Source of the DNA: Phoronis australis
Lineage: Eukaryota > Animalia > Phoronida
DNA: 64,000 bases
Assembly (NCBI GenBank): GCA_002633005.1
Contig: NMRA01000465.1
Coordinates: 284,472 to 348,471, forward strand
Direction: 5' to 3'
The notes under the pieces are model-generated. The model was not told the origin of the DNA. It did no database searches and saw nothing but the letters and a program-made list of their open reading frames with translations. Positions 1 to 64,000 of this stretch are shown here, piece by piece. A program made the position numbers and the translations under genes. Every line of letters starts with the position of its first letter. Within the stretch, counting starts at the first letter, position 1.

Positions 1-1186
1 TTTTTTCTACTAACATAGCTTTAATGTTTACTGATGATGGAAAAAATAAGCTTTTCATATAAAACGTTGAGTAAAAGACCCTATTTCAATTTGCAAAAGG
101 TATCAAATTTTTGACTTTTAAAATATTAAATATCTTTCTAATTAAGCGTTCCATTTACCAAAATACTTCCAATACTGGTTGTGAATTGCGAAACCATCCG
201 AAAACGTCCTAATCTATTCCTTGAAATTATTATTTTGAATGTAATTCTTCGTCCAGACGAATGTGCCGGTGCTAGAGGGTCAGAATACATGGACAAGTTT
301 TGAGAATAAAATTGCATGCGCTTGTTTGGTAGCAAGATAGTGTCACGAACTTACGAAGCCAGGAACAGGGTCAGGGGCCCCTGCTTTGTTGTTACAGCCC
401 CAGAAATCCTTTTGCATTATATACAGGTTCTCATTTATAAGTAAGACTGAGCTCAGGGGACCTCTAGACACCTCTGTGCAATGCTCAACTGTCAGCCAGT
501 AAAACCAGGATTCAAAACACGGGTTTCCCAAACGGGATTCCGGAGCTCAAACCACTGATAACACCGTTTGCTTCAGAATTCAATCTGACGAGCAAGAAAC
601 GTTTAACCTTGCTGGATTGGTCCAGTGTACCCTATAGTTGGGTGGCAACCGTTTTCAGTTCGTTTGTCATACATGGTCGCGTAACACATACAAAATGGTT
701 TTCAAATTCCTCGGTGAATATACCTGGAACCTACATGTGGGCGAGGCTTTTTTTTAGAAAATGCGGGGCATACTTTAGTCATTTAGACAACAACCATAGA
801 ACTGTAGCCCTAAAAATTTAACTCCCGTACGCGACCCATAACTGGAGCTTGCGACCCCGAGACTAGCCGCGAGAGTTTGCGCTGAGGATTTCCGGCTGCC
901 TGCTCGAATGAGTTTTTACAGAAAATTATAGTTATCAAATCCAGCCTGATTGCATTTTCTATTTTCATTTTGTTATTATTGTTCATCAAGCGTGACTCTT
1001 GATGTTCGTTTCCATACAATAAGCAATTTCTCGACAAAATCCAGTATTTCGTGTTGTTGACAGCATGCAGTTTATTTGGCAGTTGTCCCACTTTTGGCAG
1101 ACCGTCCCACTACTTTATTTTTTCCGCCATTCCGCCACACTGTTTAAATGTCCCGCTTTTTGACATACGGACAAACTGACATATAT

Positions 1187-2038
1187 ATAGATTATTACAT
1201 GGCGAAGTCGTTATCCCCCGTTATCTAGAGCCCGAGTGGATTTTGGAGAATTATCGCCCGAGGGGCGTTAGACCCGAGAGTGATAATTCTCCAAAATCCA
1301 CGAGGGCTCTAGATAAGAGGGATAACGGCTGAGAACATGTAATAATCTATTTATACCACATACTAAACGAGGAACATTGCAATGAATCGATTTACCTTTC
1401 CTGACTCTTCACGGCTTTGTAACTACTTTCTATGTCAGAGACCCGGGGTCGGAGGTCGTGACCTTTTAAGAAAAGCCGGGCTATTTTTGTCAAATAATGC
1501 TTTTACTCAAAACCAATTGAAAACTTAAATATAATAGAAATAAATTGAATTTATAAATTAAGGTTTACCAACTATTATAGCTTAAAACACGTTATTTTCG
1601 TGCTAAGTTTCGACCAGGAAATTATCGTCTGCTAAAGTAGGTTACCACTGGTAACTGAATATAATTCTAAAGTCAAAGGTCCTGACGACACGATACCCGC
1701 ATTCAAACTGTAGATCGGTGATTTACAAGTAAGAGGACATGAGATAAAATTTTCACTGAATTAAGATATCATTTTTATGGAAATTATGTGTCTTATTTTT
1801 CGTAGCGTATTAGTACAGTACAATGCGGTTTGTTGAACATGCGATTATTGCGCGTGCTCATTTAAGTATTCTATTTTCACTCTTGATGACGTCAGTCGCT
1901 GCATGGTGTAGTGGTAAAGTCGGCGACCAGCAATTTCAAGGTACCAGTTTCCCGCCAAATCGTTATCTCACTAGTGAGACAACTTTATGGGTTATTACAC
2001 GGTTGTATCTGCTATTTGACGCTAATATTGTGGTATAA
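1187..2038 (+). mobile_element. Non-autonomous repeat with a terminal hairpin of about 160 bp (possibly Crypton-derived)
   Basis: Imperfect palindrome at 1187-1350; body bounded by TTATACCACA...TGTGGTATAA; inverted homolog at 57890-58690. Class assignment is tentative. Confidence 0.65.
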
Positions 2039-2235
2039 CATCATATACTATTGGAATTTCCACGCGAGACAGATGAATTTTCCCCACTGGAACGTTTCAT
2101 GTGTGGCACGCGCAATTTCCTGTTCAACTATAAAAAACAAACAAAGGAAAGCAACAACAGCAGCAATAAAAACGCTGTCGAGCATTTTTGATGTTGCATC
2201 TCCCGTTCGACCAAATAACGCTCTCGATAAGTTTT

Positions 2236-2891
2236 AGTGTTGTCACGTTTTTCCCCGTGTGGGTGGGCGCAGGTTGTTACAGACCGGTGCTAATAGCTTT
2301 CGGTGCGACGATAGACGGAAGACCGGTTCGAGTTAATCCTTATTAATCTCGACCGTACGTTCACAAGCCTAGTCAAACAAGACGTCAATGTCTGTTCTAC
2401 GCTCCAGCCAGTGCTGCGAAGTCTTGACTTGTGATGAACTTTTGAGACATTTCCAGCAACTGTTACACTCGTTGATTCAGTAACCTGATGTCTCTATAGG
2501 TAGCTCTCTATTGATTATCCCTGTAAATGCTGATTCGCTTCAGTGCAACTCAACTGTAATCCTCTCAACTGTTTTACTGTTAACTCCAACTGCTCATCTC
2601 TTAAACTGCTTTTTCTGTTTAACTCCGACTGCTGAGGAGCTTAACTAACTAATTGAAACCCGTGCCTGGTATTTATAGACTAATGCATTGTTCTTGAACT
2701 TTTCACCAGCTCAAGCACATTCTAGAACTCTCCGGAATCTACCCAATCATTCTACAAACATATACTATTCTAGGCTGCATTAACATTTGTCATGCTAGCG
2801 ACTTCTAGAAAGTTCCACACTATTCTGTAGTAAACAAATTACATCATCATTGTGCTTAACTCAGGGATCATGCCAATCATGATGTACCACT
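2236..2891 (-). mobile_element. Putative solo LTR
   Basis: AGTG...CACT termini flanked by TTTT on both sides; TATAAATA box on the minus strand near 2670; short internal direct repeats; no ORF. Confidence 0.35.
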
Positions 2892-3521
2892 TTTTATCCT
2901 TAAGTCCCGCTTTTCAATCCAGTTGTTTCGTTTTATAGTTCTTGAACGTCGACCATGACGACTATGCAACAAGTGTTCAAAAAACAATGTCTCCTTTAAT
3001 GAATATTGCTATTTTCCAGAGTCTGCTTTCTTTAGTAAAATTTAAAATCAAAAGTAAAATTTATTCCAATTTCTCTTGTTTATATATGGTAACATATACT
3101 ACATGTATCAGAACTACTTTCTGAAAAGAGTGTTACTTCTAAACTTTTGTGGAAAATCGTACAATGCAAAATAAGCTATCCACAATGCATTTCAAAGCCT
3201 CGTGATAAATCTCCCTGATAGCAATTAGCAGCATATATCAATGAAAACAACAACGGAGTTATAACGACTTGACATGTTTCGGTGTCATCTATTGAAACGC
3301 CATCAAAAGAAGAAAAGTGTCAGAATAAATATTGATTAAGTAATTAGTAAGAATAGATCCATTTTAAGTTGCCCAAAATTTGTGCATATGTACTTTTAAA
3401 TCATGGGATCAGACTTGTTGACATGTATTTTAACGTCAAAATCTATTTTTAGATGGTGTTTACAACTTTGGGTTCTGGGGTCAAAGTACTCTAGAGATTC
3501 TAAAATATTTTGAGAACAAAT

Positions 3522-4210
3522 TGTAACAGCCACTAATGTGAGTGGATATGATCATGTGGTTTTTATTAGTCAATCACTAAATAAGTAGAATGTTATATTA
3601 TGGGCTGAAATCAACAAGATAATTAGATGCGCTATAGTAGTTGAAGCAGAAAGACTTGCTACAGTGTACAGAAGCAATTTTACGACAGAGCCATCTCGTG
3701 GAAGATTCTAGAAAGGATCTTGGCAAGGGCAAGGGTTAACGAACGGGAAGTTAACTAAGAGCTTGTCACTTGCATTGTGGTTAGTAAGATACTACCTGAA
3801 GTGTTGCGTCATCAGCCAGAGACTGTGACCAGCAAGAAGATTCGCGGGTAGAAGAAATTGCCTGCAAGTGTTGCATCACCAGAGACGGTGACCAGCAAGT
3901 GCACTGTCGCTATACAGTGTGTGTAGTAGATTCACCAACAGGACAGACATCCAACAAGTGGAGAGTCCTAGCTTGGATAGCAGATAAGACATTTGATTGT
4001 TTTGGTTGTTTGATTAAAGTAATCTTTAAAGAGGGCGCTAGCGTAGTTACTCTTTGTAGTTGATTACTTAATTAACAATAGGTTTCATTTGTCTAATTAG
4101 GGGTTATCATATAATAAATTAATTACTGGATTTGATTATTCACTCTCCATCTACGCACAATCTCAAAGCATAACTACCGTTTAAACAAACCCACAGTCAA
4201 TCGTCTGACA
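3522..4210 (+). mobile_element. Possible LTR-like fragment
   Basis: Starts TGTAACAG, ends ...CTGACA, with an internal duplication of AGAGACxGTGACCAGCAAG. No TSD found. Confidence 0.22.
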
Positions 4211-4229
4211 AAGAGAAAACATAGTGGCC

Positions 4230-4900
4230 ACCTTGCTATGTAGATAATGTGTTTTGTATATTTGAAAGTCAGCAGTCAGCCCAAGAATTTTGATGTATTT
4301 AAACTAGAGGCATCTTAACTTGAAATTCAGTATAGAACCGGAGGTCGACTACATTTTGCCATTTTTGGACGTGTTAGTGGAGCGTGAGGGTAACTTAGTG
4401 AAACATTAGTATTTCATGAGAACTCTTACACAGAACTGTACACTTAAATTGTTTTCATAGCTTCACATCCTTTGTTTATAAAGTGGGTCTCTTATAGACA
4501 GTGTATGTCCCATCAACAACACTTGAGCTGGATTTGATTCTGGGCAATTCCATTCAGTGTGACCGACGTACAATCAGAGAACATTTTGATCAGTTGTGAA
4601 AAAAATGTTTATCCTAGGGAAATAATTAATACATCAATTGATAGGTCTCATTGATAGCTTTTAAAGACTGTGAGGAAGATTGGTTCAGAAGGGGTGTGAA
4701 AGAAGCTCTCCACGATCACATCGAGAGCCCCTCTCTGAATAAACAAATTGGATTAATGTTCCATCTCTGACACGTATGGGATAGTGTGCTGACCTCAATG
4801 CCACGTCCTCTAGTTAAAACGTCACCTATTGGCCAGAACGCTAATAACGCCGCTGGCCAAGCTGAAATCCTTGAGAGACGGACAAAATGTTGCTGACTCA
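4230..4900 (+). mobile_element. Degenerate Penelope-like element fragments (RT and GIY-YIG C-terminus)
   Basis: Frameshifted translation YVDNVFCIF...HLNLKFSIEPEVDYILPFLDVLVER, then DCEEDWFRRGVKEAL...PSLNK; the latter is homologous to 47500-47740. Confidence 0.75.
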
Positions 4901-6837
4901 AGCAAGAAAATTCTAGTGTTTGAATCAATTTTTCTGTAGACTGCTCGAAAATAAGGTTTAATTACGGAAGAAGTTGCTTGAGTTGGAAAGAATTAAAGGT
5001 ATCAATAGCCTCCTAACGTGCTCATCCAAACGCAAAAGCCTACTAATAGCTATGTGGCATTGATTATTTAACCCGTGTGAGGCACTGTTCGCCAAAAAGC
5101 TCGCGGCACACGAAGGCCCTATAGGATGGCCGTCATCTCTACTACTGTACTGACTGAGCACTATCTAGTCTGGGGCTAGCAGGCTCTAATAATAGAAAAC
5201 ATAGGCTAAGCCGGTTTGGTCATTTCAGGGTCAGTCATGTGGGAGGACTAACCAACTGATAGACCTTAAAGTCGTACTTGCAAACTATTCAATGTTTACG
5301 AGTCCATAGTGTACAAACAACTTTTTCGATGAACTAACAGCTCGTTTGAGCTGACAAATATACGAAGTTTGTGTTTGAAGTAACTACATCATCGAGATGT
5401 TCTGACATTGATTGGATAAAGATGAAGAATAGTCCCGGTAGACTGATTTCTCAGGAAGACATGTCCATTGTGATAAAGATAACGCCGGACGGCGACTCAT
5501 GTGGAAGAGGGTCAACCGTCGCTGGCCTAACGGACGATCCGGACAGTGTGGCCCCTAATGGTAGACGTGAATGTTTCTTTCTGTTTCTGATAATGGCCGA
5601 CTAAGCGAGCGTATTATTTTCTCTGCGTCTCCCTAGTGCACCTTATGTTGCCTACTGGTTGCTTTCACAGAGATGACGAGCTACTTAACTGTAGCCTACA
5701 TGTATTTCGTGGACTATTCAACGCTTGCCTTTATCCAGTTGGTTCTTCGGGTGCACTGAAATGTTTGGTTGCCGGGGGGGCTCATTTTGACTTCGACTAG
5801 AAATTTCTGAAAGTGCGGAGTACGAACCACTCTTTAACGTTGTTTCCTTAACTAAATATCTAAGTCATTGTTTTCGTATCGTTTTCTGAATGCAAATTTA
5901 CATGCTGTGTCGACAATTATAGCCAGATAATAACGCAGGGAGGGTTACACAACGTGCCCATTGCTCCTTCTTCAATAGAAAAAGTCCTACCCCGGACAAA
6001 GTTCGTTTCCATTAATTGTCCCCTTGTTTATTGCAAAGTTCCCTCGGGTTGTCACTCTTTTCAGTCCCACCACCGGTTGCCACCAGTGTGTTTCTTTTTT
6101 TTGAAAACATGCGCAATGAAAAAACTGCATGAGTGAAAATTCGCAAAAATCGATCATAAATTCTCGGAATTGTGAATGTGATTCCGGGTCAAACAGCGTT
6201 CACTGACATGACTGGGAGGTAAGATATTGCCAACGGAAGTTACTGCACTTTGACCAGGGTTGGAAGCACAATGCGTATTTCAGACTTTGCGTTTCCAGTC
6301 TCCGTAAGTTTTACATATTTATCTCCGTCTAACCATTCCACGTTCACAAATTCTGGAACACACCGATAAATTTACACCAAACTCTTGACAATTGGATTTC
6401 TGCGGCGTTTCGGCGATCAGTATGTTTGTCCGGCCATCTTCAGGTGAAGTCACCCAAGCAGCCAACCAACACCCGTTTACACATCCTAAAGCACGTGGAT
6501 GATCCATTGTACATCCACTAAAGCGCCAGACTGACAATCGAACATTCTTTCGTTCAAATCCTACCTTGGGGCAAGGAATTTATTCTAAAAATGTTAAAAA
6601 GCGTTAAACACAGACCATCGCGACTTTGCAGCGTACGAATTAATATGAACGCTCAGTTATCCTAGAAGGTGGCCGAAAAGTGACAACTCGAGACGTCGTG
6701 CCAATGTAAATAGGCTATACCTAGCTGTAAGTAAACCATTAGTTTTTAGAAATAGTGTTGCTACAGTACACCAAAACAATTTAGTAACACCTGGCTGATG
6801 GTAGTATTACGCACTTCAACTTTGTGTTACCTTTTAG

Positions 6838-7083
6838 CTCGTTGTCTTCCCCTTAATGAAAAAGAATGTTTTGAGCGTTTTCGAAGAGGCGACTGTAAGA
6901 AACAATCCATATATATGAACTACCACTGCCGCCGGACCTGTCATCAACATATGTGTCCACTTGGTGTTTGCGAAAATAAACACAGCGATTGTGAGTTCTG
7001 GGGAAAGCAAGGAGAATGCCATGTCAATCCTAGCTACATGTGGGACGTATGTGCTAAGGCGTGTAAAAAGTATCTTTGTCAAG
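6838..7083 (+). CDS. Gene 1 exon with two ShK domains
   Basis: ttttag|CT...AAG|gtaagt, 246 nt. RCLPLNEKECFERFRRGDCKKQSIYMNYHCRRTCHQHMCPLGVCENKHSDCEFWGKQGECHVNPSYMWDVCAKACKKYLCQ; typical ShKT motif C-x-x-W-x-x-x-G-E-C-x-x-N-P-x-Y-M-x-x-x-C-x-K-x-C. Confidence 0.93.
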
Positions 7084-8535
7084 GTAAGTAAGTAGCTGCG
7101 GAAACAGATGGTCGTTTTCTGGAAAAGATTCTATTATTTTCTCCACATTTTGAACCAAAAAACGACATGGACTTGCAACTTTATTAAAAACAACAAACCT
7201 GTATGGGTACATGTAGGTGGAGTGCCATATTTATTTGAAATATCCACAAGCAACATTTTTCATTTGGATAACAATGGCATTACTGCCCGAAAAGGGGTGG
7301 TCGTTTGCCCACAATGCAAGCTTAGTAACCAATCATGTTATAATGGACAGCGGAATGATCCCTTTTGCAGTGAAGTTAGTGGCACGTTTCACCTTCAGTA
7401 TCCACTTCAAAGCGCAAGACAAAAATAATATCACGCCTGTTGATGTGTATGCTTAATAATGTTACGTTTTTAATGGCAAACCAACACCCAATCTGGAAAG
7501 AAGATCATTGGTTTTGTAACTAATGCAAGCGCACTAAATGTTTTTACGAGAAAACTAAATCACTTGATGCTTAATAGGGTTTCGCACAATTTTCCAAAAA
7601 GCCACAATTCAGTCATTGCTTTCCGGCATCGTCTAATAAAAAAGTGAATAAGTCACCTGAGTACTACCGAAACGGGAGGAACTCAAAATTTGTGAACATG
7701 TTTAATTACACAGAAAATCAGTGAATCTGAATATGTGACATAAAACCTTTAGAGTACAGGATTGACGTCGCTTATTGAAATGATGCCAATTGCTTAATAG
7801 ACGTTGTTTTAGAACGGAAACTTGCTTATTTTGGGATTGTTGGTGAATACGTGGAAGGACTTTGTGCGCAATCGGTTTCATCAAAACCGAAAATGCACTC
7901 AAGTTCCTGACTGCATTGACCTCTTTATTTGGAATATCACGTGAGTTGACTAACCTGATAGATGTCGCATTAGAACTGTGCACTGACTTCGAATTAACAA
8001 CAATGCAGTATACGCACGTTTGAGATTACAAATGTTGACATAAACTTAGAAGTAAAAGAGAATTATTTTGATGAGGGAATCAATCCTCGCCTTGTTGGGA
8101 GGACCACCCGTGACTGCTAAGTTGTTCGGCCTCATTTGTACGACCAAACATGGGTCACAATAGATTGAGAAAGTCCAGTCTCTGGTATGTTACTAGTCAA
8201 TCCACAGAGCCACCTTTCGTGGCACTGGTTGACAATGCTGCTGCGACATGTTGCAATCCCTCAGTAACACAGTTTCCAGTAACTCATTTTCGTGAAGAAT
8301 GAAGCCATAGTAGTAATCAGGTGTATCATCCCATTTTCCTTTTTGAATTCTGATAGCGTGATTGACAGCTGCAGATCTATTGACAGGATATCGGGTTAAT
8401 GGAGACAAACTGGGCTTTTATCTAAACTTAAAAACCACGTGGCTATATAATAACCTATTGTGTTTTGTTGTATTTTGTTGCTTCAGTTGCCTTTGAAGTT
8501 TGATCAGCCGCTGAAGCATTTTTGTTTTCCATCAG

Positions 8536-8685
8536 CTGAGTCCGAATGGCCAAAAACAGAAATTTGCCAGAACAAATTAAGTGTGAAGAGGTGCGAAGAA
8601 CTTGTTTCTTATGGAAATTGTATAACCGAAGCGATATCCATGGCCAACGATTGCTTCCGGTCTTGTACCAGGTGCGCCAGAGACG
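8536..8685 (+). CDS. Gene 1 exon with one ShK domain
   Basis: catcag|CT...GACG|gtacgg, 150 nt. ESEWPKTEICQNKLSVKRCEELVSYGNCITEAISMANDCFRSCTRCARD. Confidence 0.9.
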
Positions 8686-9492
8686 GTACGGAGTAGTTTT
8701 TCACGTCATTTGTTTTTGACCATGGTCATTTATATCTAGTGTACCTCAAACGTTCCATAGTTCACTGGGCTACAACTTCAACAATTTTGAACTCTCGTTT
8801 CTGAAACTTCGTATCAATGAAACTTGTTGTAACCTTACGCGTTTGTGAATGCAGGTCTTTCTTATTACGATTTGAAGCGACACCAAATTGAATACTGCTA
8901 GTTGAAATTAAATATCAGAAAGGCTGTTGATCATCAATTTAATCAGTCACTTTAAAGTATTACCGTTGCTCGTGGTCTTTCTTACGTCCCTGATTGCTCA
9001 TTTTCCACTGTTGCTGAACAGTCTAGTTGGTACAAGCATGTATTCAGGTAGACAGCCAGCTAATTTCTTTGGAGCTCTCGTTAGGAGTTGTTCAGTACGG
9101 CCAGGTTTAGCTCAAAGCTCGATGCTGGTTACCCGTACAAAATTTCACTGGCTCATTCATTACTTTGATAGTAAACAACACAAATGTAGTACACTATGTT
9201 AGACTGAGTCAATGAGAGAAATAAGTTGTGATCAGGAGATGCACTAATTAATTTTCAATGACTACTGAACCTATTTGGACAAGCACTTGGCTAACCTCGT
9301 TAATATTGGTGAGTCACGCATTTTACCTCATGCGACAACCGATCTAATCCAGTGGATAATTTTGAGTTTTATGCAACCCGTCTCATGAATATGTTCTGGG
9401 CAACAGTTTTGGATGGCGTAGCATTAGCCAGTAGCAGGCCATTAAAGTTAGTTCTGTCTGAACTGAACTTAGACCCGGGCGTTACTTTCTAG

Positions 9493-9747
9493 ACGCTGAT
9501 TGTGTTGACGGCTCGTACTTTTGTGACACCACCGCCCACTGCATAAACCGAGACCGATGGATACGGTTATGTAGAAAGTCATGTGGCCTGTGTAGTGAAG
9601 AGGGCTCCATGCTTGTTTTACCCTGCGAAAACAGAGCTGGCAACCAGGCCTGCGTTAAGTGGGCTAAAGATGGCGAATGTACCTCGAACACTGTGTGGAT
9701 GACTCACAACTGCAGGGAGGCTTGTGCACAGTGTGAAACGGAAACAT
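9493..9747 (+). CDS. Gene 1 exon with two ShK domains (absent from ORF track)
   Basis: ttctag|AC...ACAT|gtaagt, 255 nt. ADCVDGSYFCDTTAHCINRDRWIRLCRKSCGLCSEEGSMLVLPCENRAGNQACVKWAKDGECTSNTVWMTHNCREACAQCETET. Confidence 0.93.
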
Positions 9748-10340
9748 GTAAGTCAAACATAAGTTGGTGAATTGTGGAATTGGTGGAATATAAACACGTG
9801 AGCCAAACACCAATTTCTTGGTGAGTCGTGGAACTCTGTGAAACTAAATCATATAAGCCAAACACAAATCTATAGATGAATTGAGGAATATGTGAAACAG
9901 TAAGACATTAGTCTAACTGCAGTCGGCAGATCAACTCCGGAATGTGTGAAACGGAAATGTGCATGTGAACCACTAATTGGTAAATGAAGTGTTGAGTCAA
10001 ATAACAATCGGTAGACGAGTTCTGAAATATTTGAAACAGTAACATATCAAATGCAAATTTGTCGATGAATTGAAAAAGACGTGCAACGGAAAGCTAAGTC
10101 AAACACCCGTTCATAGGTGAATTAATATGTGAAGTGGAAACATAAAAGACAATCACTAGTTAGAAGATGCATTGAGAAATGTTTGAAAACAGAGTCATAT
10201 AATGTGAAACACCATTTGGAAGTTGAGCAGTGCAATGAGTGAACGTGAGTCAAATACCACTAGGTAGACGACTTGTTAAATGTGTGAGACTTAAACGGGT
10301 AAGTTAATCATCATCTGGTATAGGGAATGAGGAATCTGAG
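9732..10340 (+). repeat. Degenerate minisatellite (unit about 50-55 bp, about 11 copies) beginning inside an exon
   Basis: Recurring TGTGAAAC-x-GAAACAT-x-TAAGTCAAACA...ATGAATTG-x-GGAAT units. Confidence 0.7.
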
Positions 10341-11650
10341 AGTAATATTTTTTGCTCTCAGATATTTTTGTTAGATAACCAAGTAAGTGATTACGTAACA
10401 AAACAAGTCCTTACAGACATGTATCACCGGTTGTACTTAGTGTATCTAGAACAGAATAAGCCACATTCAAACTTTTCACACATGCGCACACACGAAACCT
10501 GCTTACATTGTAACAATATTTTTCCATATGACACAAATATTTTCTTGCTTTTTCTCCTTTTTCGATCCATCTACAACCAGCTCTTAACATTGCTCCTTTA
10601 ATATATAGCGTATATTTTCTAATTCGCGGGTTAGTTTCAGTAACTCTTCCTCGGCTTCCTGAGAAAAATTATGTGGCAAAATAAAGTTTAAAGTTCGGTT
10701 TTGCTTCTTTTTATTTCCTGAAAAGTGAATTGTCATTGTTCTTATATTATTCAGCACTACTTCAAAAAGAAGTTTATCACCAATTGAAAACTGAGAACAA
10801 TCTTTAAATTCAGTGTGTTCGGTAAGATTTACCTTATACTCATTAACAGTATTTGCAATGACTTATTTTACTTTAGTAAGATACATCTTGTCAGACAAGA
10901 GTTGTTAAGTTCCCAAAATCCAGGTCCGTTTTTAAAACTGTAACATTTCAAAGTTGCTACAATAGCTGAGTGGTAAGTTCTATATCCAGGAAGAATAGTT
11001 AGTTTTTCCAGAAACGCCTAAAGTTCCTCGCTAACTATGATTAGTCCAACCTAGCCCACTTACGTAATTTCTTTTAAAACGTGTTTAATTTTTTCTTTCA
11101 GGATGCCTCACACTCCAACGGTCAACCAAATTTAACCCGGCTTTCAACTCGCAAACTTTTTATTAGGTAAAGGACTGTTGTTGCACTTATGGTTACAACA
11201 GTCTAAATTATAATCCTGGGCAACGTTCCAATCCCCACAAAGAATCACAAACTCTGATGCAAATTCATCTACTTGACTTCTGAGACGTTGGAAAAAGAGG
11301 CGCCATCTTCATTAGAATCATAGATGTTAAAATAGATATGTTGAATTTTTACTCGACTATCAAATCTATAGCTAAAAAATTCCCGGACCAGTCATGTTTG
11401 ATATAAGAAGCATTGTACTCAATGTTGTTAGCAAAAAATATACCGGTAGTACAGTAACTCCTCTAGAATTACTCGACCCAGGGCAGCTGTAACATCCAAA
11501 CCCCCATTGGCTTTTAACAGTGTCTCTCATTTGTGGTGAAAAGTGGGTATCCCGCAAACAATAGGTGCTACAATTTTTATTTTTTAAGTAATCAAAAACA
11601 TCTTGGAGTAAAAAAGTCTTGGAGTAATATTAGTCATTAAAGAATGTGCG
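10340..11650 (-). mobile_element. Degenerate L1/Tx1-type LINE, endonuclease region
   Basis: Minus-strand remnants CLRDTHFS...QWG...SNSRGV, ILCGDWN and GPGFWELNNS, with stops and frameshifts. Confidence 0.72.
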
Positions 11651-12949
11651 AAACGGGGAAATACCGCATTTGCCAATTGTTCGACCCAAGGTCATGATAG
11701 AATGTGCTCCACTTTTGATATTCTTTGTTTCGCAGTTATGTAGTATCTGAATAAAGTGGCAGACCCAGCTGGTACAGGAGACACGTCTTCTATTGAAGAC
11801 CCGACGAGTATAAAACTCGGGGTATGAAATTCTCTTGCATCTATTAACAATTGTCTTCGATTAGAAACCCAGCTTCTGTTCGAAGCTTTAAGGTCTAAGC
11901 CCATGGATTCACTCACTTTCCAGGGATGACTTAAAGACGTTCCCGAAATCACGCCCATGGCTTATATTAGAAAATAAGGCAAGATCTATTAGGACACAAG
12001 GCAAGTCACATTTCTTGTGTTCTTCGCCAATCAATATTGACCACAATCAACACTTGAGTTTAATACATATTGACTGTCTAAAACCATACTATAACCAATG
12101 AAGGATTAGTAATGTTTCGCTGGCGGACCTGAGATCAAACATTGGGGGCTAAGCCAAAGTTTTTGAAGTGACAAGACAGCGCAAACTTCTATATATTATA
12201 TGTTGGAGTCGTTTTCTTTTTGCCACGCCCAGTTTTGGAGTGACCGGAACCCGGTTGCATGAAACAATCCTGGATGGTTCTAAACTACGTCCCTTAAAAT
12301 TTCAGCGCTTTTGTAAACATCGTTTTCTCACTAGTGTTAAATCTCCCCATCATTTTTGTTTTGTTGTGAGCTCCTCTATTGCTTGTGACATTTTCTAATA
12401 ATTCAAATTAGAGTTTAGAGTTACTGGTTGTCAAAGCTTAAACTTGAAGTAGCAATGAAGATAGATTTGCAGGAATTGAATGAAGAACAATTAGTGTGTA
12501 CTCAAAATCCCAAAATGTACGGAACATAGTCAAGTTTTTGTTAGGACTATATCAAGCATCTGGGGACTGGGACTCCAGGACCCCAAATTCCACCAATGAG
12601 TTCTAACATGGTATTCGTCAAATCAATGTGTTTCCTGTAAAAATGTTTTAACATTAAAAAATTTACAGTTCCACGGCAAACGTCATCCTGATCCCTTTAA
12701 TAACATTATATTGCTGTCTTTTCTTTTGGATATAGGCAGTTACATCGTTGTTGGGGGAGTATTGGCGATTGCGTGCCCCTATAAATAGTTACTCATTTCA
12801 AAATACAAAGAATAACGTTGGCCGAACCACATATAAGCACAGTGAGTTATCTTGAAGTGAGTATATTTTTATGGGGTATATTATCGCTTGTGTACGACCG
12901 CGGCGTCCACAGGTGGGTATCTGCTAATATGCTCATCAAACATCCGCAA

Positions 12950-13550
12950 ACGACAAGGATCGTTTTCACACTTCCTTTACCGGAAAACGACAAATTCGTT
13001 GACTGGACTGTTGAGGGCGTTAGGTTTGAAAAGGTGCTTGAATTTTACTTTTCTTGTTTTGTCACGAAAAAGACATCCCACTACTCCATAAAGTTCTCGA
13101 GTCTGAGTAAGTCTTGGAAGGACTTGAGTAAAGTTTGGTTGTTTGCCATTTTTAAGCGCCCACATATACGCGCGGGTACCCTTATACATTCTTGTCATCT
13201 CTGTACGTCCGGCCTGCGTCCTCTTCTACGTGTATATTTTCTAAACGACTTGCCGAATCTCCTGTGAATTTACCAGATACTTGCATGTTTCTGTCAATGA
13301 GGCTGGCAACAGATAATTACTATTTCTAGACTGAACCGACTCCTGGTGCGTACAATTGTAAAAAGTGTATTTTTTTACTTTTGTCTCTGTATCGGCCCAA
13401 TTCCTTGACGGATTTCCAAGGATTTCGGTAGACGAATTTCTATTCAGGTGACCACAGCACCGACATTCCGAAATTCCTGTGAATTTGACGATGTCCACCT
13501 CCCTATCCCTCAAACTGCTTTGTTTCGTTGATAAACAAATGTGGTTCTAT
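12950..13550 (-). mobile_element. Possible LINE ORF1 remnant
   Basis: KFTGISE...NWADTETKVKK and YMWALKNGK resemble LINE ORF1 motifs; lies upstream of, and co-oriented with, the endonuclease remnant. Confidence 0.3.
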
Positions 13551-14574
13551 GGAGAAGATAACGACAGCTGCAACAACTCTGGTCGCTTCCAGTAATACGG
13601 CTTTTTGTATCCGCAGCTGTATCTTTTTAACAATTTTGAAATTTGGCAGGTGTATTCCTATAAATCGTAGTCTGGATCGATTTCAATATCACCGAGCCAT
13701 AAATTGGCCATTTTCTTACTTGGCGGAATTCTTCCGCCAAGTATGTTGGTCTGACAGAAAGTTTTTTTTGTTTGTTTGCTCTCTACAGGTCGCAATTTTG
13801 GTCCGATTTTCACGAAATTTGCACACAACATGTAGATCTGGAAGTACTAGAACGCTATTGTTTTTGGTTATGATCAGATACAAAATGGCGGACGTGGCGG
13901 CCATTTTGTATCCGATTTCACAGTCAAATACTCGTTTTTTGTACCTTCGCAGTTCCTTGGTGGACTTTTAAAAATTTTGGCAAATATCTCTCTTTTAAGG
14001 AGATACCTATGCGTTTTCATTTTAGACAAATTCCACGTAATCTGCGCCACTTAGCAGCCATTTTATTTATTTGCGAGTGTTGTTTTTGGTGTCTGTCCCG
14101 CCGTCACCAATCATCAATTTAATTACTCTCGAGTCTCGTTTTGTTGTCCTCCTCGCCATATGTCAAATCGCTTATGAACATTTGCAGATGGACTCCTGCT
14201 GAAAAGACCATTTCTAACGTTAATTTTTGAACCGCTCCGACTGCTGTGGCGCATACGGCTTGATGTATTTGCACGCACCTAACTATGCTAATGTTTAGCA
14301 GAAACTAAACGACAATGCTATTTTAACATAATCTACGCTAACAAAGTGCATTTGTATTTGTTGTCAACTTGTAAAAGAGAAAACAAAAAATCTCCAAACA
14401 GTTGACCTTTGCACTAATGACGTACCTCGCGGGCTCACATTGTGCAGTCTCATTCTCCAACACCACGTCACGATTCTTACTTGACACTGTTCAGTGATTT
14501 GCGGAACAACATTTTCGCTTAAAAACTCGTTCTTAATAACATTTGTCATATTCTTAAGTTTATTTGAATAACAA

Positions 14575-15710
14575 AATTGAGAGTGTGAAGAGAGAATTCT
14601 GATGTATTAATTAAAACTTATGAGTGAAAATGATGTATATATTTTTGACAAGTCTTCAAAAATTTCATGAATAAAAAGACTACTTACATTTGAAACAAAA
14701 CGGGTGAAATTATTTGAACATAAATCGGCAATTGCAAAGTCAAATATTATAAATTTTGGAAATGATCATATTAGAAATCATACCGAAGTAGTCAATCCTT
14801 TTTGGAACGAAGTTCTAAGTAGGATAACTGGTCCTTTTTCGTAAGTAAACAGATGCGAATGATTTACTCTCAACACGTTTATGACACAAGGATGAAATAA
14901 TAAGACAGAAAATCTATCACAATTGCAGTTTAAAATTAATACCTTTTAATATCCGTATTTTTTAAACTGTCCGTCAATATATAAAATGTCATAATTATGA
15001 AATTGTTCGCAGAACAAAAGTTTGCCTATTGCCTAAAAAGGATTCAAAAGAAAAAGGTTACAACTTTGAAAGTGATGAGTGGAAAAATGTATTTTCATTG
15101 TATTTTAAATCTATTTTCGATTTCAAGTTATGTACACTGCAGTTTAAACTATTACACAGAATACTAGCAACGAACTCTTTTCTTAAAAAATAACTTTATG
15201 GACTCTGATGTTTGTACTTTCTACCAGTCAAAAATTGAAACAATATATCACACCCTTTTCAAATACAATAATATAAAATATTGATAGAAGAATAACGCAG
15301 TTAGGTGTTGTGGGTAAAAAGTACGAAGTTGATTGACAAAAACAGTGATTTTGGCTGACCCATAAGTAACTAAAATAAAGTTTTAAACTCGATTATTTTG
15401 AAATTAGAATATTTTATTTACGTATCTAAATGTAAAAAATAATTCACAGCATCTGTCAATTACGTAAGATATTAGAAGGAGAATTTAATATTCAAAGAAG
15501 AACTTTATTAAATAATGATGAATGAATACCGGGTAACCAGCAGAACCATAACTTTTCCTGACAACATCGTAGCTAAAGTGGGCGGGTATGTTGAGAGGAG
15601 CGGGTGTGTGCATGCGTCCGTGTGGTGAGAGTGAGATGGGCTTACGTTTTTTGTCTCTCATGTCTTTGTATTTATGTTCTTTATACCAATAGGGAAATTT
15701 AAAAAAAGTC
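14575..15710 (+). mobile_element. Degenerate L1/Tx1-type LINE 3' region
   Basis: LQFKLLHRILATNSFLKK...DSDVCTF...IETIYH (zf-RVT-like); GT-rich 3' UTR and A-rich end. Confidence 0.7.
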
Positions 15711-16300
15711 CAACCTACTTCATATTAACATCGTCGCTATATGTTGTGCGTCAAAGTAATTAGGTCAGGCAATCTCGGAGACAAAGAATTAGCGTGCAAG
15801 TTTCACTTTCATGAAGGTGACAAGGGATGACGACTTGTTTCGGAAGGATCCGACATTTTTACTTTAGCTTTTGTATATTAACAGTTCCTTGACGGTTTTC
15901 ATGAAATTCAGCTAAGGGATTATACTTGGGAGGCTAATATGCTTTGCCATTTTTGGACGGGTTCGACGTATTCTGTGCCACATAGTGACCATCGTATGAT
16001 ACTAATGAACAATAGAGTCATACAGTTTGCGGTGCAGTCGTGGGCGTGTTTCTACTGTAGTTACCAGAGTATTAATAGACGCAATGAGAAAGTTTTCCGC
16101 ATTCATCGGTGCATTGTTGCAGCGACGATTACGTATGAGTGTAATTTTTGCGAGAAGATTGTAAAGCGATTTCACAGGATGATGAGTGTAAAATGTATAA
16201 GAATATCATCCGATCTGCGCCTTTACTTTTGGAATCAAACCGTGTTCCCCACATTGGATGTTGTGTAAAAGTCAAAATATCTCATTCTCCATTGTTGCAG

Positions 16301-16459
16301 GTTATGATCGTTTTCAAGACAGAAACTGCAAGAAAATTAAAGACATGGGGGAGTGCGAAAACGTCAGTCCATTCCGCCCGTTTATTGCCAAGAATTATTG
16401 CGCCAAAACTTGCAATCTCTGCGACAAAGAAATTGATCCACCTTTTGGAGCGCCACAAG
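16301..16459 (+). CDS. Gene 1 exon with one ShK domain (first Cys split across the upstream intron)
   Basis: ttgcag|GT...CAAG|gtacaa, 159 nt. (C)YDRFQDRNCKKIKDMGECENVSPFRPFIAKNYCAKTCNLCDKEIDPPFGAPQ. Confidence 0.9.
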
Positions 16460-16934
16460 GTACAAGTGTGATTTAAATAATTTAAGTGTGGAGTGCTGTT
16501 AAGATCATGCAAAAATCCGTACATAGAGGATAACACTTTGTCACGGATCATACTATGCGTTTTAGGTTACTTTCAAATGGTTATTATTACTAAGATGCAG
16601 TTGAAACAAATTTGATGCCGTTGATTAGCTTAAGTAGGTACCTCCAGTTTTTAATGGGAATCAGATCAGTGTAGTTGCGACCAGCGGTGTTGTAAGTCGT
16701 TCTTTTTGAAGCTACTGGATAATTAAATGTTTTGTATTTTGGATAAAATCATTTATTGCCTTAGAAACATGAAAAACGCATTTCTTGAAATTTAGCCTTG
16801 AATTTCACACTTTGGGGTCGGAGTATGCTAGGGTCAAAGAGCAACAATGAAGAAAACTTATCGTGCTTTGCATGTGTGAATCTCAGCTGATGTCATGTTT
16901 GCACATTAGAACTTCAATATGTTTTTGACCTCTA

Positions 16935-17232
16935 TTGTAAAACTTAAATTCGGTTTCTTCAGTGACAGCACTGCTTTCAAAGAGGCCGTCAACAACAAAA
17001 TATGAAACAGTAATATAGCACAATAAAATATTAAAAAACAATAATTAAATACATGTAACGAAGAAATTGTTAAAATATGTTGAGAATTTAGATACTAAAT
17101 GAATGATGAAAATTTGACTAAAAGAGATGAAATAAATAAAGAGATGATACTAAATAATGAGAGTATGTACAGTAATGAAAAATAACATAATTCAGACAGA
17201 TTAAGTAAGAATGGGTCAGTAAATTACAGCAG

Positions 17233-17317
<85 letters not shown>

Positions 17318-18870
17318 AGCAGCAAAAGATCTGTTGCTGGTCTTGGTTTTAATATTTTAAAAGAATCGTTACCAAAAACGAATGCACGTTGTGAGTATAG
17401 AGCTTGATTGCTACTGAATTTACGGCTAGGTATGGTGGAGCAAGGTCATTGACACATCTGTACATGCAGCAGGCAGGTATATGTATTTATATGTTTTGCT
17501 TCATAAATTCAAACTTGGACTTCAAGTCGTCGACCCGTGTGTCCCCGGGTCTAGTAACCAGCCCTGGTTGCTCTATTTGTGATTAGTGTGTCGTTGTTAT
17601 GTCCGCAAACCGGTAAACAATAAACAATATGATGCTGAATAATAGGATGGTAAAGTGTCTTAAGAGTGCTGACATTAAGAAATTAACATAGACATTTAAT
17701 TACGTCGATTTTCTTTAATAGTTTCTTTGCTATGTGATGTTTGTGCATATTAATTTTAAGGTTTGCAACTAAAACAATCCCAATTACTTAAACTTGTCGA
17801 CACTCTGCATAGGGAAACTGTTTACACTAAAGAGACAGATTCTTTTGTTTTCGTTTCTGGTGGGTTCCCTACAGTATACCCTAGTTTTCCTAACGTTAAG
17901 AGTGAGTTTATTTTGAAGCAGCCAAGCATGCCGGATAAGGGCTAGCTCATCGTTGAGAGAAGTTTCAAGTTATGTTACTGATCCAGTTGTGGACATAATT
18001 GCAGTGCCATCAGCATATAAAACTGGTACACTGTTGTGGAGGATAGTAAGTAGATGGTTAACAAAAATAGTGAATAACAGAGGGATCAGAATGGAGCCCT
18101 GAGGTACGCCCGTGATAACGGTTGAGAAGTCCGTAAGAATATTACCGTATTTGGTAGCCTGTTTGCTGTCGTATTAGCTTTTAAACCAAAAGAGTTCGTT
18201 TTTGTTAGCTCCACAGGACTCGAGTTTCTTTAATAGGGTACCATGGTCCACGTTGTCTTAAGGTCAACAAAAATCTGGAAGCCTTTACTGATCCATATTC
18301 ATTTGTTAAAGATAAAATCAGTCGCTTGAATGATTGTAGTCAGAGTAGAATGTTGGGGGCGGAAAGCAGTCTGTACTGTCGATAGAATGGAAATTTCCTC
18401 CAGGAACTGGTGAAGCTGCTTTTGGACACACTTTTCAAGAAATTTGAACACTGCAGAACGGACCGATATTGGTCTATAATTATCGCAACTAGACTTGTCA
18501 CCGTCTTTAAAAACAGGAGTAACTACCGCCGTCTTCCATTTATTAGGAACTGTGGCCGTTTTTCAACTTTAACTTAAAAGTTTATGATATTGGTAGGGGG
18601 CTCAATTCCAGTTGAACTATGGGACGTGATTATTAGTTACACCGATGAAGCTTTGCTTGAAAATGGACCAAGCGATATCGGGGTCATCAGCTGTGGTAAG
18701 GGCGCCCCAATCAATTGCATGTAGCACTTGTTAATTCATGGCGGAAACTTAGGAAGACAAGTCTTATACGCTGTGAATACAAGATTATGATCACTAATCC
18801 CAATGGGTATACTATCAAACTTAAACATTTTTGTCAATATCCAACTCCATGTCCACAAACATACGCGTTT
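16935..18870 (-). mobile_element. Degenerate CR1/L2-like LINE
   Basis: Minus-strand motifs ISDHNLV (APE), KWKTAVVTPVFKDGDKSSCDNYRPIS, GVPQGSIL, LYADG and CVNDLAPPYL; 3' end GGCCTCTTTGAAAGCAG...CTGAAG. Confidence 0.8.
17227..17323 (+). repeat. (CAG)n microsatellite, about 32 imperfect units
   Basis: Read directly from the sequence; intronic, inside the CR1-like fragment. Confidence 0.95.
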
Positions 18871-19797
18871 CTTGTATAAACTTGAGACACATCCGCGCTT
18901 CTCCGGTGTTCCGTGGGAAAGTGAAGAGATCGCAAATATCAACGCTTCCACATTCCTTATTATACCACAAAAGACAGGGAAACAAGTACGATGTCTAATC
19001 GGACGGCTTTCACACTAAACACAATGGAGGATGGCCAGTGCTGTAATGGGTCGACTCGATTTTACGTAATTATATGTTTCGACCAAGAAATGCTCCTACC
19101 TCGAGATCAGCTAATTTACACATCATCAGATAGTGTTTGGTGTGTCCTATCTTAACAGCTGCTCGATTGGTGGGATTGTTTTTGGTGTTTTTGATATGCA
19201 CTTGGCGATTTTAAGCAGTCAGATATATTAGTCTTGCTAATGATGTACGGTACTACAAATTGATACGGCAACGTCTTACGGAGACTACAGTGTAAGGAAT
19301 GTTATACCGAATGGTCTTGGTCTACTCTGCTTGTACGTGATGCAAAATATCAACGCATGATGTAATTAAGTAGTCCAAATTGTGAAGGATTAAACACTTC
19401 AATACGTACAAGTACAAGTACGTCTGCGAATGCTCCCTGTTGAATCAGTGAAAAACAGTCCATTTATTAACATAGAAGACTTAATCAAAAGCGGTTGCGG
19501 ATCCAGGATTTTGAGTTAGGGAGGACGAGGGCAGAGTATTAGCTAGTAGGCCTTTGCCCTTCTGAAATTCGCACTCCGAACTGCCAAATGGAATCTGGGA
19601 GAATTTTTGGGGGGCATGGCCCCCTTGACCCCCTATAAATCCGACACTGAAGCTGTGCATATAAATGAATGGATTACGTTTATTTGTTAATTTCTTGGAA
19701 AAAAGCACGGAATCGTTTGGTTGATGTAGATGATGCATGTGCCTCTAAATACGGGGACAGTATTACATTATATGACCGTTTAGTACCCCTTGTTTAG

Positions 19798-19941
19798 TTC
19801 CAGGAATCTGTATTGATGTACTCACGCCACAATATGGCAAAACGACAACCAAGTTGTGCCAACTGTATGCAGTGCATGGGTTTTGCAACAAAAACAAGGA
19901 AATACAAAGAGAGTGCTACAATACGTGTTACTGTGAAACAT
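19798..19941 (+). CDS. Gene 1 exon with one ShK-like domain
   Basis: gtttag|TT...ACAT|gtgagt, 144 nt; an alternative in-frame acceptor gives a start at 19804. PGICIDVLTPQYGKTTTKLCQLYAVHGFCNKNKEIQRECYNTCYCET. Confidence 0.85.
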
Positions 19942-21916
19942 GTGAGTTGGTTTTCAGACAGTATAGTTCAGATGAGCATGACAAAGACATTTGTGCTATT
20001 TATCTCCATTGGCTGCTGCAGAGAACACCACTGAAGAAAACATATGGGTTATAAGCAAAATCCCCAGCCTATTTTCACAGATATAGAGAATCCTTGCCGA
20101 GGGATTTTGACGAAATTTCCAAGAAGTTTTGGCAATGTCATTAAGCCTAGACAAGTATAGCATTTTTCTCACATGAACCGTGAAAACGACCATTTTTGCC
20201 GAAAAACGACTTGTCTTAAACTTTCAACTACACGACGCCACTTTTGTAATAGTTTTATTGATAGTTTTATTTTAAACTTAACAATTGTAAATACGCATTC
20301 AGCTTTCGTAACAATATATAAGTTAGAATCTAATAAATGGTCTTCGAGGTTGTAATATTAAAGCTTAGCACATGTTTACAAATAACAGTCAGCAGGATTC
20401 CCCGCGCGTGAGTACTAAATTGACCTTGAGACAGCACAGCTAGGCAGTCTCTCCGCGGTTCTTGAGTTGGGGGTTCGTCTCGGTTTGAATGAAGGTGGAT
20501 ATGGAATTCGCCGCCGAAGATGGGTCCGTTTAAGAAGTGTTTGCATGTCCTTCCGACTGCTAGTATGTACAGTTTCGGAATTCCGGCATTGTTTGGTTAC
20601 CGCGCGTTTGATTGTTTTAGTGTTTTGCAGACGATAAAATATATGGAGTATGGATTTCTTAGCACTACTTTGTGATTCGCCCATGTAATATCAAAAACAT
20701 ACGTACTCGGTGTCATTAACCAGTCGTGTCGTAACACATTCCAGGTCATTTGAGAAAACATGATACATGTACTTGTATCCATGTTAAGTGAACAGCAGTA
20801 TCAAGACGGTGAAATTTTTAAAACGCAGGCTTTCAACCTGTACTTTCAAGGTCATCAGGGTTAACTTGGTAATCGCTCAATAAACTAAAAGTTCGCAAGT
20901 TCAAAGCCACACAAGTCGGACAAAATATTCGGGCGTTTTAAAAAGGTCGTGCGTCCGAACGTTCACAGTTGGAGTAACAGTAAATGATTGTAAGCTCGCA
21001 TGTTCGCAATGTCGACAAAACGTAGTGTGTCCGTTACTCAAAATAAACGTGAACGTCCAGAAATCTGAATTCCTAAGTCTGAAGGCTCGTTTCTCCGAAA
21101 ACTAGTAGCGCAAAGCCGTCCACAACGGAAAAGCAAAACATATTGATGTACAACGACAATTTAAACCTCTCAATCATTGCTATAATTGAAATTCATTTCC
21201 AAAGAAATCTGTTTCAAACATGACAAGCCCACATGAATTCCAAATCAATGCGTTCAAAAGCGCAGTCCAGAGCTTTGTTTCCGACGTTAATAAGCTCATA
21301 CGAGGCTGATCTGAAAAAAAAGAAAACTAACGCCTCGTCAGCTCTTCCTGAGCTAAGAAGTCACGTATGATTATTTGGGTACGGGAACAAGACCAAGTTT
21401 ATAATGGTAATTGTCCTAAATCAAAATTTATACAAAAAGCACGGGTTTAATGGTTTAAAACGTACTCAGTATTAACAGTCTTGAACCGGAAAACAAGTTC
21501 AGCATGGAAACCGACCGAAACACAAAATAAATTTCAAAATCGTTTGAAAATCGCTATGTAACGCGCACCTTAGCGCGTAAAATTCGAACGTGTATTAAAA
21601 AATTGCGCGAACAAAGCATTTGGCACATTATTTTATTCACTTGCTTCCTGTTCTTTGCCATGCACACATCTTTCATAAAATAGGTATATAACAGTCAAAT
21701 TGTTAGTACCCCGTTCTAAGTTTATGTTTATTCTGCATCTCGTTCATTACTACGCGTTTATTTTCAACTGACAAACCTACATTCAATTTCGCAAATGGAC
21801 ATAATGTTTTACTTACAATAGTCCTGGAGAAGGAGCAAACACACAACGACTCTGTCCATATCTTCCACTCCCCAAACCGTAATTTCCGTCTTCAGTTATC
21901 AAATTTAAAATCCCCC

Positions 21917-23571
21917 TTATTATGCACCCACATGTTTATATGCGAACGTCATCTCCGTCCGTCCGTCCGTCCGTCCGTCAGTCCGTCCGTCCGTCCGTCC
22001 GTCCGGCGTCCGCTGCTCTATCGCCAAAACGCCTTGACGCATGTTCATGAAATTTTGCACATGTGTTCCTTTCGTGGATGGAACGGAATGAGCGAACTTT
22101 AGGACGGATCTAACTACCGGTGTGCCCCCTAGTGGCAATTTTAGTTTTTTACGTTTACCTCTGTATCTTTAAAAGTCCTGAAGGAATTTTTGTAAAATTT
22201 GGTATATAGGCGCATATTAGTGAGATGACACTGTCCTGCCGTTTTCGGATTCAACGTAGTTTGCGCAACGTGGTGGCCATTTATACTGTTTTCGAGTCTG
22301 TTTTTGCGTCCACCCCTCTATCAACCAAACCGCTCAAAGTATGATTGTGAAAGTTGGCATGTATGTTCTTGCTACGAAATGGATGATTTTCCGACGATTT
22401 CGACTACTGTGGCGCCTCCTAGTGGGAGCTATGTTTTTGCGCCTATGGCTGTATCTCCTAAACCGTTCGAAGATTCTTTACTAAATTAATTAAGTGTAGT
22501 TATATGATGTTGACAACAGACGATGACGACTTTCGTACGGATCTGAAGACTGGTGTGCCACCTAGTGGCAATTCTATTATTTACGTTTACCTCTATATTC
22601 AAAGGTCCTCAACGTATTTTCATAAACTTTGGCAAACAGGCATCTGTTAATGAGGTGACGCTAGCTCTCCGTTTTCAGATGGATTCGACCTATTTTGCGC
22701 CACCTATTGGCCATTTTTACTGTTTTCGAGTCTGGTTTTTGGCGTCCACTAATCTATCAACCAAATCGCTTTCAGGATAATTGTTAAAATTGGCATGTAT
22801 TTCTTTACTAGAAAGTGGACAGCTGACGATGATTTTCCGACGAGTTCGACTACTGTGGCGCCTCCTAGTGGCAGTTTGTTTTTTTGCGCTCATAGCTGTA
22901 TCTCCTAAATCGTTTGCAGGATCTTTACTTTATTTAGCATGTGTATTTATATGATTTTGACAAAGCACGTCGACGACTTTCGGACGGATCTGGCATAAAG
23001 TTTTGAATATAGGCATCTATTGGTGAGATGACGCTACCGTACTGTTTTGGATGGAATCGAGATATTTGCGCCACCTAGTGGCCATTTTTGCTGTTTCAAA
23101 ATCTTGTTTTTGGCGTCCACCCCTCGATCACTCAAATCATTCTAGGGATGGTTTTGAAAACTGGCGTATATGTTTTCAGTGTTAAGAGGACGTTTGATGT
23201 TGGCGACTGTCTACTGTGGCGCCTCGTAGTGTTAGTTTTGTTGTTCGCCCATAGTTGTATATCTAAAAGCCACTGCCGGATCTTTATTAAATTTAGTAAG
23301 TGAATTTATATGAAGATGACAGACGACGACTGTCAGGCGGATCGAACGGACGCTCTGCACACAAGTGGCAATTTCATTTTGTTCTGTTTTCCTTTTTTCA
23401 CTGAAGTTACTTGACAGATTTTTATGAATTATGGCAAGTTCCCGTTTTTGGATGGATTGTACGTTTTTGCGCCATCTACTGGCCATATTTATGATACAAA
23501 TAAATAACCCTAAAAGCACACCTTTTGCGATGCATTCGTGGGCGCATTTCAACGCTCCGCGTTGCTCTTGT
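21917..23571 (+). mobile_element. Helentron-associated non-autonomous element (HINE/DINE-1-like), apparently complete
   Basis: 5' subTIR ATGCACCCAC; (CCGT)n microsatellite at about 21955-22003; internal tandem array of about 145-bp subunits with GCGCCACCTAGTGGC motifs; 3' subTIR GTGGGCGCAT at 23538-23547; hairpin CAACGC-TCC-GCGTTG; terminal CTCTTGT. Confidence 0.8.
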
Positions 23572-24389
23572 ATAGACCGATTTGAGGAGCCCAAATTGGC
23601 CTTGCAGACCAACATTACCGACATACAATTTGTGATTGATACTCCTTGCAACAGTCTTTATCCTCCAGTGCATTGGTTGCAACAAGTGTTGACTCCCTGG
23701 CTCCACTTTTGACGCTGCAAAATATTGTTTTTCCCGCTAGCCGGTGACCTCCTCGCCTCAAACACTCGTTTTTGCGATATCTTTACAACTAACTAGGCTT
23801 TAGGACTGCCAACTGTAAAATTGGTTCCTACAGTAACTTAAGAGCATCGCTCTGAGTCCACTCACTAATGCCATAAATTGCCAAATGTAACGAACTGTCA
23901 GACGTATTGGCTTGCTTTTGTCTACGTCACTGAGAGAATCACCTTTTAATTCGAACAACTACGAATAACACCTTCATGCAATGGTGCTCTATTGAGACCC
24001 CTTTTGTTGTTTGTGCTCGGTGACGCAATATGGCACGAAAAGGCTACAGTTTCATCTATTATTTGACGGCTTATATTTGTGTGATTGAACTCGCGTTTTC
24101 TTATTTTATTAAGAATTTGCTAGGACTATCTGATTAGCTCAATACTTCTAAAACAACAAGATTCCGTTGAAGTTAGACTTTAATCGGAATGGCTGATGTT
24201 TGAAACCGCAATTGTTTAGTTTACATCAAAGGTCAAAGGTCAGTTTGTCCATACGACGGGAATGTGCTACGTCTATGTTTTGACATCAACAGAAATTCAA
24301 AGTCTTTAAGAACAAACCGCAAAAATATCCGGTGACAAGACTGAATTCTGTTTCAGTGGCGGAGAACCACTTCGAATATTACAACTTTT

Positions 24390-26480
24390 TTATTATTTAA
24401 TACATTTATTACAAAATACAGGAACATATACAAATATACACAGCACAACACAACACACAACAACGTACAGAACTGTGCAAAAAACGAGAAAGCATTTCAT
24501 TGTTACTTCAAAATTAGAAAGCACTACGTACACTTCTGTTCTGGCATCTGTTCAACACTCTGGCTCCCTTCATGTTTCAAAAACACACTTCCAATCTTCC
24601 CATTTGCTTGTATCATTAAATTTCCGTGTGTTTAACGAAGCACTAACTTCTACATTAAAACACACCCTCAAAAATTTTTTAAGACATCTTAAATTAGGTT
24701 TGACGTTTGCAAATTTCATTTTAAAAATGAAAATTTTAGTTTGTAAAAGGAACCAATTCAAAATTTTATTATGTTCATTTTGAAGACCAAATATAATGGT
24801 GGTTTTGTCTATTTCAAAATTTACTTGCATTGCAGTCATTAACCAGAGACGTACCCCTTGCCAGAAGGAATTAACATACTCACATTCAAAGAATAAATGC
24901 TCTAGAGTTTCGGGAAAGTATCTACAAAAAGTACAAGGATTTGAATTCCACATATCTAATCTCATTTAAAAAATAATTAGTAGGCGGAATTCTATGCAGT
25001 AAGCGGAACTGAAAGTAAGCTTTTATCATTCGTACATTCATGTGGAAGTTTGTAATAGAAATTCCACATCTTCTATGATAGTGAAAATCACAATACTTCG
25101 AATTTCTTTTGTGCCTATAGTATTGCCATTTTTGCACAGAATATGGTAAGAATCCCTACATCCCTTTTTCGTCAAAATAATATTTTTAGAGAAAAAGGTA
25201 CAAATGGTCCATATAACTTTTTTAGAATTAAGTTTTTGGAAAACGTAATCAAATATTTTTTATTGCACTAACAATTGAATTGTATTCGAGCAAGCTGACA
25301 TTAATCTGATGAATCGTCTGGAAACTTTCAAAGGTGTATAAGTTATCATTCCAGTCTAAAAATCATTTACAAGTATTATACATTTTTCAACGAATGACTC
25401 ATACAAGGGCTGTATTCCACCGTAATATTACTGTTGGCCCACACATTAATTGATACCGCATCTTCGTGACCTGAAATAGTTTGTTTGTGAACTAAAAGGC
25501 TCCAATACTGTATAGTAATAGTTACTGTTATCCGATCTAGTTAACCTATAGTCCCCACAGCTCAGCATTCTATCTCTGGTAAGCCCGATAACTTTTGCAA
25601 CACATACGTGCAAGGAGATGCTGTTCAAATGAATCTTCTAATCCATGAAATTTTTAAAGACATAATGAATTTTCTGACTTCAATCATCTTTAATCCACCA
25701 TCTTCTATGGATTTATTGAGTACCCCTCTTTTTATTTTATCAGGTTTTCCGCCCCAAATGAATTTAAAGAACAAAGTTTCAATATTGCCAAAAGTAGTAT
25801 CATTGGAACTTGGGAGTAACTTTAGCAGATGTATAATTTTTGGAGCACAAGTGTTTTTAATACTGTGACCTTTCCAAAGATAGTCAGCTTTCTACCAGAC
25901 CATATATTAATCAGATTCACCATTCCCTTATTTTTGCATCAAAGTTATCTTTGGACATAATTTCCAAGTTCACACTGAAATTAATATCCAGAAGCTCAAA
26001 ATCAACGTCACCCCATATTAGTTTCCAACGCGTGCAGTGAAACAGTTCTTGAGAGAATTTTCTACGTCTAATGTGAAAGTTGTGTCATCTGCGTATTGTG
26101 TTATAACGTAGTCTTCGTTGTCAATTTTAATACCTTTCGCTTCAATATCATGTTTAATCAATATGGACAAAATTTCAACACACAGTATAAAAATATAAGG
26201 GGAGAGAGGATCACCTTGTCTACATCCACGTTCCATTACGAAGTTGTCTGACAGAAATCATTTTGTATGACACGAGCAATTGGTTTAGTATAAAATGTTC
26301 TGATACATCGAATAATATTAGCTTTGAAATTACCCAGGAAACACTGTCAAAAGCCTTTTCAAAGTCTACCAACACAAGTAGTCGTGGAATGTTGTGTTTG
26401 TCTGTATAACTCGTAATATCATGAATTAGTCTCGTGTTCTCAGCCATAAATCTTTCTTTAATAAATCCAGTTTGGGTATT
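24390..26480 (-). mobile_element. L1/Tx1-type LINE, RT to 3' end, degenerate
   Basis: LVDFEKAFDSVSW, RGCRQGDPLSPYIF, QYADDTT, FQFRLLHRI and CTFC...ETLEHLFFEC; AATAAA-rich tail. Confidence 0.9.
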
Positions 26481-27037
26481 TGCAATCAGTTTGTTTATAT
26501 CTACGCATCCCGAAGCTAGTTTATATACACCATTCTATAAAGTTATTGGTCGCCAGTTTTTCAGAAACTGTTTCGGCTCTTCTGGTTTTGGAATATACTG
26601 TATGTAATAATCCCAGTCCGTTGAGTTGTAAATATTACAACTGTTTTTCGCGTTCCAGGTCAGTCTTTAACCTAACTCGATTCTGTAACCTTTTATTTAC
26701 AGCGAATTGGCTAATGGCATACAAGATCACTACATCTATACCGAGACTACTAAGAACAAGTATAAATTCTAGACAAAAAGGCATTGTTACCCGCCAATAA
26801 TGTTAATACGAGGCATGGCAAGAGCCAATACAAGTTACATAGGTTATACTTTACGGGGATGTATTAGAGTCAGGCACATTTCAAACGCTAATGGCGATCG
26901 TGACAACAAATATGAGAACGGTCATGATCACGTTTTCTTTTGCGCCTTTATTCTCGTTACCATTAGGCGTGCTTTCCTTTGCTACAAGTGGCACATTCCC
27001 AATAAAAGATATTAAATGTAATTCCTGATTTTTCCAG

Positions 27038-27160
27038 GCTTCAACACTTTCTCAGACGGCTATTGCGATGAAGCAGCTATCTTAGGACTGTGCTCTACAC
27101 CAGAATCAAACAAACTGTACTGTGCAAAAAGTTGTCGCTATTGTCTGAAAACGAAAAAAG
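27038..27160 (+). CDS. Gene 1 exon with one ShK domain (first Cys split T|GC)
   Basis: ttccag|GC...AAAG|gtggta, 123 nt. (C)FNTFSDGYCDEAAILGLCSTPESNKLYCAKSCRYCLKTKK. Confidence 0.88.
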
Positions 27161-27869
27161 GTGGTATTTTAACGTTTGTCTTTGTTTATTTTGGTCTAGA
27201 AATGTCTTTGAGGTGGCTCGATAACCATTTCTCAGACTTGTTTGGTCAAGCATTCGACACAGCGTACGCGCTGAATAGAATTCCCAATATTCGTTTTTTA
27301 TTAAATGTAATAATATTTACTACACACAAATGAGAAGCAATCAATCGTACCCACATTCATACGCACATACACACTTGTGGTGCGGGTAATTTACAACTGA
27401 AAATAAACTGCCTCAAAATAAAAGTACCATAACATGTTCTGCGCAGCACTGAAACAGTGCGGGTCGATAGCCCCCAGCCCCCCTTTGGTGCATTGCCCAT
27501 ATACCATGGGCAGCGCAGCAATGAAAAAAGTTGGGACTATAGCCCCCCAGCCTTCTATGGTGCGCCGCCCATGCATAGGGGCCTACCTGTTATCAACATC
27601 CTCCAATTTTAGATTATTGTAAAACAAGCGTTTTTAATTTTTGAAATCCTCAATGTCTTCCCTTTTAAACGGACAATCGTCGCACAAATAAAAAAGTTCA
27701 TATTCATTCAGCGTTTCGTCTATTTATAAGACATCATCAGGATAATATAAACAATAAGACAGCAAGTGTCAAGTCAAATCCATGTAGTGAAATGAGAGTA
27801 GCAATGTAAGATAAGTCATCAGCGTACATACGCATAATTTGTGCTATTACATATGTGTAGACCTCAGAT

Positions 27870-28060
27870 CACAGTACATTCTCAATATATTTTGCACATG
27901 TTCTATAAAACACATCTCCAAAAAGTAAAAAGTTACATGTTCTCAGGGGATCACGCTGCAACAACAAATATTTCCAAAATTCATAACCATTTAATAATCT
28001 TCTAAACCAAGATAAGCTCAGTGATTTCAAAAAATATTCAATATGGAACCCAGAAATCAC
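27870..28060 (-). mobile_element. Short L1/Tx1-type fragment
   Basis: FLKSLSLSWFRRLL motif, comparable to the corresponding segment of the 24390-26480 element. Confidence 0.45.
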
Positions 28061-28644
28061 TTCTCACCTGAAGAAGAAACAAGTTGAGGCCAATTCAATT
28101 GCTGTGTAAACCCACTTCTTTGACACAATGGGTGTTCGTAGCGTCAGCGACGGACTTCTCTCTTATACCTGTTGTCTTTCATGTTTGTCGTTATTGAAAG
28201 CCGTGTGGTCGCAAGTGTTACAAACTTAACGTCTCACCATTGTCAAATTGTCTTAAAAAACGTGAAAATGCTGAGCAAGTCTCAATAACTTGACACAGCC
28301 AATGGAAAGTCAATGCACGCATTGTACTTGGTAGTTCATCCTACTAAAGCAGTTTTCAAACTTAACTTGACAGATTTCGACAAAAGTGTGCCAGAATGTC
28401 AAACTTCGACATAATTCTTGACAAATCTTTTGGCAGTTCGGGTGAATGAGTTGGATTTATTTGATTAGAATAAGCACTGTTTGCGATTTATGGACTATCT
28501 GGTTTACAAGCCAACTGGTGCCTGGAAATGTAGTTTTACGTCTTCTGTCTTGATCGATTAACTTCACAATCTTTAGTAACGTGCCAATATCTGAAACTAC
28601 AGATATAATCCCCTCACCAATGCAGTCTGAACACTCAATCTTAA

Positions 28645-30791
28645 AGGAGAATGCCACCCGAAATAATTAGTTTTTTTTGCCGTCTTAATCGGTCAATATC
28701 CACATCGCCATGCACACGGTCGACCTTACCTGGCCGAGTGGTGTCGCGTTAACCTGTGCGGAAGGTGAAAACCGACGCAGCGACGTCAGTGGTTCATTTG
28801 CAGAGTTAATTCCGCTATGTTGCGGTGCTTCGTTCCCGCTTGTCTGAAGTATGCAGCTGCGAGGAAGGCGGGTAAATCATTTTCTCGACTTCCTCGAGAG
28901 TTCGAAATGCTTAGGAAGTGGCTCGCGGTAGTGAAGAATGAAAAGTACGCTGTAAATGGCAAGTATGAGGCCGTGAAACATCTCCGTGTCTGTGGCCTAC
29001 ATGAGTCGTCGCTGGACAGTGCCTGACGAATGCCGGCTTACCAAACAACTATCCATCAGATCCGTTCTCTGAGCTTTTTTACGGCGCCTCTCTAGTTTTT
29101 TTCATCACTGTATTGCTTTTCGAACTGATAGCCTGTGAAACGTAACGATCCACCTGCGAAGTCTTAGTCGGGATGAGCTCTGGTCTAAGTCGGGATTGCG
29201 ATTTGCCATGTTGATGTTTATTACTGAGTGTTCTGTTTCAAAATGAATTATTCTCACCCTTACCAATACTTTTATAAAACTGAAACAAAGTCTGTCTCAT
29301 TAGATGCAATTTGTAATGCCTTTGGAGTGTTCGTGAGTGCAAATGATTTGAGAAGCCAGCAATGAATAAATCACTGCGTTACCGGCTTTAGTTCAGTGCA
29401 ATAAAACTAATTGACGGGACACCGAGGCCGTGTGAGCTCATGCTAATTCAGTGTTTGCTGACTGAAACTGTTGTGAAACGACTCGATTTCTATCCCACGG
29501 CCAGGTGTTAGGGGAATCTTTAGTTACATTTACATTACTCATATAATGATTGTCAATATACAACTTCTTCCCCGACGGTTCTGTGGCCAAAGCGGAACCT
29601 GAATTCGCGGTCCCCGACGATTCGGTAGATTTGCAGTTTCCAGGCTAATTCACCAACTTTATCACGTGCACTTCACTTCTTTGGCTCACTAGTATAGTAT
29701 TTTCTTGACTGGAAGTTTAGTTTCCAACTTTGGCTGGTTTATGTTGGTGACGTCTGATCGGCTTCCAAGCCACTGGCCAGGATACCAAGCGTTTTGTGGG
29801 TTTAGAACTAAAACAATCACAAGTCTAAACAACACAGATTTAGAGAATAGGTTCGTCATTGGTCTCTAGAAGCATTGTATATAAAATGTTCACCAACTTA
29901 AAGACGTGGTTGGTTGCGATCTCTTAGTTTCTCCAATGTAAGTGTGGTTGGGATCCTGGTCACATTCCAGGATCCAAACCACACCTACATTGGAGAATCC
30001 AAGAGACCGTTCCTTACCAGATTCAAAGAACATCTGAAACTAGACAGACCAACAGCCGTGGGAGAACATATTTTGGCGACTGGGCACAACATCTCTCTTG
30101 CGTCATCCAGGATTCTAGCCAAGGAACAAAATTGGCATACTCGTTAATTCAAAAAGGCCATAAACATCAACAATCAGCGCCCCCTCTTGAACCGAGAGAG
30201 AGGACTCCACCTACCCCCCCGTGTACTCCAGCATTCTTAACGAGCGTAAGGCGGGAAATCCTTCATTCATCGACAAAGACCTGGCGGACCAGGTCGAAAC
30301 GTCTGCCAACAACCAACCACGTCTCTAAGTAAGTGAAAATTTCATATACAACACAGATCTAGGTTCTTCTGTTTGTATCTCATGGAAAAATCCTTCGAAT
30401 TTATCTCCAGACAGACCCCAAACTCCTGCCACGGACCATTGGCCTTCCCAACTTTGTAGGATACGGGGTGTCCAAACGCCTATAAATCCGTAACAGCGAA
30501 ATAAAACAACACGTTTTTATAAGAACTCGGTGTATTTTTAAGGGTTTTACATCCAAGTGTTTGATGATTTATTGATGTTAAGCGATAAATTCAAGCAATA
30601 AGCTGACACCAGTAGCCCGTGTTGAGACCTGCTGAACAGACTGCGTGTGAAACCAATTACGTCACTGGATAATTTCAACACCTCTGTCTGCCTTCAGGTG
30701 TCAGGTAACGCAACCGTACGTGCCGTTATGGAGTAGAAGTACTCGATCTAAATTAAAGCAAATTAGGTTGTTTTTTGGGTGACATGCTCCT
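28645..30791 (+). mobile_element. Kolobok-type non-autonomous DNA transposon with THAP remnant
   Basis: TTAA|AGGAGAATGCCACCC ... GGGTGACATGCTCCT|TTAA (imperfect TIRs, TTAA TSD); degenerate THAP ORF at 28817-29026 (C-x-VP-x-C...LP...KW...RVCGLH). Confidence 0.75.
29875..30352 (+). mobile_element. 5'-truncated Penelope-like element with inverted 5' segment
   Basis: GIY-YIG segment YIGESKRPFLTRFKEH...AVGEH...GH...RILAKEQNW; degenerate hammerhead at 30268-30305; 29875-29960 is an inverted copy of parts of the element. Confidence 0.8.
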
Positions 30792-31107
30792 TTAAATTTG
30801 AACCACATTCTGTCGCTGAAGATGGCCTTTGTGGAATCAACTAACATTCAAGGAGTTTCCTTGCGATTTGGTTCATGATTTTGACATTGTTTCTTCAGAA
30901 TTTATTAACTGCCAGAGCTAAATGATCTTTGCCAATATTAAACGTTGAGACATAAAATACTATACAGTCTGCGTAGACAAATGTTCACATCGAACTAAAT
31001 TTAAAAAGTATATCGTTCAAAAATTTTCAACTTCAAAACGCTTACATTCAATATGTAACTTCTGTTCTGTTTGCGTTGTAATAAACTTTTATTACTTCTG
31101 GTTGCAG

Positions 31108-31134
31108 AGGTCACTCAAGCCACGTTCACAGCCG
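31108..31134 (+). CDS. Candidate 27-nt linker microexon of gene 1
   Basis: Pyrimidine tract + ttgcag|AGGTCACTCAAGCCACGTTCACAGCCG|gtaagt, phase 1-1, (E)VTQATFTA. Confidence 0.55.
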
Positions 31135-31402
31135 GTAAGTATAATTACGGAGTCACTCGGCATCTGGCTCTGCTGTAGGACCATTAAAAAGAGTTTCGTG
31201 AACACTTTCACCTTGTCAATTTTATTTTGATTGTTTAAAAAACCCTCAACCCCCACATTCCTCAACCCATGACCCCATGGACCCACCACTTACATTATCG
31301 AAAGCCAGGTTCGGCTCATACAGGTTGTCGACTCACCTTCGGCTTCGCTGGGTCTGTACAATAAACATCCTGCAGTGGGCTTAGGACTTACACATATAGG
31401 CA

Positions 31403-32762
31403 AAACTACCACTACGAGGCGCCACAGTAGTCATTCACCAACATCAAACATCACCTTCACACTGAGAACATAAACGCTAATTTTTAAAAGCATCCCTAGA
31501 ATGATTTGGTTGATAGAGGGGTGGACGCCAAAAACAAGATTCGAAAACGGCGAAAAATGGCCACCAGGTGGCACAAAGTGCCTCAATTGCATCCAAAAAC
31601 AGGAGGATAGCGTCACCACACCAATTGATGCCCATATTTAAAATTTTATGAAAGTCTGTTGAGGACCATTGAACATACAGAGTTAAACGTAAAAAAATAA
31701 AATTGCCTCTAGGGAGCACACCAGAAGTCAGATCCATCCAAAAGTCGTCGTCGTTCGTTGTCAACAACATATAAATACACTTACTAAATTAAGTGAAGAT
31801 CCTGCAAACGGTTTAAGAGATATAGTCATGAGCGCAAAAATATAGAACTGCCACTAGGATGCGACACAGTAGTGGAAGTCGTCAGAAAATCATCGTCAGC
31901 CGTCCAATTCATAGTAAAAAGATATATGCCAATTTTCACAATCATCCTGAAAGCAGTTTGGTTGGCGCCAAAAAAAAGACTCGAAAACAGTAGAAATGGC
32001 CACTAGGTGGCGCAAAATAGGTCGAATCCATCAGAAAATGGAGAGATACCTCATTATAAGAAGCCTGTATGCCTTTGAAGATACAGAGGTAAACGGAAAA
32101 ACGTAAAAATATAATTGCCAGTAGGTGGGACACCAGTAGTCAGACCTTCCGAAAGTCGTTGTAGTCCGTTGTTAACACAATATGAATACACTTTCTAAAT
32201 TTAGTAAAGATCCTGCTAACGGTTTAGGAGATACAGGCATAAGTGCAAAAAACTGCCTCTAATAGGCGCCACAGTAGTCGAATTCGTCGGAAAATCATCA
32301 CCAGCCGTCAACTTTATACTTAGTAAGAACGTACATCCCAATTTTCACAATCATTCTTTGAGCGGTTTGGTTGAAAGAGGGGTGGGCGCAAAAAAGAAAC
32401 TCGAAAACAGTAAAAATGGCCACTAGGTGGCGCAAACTACGTCGCATCCATCCGAAAACGAGAGGATAGCGTCATCTCATTAACAGGTGCCTACCTACTG
32501 AATTTTATGAAAATCCGTTAAGGACTTTTGAAGGTACAGAAGTAATCGAAAAAAAAATTCCATTAGGGGGCACACTGGTTGTCGGATCCATACGAAAGTT
32601 CGCTCATGCCGTTCCATCTACGGAACAAACACATGTACAAAATTTCATGAACATACATCAAGGGGTTTTGGAGATAGAGTAGCGGACGCCGGACTCCGTA
32701 CGTACGGACGGAGATGACGGTATAGTGTGTCCACATATAAATAATATGTGGGCGCATAACAA
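31403..32762 (-). mobile_element. Second HINE copy, inverted and 3'-truncated
   Basis: Reverse complement of most of 21917-23240; subTIR ATGCGCCCAC with adjacent inverted repeat CCACATAT/ATATGTGG; reduced CCGT tract. Confidence 0.8.
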
Positions 32763-34165
32763 GGCGTATATAGGCTAATCGAGCCAGGAACAACGCACTT
32801 TTTCTTAGAGAAACGGTAGACGGATTTTCAAAGCACCGAAAGCTGGTCGACACTCCTTTTGTCCCGTAGCAGGACAGGCATGCCGAGGATGAACAGGAAT
32901 CGCGATCTTTTTAGTTTGGCGGATCAGAGCGAGACTAAAACTGGGAAAGTTGGCACGCGAGCTGCCTCGCTCTCTGCCTGCGCGAGACCTGCTGTGCGGA
33001 ACCTGAGCAGAGATTACACTAATGTGTTCGTCCCCTGTAACAATGTCTCGTGCAAGAAAACTTAGAATTCGAATTTATTACATCAAAACATGGGCTTTGG
33101 CAACACTGAAGTAAGTTCCAAACCAAACATTAATCACTACAATAAAGAGACAAAATCAGCGCCAATGGAGCATGAATCACGATGAAATTCCCAACGTGCA
33201 ACTGAAAATAACACTGATTTTATCTCAGACGAAACTTCAACACTTGTTGGGAGCTTTTCAAAAAAGTCTTGGATTTTCTCACATGAATGTGCTTTTCTTT
33301 TGCTTTTATTTTTGCAAGAACCTGCGAGGCAATGATCGTCAACCTCCTTGTTCAACCACGTAACTGCAGTTTGGTCTTCCAGGAAAGTCAGGGCAGGGGC
33401 CCGCCCCCTGGCTGCCGCAAAAATGAAACAGCAAGAGCGTGAGGAATATTGTAACACCGGTAATTCACTTGCCGTTTAAAGGGGGGGGGGGGGGGGGACT
33501 CNTGTAGGGGGTCGAGGGGGTTATAGAACAATCCCTTCTTTAATAGTTTGAACTGTTTTGCTAAAGAGTTTAGCAACGACATCGAGACTCACGCTGGTGA
33601 ATACACTAAAATGGGGTATAGCATGACATTTCTATTCGAAATCCAAGCTCTGCATTCTTGGATAGAATCGCAATATCTAACAATTTTTTCACGCTAACGA
33701 AAATGACCTATAAGTAAGCTTATGAAGTTACTTAAAGCACATCTTTGAACATACCAGATATTGTTAAAAGTGACTTGTTATGGGTTGACTTTTGTGCGAT
33801 AACTAAAAGCAATTGTGATACGGCTTACGTTTATGTGTATAGCGTATTCACATATTGACATGGCTAAAAAGACTAAATTTTTCTGTACCATGGCGGTAGA
33901 TGGTAAAACATAAATTTATTTCCTCTAAAAATCAACAGCTAATATACCTTGTTTTTGTACTTCAGGTCAGGACAATGAGTCGAAAATTTGGCCATTAATA
34001 CATGTACCATCTTCCTATTTGTATTTTTTGTTCACCAGTATGTTATTTGAGTGTGTGTGTACATGTATGTACTTTAGTATCTGTTTGTTTTGAAAGGTAT
34101 GGCCCCATTGTACTAGAACTAATCAAACCCGATCATTTCTGCGATATTTGATTATTTCATTTCAG

Positions 34166-34240
34166 TACTTCCACCTGAAAGACAACTAATTGGTGGTAGA
34201 CGGACTACAGAACATGGCGGATTGCCTACACAAGGTGAAA
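34166..34240 (+). CDS. Gene 1 linker exon
   Basis: catttcag|TA...GAAA|gtaagt, 75 nt, phase 1-1, (V)LPPERQLIGGRRTTEHGGLPTQGE. Confidence 0.65.
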
Positions 34241-34559
34241 GTAAGTAAATGTACACATCTCAATGCTATATCATATACGTTGGGTTATGAATCCACAAAC
34301 TCCTCTTATCATTTCTGCAGTCACGTGCTCTTTTCTATATGAGTTACATGTAACCTGTGGGTGGTTTGCACGTTTGCAGATGGCATCAGACAACACAGCA
34401 AATCCTCATATGGATAATGGCTATTTGTGTGCTAAAATGGTTACCTAAAGAGTTGTCCTTTGTAACCAACATTAAGATCGAAATCAATCTAAGCTAAGAC
34501 CGAAAGTTACGGTGTTAAAGAGTGCCCTTGAGATTGTAATTTTGGTCTAAATGGCCAAA

Positions 34560-34870
34560 ATTAAAGATTATCGTCACTGCAAGTTGTTGAAGAACTAATT
34601 TCGTTGATTTTTTTCCCCAAATTATGTCAATTTGAAAATTGCTTTCTATTCGAGAACCGGTAAAGGGGGCACGGTAGACTCAAACAGGCAAGTGCGACTT
34701 TCGGGAACATGTGGAATTGATGATATTTCCAGACATTCCAAGGGTTTCGTACGTAAACGAAATCCCAACTGTATCCAAAATGTTGCAAATAAATCCCCAT
34801 TCTTGTCATTTAGAGTTTCAAGGCCACGATTATTACCGGCATTGAAACCATGCTTCACAAGCCACATAGT
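34560..34870 (-). mobile_element. Possible hAT transposase C-terminal dimerization-domain remnant
   Basis: NPWNVWKYHQFHMFPKVALACLSLP...RKQFS resembles the W..FP..A..LS.P...ER.FS pattern. Confidence 0.4.
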
Positions 34871-37296
34871 ATTTTGAATTCGTAACAGGTGGAGAAAGCG
34901 AGGTTTATAAGCCGACCTATGTCAAATCTTGGATTGATTTATGTCCCAATTAGGACCCAAGACCAAAAAATCCTTTGTGTTCTGAAAAGGTATTTACGTA
35001 ACTTCCGTCTTCGATCTCAACTTATCCGGCATTTCGATTTTAAAGATGCTATGTCATTAAAACCGTGAATATTCAAATTTGTAGCAAGCGCCACCTAGTG
35101 TTTTCCTAGAGAGCTGTGTGTAATGGTGTTTACTTGCGGTTTAAAAAAACACCACAACTTATACACCTAAAAAAGAAATGTAAACATGTAAAACCCCTTG
35201 TAATTCCAAAATTAACCTAATTGTCGGGTTCATTATGCCCAAATTTTGACATTCGTTGGATTTTTTGGGGGAAAGTGGAAATTATGCATTGTTGGAAACC
35301 GCATGGAATGATGAATCAGAAAATAATTGATTTCATTGTGTCGGTGGCCATCTTGGCGGCCATCTTGAATTTTCAAAAATGGCGCCGGTAAAATTGATTT
35401 TGCCCAATATATCCGCCCTTGGGTCACTGCGAACCTTAGTTTTTATGGCTACACCTGCAGTTCTGAAGTCAATGAATTGGAAATTTTAATTTTAGCGGCG
35501 GCCATCTTGGTGACCATCTTGAAATTTCAATATGGCGCCCGTGAAATACATTTTGCTCAGTATTTCTGCCCTTGAGTCACTTAGAATGTTAGTTTTAATG
35601 GCTGCACCAACATTTTGTGGGGTAAGGAATTGAAAAACACTATTTTAAAATGATACTTATAATCTAAATGATTTTAATAGCAAATACGAACCCCCAGAAT
35701 ATTTAAAGGAATTCAGGAAACGCAGATTAACCTACATGTGTATATCTATATCTTTTTGGAAAGATATTTGATACATATCTTTTGAAGTTTTCGTTATTAT
35801 TCCCACTGTTCACTTTGGAATCCAGTTCTCAATGGAAATACATTTTGCCTTTGACAGTCGGACGGCAGATAAGCTTGGCCGTAACCAGGCTGAAGATCAA
35901 TGACGAGTACAACAGGAGTTGTAGCCTGCTGGGCATGCTATCAGTCCCCATGAACCTAACACCAAGAGCAATCTTTGCTGCCAGTGGGGCATTGCTGTCA
36001 TGCACAGACAAATCGAATCGAATCCACCTTCTGCAGAAACTTTCCGTAGCAGACGTCTTAGAACAGGATAGTCCTCAAGCTGCAAGAGATGTTTTAGACC
36101 CAAAAAACACATAAACAAGTAACAACATCCAATGAGTGTGTTCACCCAAGCCACAGAACTGCACGTGCGAATAGTATGGAAGTGATTTTCTTAACTAGAG
36201 ATTATGACAAAATCATTCTGGTTTTAGACACCCATAATGACAACTCTTTGAAACAAGCCACGAGAGAAAAAAGGAGGCAGAGAAAGGGTCAAGTACAGAA
36301 CCTGATAAGAGATGAGACTTACATAAAGATCATCCCAATGAGCCGCTTCCTCTCCCATGACCAAAAAAGGCTCAAATTACTGAATATCTTTCTGCAAAGA
36401 TACTTAAGTATAATAAAGACTCGGCCAAGATAGCCATTACTTTAGCTACAGGATGCACAAAGAGCAACCGACGTGATCTACGCTTAGAAGAAAACGATCA
36501 CAAAAAAGCAGTTGTATTGCTAATGCACTGTTCATCATGCACTTCTGGCATCACATCAAAAGTTCCCTGATTCTCAGGTGATGTTTTGTTTTCACCTGAC
36601 ATAGATTTACTGGTACTCGTCACTACCTATTATTACAGGCTTCTCAGAAGATTTTCAGTCCCCATGGCATCTGGGATTGTGGACGTGAATCCAATATGGG
36701 CATCATTAGGTGCTGTCCGGGCAAAGGCTCTTCCTGCTTTCCATGCTTTTACATGGACAGACAACACTGGTCCATTCTGTAGGTTGAATATATATTTGAA
36801 GGCAGACACCGATAATTTCAATGCACAGCAGACTTTTTGTACTGCTTATGAAGTAAAAAAAACAAAAAAAAAATGCAGGTGGTCTGATGTCATTTGCGGT
36901 GCATCAGACGTGCGCAGGCCTCATGGTTGGGCCCATTGCACAAGACACCTGAGCAAGGGCACGAGACCGCAATTATGGCTCCTCGTGAAGAAAGTTTTCA
37001 AGTCTGCCAGTCTCCTTTAGGAAAACGGACAGACGTTTCCATTTGTTGCCATGCGCTATATGTTGTAGGCATGTAACAATGCCATCCAGTAGGTTGCTCC
37101 GTAGCCTATAAAAAGCTGGGCAAGACTCTACCAGGTGTTTAGGCGATTCTACGTCAGTACCACACTCGGGACACACAGGGCTCCCCATATGCCCAGTAAT
37201 GTGTCTGTGTCGGGCTAGGTTGCAGTGGCCCGTCAAAATTTGAATGACGTGTCTTATACCCAATCTATCTAGACTCAGAAGGCTTTTTGAACCTTT

Positions 37297-37857
37297 NNNN
37301 NNNNNNNNNNNNNNNNNNNNNNNNNNNNNNNNNNNNNNNNNNNNNNNNNNNNNNNNNNNNNNNNNNNNNNNNNNNNNNNNNNNNNNNNNNNNNNNNNNNN
37401 NNNNNNNNNNNNNNNNNNNNNNNNNNNNNNNNNNNNNNNNNNNNNNNNNNNNNNNNNNNNNNNNNNNNNNNNNNNNNNNNNNNNNNNNNNNNNNNNNNNN
37501 NNNNNNNNNNNNNNNNNNNNNNNNNNNNNNNNNNNNNNNNNNNNNNNNNNNNNNNNNNNNNNNNNNNNNNNNNNNNNNNNNNNNNNNNNNNNNNNNNNNN
37601 NNNNNNNNNNNNNNNNNNNNNNNNNNNNNNNNNNNNNNNNNNNNNNNNNNNNNNNNNNNNNNNNNNNNNNNNNNNNNNNNNNNNNNNNNNNNNNNNNNNN
37701 NNNNNNNNNNNNNNNNNNNNNNNNNNNNNNNNNNNNNNNNNNNNNNNNNNNNNNNNNNNNNNNNNNNNNNNNNNNNNNNNNNNNNNNNNNNNNNNNNNNN
37801 NNNNNNNNNNNNNNNNNNNNNNNNNNNNNNNNNNNNNNNNNNNNNNNNNNNNNNNNN
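37297..37857. other. Assembly gap (N run)
   Basis: Run of n characters. Confidence 1.
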
Positions 37858-38351
37858 CTGCTTAGAGGCTCTGGACTGGAGAAAACAGCACAGGGCGAAT
37901 CACTACTGGTTCCAGGAATTGCACGCTCTGGGGTACGTTCGGAGGCACGGGTGACAGTAGATGAAGTGCCTCCACTGGCTCCAGTCACTGTACTGGCCAC
38001 AGCTCGCGAGGCTTCTTGCTTCAAATACGCACTTCTCGGGGGTGGCGACGGGGCACTGTCGGGAATCAACACAGACGGAATGGCATCCTTCTTTAGACGT
38101 TGTTTTGCAGGGCCCATCATCAGTTCAGCGTACAAATCCCTTTCGTAATCGGACGGCAGATAGTGCTTGCCACACACACGGTAATTCTCCACTGCTTTGT
38201 ACGTTGCGTGGACGGGTAACGCTGCGTTCTTCACACGAACGAGCCAAGTACGGCGAAGTGTGTCATCCATCGGAAAGCGATGTAAAGGTACTCCCAAAAC
38301 GCGCGTGAGCCGATAATTAGTACATCCTGGTATGCAGCAACAGTGTGGCAT
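37858..38351 (-). CDS. THAP zinc-finger protein (probable Kolobok transposase N-terminus), running into the gap
   Basis: MPHCCCIPGC...LHRFP...RTW...RVCGKH...LKKDAIPS matches THAP C2CH plus the AVPTIF-like box. Confidence 0.85.
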
Positions 38352-38616
38352 GTTGACTGACTAGTAAATGAAAGCAAACGACGACGGAACTCAACACAAC
38401 CGAGGTAGAACAATGACTGACTCGGCAGCTCTCACAGTCAGACTATATTAAAAGAAATTGGCACGAAATGCTTGCCTCCTAAAACGTCACTTCCGGAGTA
38501 GCGGACGAGTAACTAATAAAATTACCAAAAGCTGTAATTAAGTGGAAAATATGTCTAGGATAACCAACCAACCTTATTTTAGCTCAAAATGACATGGAAA
38601 AAGGTTGCCTTCACCT
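37858..38616 (-). mobile_element. Kolobok-type DNA transposon inserted in the LINE RNase H region (other end in the gap)
   Basis: TTAA|AGGTGAAGGCAACC terminus at 38616 interrupts the RNase H frame; contains a THAP ORF. Confidence 0.75.
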
Positions 38617-41600
38617 TTAACACAATGAGAGTTGACCCTTAGTTTCTTTAGGGCTTTTATTGCTGCCTGGCTATCTCAAAAGATGGTAATTGGCCGATTG
38701 CCAAGATCAGTGTTATATTGTTGTGCCAGTTGAGCAGCTGTATTAATTGCAGTGATCTCAGCCTGAAACACCGTGGCAAGATTGCCCAACGATACCCAGT
38801 TTTCTGCATCTGCAACAGGAAGGCTTGGAAAGTAGACCCCAGCACCTGTCTGGCCATTTTCCAGTTTAGAGTCGTCCGTATAACAAACCACCTCATTCTT
38901 GTGTTCTGCGGTAGGCCATCCATCGCCAATTTCCGTGAAGAAATTGTTAGTATGAAAAAAGCTGTGACCTGGACATCACTAGGCATGTTCCATAGTTGCC
39001 CAGTCTTGGCCATTAGCTTATTACAAACATTCCTGTGGCTTCTGTGTGCAACGGAGTCAGGGATGTTAGTTTTCACCCACTGACCATAATATTTGAGACG
39101 AAGTGCAGCACATGCAGCTTCACCCTCAAGGTATATGTTCAGTGGTGGTAGACCGATTAGCATTTCTAGGGCTGCAGAAGGCGTTCCTGGAAAAGCAGAG
39201 GTTATGCACAGACAAGCTAGACGTTGCAGCTGTCTAAGTTTGTTGATAATTGTAACCTGTTTTAATGCCGTTACCCATATCGACGAAGCATAGGACATTA
39301 TAGGTCGGATAACAGCAGTATAAATCCAGAACATATTCTTGGGAGACATTCCCCAAGTTTTACCCACCACACGACTGCATCTCACCAATGCAGATTTGGC
39401 TTTTGAGAGTCTGTAATATGCGGGGTCCAGGAAAGACGATGGTGTAAAATGACACCTAAGTAAGTCGCCTTGTCTACAAGATCAAGATGTTTACCATTCA
39501 GCGTTCAAGGCCTCATTGACCATTTAAGCTTCCAAGTGAACATAATCACCTTTGTTTTGCTACCACTAATTTCTAAGCCGACTGACTTAGCCCATGTTGC
39601 TGTTGTATTCAGTGCTCTTTGAGCAAGATAGCGACATGTGTCAGGATCGATGCTTCACTCACTGAGAACAATATCATCTGCATAGGCTTGAACATACAAG
39701 CTTGGACCCATGTCAGTAGATAATTGTCGAAGCAAACCATCCATAACCATGTTAAAGAGGTTGGGTGAGGCAGCGCCACCCTGAGGTGTTCCTCTGGTGA
39801 TGCGAACCGCCACTCTCATATTGTCTAAACAAGCAGTCACAGATTGACTTCCTAGCATGTTAAAGATCCACCTGGTAAGACACCTATTCACTTTAAAGAG
39901 GTTCAGTGCAATTCGAATCGCATCATGCTTAATATTGCTGAAAGCACCAACAAGATCAATTAAGGCACAGAGGGCAAATTGTTTATTAAAAACAGCCCTT
40001 TCCAGTCTAGCAACCAGATGATGTAGAGCGGTCTCCGTAGAGAAGCCAGGCCTACAAGCATACTGATTGTTCTGACGTTTGTTCTGTATTCCTTGTTTAT
40101 CAAGATGTCACAGAATGAGCCTTCCCAGTCCTTTGAGAAGAAAGGATGTTAAGGTTATAGGCCTAAATGATTCAGCCAAAAGGTATGAGTTCTTCCCTGG
40201 TTTAGGAATGAAGACCAACCTAGCTTCAGTCCAAATCTTAGGGATATAACCTAGTCAAAGACTGGCTTTGTAAGTTGCTGTAAGTATATGGAATAGTGGT
40301 ATCCCAGCTTCTTGCAACATTATAGGATATATCATGTCTAGTCCTGGGGTCTTCCATGGTTTAAAAGACTTTAGAGCTAACTCCACGAGATGTGGTGTGG
40401 CTATGTTTTCAACATCAGCATAAGCTAGTGGTTCACACTCCTCGGAGTCTGTCACTTTTGAATATTGGTTCGACAGGTTTACACTATCAGGATAGTGCTT
40501 ATCCATCATGACTTCGAGTGTTTCCTCAGCGGAGCGTGTGTATGAGCCATCCTCTTTTTGAATGACCTCGAGTGATTCTTCTTAAGCAATTGGATCAGCC
40601 TTGCAGATGCAGAGAGGCTGTTAGTTTGCTGACAGAAATTCCTCCAGGAATTGCACTTTGCTTTGCGTGTGGCAGACTTAAACATACGATAGGCAAGATG
40701 ATATGCATCCCAGCACTCGTCAGTGTGAGCCCGAATTGCTGCTCTGTGAGCTTTACGTGCCTTACCCCGAAGTGCTGCCAGTTCTTTGGTCCACCAAATC
40801 TGTTGTTTTGGTTTCCCAGTGACCTTAATACAGCGTTTGGGGCAGGAAACATCTAGTGACTTGGTCAGGGCATTGTTTATGTCATCTGCCAATTTGTTAA
40901 CATCAGAACGAGTCCTGATATTTGTTATTCCTAGAGTAGAAAGGAGTTTGGAAACCTTTGAACGATAGAGTTCCCAGTTCACCTTATTGGTGTACCTATA
41001 CTCAGTAAATAGTGGAACAACGAAAGTCGCCACTTCAAACCTGATGTATCTGTGGTCAGATAAAGAAGGTGCAGAATCCACTCTCCAATTAGTTACCACA
41101 TCAACAGCAGGCAAATTAACCAGAGTAAGGTCTAGAACCTCCTGCCGGTTTCTGACAACAAATGTGGACTCATGGCCCTTGTTGCATATTAAAAGTTGTG
41201 AGCTGACAATAAACTCTAGAAATGCCTCACCTCTTGTGTTGGTGTTAGTGCTGTGCCACAGCTCGTGATGTGAATTGGCATCACAACAGATAACCAAAGG
41301 GATATTCTTGGCTCTGCAGTGATTGGTGATTTGTTGCAGTTTAGCTGGGGGTGGGTTCTCGGCGGAGTCCCCTGGCATATAGGCTGAGACCCACCATACT
41401 GTGCATATTAGACCATTTGGTCTTAATGTATCACAGTAGACTGCCACAGTGTCCCTGTCACAAAACTCAGGAAGGATTCTTGAGGTTATGTCCTTGGATA
41501 CCTGAATCGCATCCCTGGGCTTGATGTTGTTACCCAGTGAAGCAATATAAGATTTGGCATTCCTAGGAGTGTTCATCATCGCGCTTCCCTGACAGCACGG

Positions 41601-41928
41601 CTCTTGTACAAAGGCCATGAATAGGGTATTGCGCTCAAGCGTCTGCTGCAGAAGCACTGATGGGTTGTTGGCCCGGTGTAGATTTATCTGCCAGATTTTA
41701 ACCTCATGATTCATTTCATCATGTTAAGAATATACCAGTGACTTTCTATCCAGACTCCACATCACTCGTGAGTGGGGAAGGAGCCAGAGAAGATTCGTCA
41801 TTGGATGGCACAGGTTCAGAAGCCTCAGCAACATTCTCTACCTCAGTCGTTTCATCACCCAGGTCCATTTCTGCTGACTTTGTGGTGGGCACACAGTCAG
41901 CTTCCATGTCCGAGGTTGATATCCCTTC

Positions 41929-43011
41929 TTAGGCCTGGACAGAAGCTTTGGCCCACTTACTGCTTTTGTCCCTAGCTCTAAAAAGCACACGCCCAGCAAA
42001 GCCACACCAGGGACGAAAATCCATCCCCCGGAGAACCTGCCAAGCGGACTCTTCAAAGGCTAGGACAATGGTGAATCCCTTAGAGAGATATTTTGACGTT
42101 GGTTCGATGGCAGTCATTGACACCATATGAACCTTTGTCATATCCAGGTCATCGTTGCACTCCTCATCCTTATTAGAGGCAACTTCCTCTGACACATGAA
42201 AGAAGGCCTTGAACACAGGAGGTAGATCGCCTGGACCCATCACGTGGTACCCTGACCTGTGAGAGTCAGAACCATCAGGAGTAAGTTCCTTACACTCAAG
42301 TTTGACCCAGTCACAGGCAATCGCCAGTTTGCCCTTTTCAAGTCTCACTGACTTAATATGAAGCGGTACACGGGGTCTCTGAGGTTTGACAAATGCCATC
42401 TGTAGTCGGCGCTTCAGACGCTTAGCCTCGTCCTCATTTAGTGGTGGCTCACCAGCCTTTGCAGCCACAAAGACACTAAGACCTTTCTTAGCCACGCTAG
42501 CATGAGGTAGTTTATCCACTTTAGCCACTTTGGTGGGTGGTTTTGAGGATGTCCCAGGAGTCGAGCTGTCAGACTTAGGGCTCTTAACACCCTGCTGAAC
42601 ATCGATTTCTAGGTTTTCAAGCTTCTTCTGTGCCGCCTGGTTATCCCGCTTTGTCTTCCGCCTAGCACCAGCAGAGAGACGGTGGGAGCTGCCATCAGGC
42701 CCAGTTGAAGTCTTTCCACCACCATTCGATCCGTGAGGAGTGTCCGGGGCAGGTTTGGGGTTCGCGTCAGCAGCCAACCTAGCCGCTTTCACAAGCTTGG
42801 TAATCTCACTTTCCACTCTTATAGAAGAGTCCAGTGATTTCCCAGAGCAAGCGTCCACAGTAGGGGGTGCTTCCACTTGCCTTATAGAATCTCCTAGGGA
42901 GGAGTCTTTGAGGCGGACGTCCATGGCCGCAAAGACCACATTCGACTGCCCTGTGCGCTGGTCACTTGAACCCTGACCAGGGTGGGTTATTGGTTTTCGC
43001 TGTGGATCCAT
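41929..43011 (-). CDS. LINE ORF1 (gag-like, 360 aa, resembles DUF4780-type ORF1)
   Basis: Open 360-aa frame upstream of ORF2; basic low-complexity N-half; GKLAIACD segment. Confidence 0.75.
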   Translation of the reverse strand: MDPQRKPITHPGQGSSDQRTGQSNVVFAAMDVRLKDSSLGDSIRQVEAPPTVDACSGKSLDSSIRVESEITKLVKAARLAADANPKPAPDTPHGSNGGGKTSTGPDGSSHRLSAGARRKTKRDNQAAQKKLENLEIDVQQGVKSPKSDSSTPGTSSKPPTKVAKVDKLPHASVAKKGLSVFVAAKAGEPPLNEDEAKRLKRRLQMAFVKPQRPRVPLHIKSVRLEKGKLAIACDWVKLECKELTPDGSDSHRSGYHVMGPGDLPPVFKAFFHVSEEVASNKDEECNDDLDMTKVHMVSMTAIEPTSKYLSKGFTIVLAFEESAWQVLRGMDFRPWCGFAGRVLFRARDKSSKWAKASVQA

Positions 43012-43638
43012 ATAGCAAGTATAGGTTATGATTCAGGTCTGCATCCCATTCACCCTATCCATAGGGTGCCAACAAAGCCCACCCAAAGGCTTTCCTGCAT
43101 CCGCAAACCTATAGGATCTGACACTGGTCTCAACAGCTCCCTCCCCTGGTTCCTCCAAGCGAGCATATGACCCCCAGCGAAAGGGCTTCTGCTGCAAATG
43201 GACTACCCAGGTTCAGCATGTCTACCTCCAAGTCCCAGAACCTCGCAACCTCCCAGGGCTAACCGTGCTCTAGTGCAACAGGCGCTACTCCGTGCACCCC
43301 GGTTTGCCCAAGATTACTTGATAGGCAAAGTTCTGTGTTGTTTACCACCAGCCGCAACTGGCTTAAGACTCAAGAACCAGGGTATTAGTTCTCAAGGGTT
43401 CCCGTGTCACCTGACCGGAGACAAGGGGTATCAACCGGACCCGAAGAGGTCAAAGTCAAGATACTCCTGACCAGCCGCCCCATAGGGGGATGATTGGGTT
43501 AGAGAGGCCTCCCACTCTAGAGCCACTGATCAATCACCCGAGAAAAGAGAATGCTTCCAACAAGGTTTTCGGCATCTCATATCGTTCGAAACAACAGTGG
43601 CTGCTAAAGACAGAAAACCCCCTTCCGCAACCCGATCC

Positions 43639-43850
43639 CGCACAGTTTAGTCTGAGTAAACCCAGTCCATGTGTTGCCGCGTGGAGGCACTGCACGACTC
43701 TTGTTGTGGGAGAAGCTATGTACTGACAGTCGAACTGAACAGCGGCGGAAGCTGAAATCAGAGCACTAAGCAGAGCTAGATACTACTACTAACTACACTA
43801 CCACACTAGACGCTAAGCACCACAACCTGTGGTCGAAACCACCAACACAC
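43639..43850 (-). ncRNA. HDV-like self-cleaving ribozyme at the LINE 5' end
   Basis: P1 GUGUGUU/AACACAU (G1.U wobble), P2 CGUGCAGU/ACUGUGCG, P3 GCC/GGC, L3 UCCACGC, P1.1 CC/GG, P4 CUGGG-UUUA-CUCAG, J4/2 ACUAA with catalytic C at 43650. G1 is the first base of the element. Confidence 0.88.
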
Positions 43851-45304
43851 AAGTAACAGGTGAACCTCTTTTCACATTAGCGCCTTTTACATGTGTATAA
43901 TCACCACAGGGTATAGAAACAAATAGCATCCCAGAGCTGAGATGGTACCTCTTCTGTAAACGTATGGCTGACAGCGACAACGCTCCACCAGTCGTTGGTG
44001 CTTTGAAACAGCATGTGCTGAGGATGTTTATTCAATCCAGAGTGTGGGGCAAGGCTGTCACTGCTCTACTGCAGTTTCTTGACTCATTACCGAATGAATT
44101 TACAAGGACAAAGATGACCAACTGAAGCATTCACAACTGAGGAGCTTCCTGCGCCAGAGGCTATCACTGAGATGGTTAGATGCCAATGCAAAAACAATTC
44201 CTCTTCTCAAAGATGCTCTTGACGATGTAAGGACCTTTTTTACACTGATCTATGTCAGTGTACTGCAGAATATCAGAATGGTGATGATGATATGATTCCA
44301 GGTGACAGTGATGGCTATAGTAATGATCTATAGACTGATTTCAATGTTTTGAAAACTATTGACACTAAAAACATACTTTCGTGTTCTTCAAACATGAATA
44401 AGTTGTTTATGTACTGGTTTAGTTTTAAGTGTCTTGAAGGTAACAAGCTCCGAACAAAATATACAAGAAAATAAGATATTGATTATGTGTCGGATAACAC
44501 GAAGAATGCATTTAGAAAATGTGGCTGCTCATAAATGGGGTTTTGATTATGTTTCTCATTTAATAAGTTGCGTTTTCAGATCTCTTGACCACAAAAATGT
44601 GGGTGAAGACATTAAAACTAACACTCTAAGTGACCCAAGAGCAATTAAGATACTGAGGAAAATTTATTTTACGGGCGTCATTTTTAAAAATCCAAGATGG
44701 CCTCCAAGATGGCCGCCAAAAATGGAATCAATTATTTTCTGATTTGCCATTCCATAAGGTTTCCAAAAATGTATAGTTTCCAGTATCCCCAAAAATTCCA
44801 ACAAAATTACACAACAAACCTGACTATAATCGATTTTACGTAATGAAATAAACAAAATCATAAACACTGCATCTTGTTTCATTAGGGTAACGATAAGGCT
44901 GTGGGGCCGTTTCAAGAATTTGGACAAGAAGTGAGTGCAAACTCGGGAAACGCCAATTCGCTGTCTTTGCAGCTGCAGTCGGAATCTGAATTACCGCCAT
45001 GCACGAAGACGTTTGGCCCAAAAAAGTTATATGCCCTCTTTGTTCTTTTGGCCGGCATCGGTTCTTCGCCCGCCATGATGAGATATTACCACACTCATTT
45101 ACATAAAAGAGTCTCTCAAAATGAGACTTTCATGAGAATATAATGGTGACTGGTTCTCGGATAGTTTCCGGCACACTGGAGTGCCTGAGGTTGTTTGTAA
45201 ATTAATACACCATTCGCATATTTACAGTTTAATGGCTATGCCCCTGGAGGAAGTTTTCCGATAAGCAAAATTGATTAAACACAGGACACTTTTCGTTATT
45301 AACG

Positions 45305-45610
45305 CAGTGGCGGATCTAGGTCACCATAAGTGGGGCCCATTATGTTACCTCCGGGTATTGGGCAAAGCGCAAATGCACGTGCACTGGCACAGGCAGCCTG
45401 GAAGTTGAAAAGCTATCGGTGGACTAAAAGAAGGGACTCGATGACACGATTCCACCGTGGTCTGGAGTATGAGCCCCCCTCCCTCGTCCTCTACCGGTTA
45501 TAGTTACTGAACTCAATATTTCCTGACGCTTCACGCTGTTGCTGTTTCATTTTGCTTGCGACAACCAAGGGGGGAGGGGGCGGGCTCCTTGCCCCCATAA
45601 ATCCGCCTAT
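45305..45610. mobile_element. MITE-like repeat (CAGTGGCGGATC...ATCCGCC); related copy near 19493-19650
   Basis: Short imperfect terminal inverted repeats with G-run/C-run subtermini. Confidence 0.45.
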
Positions 45611-46273
45611 ATAACAGTCGTTTTCCGTTCCTTTCGTGTGCTCGGAATAAAACTCTACACTGAACTGAACATTGGTGAAGTAACTGACCAAAAGACATGA
45701 TTAAAAGGTACACGATATTTCGCAACATACTGATTTCATTCTTAAGTGGAAATAACACGACGCTGTAATGTCACCACAGAGCATAAACCGGCGACATGCA
45801 CAGTGGGACAAGCAGGTGTGAAATACTGCAAAGCATGACAAATGAAGGGGGTAACAGGACAGTCATGCAAACAAGTGTAACGTGTAGCAAGACCAAGTAT
45901 GCTGCTCATTCAAAACAAGACTGCAATACTTTCAATTGCACAGTGTGGTGCTGAGAAATCAACATTGACAAATAAACAGCAGGTGTATTACCCGTTAAGT
46001 TAATTCCCTGAATTAAATGTTCCTCTTACATCGCACGAGGCAATAACTTGGAAAACGGTAAAATTTGCATGAACTCAAGATTTGATTATTAATTTTCACC
46101 TAACTAATCGAACATGTGTTTTAAACGTGAGAACTTATCTACATACTTATGAATGTGGAAATTATCTTCATACACTTGTTAGGTGAGAATACTCACGACA
46201 CCTATTTCAAAGATTCAACAATTAAGGACCCTCTCATTGTTGTTGAAATCTGTATTTCTTTCTTAATTTGCAG

Positions 46274-46384
46274 CTTGTTGCGACCATGATGAAGATTATT
46301 GTGCCATTTACGCTGTTGTTACTTGCTTAACTAACGAGCTTACAAGAAGGCAGTGTCCTCTTTCTTGTAGACTGTGCAAGCAAA
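46274..46384 (+). CDS. Gene 1 exon with one ShK domain
   Basis: tttgcag|CT...CAAA|gtaagt, 111 nt. CCDHDEDYCAIYAVVTCLTNELTRRQCPLSCRLCKQ. Confidence 0.88.
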
Positions 46385-47045
46385 GTAAGTGTTTTGTTGA
46401 TCCTTCCTTCGACACAAATCTTCTCAGTTCCGACGAGGATAAAATTGAAAACTTGCAAATGAAACACTATCCCTCGAACTGATCTCTTTCTTCTATTCAT
46501 TACTACCACTAACCCTGATTGTAATAGAAACATAACAGTGCGCTCAGAATTTCTACTCAAGTATGAATGGAAAACTACGAAATCGTATCGAACAAGTCTT
46601 TGAATACATGCACCTTTTTCATTTGATCTCATCAAATTGTCGTTAACGTGGTGACTTTACGACGAAAATTATGAATTCCTATGTATGTGGAATAACCTAT
46701 ATAACCTATATTTATCCCATATATGTGAAAACATGGATGTTGTGTACATATAGGTACATACAGGTACATAGGCATCCTATGGAGAATTCATTTCATCCGG
46801 TCTCGTTGGGACATTCCCAGATGAAATGAATTTGAAATAGGATATCGTATTAGTATTCCTATGTATGTGGGATAACCTATTTATCCCATATATTTGGACT
46901 TTTTGCATCATCGTGGCAATAACTCGTTGCCGTGTGATCCGGCTTGTTGTTATATGACGTTATATGTATGCAAAATACGGTAAGCTACAAGACATTCTGT
47001 GAAGTTGAGAGCATGAAAATTTTGAGACATCCAGTTGAGAAAACA

Positions 47046-47780
47046 GATCAAGTTTGAGTCTAATACTGGAATTAAAACTTACAAAAATTAGCGACGTTGC
47101 GTCCGCATCTCACGGACTTCAGCTTGGCTTGTGACGTTATTGTTATTCTAGCCAATTGGTGGCGTTTTCGCTAAACAGCGCGGCATTGACGTCAGTACAC
47201 CATCCCATACGTGTGACAAATCGAATCTTAAACTGCCTCTTTTATTTAAAGACGGACTCTCAATGCGCTCATGGAGAGCTTCTTTTACACCCCTTTTGAA
47301 CCAGTCTTTCTCACAGTCTAAAATAGTAACATCACATGTGGGCTACTGGACATCGATGTGAGCTACTGCACATTTGCGCTTCTGGACATGTGCGCTACTG
47401 GACATGTGCGCTACTGGACATGTGATCTCAATACGGGTGAGCTACTGCACATGTGCGCTACTGGACATGTGAGCTACTGGACATGTGAGCTCAATACGGG
47501 TGATGTTACTATTTTAGACTGTGAGGAAGACTGGTTCAAAAGGGGTGTAAAAGAAGCTCTCCATGATCGCATTGAGATCCCGTCTTTAAATAAAAGAGGC
47601 AGTTTAAGATTCGATTTGTCACACGTATGGGATGGTGTACTGAAGTCAGTGCCGTGCCGTTTAGCGAAAACGCCACTAATTGGCCGGAATAACAATAACG
47701 TCACAAGCCAAGCTGAAGTCCGTGAGATACGTCGTTAATTTTTGTAAGTTTTAATTCCAGCATTAGACCCAAACTTGATC
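47046..47780. mobile_element. Inverted pair of Penelope 3' ends separated by a 16-bp tandem repeat
   Basis: 47046-47335 is the reverse complement of 47500-47780 (ILDCEEDWFKRGVKEAL...PSLNKRG); spacer is (ATGTGxGCTACTGGAC)n. Confidence 0.85.
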
Positions 47781-48551
47781 AGTCTGTGAAGTTGTAAAGT
47801 TTTATTTCGTAATAAACTGAACGATATTTTAAGATTGTCAAATATACAAGTTAAAGCACTGAACCATTCAGTTATAACAAAAGTTTTTCGGAAACTTAGA
47901 AACAATCCATCCAGGAATATAAAAATTGAAACATTATATTCCCTGAACTGAGTTGTCTGCAACAGCTTGTGGTTTTAGCTTCGATGAATTTCTTAGTTTT
48001 CCTGTTCTATTTTCGTGTCTTATCTTCTAAATTGTAAATAGTAATAGAAACATTCCCCGTGTTGATCACAGCATTGGAAAATAATGATCGAAACAGTGCT
48101 GATTTGCAGAACTTGAGGTAAGGACTATCGCAAAGCAGAAGTTTTACGCCACGGCCGGCAGCGGAAAGTTGAACGCTGCGAGCAGACAATTGCCTCATTA
48201 AAGAAGCACATATTCGTTATTAGGTCTTGATTTCCTGCAAATACCTCAGAGATATCAGGGTAGACAGACTGCATGCATCCAAAACGAAACGTTTTTCTTG
48301 GATTTGAATTAGATTTTGGCAGATTTTACCAGCCGGTGACCTTACTTAATTTGACCTATTTATGTGTATGATGACCCGGATTGAAAGTTCAGCGAGGCCC
48401 AAAAATAACGGACTGATCACCGTGCGTCGGAATTTTCATCGGTTAATCTTTTCTGTTTTTAGAGCAGTAAAACTGCTTGTTCAGGAACGATGCCTTGAAT
48501 TAATGATTTAGGTAACCCAAATGATTGAGCCCAATAAAATTTGGCGTTGTA

Positions 48552-48845
48552 CACGCGAATTATTTACTCCACCAGTAGACTGCACACCAACCGTGAAATA
48601 CGGCTTATAGCGTTGAAGACGGCTTCTACCGTGATATACGGACTCTGGTTCTACTTTCCCGTATATCACAGTTGAATACGTCACATATACAATGGCCGGT
48701 TTTTCATATATATGGGTTAAGTCACGTTATCAACTGTAAAATACGGGAAAGTAGAGCCAATCTGTATACCACGGCGTGGCTTTATTTAAGTTAAAGCCGT
48801 GTTTCATGATTGGTGTGCAGTCTGCTAGTGGAGTAAATTCGCGTG
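48552..48845. mobile_element. Palindromic MITE flanked by TA
   Basis: TA|CACGCGAAT...ATTCGCGTG|TA; arms pair almost to the centre. Confidence 0.75.
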
Positions 48846-48849
48846 TACT

Positions 48850-49666
48850 AAAAAGGTATATGGACCAATTTTACCTTTTCCTCTAAAAACTATTATGTTG
48901 ACGAAAAGGGATGTCGGAATTCTTATCACATTTTGTGCAAAAATGATGTAACATTATCGGCACAAAAGAAATTTGAAATATTGGGATTTTCGCTATCAGA
49001 GATGTGGAACTTTTATTACAAACTTTCCACATGAATGTACGAATGACACAAAATTACTTTTCTTTCAGTTCCTCTTGCTGCATAGAATTCTACCTACTAA
49101 TTATTTTAAATAAGATTAGATATGCGGTATCAAATCATTGTACTTTTTGTAAATACTTTCCTAGACGTTAGAGCATTTATTTTTGAATGTGTGTGCATGT
49201 TAACTCTTTGTGGATGGGGTACGTCTCTGGTTAATGACTGCAATGCAAGTGAATTTTGAAAAAAATACAGCAAAACCACCATTATATTTGGTCTTCAAAA
49301 TGAACAGAATAGAGTTTTGAATTGGTTTCTTTTACAAACTTAAATTTTTATTTTTAAAATGAAGTTTGCTATTGTCAAACCTAACTCAACATGTCTTAAT
49401 TGTTTGAGGGTATGCTTTAATGTAGAATTCAGTGCTTTTTTCAACACACGGAAATTTAATGATACAAACAAATGAGAGGATTGGAAATGTGTTTTTGAAA
49501 TATGAAGGGAGCCATAGAATTGACCAGATGCCAGAACATAACTTCAATTCGTATTTTTAAAGGCATATATATGTAACTTGAAAGTAACAATCAAATGCTT
49601 TCTGGCTTTTTGCACAGTTCTATACTACGTCGTTGTGTTTGTTGTACCTGTTTTGTAATAAAAAGT
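48850..49666 (+). mobile_element. 3' fragment of the same L1/Tx1 family as 24390-25220, in opposite orientation
   Basis: Long visible match to the reverse complement of about 24440-25220; ends AATAAAAAG. Confidence 0.85.
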
Positions 49667-50084
49667 TAGTATACAACGCCAAATTTCACTGGGTTCGATC
49701 ATTTGGGTTACCTAAAACATTGAAAAGGCAGTTTTACTGCTCTAAAAACATAAACAATTTATCGATGAAAATTCCGACGCACGATGATCAGGCGGCTATT
49801 TTTGGGCCTCGCTAAAGATTCAATATGGGTCTTCATAATTAGGTCAAGCTACATAGCTTCCCCAATGCTGTGATCAAAAAAGAGGAAATGTTTCTATTAC
49901 TATTTATAGTCCAAGAAGACACGAAAATACACGAAGAAAATTAATAAGTTTATCGAAGCTAAAACGACACATTGCTTCACAACTATTCAGCGAATTTTAT
50001 AATCCCGGAATTAACATTTTTAAGTTTCATACAAACTTTTTTGTACTTTTTAATGGTTCAGAGAGACACCCCTTGGGTGACCCT

Positions 50085-50325
50085 TGGTGGTCTTAATTCA
50101 TTTCACATCGTACAAATTCTCCCGTAATCAATTCATTTTGAGCAGTCCTTCGATCAAATGCCCCAATCGGCAAAATGCGATTTTTACCACTGCGCGCGCC
50201 GAGAGTTATGACGTCGCATTGTAAAATTGGCCAGTTGCCGATTTGGGCAACTGAACAACGGACTGCTCGGAAAAAGTTTGAATACGGGATTATTTATTCG
50301 AGTTGGAGAGAATTAAAGACACCGA
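50085..50325. repeat. Degenerate palindromic MITE-like repeat
   Basis: GAGCAGTCC...CCAATCGGCAA / TTGCCGATTTGG...GGACTGCTC inverted arms. Confidence 0.5.
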
Positions 50326-50787
50326 CAACCATCTTAGATGTAACTCTATGTGCAACAGGTAGGTCTACTTAAAGCAACGAAACTTTGATGTTTTAATCAG
50401 TGGGAGCTAGGAATAATTTACCGAAAAGCTTACGTCGTATGGAGTGCCTATGGAAGCTTTACTATCTCGAAAGCCTATTGAGACGGTAGTCATCATCTAC
50501 CGGCGCTTGAGCTGAAGTGAGTGTCAAAGAGGGAATATCTGGTAATTACATGGGGTGTCAAATGTCACTTTTAATGTGTGTCATGTATCAATGAATTGGT
50601 AGTTCATGCGTTTCGGGGGTTCAATAAACAGTTAGCGTGGCTATGCCAGTGTAAGAGTATGTCAGTAACACTCCTATGGGTTGAAAAATCCCTTGCTCGA
50701 TTGGCGTGATGACAAACCAAGCGTCAAAACTTTACTAGTAACCTTTTGCAACAGTCTCGCTTTCCAACACACCTTGTTGCATTACAG

Positions 50788-50939
50788 CGTGCAAAGATCG
50801 ACTGTTCAACTGCGATTTATTCATTGATCAATGCCAAAATGAGATCCGCAAGGAAGCGATGGAGTATTATTGTGCTGCCACGTGTAATTTCTGCAAACCG
50901 TGTGGCTCTGGTTCCCGAAAAATGACTGTACGGAAGTGA
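50788..50939 (+). CDS. Gene 1 terminal coding exon with one ShK domain and stop codon
   Basis: attacag|CG...AAG TGA. CKDRLFNCDLFIDQCQNEIRKEAMEYYCAATCNFCKPCGSGSRKMTVRK*. Confidence 0.88.
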
Positions 50940-53900
50940 AAGGGCTTGATAAAGACACCAACGGCGTCGTTCTTTTCTCACTACGTCGTCGTATACATTT
51001 TGATGTACATACAGCATAGTTTAGTTTAAGAGCACTTGCCAAATGCATGTTTTCAACTGATGTCGAATACATTTTTGAATAGTGACTGAGATTTTGATTA
51101 CAGGTTTCAAGTTCTGAGTCGAATGAAATCATGAGTAGCCGGCACTTAATCTGATATTAAGGCGATTTCTGTATACAGCATAACAGACTTTCAGAGGTTC
51201 TTTCAGCAATATACGTTGTGTTCACTTCCAGTAGTGATACTGAATTGTATAGGATATGTAGAAATATACTAATTCTAAGACTAAATGACCTGTAGACGAA
51301 TCTAGGCAGGTGCACACCTACCATATACGCAAATATGAACGTGTGTTGTCGACAAAAATTGAATAATGGAACTTTAGAACTGTAATTCTTTTGCAAAATA
51401 TTGTAAAAGCAATGCGCTAACATGCCATAGGCAAAAACTCAATTACGATAGTCTCACTTCTAAAAACTATTAAAACTTTTTTGTTATCATCACACTTTGT
51501 GACATGGTTTGTGTGTGCTATAATAGAATGACTACCTACGGCCCTGTAAGCTTTGAAGTAATTTCACATATTACTTTAACTTTTGTCTATTTTGCAAGTT
51601 CTTGATTTCAAATTTGGTCACAAGAACATGTTCGTTTGCGTCAGATCGTTTTGATCTCGTAGCTGTAAGTTGGCATAGTTAACTTATTGTAGTAGAGATT
51701 TGTACTGTTTCATGCATGGTAAATGAGATCAGAACTACACTGTAAGCCCTTCTTAAAATATTACAAAAGCCTGTGAAGTGTATGCGTAATAAATATAATT
51801 GTACCCACCATTTTTCGAATTTCACTACATAAACGCAATGATAAATGTTAATATTTCAATGATTTCGACAACTGGGTGCAACATTCCCTGTTCCTTATTG
51901 TTATTGTATAGACCCATCACGTGCATGTTTCACGAATATTCAGAAACTTGCTTTTACTCTCTACACAGCCATTTCTGAAAAAATAATGCAAAAATTTAAA
52001 ATCTCTGAAAATAAACTCACAAATCCTAGTTAGAAATATAATTACCATAAAATATTTGCAGACTATGATGTGGTAATGGACAAACCTTTATTCAGTAATT
52101 GCGAAGTGGTAGGGTAAGACAGCATTTTTGTTGTCTTTAATGAAACAGACCCCAAATTTTGTATCTTTCACACTATCTGTCAACTGACGTTGACAAACAG
52201 TTGTGAACCAGCTACTTAATTTAAGCGATCAATTGCACTGCACACTCTCGGAGCTGAAAAAGCGTGTAAATTTTTCTTCCTGTAACATTGTAAACAAATA
52301 TAGTTGAATGATTTTTACGTGTTACAGTGACACTAAATCCTATCTGACTCCTAGTGCAACAAGGCAGATTAATACACAGAGCACATTCTATACATATTTT
52401 TAATAAAAAATCTTACAATATTACACTTTGAAAATAGTGAAATCCGAATTATCTGGGGAATGGTAAGCAAGAATTCAGCGAGAAATTCGAAAACTCGAAA
52501 GTCTACCGACTGATCCACATCGAATAATCGTATTGATGTGCTGTAATGATGGTTGCAGCTGCAGAGGCCCGTGTGCACAGCTTGGAGCATTAGCAGGACA
52601 ATGAAACAAGAACTACTTTGTAATCATCTAGATTAATGCTAACAAATTTTCCTATTATAGTTCAACCATCACTTAATGTGTCGCAAAAACTTTCAGCCTA
52701 ATATCGAAGGTTTTTAGGCGGGACTGGCTAAATTTTTCGCACATGATTAATCAGATGATTCCGTTAGTCGCCATTCGTGCAACTAGTAACCAGAAATTGG
52801 TTTAAAGCTCATCTTGAGGCTTCCAGGGCCTCTGCAAATCTTATGAATTTACTTACTACGAAGGGTCGTACTCCTTGGAAAGTTATTAAATGGAACATTT
52901 AGTTAACGAATTGCAGCACACATTGAAACACTACACCGGAAGAGAGATTGGTCTACTTGCCTCGTTTGTGTATTAGATGACCGATCTGTGAAAGGGGAGA
53001 ATGAGACCACTGGTTACAGTCGTGTAAACTTTTGCGTCTATTCTCGTATCTCATGCAGCTCATTCATACAGGGCAACATGAAATTGCAATCTTTAAGCAG
53101 GAAAGTACCAGGAAATACACAAAACGTACATTGTAGTGTACATGAAGAAATATCCCACGAGACATTATTGCTCGTATCGATATGCGAAATAATGTCGAGT
53201 GGGATATTACTTCATCTAAGCCAATCTAGGTACGTTTTTTTATTAATCCCATACACTTCGACTCCTAAGTTTCTTTCAGTTTTTTGGAAGATTTTTAAAT
53301 ACTTTACTCAGACTGTTCACGTGGCGGATCACATACTACATGTATGTAATAGTGCGTTAGGTTGCAAGTTTTCTCCAGTAAAAGAAAGTTTTAATGTAAA
53401 CGTAACAATTTTTTGCTTTATAAGAGATAACAAAGACAAAAACAACGATAAATGTGCATTGAACTTGAATTATTGTCCGACAACAATTAATTACCAACAA
53501 CACTTAACATTGTGTTTACTGAGGAATAAGCGCGTGAGTTGCAGACGACATCATAGTTAGCAAATAAAACTGATAGAGAAGTGTCATATAATTTGTAGTT
53601 TTGTACCAGATGTTACTTTTGGGACCTGATTGCATGTTGAGTGTTATACTGTTGCAATTTTATTTCCTTAAACTATTTTGGGAAACTTTGATGATCGAAT
53701 CGGCTAACGACGTCGAATCGGCATTGACCTACCTTTTGAAATTTCCATGTCGGAAGGAACTGCTAAAGTAGTCCCGGGAGTGTAATGCAGAAAACAATAT
53801 CACATAGCTGAATTACACTCGACTTATCCAACGCGTATTGAATAAAAGACTTGGACGTTGAAGTACGCATACAAATCACGTGGTCCCATAGAATACTACA

Positions 53901-54031
53901 AAGGACGAACGTGGCCTGGTTTTCGAGATATTTAGCAAACTCATATGCCAAAGAGTTCAAGACCAGACTGGATGTTGAACAATTCAGCTAAGAGAATGTG
54001 TCGTCCGTTATATAATGACACACGAATTGTC

Positions 54032-54088
54032 ATGAAATCGATTGTCAAGGAATTCTGGTTGGCAATATTTCTGTGTGTGGTCACTGTG
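54032..54088 (+). CDS. Gene 2 first coding exon (signal peptide)
   Basis: ATG...GTG|gtgagtaagt, MKSIVKEFWLAIFLCVVTV. A second donor 4 nt downstream (A|gtaagt) would give phase 1. Confidence 0.7.
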
Positions 54089-56437
54089 GTGAGTAAGTCA
54101 CTCCTTGAAACTTAACATACAAACAATATGAAAACATGCTATTTTGAATCGTTTAGTTCTAATGGATAAAAACAAAATTGCAAAAAGTAGTTTTATGGGA
54201 TCTTAAACGATATTTAAAATTATTGAGAAATGCGATTTATTTTTTTAGAAAATGCATGAAACAAACAAATTGTGTATTTCGTAAGCTTTAAAGCATTCAG
54301 TTGCCAGCTAGAAGACTTCAATGGGTTAAAAATGACTGCGCTTAGATAGATCTGTTGACACGACTATTTTGTAGAAGAGTAACTACCTCTGCCGGTAACT
54401 CAGAAGTCCGTCACAGCTCGATTGAAAGCATATATTCCAGCACTGGAGGTTTAGGTGGCTCGGTACTCCGTAGTTTCTGTGAAGAAACGGATTTGTCGTG
54501 TTTGTAAAAGTGAAATCGAACATAAAGTTAAATTTCATCGTTGACTGTGAAAAATGTACTCATATTCAACCATTTTTACTGCCTTACCTCAGATATTCCA
54601 AAATAACTTGGAAGGTCTAGCAAACTTCATTCAGGACGCTTTGCACGTAGCTAGTCTAAAGTTGTCAGATTTAACTTGACTGCGTTCATCATATTACATG
54701 TATGTCATGGTTTAGGGGTTAGAAGGTGACTGAGTAAACCCATTGAGGCGAATATTTTGTATTTGATATTATTTATTCACTGGCACCCTTATGTCACTAT
54801 ATAAAATAAATAATAAATACAATGAAAGGTTGCTTAGCGTAGCGTTCACGACTTTTGTCTTTCTGTGTGTCTGTGTAGCTGTGAGGTGAGATTAACAGTT
54901 TCAAGTTTACTATCACACAAAAATGTCTCTTATTTTTAATAATGGCATTACTGCAGTTACGAATAATTCTTGACCATTGATGACTAAGATTCATATGTTC
55001 CACTCAGGGTACTTCCAAAAATAATCCTTTGTACACGATGGTGAGTATTAAAAAATAGTTGATGGAATGTGAGAGACCAAATATCAGCGCTTACGTTAAT
55101 GTCACAGCATTTTGCAGCCATGTTTGAACTTTCATAACTAGAGCAGAGCAAATGTCATTCTCGAAACACAGTCATTTTATTAAAATTATACACCATTTGA
55201 CCAGCAAAATTCAGTATTGCCAAAGAACTCAATGACATTAACAACACAGGGATAAACATTGCCACGTTTTTAAACTAGCCATTGAATAAATATTTTACAA
55301 CCAGGGTAAAACGTGACGTCAACAATGATGAAATAAGGTGACTGTGTCATTTTGGCCTTGTAAACATCATACAACCATAAAAAATTGTAGGCAGCAGACT
55401 TCTCGAAATTTCATATTCAGCAAAGCACACTAGAAGTTGTTCGTCGTTTTTAGTTAAAACACGCATTTATTACAACTAACCCAGCTAGTGCACGTTGTCT
55501 TAAAACAATGCGTACACGCTGGCGAAATGAAATAATACCAAATGTTTATGTAACTTCAGAGAAAATTTTCCAATACATGTATACTGAACATTAAGGTAAC
55601 TCGATAAAACGCTGAGAAAAAATAAATTTCTGCACAAGTCGCGGGGAATGTTTCCCCCTAAGGGGTAGAGGTTTGTGTCACACTTTAAAATCTAGAGACC
55701 AACAAACTACAGTACATGCAAACACCCCGCGTCCAAGGAAATAAGCACTTGAGACAGTACCAAACGTTCTCCCGCCACCACTTTTTCATGTACCTACCGG
55801 AAACGATACCTGAGAGGACAAAATTCTAAGCCGAGTTGACGGTACCTCCACACCAACCCCTCCTGTGAGAGAATGCCCTGCCGTGAACTATGTACTCTCC
55901 ATCAACAGGCAGTGCAAGGACAGTTGTTTAAAAGATCGGCTGAGCTCACGCAGATTCTCAAAGAGGAGGCGATTCGTTCTGGACATGCATCCATGGAACA
56001 TCTAATAGCTACAGCCTTTGAAATGTCCGCAAGTGAGTTACATCTGCTTGTTGTTTGAAGCAAAATAAAACGTACGTGGTTGCGAGTGGGTGGCGATGTG
56101 AAGGAAACATCAGACAAACAAGATACAAATCCTTCTGTGGCCCCAAGGCACTCAAGAGCCATTTGCAGCGAAATATGTTGGTATGTGCTGTTGGACACGG
56201 AAATCGGAAGCGTTGCTCTTTTAGTAAATAAATCGCGCTCCGTCATCCAAGCCCTTCAGAGGCGACCGTTTTACTTGAGCTGGCTTGTTACAAACACGAT
56301 TACGTGCAATAGAGTAGCCTTTCACTTGGCTGGTTTTGACAACTTCTAAGGAATTACCATAACAAGGCAGATCTTAGATCGAATTATGTTTGTCCAGTCA
56401 TACCACTTTCCTCAATGGGCTCGTTTTTCCATTGCAG

Positions 56438-56585
56438 TTAAAATGATTAAAAATGGCACCTTTGCAAACGCTCAAACTAGTGATGAAGAAAACTTCTATC
56501 TGACCGAGCTGGATTTGAAATTGACACCTGAGCAGATGGCAATACTGTATCCTGATCGATTTCGTCAAATGACAGGTACTACCTG
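56438..56585 (+). CDS. Gene 2 propeptide exon
   Basis: attgcag|TT...ACCTG|gtaagt, phase 1-2. KMIKNGTFANAQTSDEENFYLTELDLKLTPEQMAILYPDRFRQMTGTT; ELDL-x-LT-x-EQ resembles the astacin Asp-switch region. Confidence 0.8.
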
Positions 56586-57592
56586 GTAAGTAAGGAATCC
56601 AAGATGTCGAACGTTATCATAAAGACAGGCAGCATTGAACACTCATTGGGTTTTGTCTCGCGGCTCACACAACAAAGGACTTGACACCTTCTTTCCACTA
56701 TATCGAAAACTCTATGGGCAAATTAAAATATTTTGAACGTTTTTACCTCAAAAGGGACATATAAATTTTACCCGGTCTCATATTTTTGCATTTTTCACTT
56801 CCACCCATGAGGAACCCAAGCTCAGGCAAAGTGTTAAATTACGCAGCCTCACACCACTATTTGCCTGCCGATGGCTGTGTCACGGGCTACCACTAGAGTC
56901 TACTAAACGCAATTTTTATTATAAATTAACAAAATGGATCCAGAAAAGCTGTTACCCAATCAGATTTTTTTTTTAAATTTTGGTCTGTTAATTGAGGATT
57001 ACTCGAAGTAATTGCTGCAGATTCCTCAGTTATTGAACTGAAATTCAATTGTGTTATAGGGTATCACAGTTTTCAAGAAAGTGAAATCTGCAGTCGAACT
57101 AGTGGATTGAATGAGTATATGAAAACCAGATCCGTTGAACCTTGCACACCTCAAAACTCCAACCAACCCTAACTTAGCCGCCATATTTATTTTCCGGGAA
57201 GTGTAACCATAGCGTTGGTTAACTTTATTCGATTTTACTTATGGCTAAATACCGGCATACCGGATGTCATGCTTTCATCATTCGAACAATTTGTGGAATT
57301 TTTGGTTCTTGGACGTTGCAGTATCGCGTTTATTTTACAAATTTTCTTTTGTGTGGTTAGAGTGGTTCTTTAATCAAGTATGTCGTCCCAAAGCTAAGAA
57401 ACATTCGACACAGGGACCTTTTTCGTAAAGGGGGCTTACTTCAAATGAAAGTTGGTGCGGTCACGTGTGTGATCTTAAAAAATCTCACTGGAAAACAGTT
57501 TTACGGAGCAAAGATCTGTGTCACAGCGCCACCTGGCAATGAAACGGAGTGAAAAACCTAGCCCAGATGACAAGCTATTACTTAATATTCAG

Positions 57593-57690
57593 GTCCCGCA
57601 GCCGGAGGTTTAAAAGAGCATCCGGTACCGACGCTATAGCGCTTTGGCCAGACGCTACCATGCCATATGTCGTGAATAGATTTTCTTGGG
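57593..57690 (+). CDS. Gene 2 exon: convertase site and start of mature catalytic domain
   Basis: attcag|G...TGGG|gtaagt, phase 2-1. SRSRRFKR/ASGTDAIALWPDATMPYVVNRFSW. Confidence 0.88.
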
Positions 57691-57889
57691 GTAAGTTAAC
57701 TGTTCGTATTGCTTAATTGTTAGTAGCTGCTTTGCTCCCATATCTTATACCTATATTCGGCTTCTACAGTACAAGGCATTCAACTATTTTGATGAGTGCA
57801 CTCGTGTTTCAATGATCAAATAGTATAAGGAGCTCAGGTTGCGTGTTCTTGCACGATAAACGGCGCATAATTTATGAAAATAAAGCCCA

Positions 57890-58690
57890 TTACACCACAT
57901 TATCAGCCTGACATGGCCAATACAACCATTAAAGAACCCACTTAGTTATTCAACGCGTGCTGAAATACATTTTGGCGGGAAAACTAAGCCCGATTTCTAA
58001 GCCGCTTCGCAAGAGTTTCGAGTCGCCGACTTTACCACTACACCACTCAGCGGCTGACGTCATCGAACGTGAAAATAGAATACTTAAATGAGCACGCGCA
58101 AAAATCGCATGTTTAGCAAAGGGCATTGCATCGACATTGATACGCTATGAAAAATAAGACGCATAATTTCTATAAAAACGATATTTTAATTCAGTGAAAT
58201 TTTTCGCTCGTGTTCTCTCACTAGTATAAATAACCGATCTCCAATTTGAATGCGGGTATCGTGTCGTCGGGATCCTTTGACTTGAGCATTATAGCCAGTT
58301 ACTTGGTAACCTACTTTAGCAGACGATATTTTCCCGGTCGAAGCTTAGCGTGATAAAATGTGTAGTAAGCTATAATAGTTGCTAAACCTTAATTTATAGA
58401 TTCACTTTATTTTTATTTTGTTTTATTTTTCAATTGGTTTTGAGTAAAAGCATCATTTGACAAAAATAGCTCGGCTTTTCTTAAATGGTCACGACCTCCG
58501 ACCCCGGGCCTCTGACATAGAAAGTAGTTACAAAGCCGAGGCGAGTCGAAAAAGGTAGATCGATTCATTGCAATGTTTCTCGTTCAGTACATGTATGTGG
58601 TATAAATAGGACGCCCCTCGGGCGATTATTCTCCAAAATCCACTCGGGCTCTAGATAACAGGGGGATAACGTAATGTAAAATGTATCTAT
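57890..58690 (-). mobile_element. Second copy of the 1187-2038 element, lacking one hairpin arm
   Basis: Reverse complement matches along its length, e.g. GTCAGAGxCCCGGGGTCGGAGGTCGTGACC and CGCGTGCTCATTTAAGTATTCTATTTTCAC. Confidence 0.75.
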
Positions 58691-59376
58691 CATTTTCCCC
58701 CTCTTGTAAATCATCGATCTCCGGTTTGAATACAGAAAATGTATGAAAGGACTGAGGGTTCATATGAAGCTGCTCTGTACCTGGCAGGAGATTCGATTTG
58801 AGTGACAACCCTGTAACCTCTGACCTCGGTTAAGCAGTTAACAAATATCTGCGAGGTTGTGCAGTTCCAAGGTGGTTCGGCTAACCTTTTTTCTTGCTAC
58901 ACGGTATATATTTTGTATTTGAAGTTCCCAAGAATGAAGATAAGGTATTTTGCTAGATACATCTGAAATATTGTAAACATGGAGAGTTTTTGTAAATGAA
59001 GTTTGAGACTTAATCGCTCATCCTTCGAAAATGCTGAGAAGCCTTGTTATTCACAAACTTTCCAAAAAAATTAAGGACTGTCGTTTCTGTCGTTCTTTTT
59101 ATCAACTTTTTAAAATTTCAAATGGCGTGGCATCAGTTGCAAAAATGGTCCTTTTATAGATTCCAGATTAAAAATGTTAATGACAACAGTTTTGCCATTC
59201 CAAAAACCCATTCATCGGCCTTTCTTCTTTCCTCCTTTCAGGGGTTACGATAACACGTGTAAGTCATTCACATACTATGTGGCCTGCAACAGGCGTTCGG
59301 TTCATTCCACTCTCATTTGTTACCTATTTCTACGCATTATACCGTAGGAAATTTCCTGAAACTATGTTTCTTGAAG

Positions 59377-59573
59377 GTAATCGGGACGAAGCGAAAATTC
59401 TCCGAATGGCAATGACCGAATGGGAAGCGTACACGTGCTTCAAATTCAAGCCGAAGACTTCAAGTGATAAGTACTTCACTGATATTCGCAGTGGCAAGGG
59501 ATGCTTGTCTTCATTAGGATTTGTCAAAACGAGCCCTCAATACATTTTCTTGGCCGAAGTTGGTTGTCGATAT
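59377..59573 (+). CDS. Gene 2 astacin catalytic-domain exon
   Basis: ttgaag|GT...TAT|gtaagt, phase 1-0. NRDEAKILRMAMTEWEAYTCFKFKPKTSSDKYFTDIRSGKGCLSSLGFVKTSPQYIFLAEVGCRY. Confidence 0.92.
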
Positions 59574-61560
59574 GTAAGTTTACTAAGGTCACATGGGTTT
59601 TAACAATCTGAAGGTCCTGCATTTGAAGGCTATAGGGATAGCCCATTTTAGCAGGAGTGTATCCGTACAGATCAATGTACTACCGGCACTGTATATGATT
59701 GTCGACATACCGGCCGCTAAGGTCCCTTTTCTCACATAACCGATTCACAGAGCGGTTCACAGTGGTTTGGTGATCCACTCTAATCGCCTGAGAAACCTGT
59801 TAAATAGTTTTGGACAAGGTTTTTCATTGCGGGAGTTTAAGGGGTTGGAAAATCCCTTTTTTCTTTTGATGTTGGTGATATCAAATCTAGAATTTTCGTA
59901 TTATTGACTTGGATCCCCTTTTTAAAAAAATCCCTCATTCGAAACCCCTTTTAAAAAATCCCATATCCGTCCTTGTTTTTGATGCCTTTTTGTTAATTTC
60001 AAAGCAACGAAATGATATATTATGTTTTATTATTTGCAAAACTTTCCTCATTAATTAACTATTCATGTAGATTTTGCATTTTATGTTGTTCACTAATCAT
60101 TAAAACTGTGCTGGGCGCTCCTCCTGCAAGGGTCCTACATGATAGCATCAGTTTTCTGGTTTGCTTTTGTCTTTTACAATATTATCTCCTTTCATTTTCA
60201 GGTGCCCCTACTCATGAGATTTGTTACCACTTACTTAGCGTTTTTACTCGATATTTCATTAAGCATTTTGGTTTCTCGTGCAAGCCACAGGTCGCCTTTT
60301 TCGTTTTCGTCCGATGTGAAATACATTCACAAAGTGCAGTTTGTTAGAATCTCGAGGCCTATTATTGTTGAGTGAAATCGGTGCAAAGGTGTCGTTTTGA
60401 CGGTCGTTTATCTAAGTTTTCTTTGATGTATTCTTCCGGAATTTGGTACGTAGTATAGATCTTGTGGAAGGCGGTCAGTGTTGCTACCATCAACCGTTTG
60501 TTTTTTACTAATGGTACCTTACATTCGACGTCACTTGATTAATTTGTAGGGTATTTGGTCTGCAAATATCGTTAAGGGCTACTAAACGATTACAATAAGT
60601 TTGTGGCACCGACTTGCCGTTTTCAAGTTATGGAGATTTACTGACTACTGAATTCCGACGAGGTACGCTTCTTAGACTTCAGGGTTCAAGAACAACATGG
60701 ATGCTCTACATTTCTGGTATTCAGACAGGAGTTTCGTACCAGTTGTGTCACTGCTGAGAACATGAATTATTGACACAGCAATAGGTTATCAAGATTATAG
60801 AAATTGATACATTCACGCCTAGGATTCTGCTCACTATTCTGAAATTCTGGAACTTACAGACATGACCTGACTCTTGTCTGGGCTACTGATTCTGAAAACG
60901 ATTGGATCGAATTTGAGTGCAAGAAAATCGTCATTGCTGAAAATTTTTAAGTTTTTGAGGCAAGGTAGAACTAGTGTAGAACCGTTTTCTTCAAATCGGC
61001 GTTTAATTCACACAAAACATGCATCTTGGTAGTGACCAATCCTGGTGATGGGCAAACTACGTGCACGGAATGTATGTAATCTCTTATGCTGTTCAAGCCT
61101 CAATTCAGAAAGAAACTAATATTCATCAGTTCATGTTCAGCATGGCCTACAATGTATAACATTGCCTCATCCACCGGGAAAGTGTGAACCACCGTCTTGG
61201 CGCGATATGGTTCTTTTTGAAGCTTACATCCAGAAACGCAACATGAAACCACGATTGCAGTACGAAAAATTTGTCATTCTAGTCTCGTTGTCAATTTCAC
61301 TATTTCACTGTTTTTAATTGACCGATCTGTCAACAACGGCACAAGTGGCCTATGGTCGCGAAGATATACAAAGGGTCTCAAAATAGGTAAAGTGTTACTT
61401 TAACCATCTCAAATCAGAGATTGAAATAGGGAAACTGCTAGTGGTACCCACCCTATTAGATTATTATAATGTATATCGCCTACATTTACCGCGAGTACCC
61501 TCAGCCTAACTCCATGTGTTTACATATTGATCTCAAGTTCCTTCGTTACTGATTCGTTAG

Positions 61561-61761
61561 CTTGGAATTTACCTTCACGAGCTGGGTCACGCAATGGGAC
61601 TGGCCCATGAGCAAGTGAGATCGGACAGAGACCACTACGTCAGAATTGAAATGAACAACGTTGAACCAGGCCACAAGCATTACTTTGAAAAAATGGCGGA
61701 AGGTGCTTTTCCAAAGGACTTACCGTATGACTACGCGAGTATAATGCATTATTCTAAAACG
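61561..61761 (+). CDS. Gene 2 exon with zinc-binding motif and Met-turn
   Basis: cgttag|CTT...ACG|gtaagg, phase 0-0. LGIYLHELGHAMGLAHEQVRSDRDHYVRI...PYDYASIMHYSKT. Confidence 0.97.
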
Positions 61762-62739
61762 GTAAGGCAAAATCCATAATTGAGGTGACGACGTCACGTC
61801 AAGGTTCATTATTGGTTTCTCTACTGACGTCCATCCTCAGACGTCACCAAATACTCACACTGTATCTCCAAGCCGTCTCCTCAGTCTTGTCCAGTTCCCT
61901 CCTCCCGGAAGTCATAACCAACTGCAGCCAATACCCGTTTTCCCTGATCTCAATGGTCGCTGACACGATTAGATGCGGACTAATTTCACCGTTTCACATT
62001 AGCTGCACAAAATTGTGTTCACGGTGATCTTCAAATTGTGGTTGAGTGATACGAAAAAGCCGATTCACATTCAAAAGTGGCAAAATGCTGGTGCCAAGTC
62101 ACTAGAATATCTTTATCCCTTCATGATTCGTAAACAAATATAATTTACTTTTGCTTCTACCAAACGATATTGTTTGACGTCATCACAAACCTTTGCTAAT
62201 CTGGAAACGACATTCGTTGGTCTATGCATTCTAACGGTCATTGTATTATATACCTATTTACTGAAACGATCCAATGAATGAACCCATCCCAGCATTACGA
62301 GAAGTCATTATTTTTTGGACATTCTGACATGTTCCAAAATGTCGGGAATCTTTTCAAAACATTGTAAAAAACAATACACCGCATTGAAATTTATGTCATT
62401 TAGCGTAACGTTAACTAATCGTGTCTTAAAGGACAGTATTAGTCAGTAACAAACTACTCATAAATAAGTGTGCTATCTTCATGATGTTCATTATTCCAAG
62501 AAATTGAAAATACGTATGTTTCGTTTTAGCTCGATTTGTACTGCTGACATAATATTTTTGTGTGCTGACCGGTTCAAAGCTGTTCTGTTGATTTTACTTT
62601 TATATTGACTTCCTGGCAATCAATCATGTTGGCCTTATATTGAAGTTAACATCATTTAATCGCCTACAATGTTACTGCAGCGTAATAGTCCCTATGTATA
62701 CATCAACAATTAAAAATTCGCATATGTTTGATAACACAG

Positions 62740-62881
62740 GCCTTTGGGATAGTGGATCCAAACACAAATAGGGAACGGCAAACGATCTTTGCGCTTGATC
62801 CTAGGAATGATGACTTGATGGGGAGATCGATGTTATCCTTCTCTGACATCAAAGAAATTAACATTCTTTACAGTTGCAACA
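62740..62881 (+). CDS. Gene 2 exon completing the astacin catalytic domain
   Basis: acacag|GCC...AACA|gtgagt, phase 0-1. AFGIVDPNTNRERQTIFALDPRNDDLMGRSMLSFSDIKEINILYSCN. Confidence 0.92.
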
Positions 62882-63499
62882 GTGAGTATAAGATGTTCAC
62901 ATTCTCATTTCAAGTCTCGAATTCCACAGCATTAATGATCCCGCTTTAGTTCAGATCGCCTATTGCTAAAATCGTTGTCGTTGCTTTATCGCGGTTGAAG
63001 TGCGCAGCGACAGACGGAACGCTATTATAATCGGGCTCTGAAGTTGTCTATATTGCAATGGGCCTAAACTGAAGTGTAACTAGGCTTGAGGCGAACATGG
63101 CACGCTGACGTGCGAGCCAGCTCATGTACTCTAAACTGTTCAGGTAAATTGACGCAAAACTGGATGATAACGAATTTACTGCTTTAAATATCCACTATGA
63201 TTACGTGTTTTATTTCGTTAGAACACTGCAGTCGGTTACCTCGTTGTACAAATGGCGGATTTGTTGACAAGACGTGCCAGTGCCTGTGTCCAGATGGTAA
63301 TAGAAACTGTCAAGTGGGAGGGCGTCAAGGAAACCGAGTGACAAGTACGTTTCTGTAGGACTACTGTTCCTGCGGGCATTAAAGTATTGGAGCGCGTTTC
63401 GTAAGCGCATCAGATGCATGAAAAGCTTTCGCATAAAGAAAAAACACACGGGTCTGGATTTGATAACACGATCGATCGCTTTTGTAGCCAACATGTTAA

Positions 63500-64000: not shown

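Follow-up and report, generated by a model that had tools for sequence, protein, structure and literature searches.

A ten-domain ShK array encoded by phase-1 exons in Phoronis australis and its probable relation to astacin-type proteases

Exon organization of the locus

The plus strand of Phoronis australis contig NMRA01000465.1 carries, within the 64,000-nt stretch of DNA analysed here (the window), eight exons encoding ten divergent ShK domains, and a separate astacin gene begins 3 kb downstream of this array. The features are listed below; those marked predicted, and the astacin gene, are read from sequence.

6838–7083, +: exon 1; ShK domains 1 and 2, both ending C-x3-C-x4-C; phase-1 acceptor; spliced to exon 2 in RNA
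8536–8685, +: exon 2; ShK domain 3; clean one-domain exon; weak-looking donor; RNA joints to exons 1 and 3
9493–9747, +: exon 3; ShK domains 4 and 5; first Cys codon of domain 6 starts at its final base; RNA joint to exon 4
16301–16459, +: exon 4; ShK domain 6 (split first Cys codon) and linker; RNA joint from exon 3
19804–19941, +: exon 5, predicted; ShK domain 7, ending C-x3-C-x-C; alternative acceptor at 19798; first Cys codon of domain 8 starts at its final base
27038–27160, +: exon 6, predicted; ShK domain 8 (split first Cys codon); KTKK at its end; weak-looking donor
31108–31134, +: doubtful 27-nt linker micro-exon; phase 1-1; from a splice-site scan only
34166–34240, +: predicted cysteine-free linker exon with GGRR; from a splice-site scan only
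37297–37857, no strand: assembly gap of 561 N inside a predicted 12-kb intron; could hide exons
46274–46384, +: exon 9, predicted; ShK domain 9
50788–50939, +: exon 10, predicted last coding exon; ShK domain 10, then a TGA stop at 50937–50939
51469 (ATTAAA) and 51788 (AATAAA), +: candidate poly(A) signals, by motif
54032–63344, +: astacin gene, running past the window end
54032–54088, +: its ATG and signal-peptide-like exon, with a hydrophobic leader
55.0–57.7 kb, +: its predicted pro-region exons, with phases not fully reconciled
59348–59573, 61561–61761 (HExxHxxGxxH, SIMHY) and 62740–62881, +: its catalytic exons
63222–63344, +: its Cys-rich exon, phase 1-1

All eight ShK exons have AG/GT ends in phase 1, each of the nine introns (up to 12 kb long) is phase 1, and internal exon lengths are divisible by three. 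The original prediction had described an array of ten ShK domains with these properties; the array is real, and phase and length both hold by splice-site inspection. Its count of ten exons and about 480 residues is recovered (1436 nt, about 478 aa) when two cysteine-free linker exons, presumably those counted there, are added to the eight ShK exons, although the 27-nt exon is doubtful. Exons and domains do not correspond one to one: two exons hold two domains each, two are linker only, and the first cysteine codon of domains 6 and 8 is split by an intron. The donors of exons 2, 4 and 6 look weak. Since the acceptor of exon 1 is in phase 1, the gene probably begins with an earlier exon. At the other end, the stop codon, followed by a gene with its own ATG and hydrophobic leader, makes the array C-terminal by sequence. 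The stop in exon 10 and the separate leader exon at 54032 led us to reject a fusion between the array and the downstream astacin.

ShK identity of the ten domains

Six cysteines are present in all ten domains, counting the split codons of two, and seven end with the canonical C-x3-C-x2-C, the last spacing being x4 in two and x1 in one. A Pfam scan, which had been suggested as a check, gave a partial answer: PF01549 passed its cut-off in four of the eight exons, matched weakly below it in two and was absent from two. Using a custom ShK profile built from database matches alone, we found all ten domains at the top of 2133 six-frame pieces of the window (9.7–43 bits; next 7.2). Ten shuffles gave best scores of 6.3–10.4, with one match of at least 9.7; the two lowest-scoring domains, that of exon 5 (9.7 bits) and the first of exon 3 (10.8 bits), are therefore not above chance by score alone. 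The domains are as mutually divergent as had been claimed, with a median non-cysteine identity of 11% (maximum 30%).

Among solved structures, phmmer matched 2mcr (E 5.8e-5), and a profile of the ten domains returned 2k72, 2mcr and BgK as its first structure matches. In the model of exon 1, the only exon modelled (pLDDT 85), domain 2 superposes on 2mcr with an rmsd of 0.9 Å over 32 columns (TM 0.80 by target, E 0.31, Z 3.6), and domain 1 reached Z 2.2 to 7l2g and nothing stronger; these scores are low because the ShK fold is tiny.

The array domains resemble single ShK-fold peptides (Brugia 2mcr, MMP23 domain 2k72, BgK 1bgk) in sequence and probably in fold, but they sit in a long chain and in none of the ten is the Lys-Tyr pair between Cys3 and Cys4 found at the 2mcr positions; one has Arg-Trp, shifted by one. 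This absence tells against the toxin-like modules of the original prediction; the pair is neither necessary nor sufficient for ShK-type channel toxins (PMC6409789). With at least six domains on the read-joined exons 1–4, the product also departs from a short single-domain secreted peptide. Basic clusters in the linkers (KTKK, GGRR) had been proposed to allow release of sub-arrays. Release there is unsupported: the 103 linker residues contain four dibasic pairs against 2.05 expected, and the general motif R-X-K/R-R occurs in no linker, its sole match falling inside domain 1.

RNA support for the array

RNA runs were selected by species label. In two of three raw-read runs spliced reads connect exons 1-2-3-4, pointing to sample-specific expression, with 26 and 24 reads across the exon 1–2 joint and 16+9 and 20+10 across the exon 3–4 joint in the two expressing runs. 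Three of the nine junctions thus have RNA support, the other six being predicted from sequence. Depth over exons 1–4 is similar, at 26–38 in both expressing runs. Among the joints listed (15 of 50) none skips an exon within exons 1–4, a comparison in which skips of fewer than about 9 reads per run could be hidden. In the contig run X4 depth is near zero over the ShK exons, which weighs neither way. The ten ShK domains in these scattered exons likely belong to one expressed gene. In the expressing runs sense-strand coverage of 4–6 continues as far as exon 1, compared with 26–35 on exon 1 itself, and could represent an unspliced leader.

Relation to the neighbouring astacin and to known multi-ShK proteins

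The downstream gene resembles ShK-tailed astacins. Best matches of its exon at 59348 and of its Cys-rich exon are astacins with 8–16 ShK domains (P0008, P0016, P0005, P0028), and in a tree the neighbour falls inside a clade with 96/95 support whose nine other members bear 6–16 ShK domains, the references having been gathered by an ShK query and therefore being biased to ShK-tailed astacins. It has a seven-cysteine array (1+6 Cys), as precedes the ShK tails of snail M12-ShK proteins (PMC6409789), and its Cys-rich exon ends in phase 1, the phase of the array's exon 1 acceptor. A direct search with its zinc-site exon returned one match among 66 candidates, the astacin-CUB protein P0001, and when that exon was compared by BLAST with the collected proteins P0001 again ranked first. 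Any tail of the neighbour's own lies beyond the window.

The M12-ShK (ShKT-astacin) proteases of lophotrochozoans and echinoderms are on record with long runs of divergent ShK domains at the C-terminus, some of them non-canonical, joined by short or low-complexity linkers, and the array resembles them, in keeping with the earlier remark that ShK modules occur at the C-terminus of astacins. We compared it with Owenia CAH1783615.1 (16 ShK domains by the custom profile), the oyster cluster of P0008, Liolophura XP_064615809.1, Lineus XP_064636551.1 and XP_064638075.1, Acanthaster XP_022083990.1 and Cumia CreM12-ShK (PMC6409789). These relatives share the seven-cysteine array and a similar zinc-site signature with the neighbouring gene. 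The array itself has no protease part in the window, and its domains are more eroded than in most of these relatives, as the Pfam result indicates. The array has no close orthologue, the best identity being about 50%; its gene was not found in the protein collection searched, and exon 3 gave three candidates among longer proteins, none significant.

Because of this neighbourhood and the base rate, we consider it probable that the ten domains make up the C-terminus of a single secreted zinc protease of the astacin type (M12-ShK), the protease being encoded by exons upstream of the window. Among the 150 matches to exon 1 listed, 11 have at least ten ShK domains and seven of these are astacins; 25 have at least eight, ten of them with a strict zinc motif (12 counting Pfam). 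The protease exons would sit before window position 1: tblastn of 16 relatives gave no protease, Cys-array or extra ShK exon in 1–6837 or 27.3–46 kb. The array gene and the neighbour would then be tandem paralogs, and the array may have grown by duplication of a phase 1-1 exon, which would explain its symmetry without shuffling at the RNA level. Rather than a precursor of free channel toxins, the tail would probably be a string of binding modules that keep the enzyme at its substrate or at an epithelial or mucus surface. In the available text of PMC9848320, ShKT astacins are expressed mostly in barrier epithelia or gut. Multi-ShK astacin tails are already on record, as are RefSeq isoforms without whole ShK domains; what is new here is an expressed gene with ten divergent ShK domains and no close match in the protein collections searched, which adds to this family.

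A less probable but still plausible reading is a stand-alone secreted multi-ShK protein (a signal peptide and ten domains), or a tail attached to a CAP, VWA, SUEL lectin or hydroxylase domain, with mostly one splice form and acting as a multivalent binder. Thirteen of the 25 listed matches with at least eight ShK domains are without astacin, Pfam finds ShK-only, VWA, SUEL, 2OG-Fe(II), DnaJ, MAM and trypsin architectures among the top 60, and, in the available text of PMC8001218, phase 1 is frequent for signal-peptide introns. Position 6798, 40 nt ahead of exon 1, has an in-frame ATG under the weak sense coverage noted above, but the leader from it is of weak hydrophobicity and shares sequence with the pyrimidine tract. 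A single hydrophobic-leader candidate was found in 1–6900 (at 1823), in repeat-like sequence with reads from both strands. ShK-only proteins such as Cumia multiShKL and the nematode and Nematostella multi-ShK proteins likewise have tandem domains in which the Lys-Tyr pair is mostly absent, but they have 2–4 domains and a known signal peptide, against ten domains and no identified leader here (PMC6409789). Multi-ShKL proteins occur in snail, where ShK-only proteins have 2–4 domains and M12-ShK proteins 3–9; longer arrays may appear in the supplements of the Cumia and astacin sources (PMC6409789). The neighbour, moreover, is an astacin of the ShK-tailed clade.

Exon skipping and the combinatorial idea

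Under the astacin-tail reading the array would yield mostly a single splice product; a small number of isoforms might drop an entire domain, which is also seen in annotated relatives. In four related astacin-ShK genes RefSeq lists two to three isoforms per gene that differ by exactly one or two ShK domains, and limited skipping is therefore plausible in the array. Clean skips are possible for exons 2 and 9 and for exons 4 and 5 as a block. A bolder proposal, to which we give a slim chance, is a regulated family of products that combines these skips with a protease-free ten-ShK form from the unspliced leader at 6798 and strongly divergent alleles of single domains. If true, a marine invertebrate would possess a polymorphic set of ShK modules for recognition or defence, tuned by splicing, and splice-tuned ShK diversity would have a testable example here.

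Free combinatorial skipping, giving many different strings of toxin-like modules that are cleaved into sub-arrays at basic linkers, is more doubtful again. Combinatorial cassette-exon repertoires of the Dscam kind would be expected to have one self-contained module per exon, to leave any combination open and intact, and to show skip junctions in RNA. Here exon and domain boundaries disagree in the two two-domain exons, the two domains split at Cys1 and the two linker exons, and over exons 1–4 the reads give joints between consecutive exons and an even depth. The uniform intron phase, the weak-looking donors, the cleanly skippable exons and the relatives' isoforms fit such skipping, and rare skips could be hidden beyond the 15 of 50 joints listed. 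The original claim that any subset of internal exons can be skipped in frame fails, however: in 3 of 45 forward exon pairs the joined split codon reads as a stop, 64 of the 256 subsets are interrupted by a stop, and 104 of the 256 are stop-free with every domain whole. In alternative models (exon 5 acceptor at 19798; no 27-nt exon), whole-domain subsets number 128/256, 64/128 and 80/128 (50–63%), and in the last of these no subset contains a stop. The relatives' two or three isoforms per gene, not dozens, the absent Lys-Tyr pair and the near-chance number of basic pairs also argue against this model. The original interpretation thus stands for a multi-ShK array of phase-1 exons and for ShK modules at the C-terminus of astacins, and its combinatorial toxin repertoire is unsupported.

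Phase-1 exons need not mean free mixing, as split codons bind neighbouring exons and can create stops. In the available text of PMC8001218, phase 1-1 symmetry is the norm for animal extracellular modules, and the array shares the phase-1 flanking introns of these class 1-1 exon modules; the match is imperfect because two introns interrupt a first Cys codon and two exons encode a pair of domains each. Literature on ShK with splicing, exon shuffling or isoforms, judged by titles and abstract starts, yielded no paper on ShK cassette skipping.

A split of the array into two genes or fragments, such as exons 1–6 and exons 9–10 parted in the 12-kb interval with its gap and transposons, is scarcely credible. 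In its favour, the RNA joints examined cover exons 1–4, the open frame continues past the weak exon 6 donor, and the 37–43 kb interval contains the assembly gap and a LINE. Against it, a search of 27–46 kb gave no further coding exon for any known partner domain, strand and phase are constant along the array, and split Cys codons bind exon 3 to exon 4, with read support, and exon 5 to exon 6.

Identification of a ten-domain ShK array

Splice-site reading of 6838–50939 (+ strand) yielded eight exons with ShK domains plus two candidate linkers, together encoding about 478 aa; all introns are in phase 1 and all internal exon lengths are multiples of 3, in agreement with the original prediction. 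A six-frame motif scan of the whole window confined ShK-like cysteine patterns to the + strand, the CAG repeat excepted. The Pfam model PF01549, which had been proposed as a check, recovered the array in part: four of the eight ShK exons scored above the Pfam cut-off, two matched weakly and two had no match. Using a custom ShK profile, built on 400 of 624 ShK-like pieces from database matches and none from the window, we found that the array's ten domains were the top ten among 2133 six-frame pieces (9.7–43 bits; next 7.2). Because best scores in ten shuffles were 6.3–10.4, the case for the two weakest domains draws on their position and splice sites as well as on score. The domains lie far apart in sequence (median between-domain non-Cys identity 11%). 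The predicted structure of exon 1 (pLDDT 85) best matched ShK-fold peptides, with low scores because this fold is tiny.

Nine phase-1 introns are not a chance occurrence, the probability being about 4e-5; this hand calculation takes phase 1 at its frequency in human (32.65%, as quoted from PMC3632108) and is partly circular because both linker exons were selected for phase. A passage in PMC8001218 describes class 1-1 as the usual state for extracellular modules. We conclude that the array is real and belongs to a hidden gene that probably carries all ten ShK domains originally claimed. The window also contains the following features.

Other features of the window
54032–63344, continuing past the window end, + strand: neighbouring astacin gene, intact-looking and separate from the array, with hydrophobic leader, zinc motif, Met-turn and seven-Cys array
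36976–43032, − strand: LINE-like retroelement with endonuclease, reverse transcriptase and upstream ORF; frameshifts
37860–38360, − strand: THAP-domain fragment within the LINE-like stretch, adjoining an assembly gap
17227–17324: intronic (CAG)33 repeat
21975–22992 / 31729–32720: dispersed inverted repeat pair
24450–25222 / 48850–49642: dispersed inverted repeat pair
1347–1927 / 58022–58609: dispersed inverted repeat pair (copies of the three pairs 79–86% alike)

Expression and exon usage

RNA data from three raw-read runs (each sampled to about 18–19%) and from a contig run were mapped on 1–17100, covering exons 1–4. Two runs contained RNA from the + strand, with 26 and 24 reads joining exons 1–2, 14 and 4 joining exons 2–3 (a low count in the second run) and 16+9 and 20+10 joining exons 3–4. 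The third run contained none of these joints on 1–17100, indicating sample-specific expression. Estimated depths of exons 1–4 (26, 38, 28 and 32 in one run; 35, 28, 28 and 38 in the other) fit inclusion of each exon at a near-constant level. Among the joints listed (best 15 of 50, many of the places taken by repeats) none skipped an exon within exons 1–4; skips with fewer than about 9 reads per run could escape such a listing.

The notion that any subset of exons can be mixed freely does not hold. Exons 3 and 5 terminate on the first base of a Cys codon that exons 4 and 6 complete, so splicing from a different donor costs domains 6 and 8 their first cysteine; joined to exon 5 or to the 27-nt exon, that first base creates a stop. 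Stops arise at 3 of 45 forward exon pairs and in 64 of 256 subsets, and every domain is whole in 104 of 256 (128/256, 64/128 or 80/128 under gene models with the alternative exon 5 acceptor and/or lacking the 27-nt exon). Some parts could be skipped cleanly (exon 2, exon 9, exons 4 and 5 as one block, and the linkers), but with free mixing failing, exons 1–4 evenly deep and no skip among the joints listed, the combinatorial idea is overstated.

Upstream of exon 1, 5131–6840 showed sense-strand coverage of 3.7–6.1 in both expressing runs and 0 in the third, compared with about 1 across most of the exon 3–4 intron; this coverage may come from a retained intron or unspliced leader. At the start of domain 6 (16303–16321), 9/25 and 10/30 exon 3–4 junction reads, about one-third, carried a variant of unchanged length with 9 of 19 bases different (counted by eye), which would be an allele that has diverged or a copy from a paralog. 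In one run, exon 2 began with a shorter variant in seven reads (8536–8552).

Probable relationship to astacin proteases

The neighbouring gene's best matches were astacins with 8–16 ShK domains for two exons and an astacin-CUB protein for the zinc-site exon. In a tree of 25 rows, including those 24 of the collected astacins with enough sequence N-terminal to the zinc motif, it fell in a 96/95 clade beside nine astacins with 6–16 ShK domains, the references, mostly retrieved by ShK query, being biased to ShK-tailed astacins. We favour, with some reserve, the array gene being its tandem paralog: the product would be a secreted astacin zymogen whose ten-module tail may anchor the protease or aim it at an epithelial surface, with the later junctions probably also spliced mainly into one form. 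The main rival, a multi-ShK protein standing alone or behind another N-terminal head, appears rather unlikely. No protease exon was found in 1–6837, placing the array's N-terminal part beyond the window or making it absent; among the matches listed (150 of 1192 representatives found with exon 1, E up to 0.001), 12 of 25 proteins with at least eight ShK domains contain an astacin domain (Pfam counted), as do 7 of 11 with at least ten.

The array's architecture is of a known kind. Snail M12-ShK proteins with 3–9 ShK domains C-terminal to the seven-Cys array are reported in PMC6409789, and a mussel astacin with eight in PMC9848320, which also places expression of the ShKT astacin group in epithelia or gut. 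No array domain (0/10) has Lys-Tyr at the 2mcr positions; since this pair is described as neither necessary nor sufficient (in PMC6409789), the domains may still act on channels. Dibasic pairs number 4 in 103 aa of linker (2.05 expected) and 9 in 365 aa of domain (7.3 expected), and the proposed release of sub-arrays at basic linkers is not borne out.

Ten of the exon 1 matches were traced to their sources: an oyster cluster, snails, a chiton, an annelid, a nemertean and echinoderms. Best matches suggest that the window itself probably comes from a marine lophotrochozoan. RefSeq isoform pairs differ by 46 aa in each of two Lineus genes, by 124 aa in Antedon and by 47 aa in Acanthaster, with 6, 6, 12 and 6 cysteines in these segments, respectively; whole-domain ShK skipping is thus already annotated in relatives, with 2–3 listed isoforms per gene. 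Two Lineus astacin-ShK genes (P0024 and P0025), listed on contigs of equal length, are possibly clustered.
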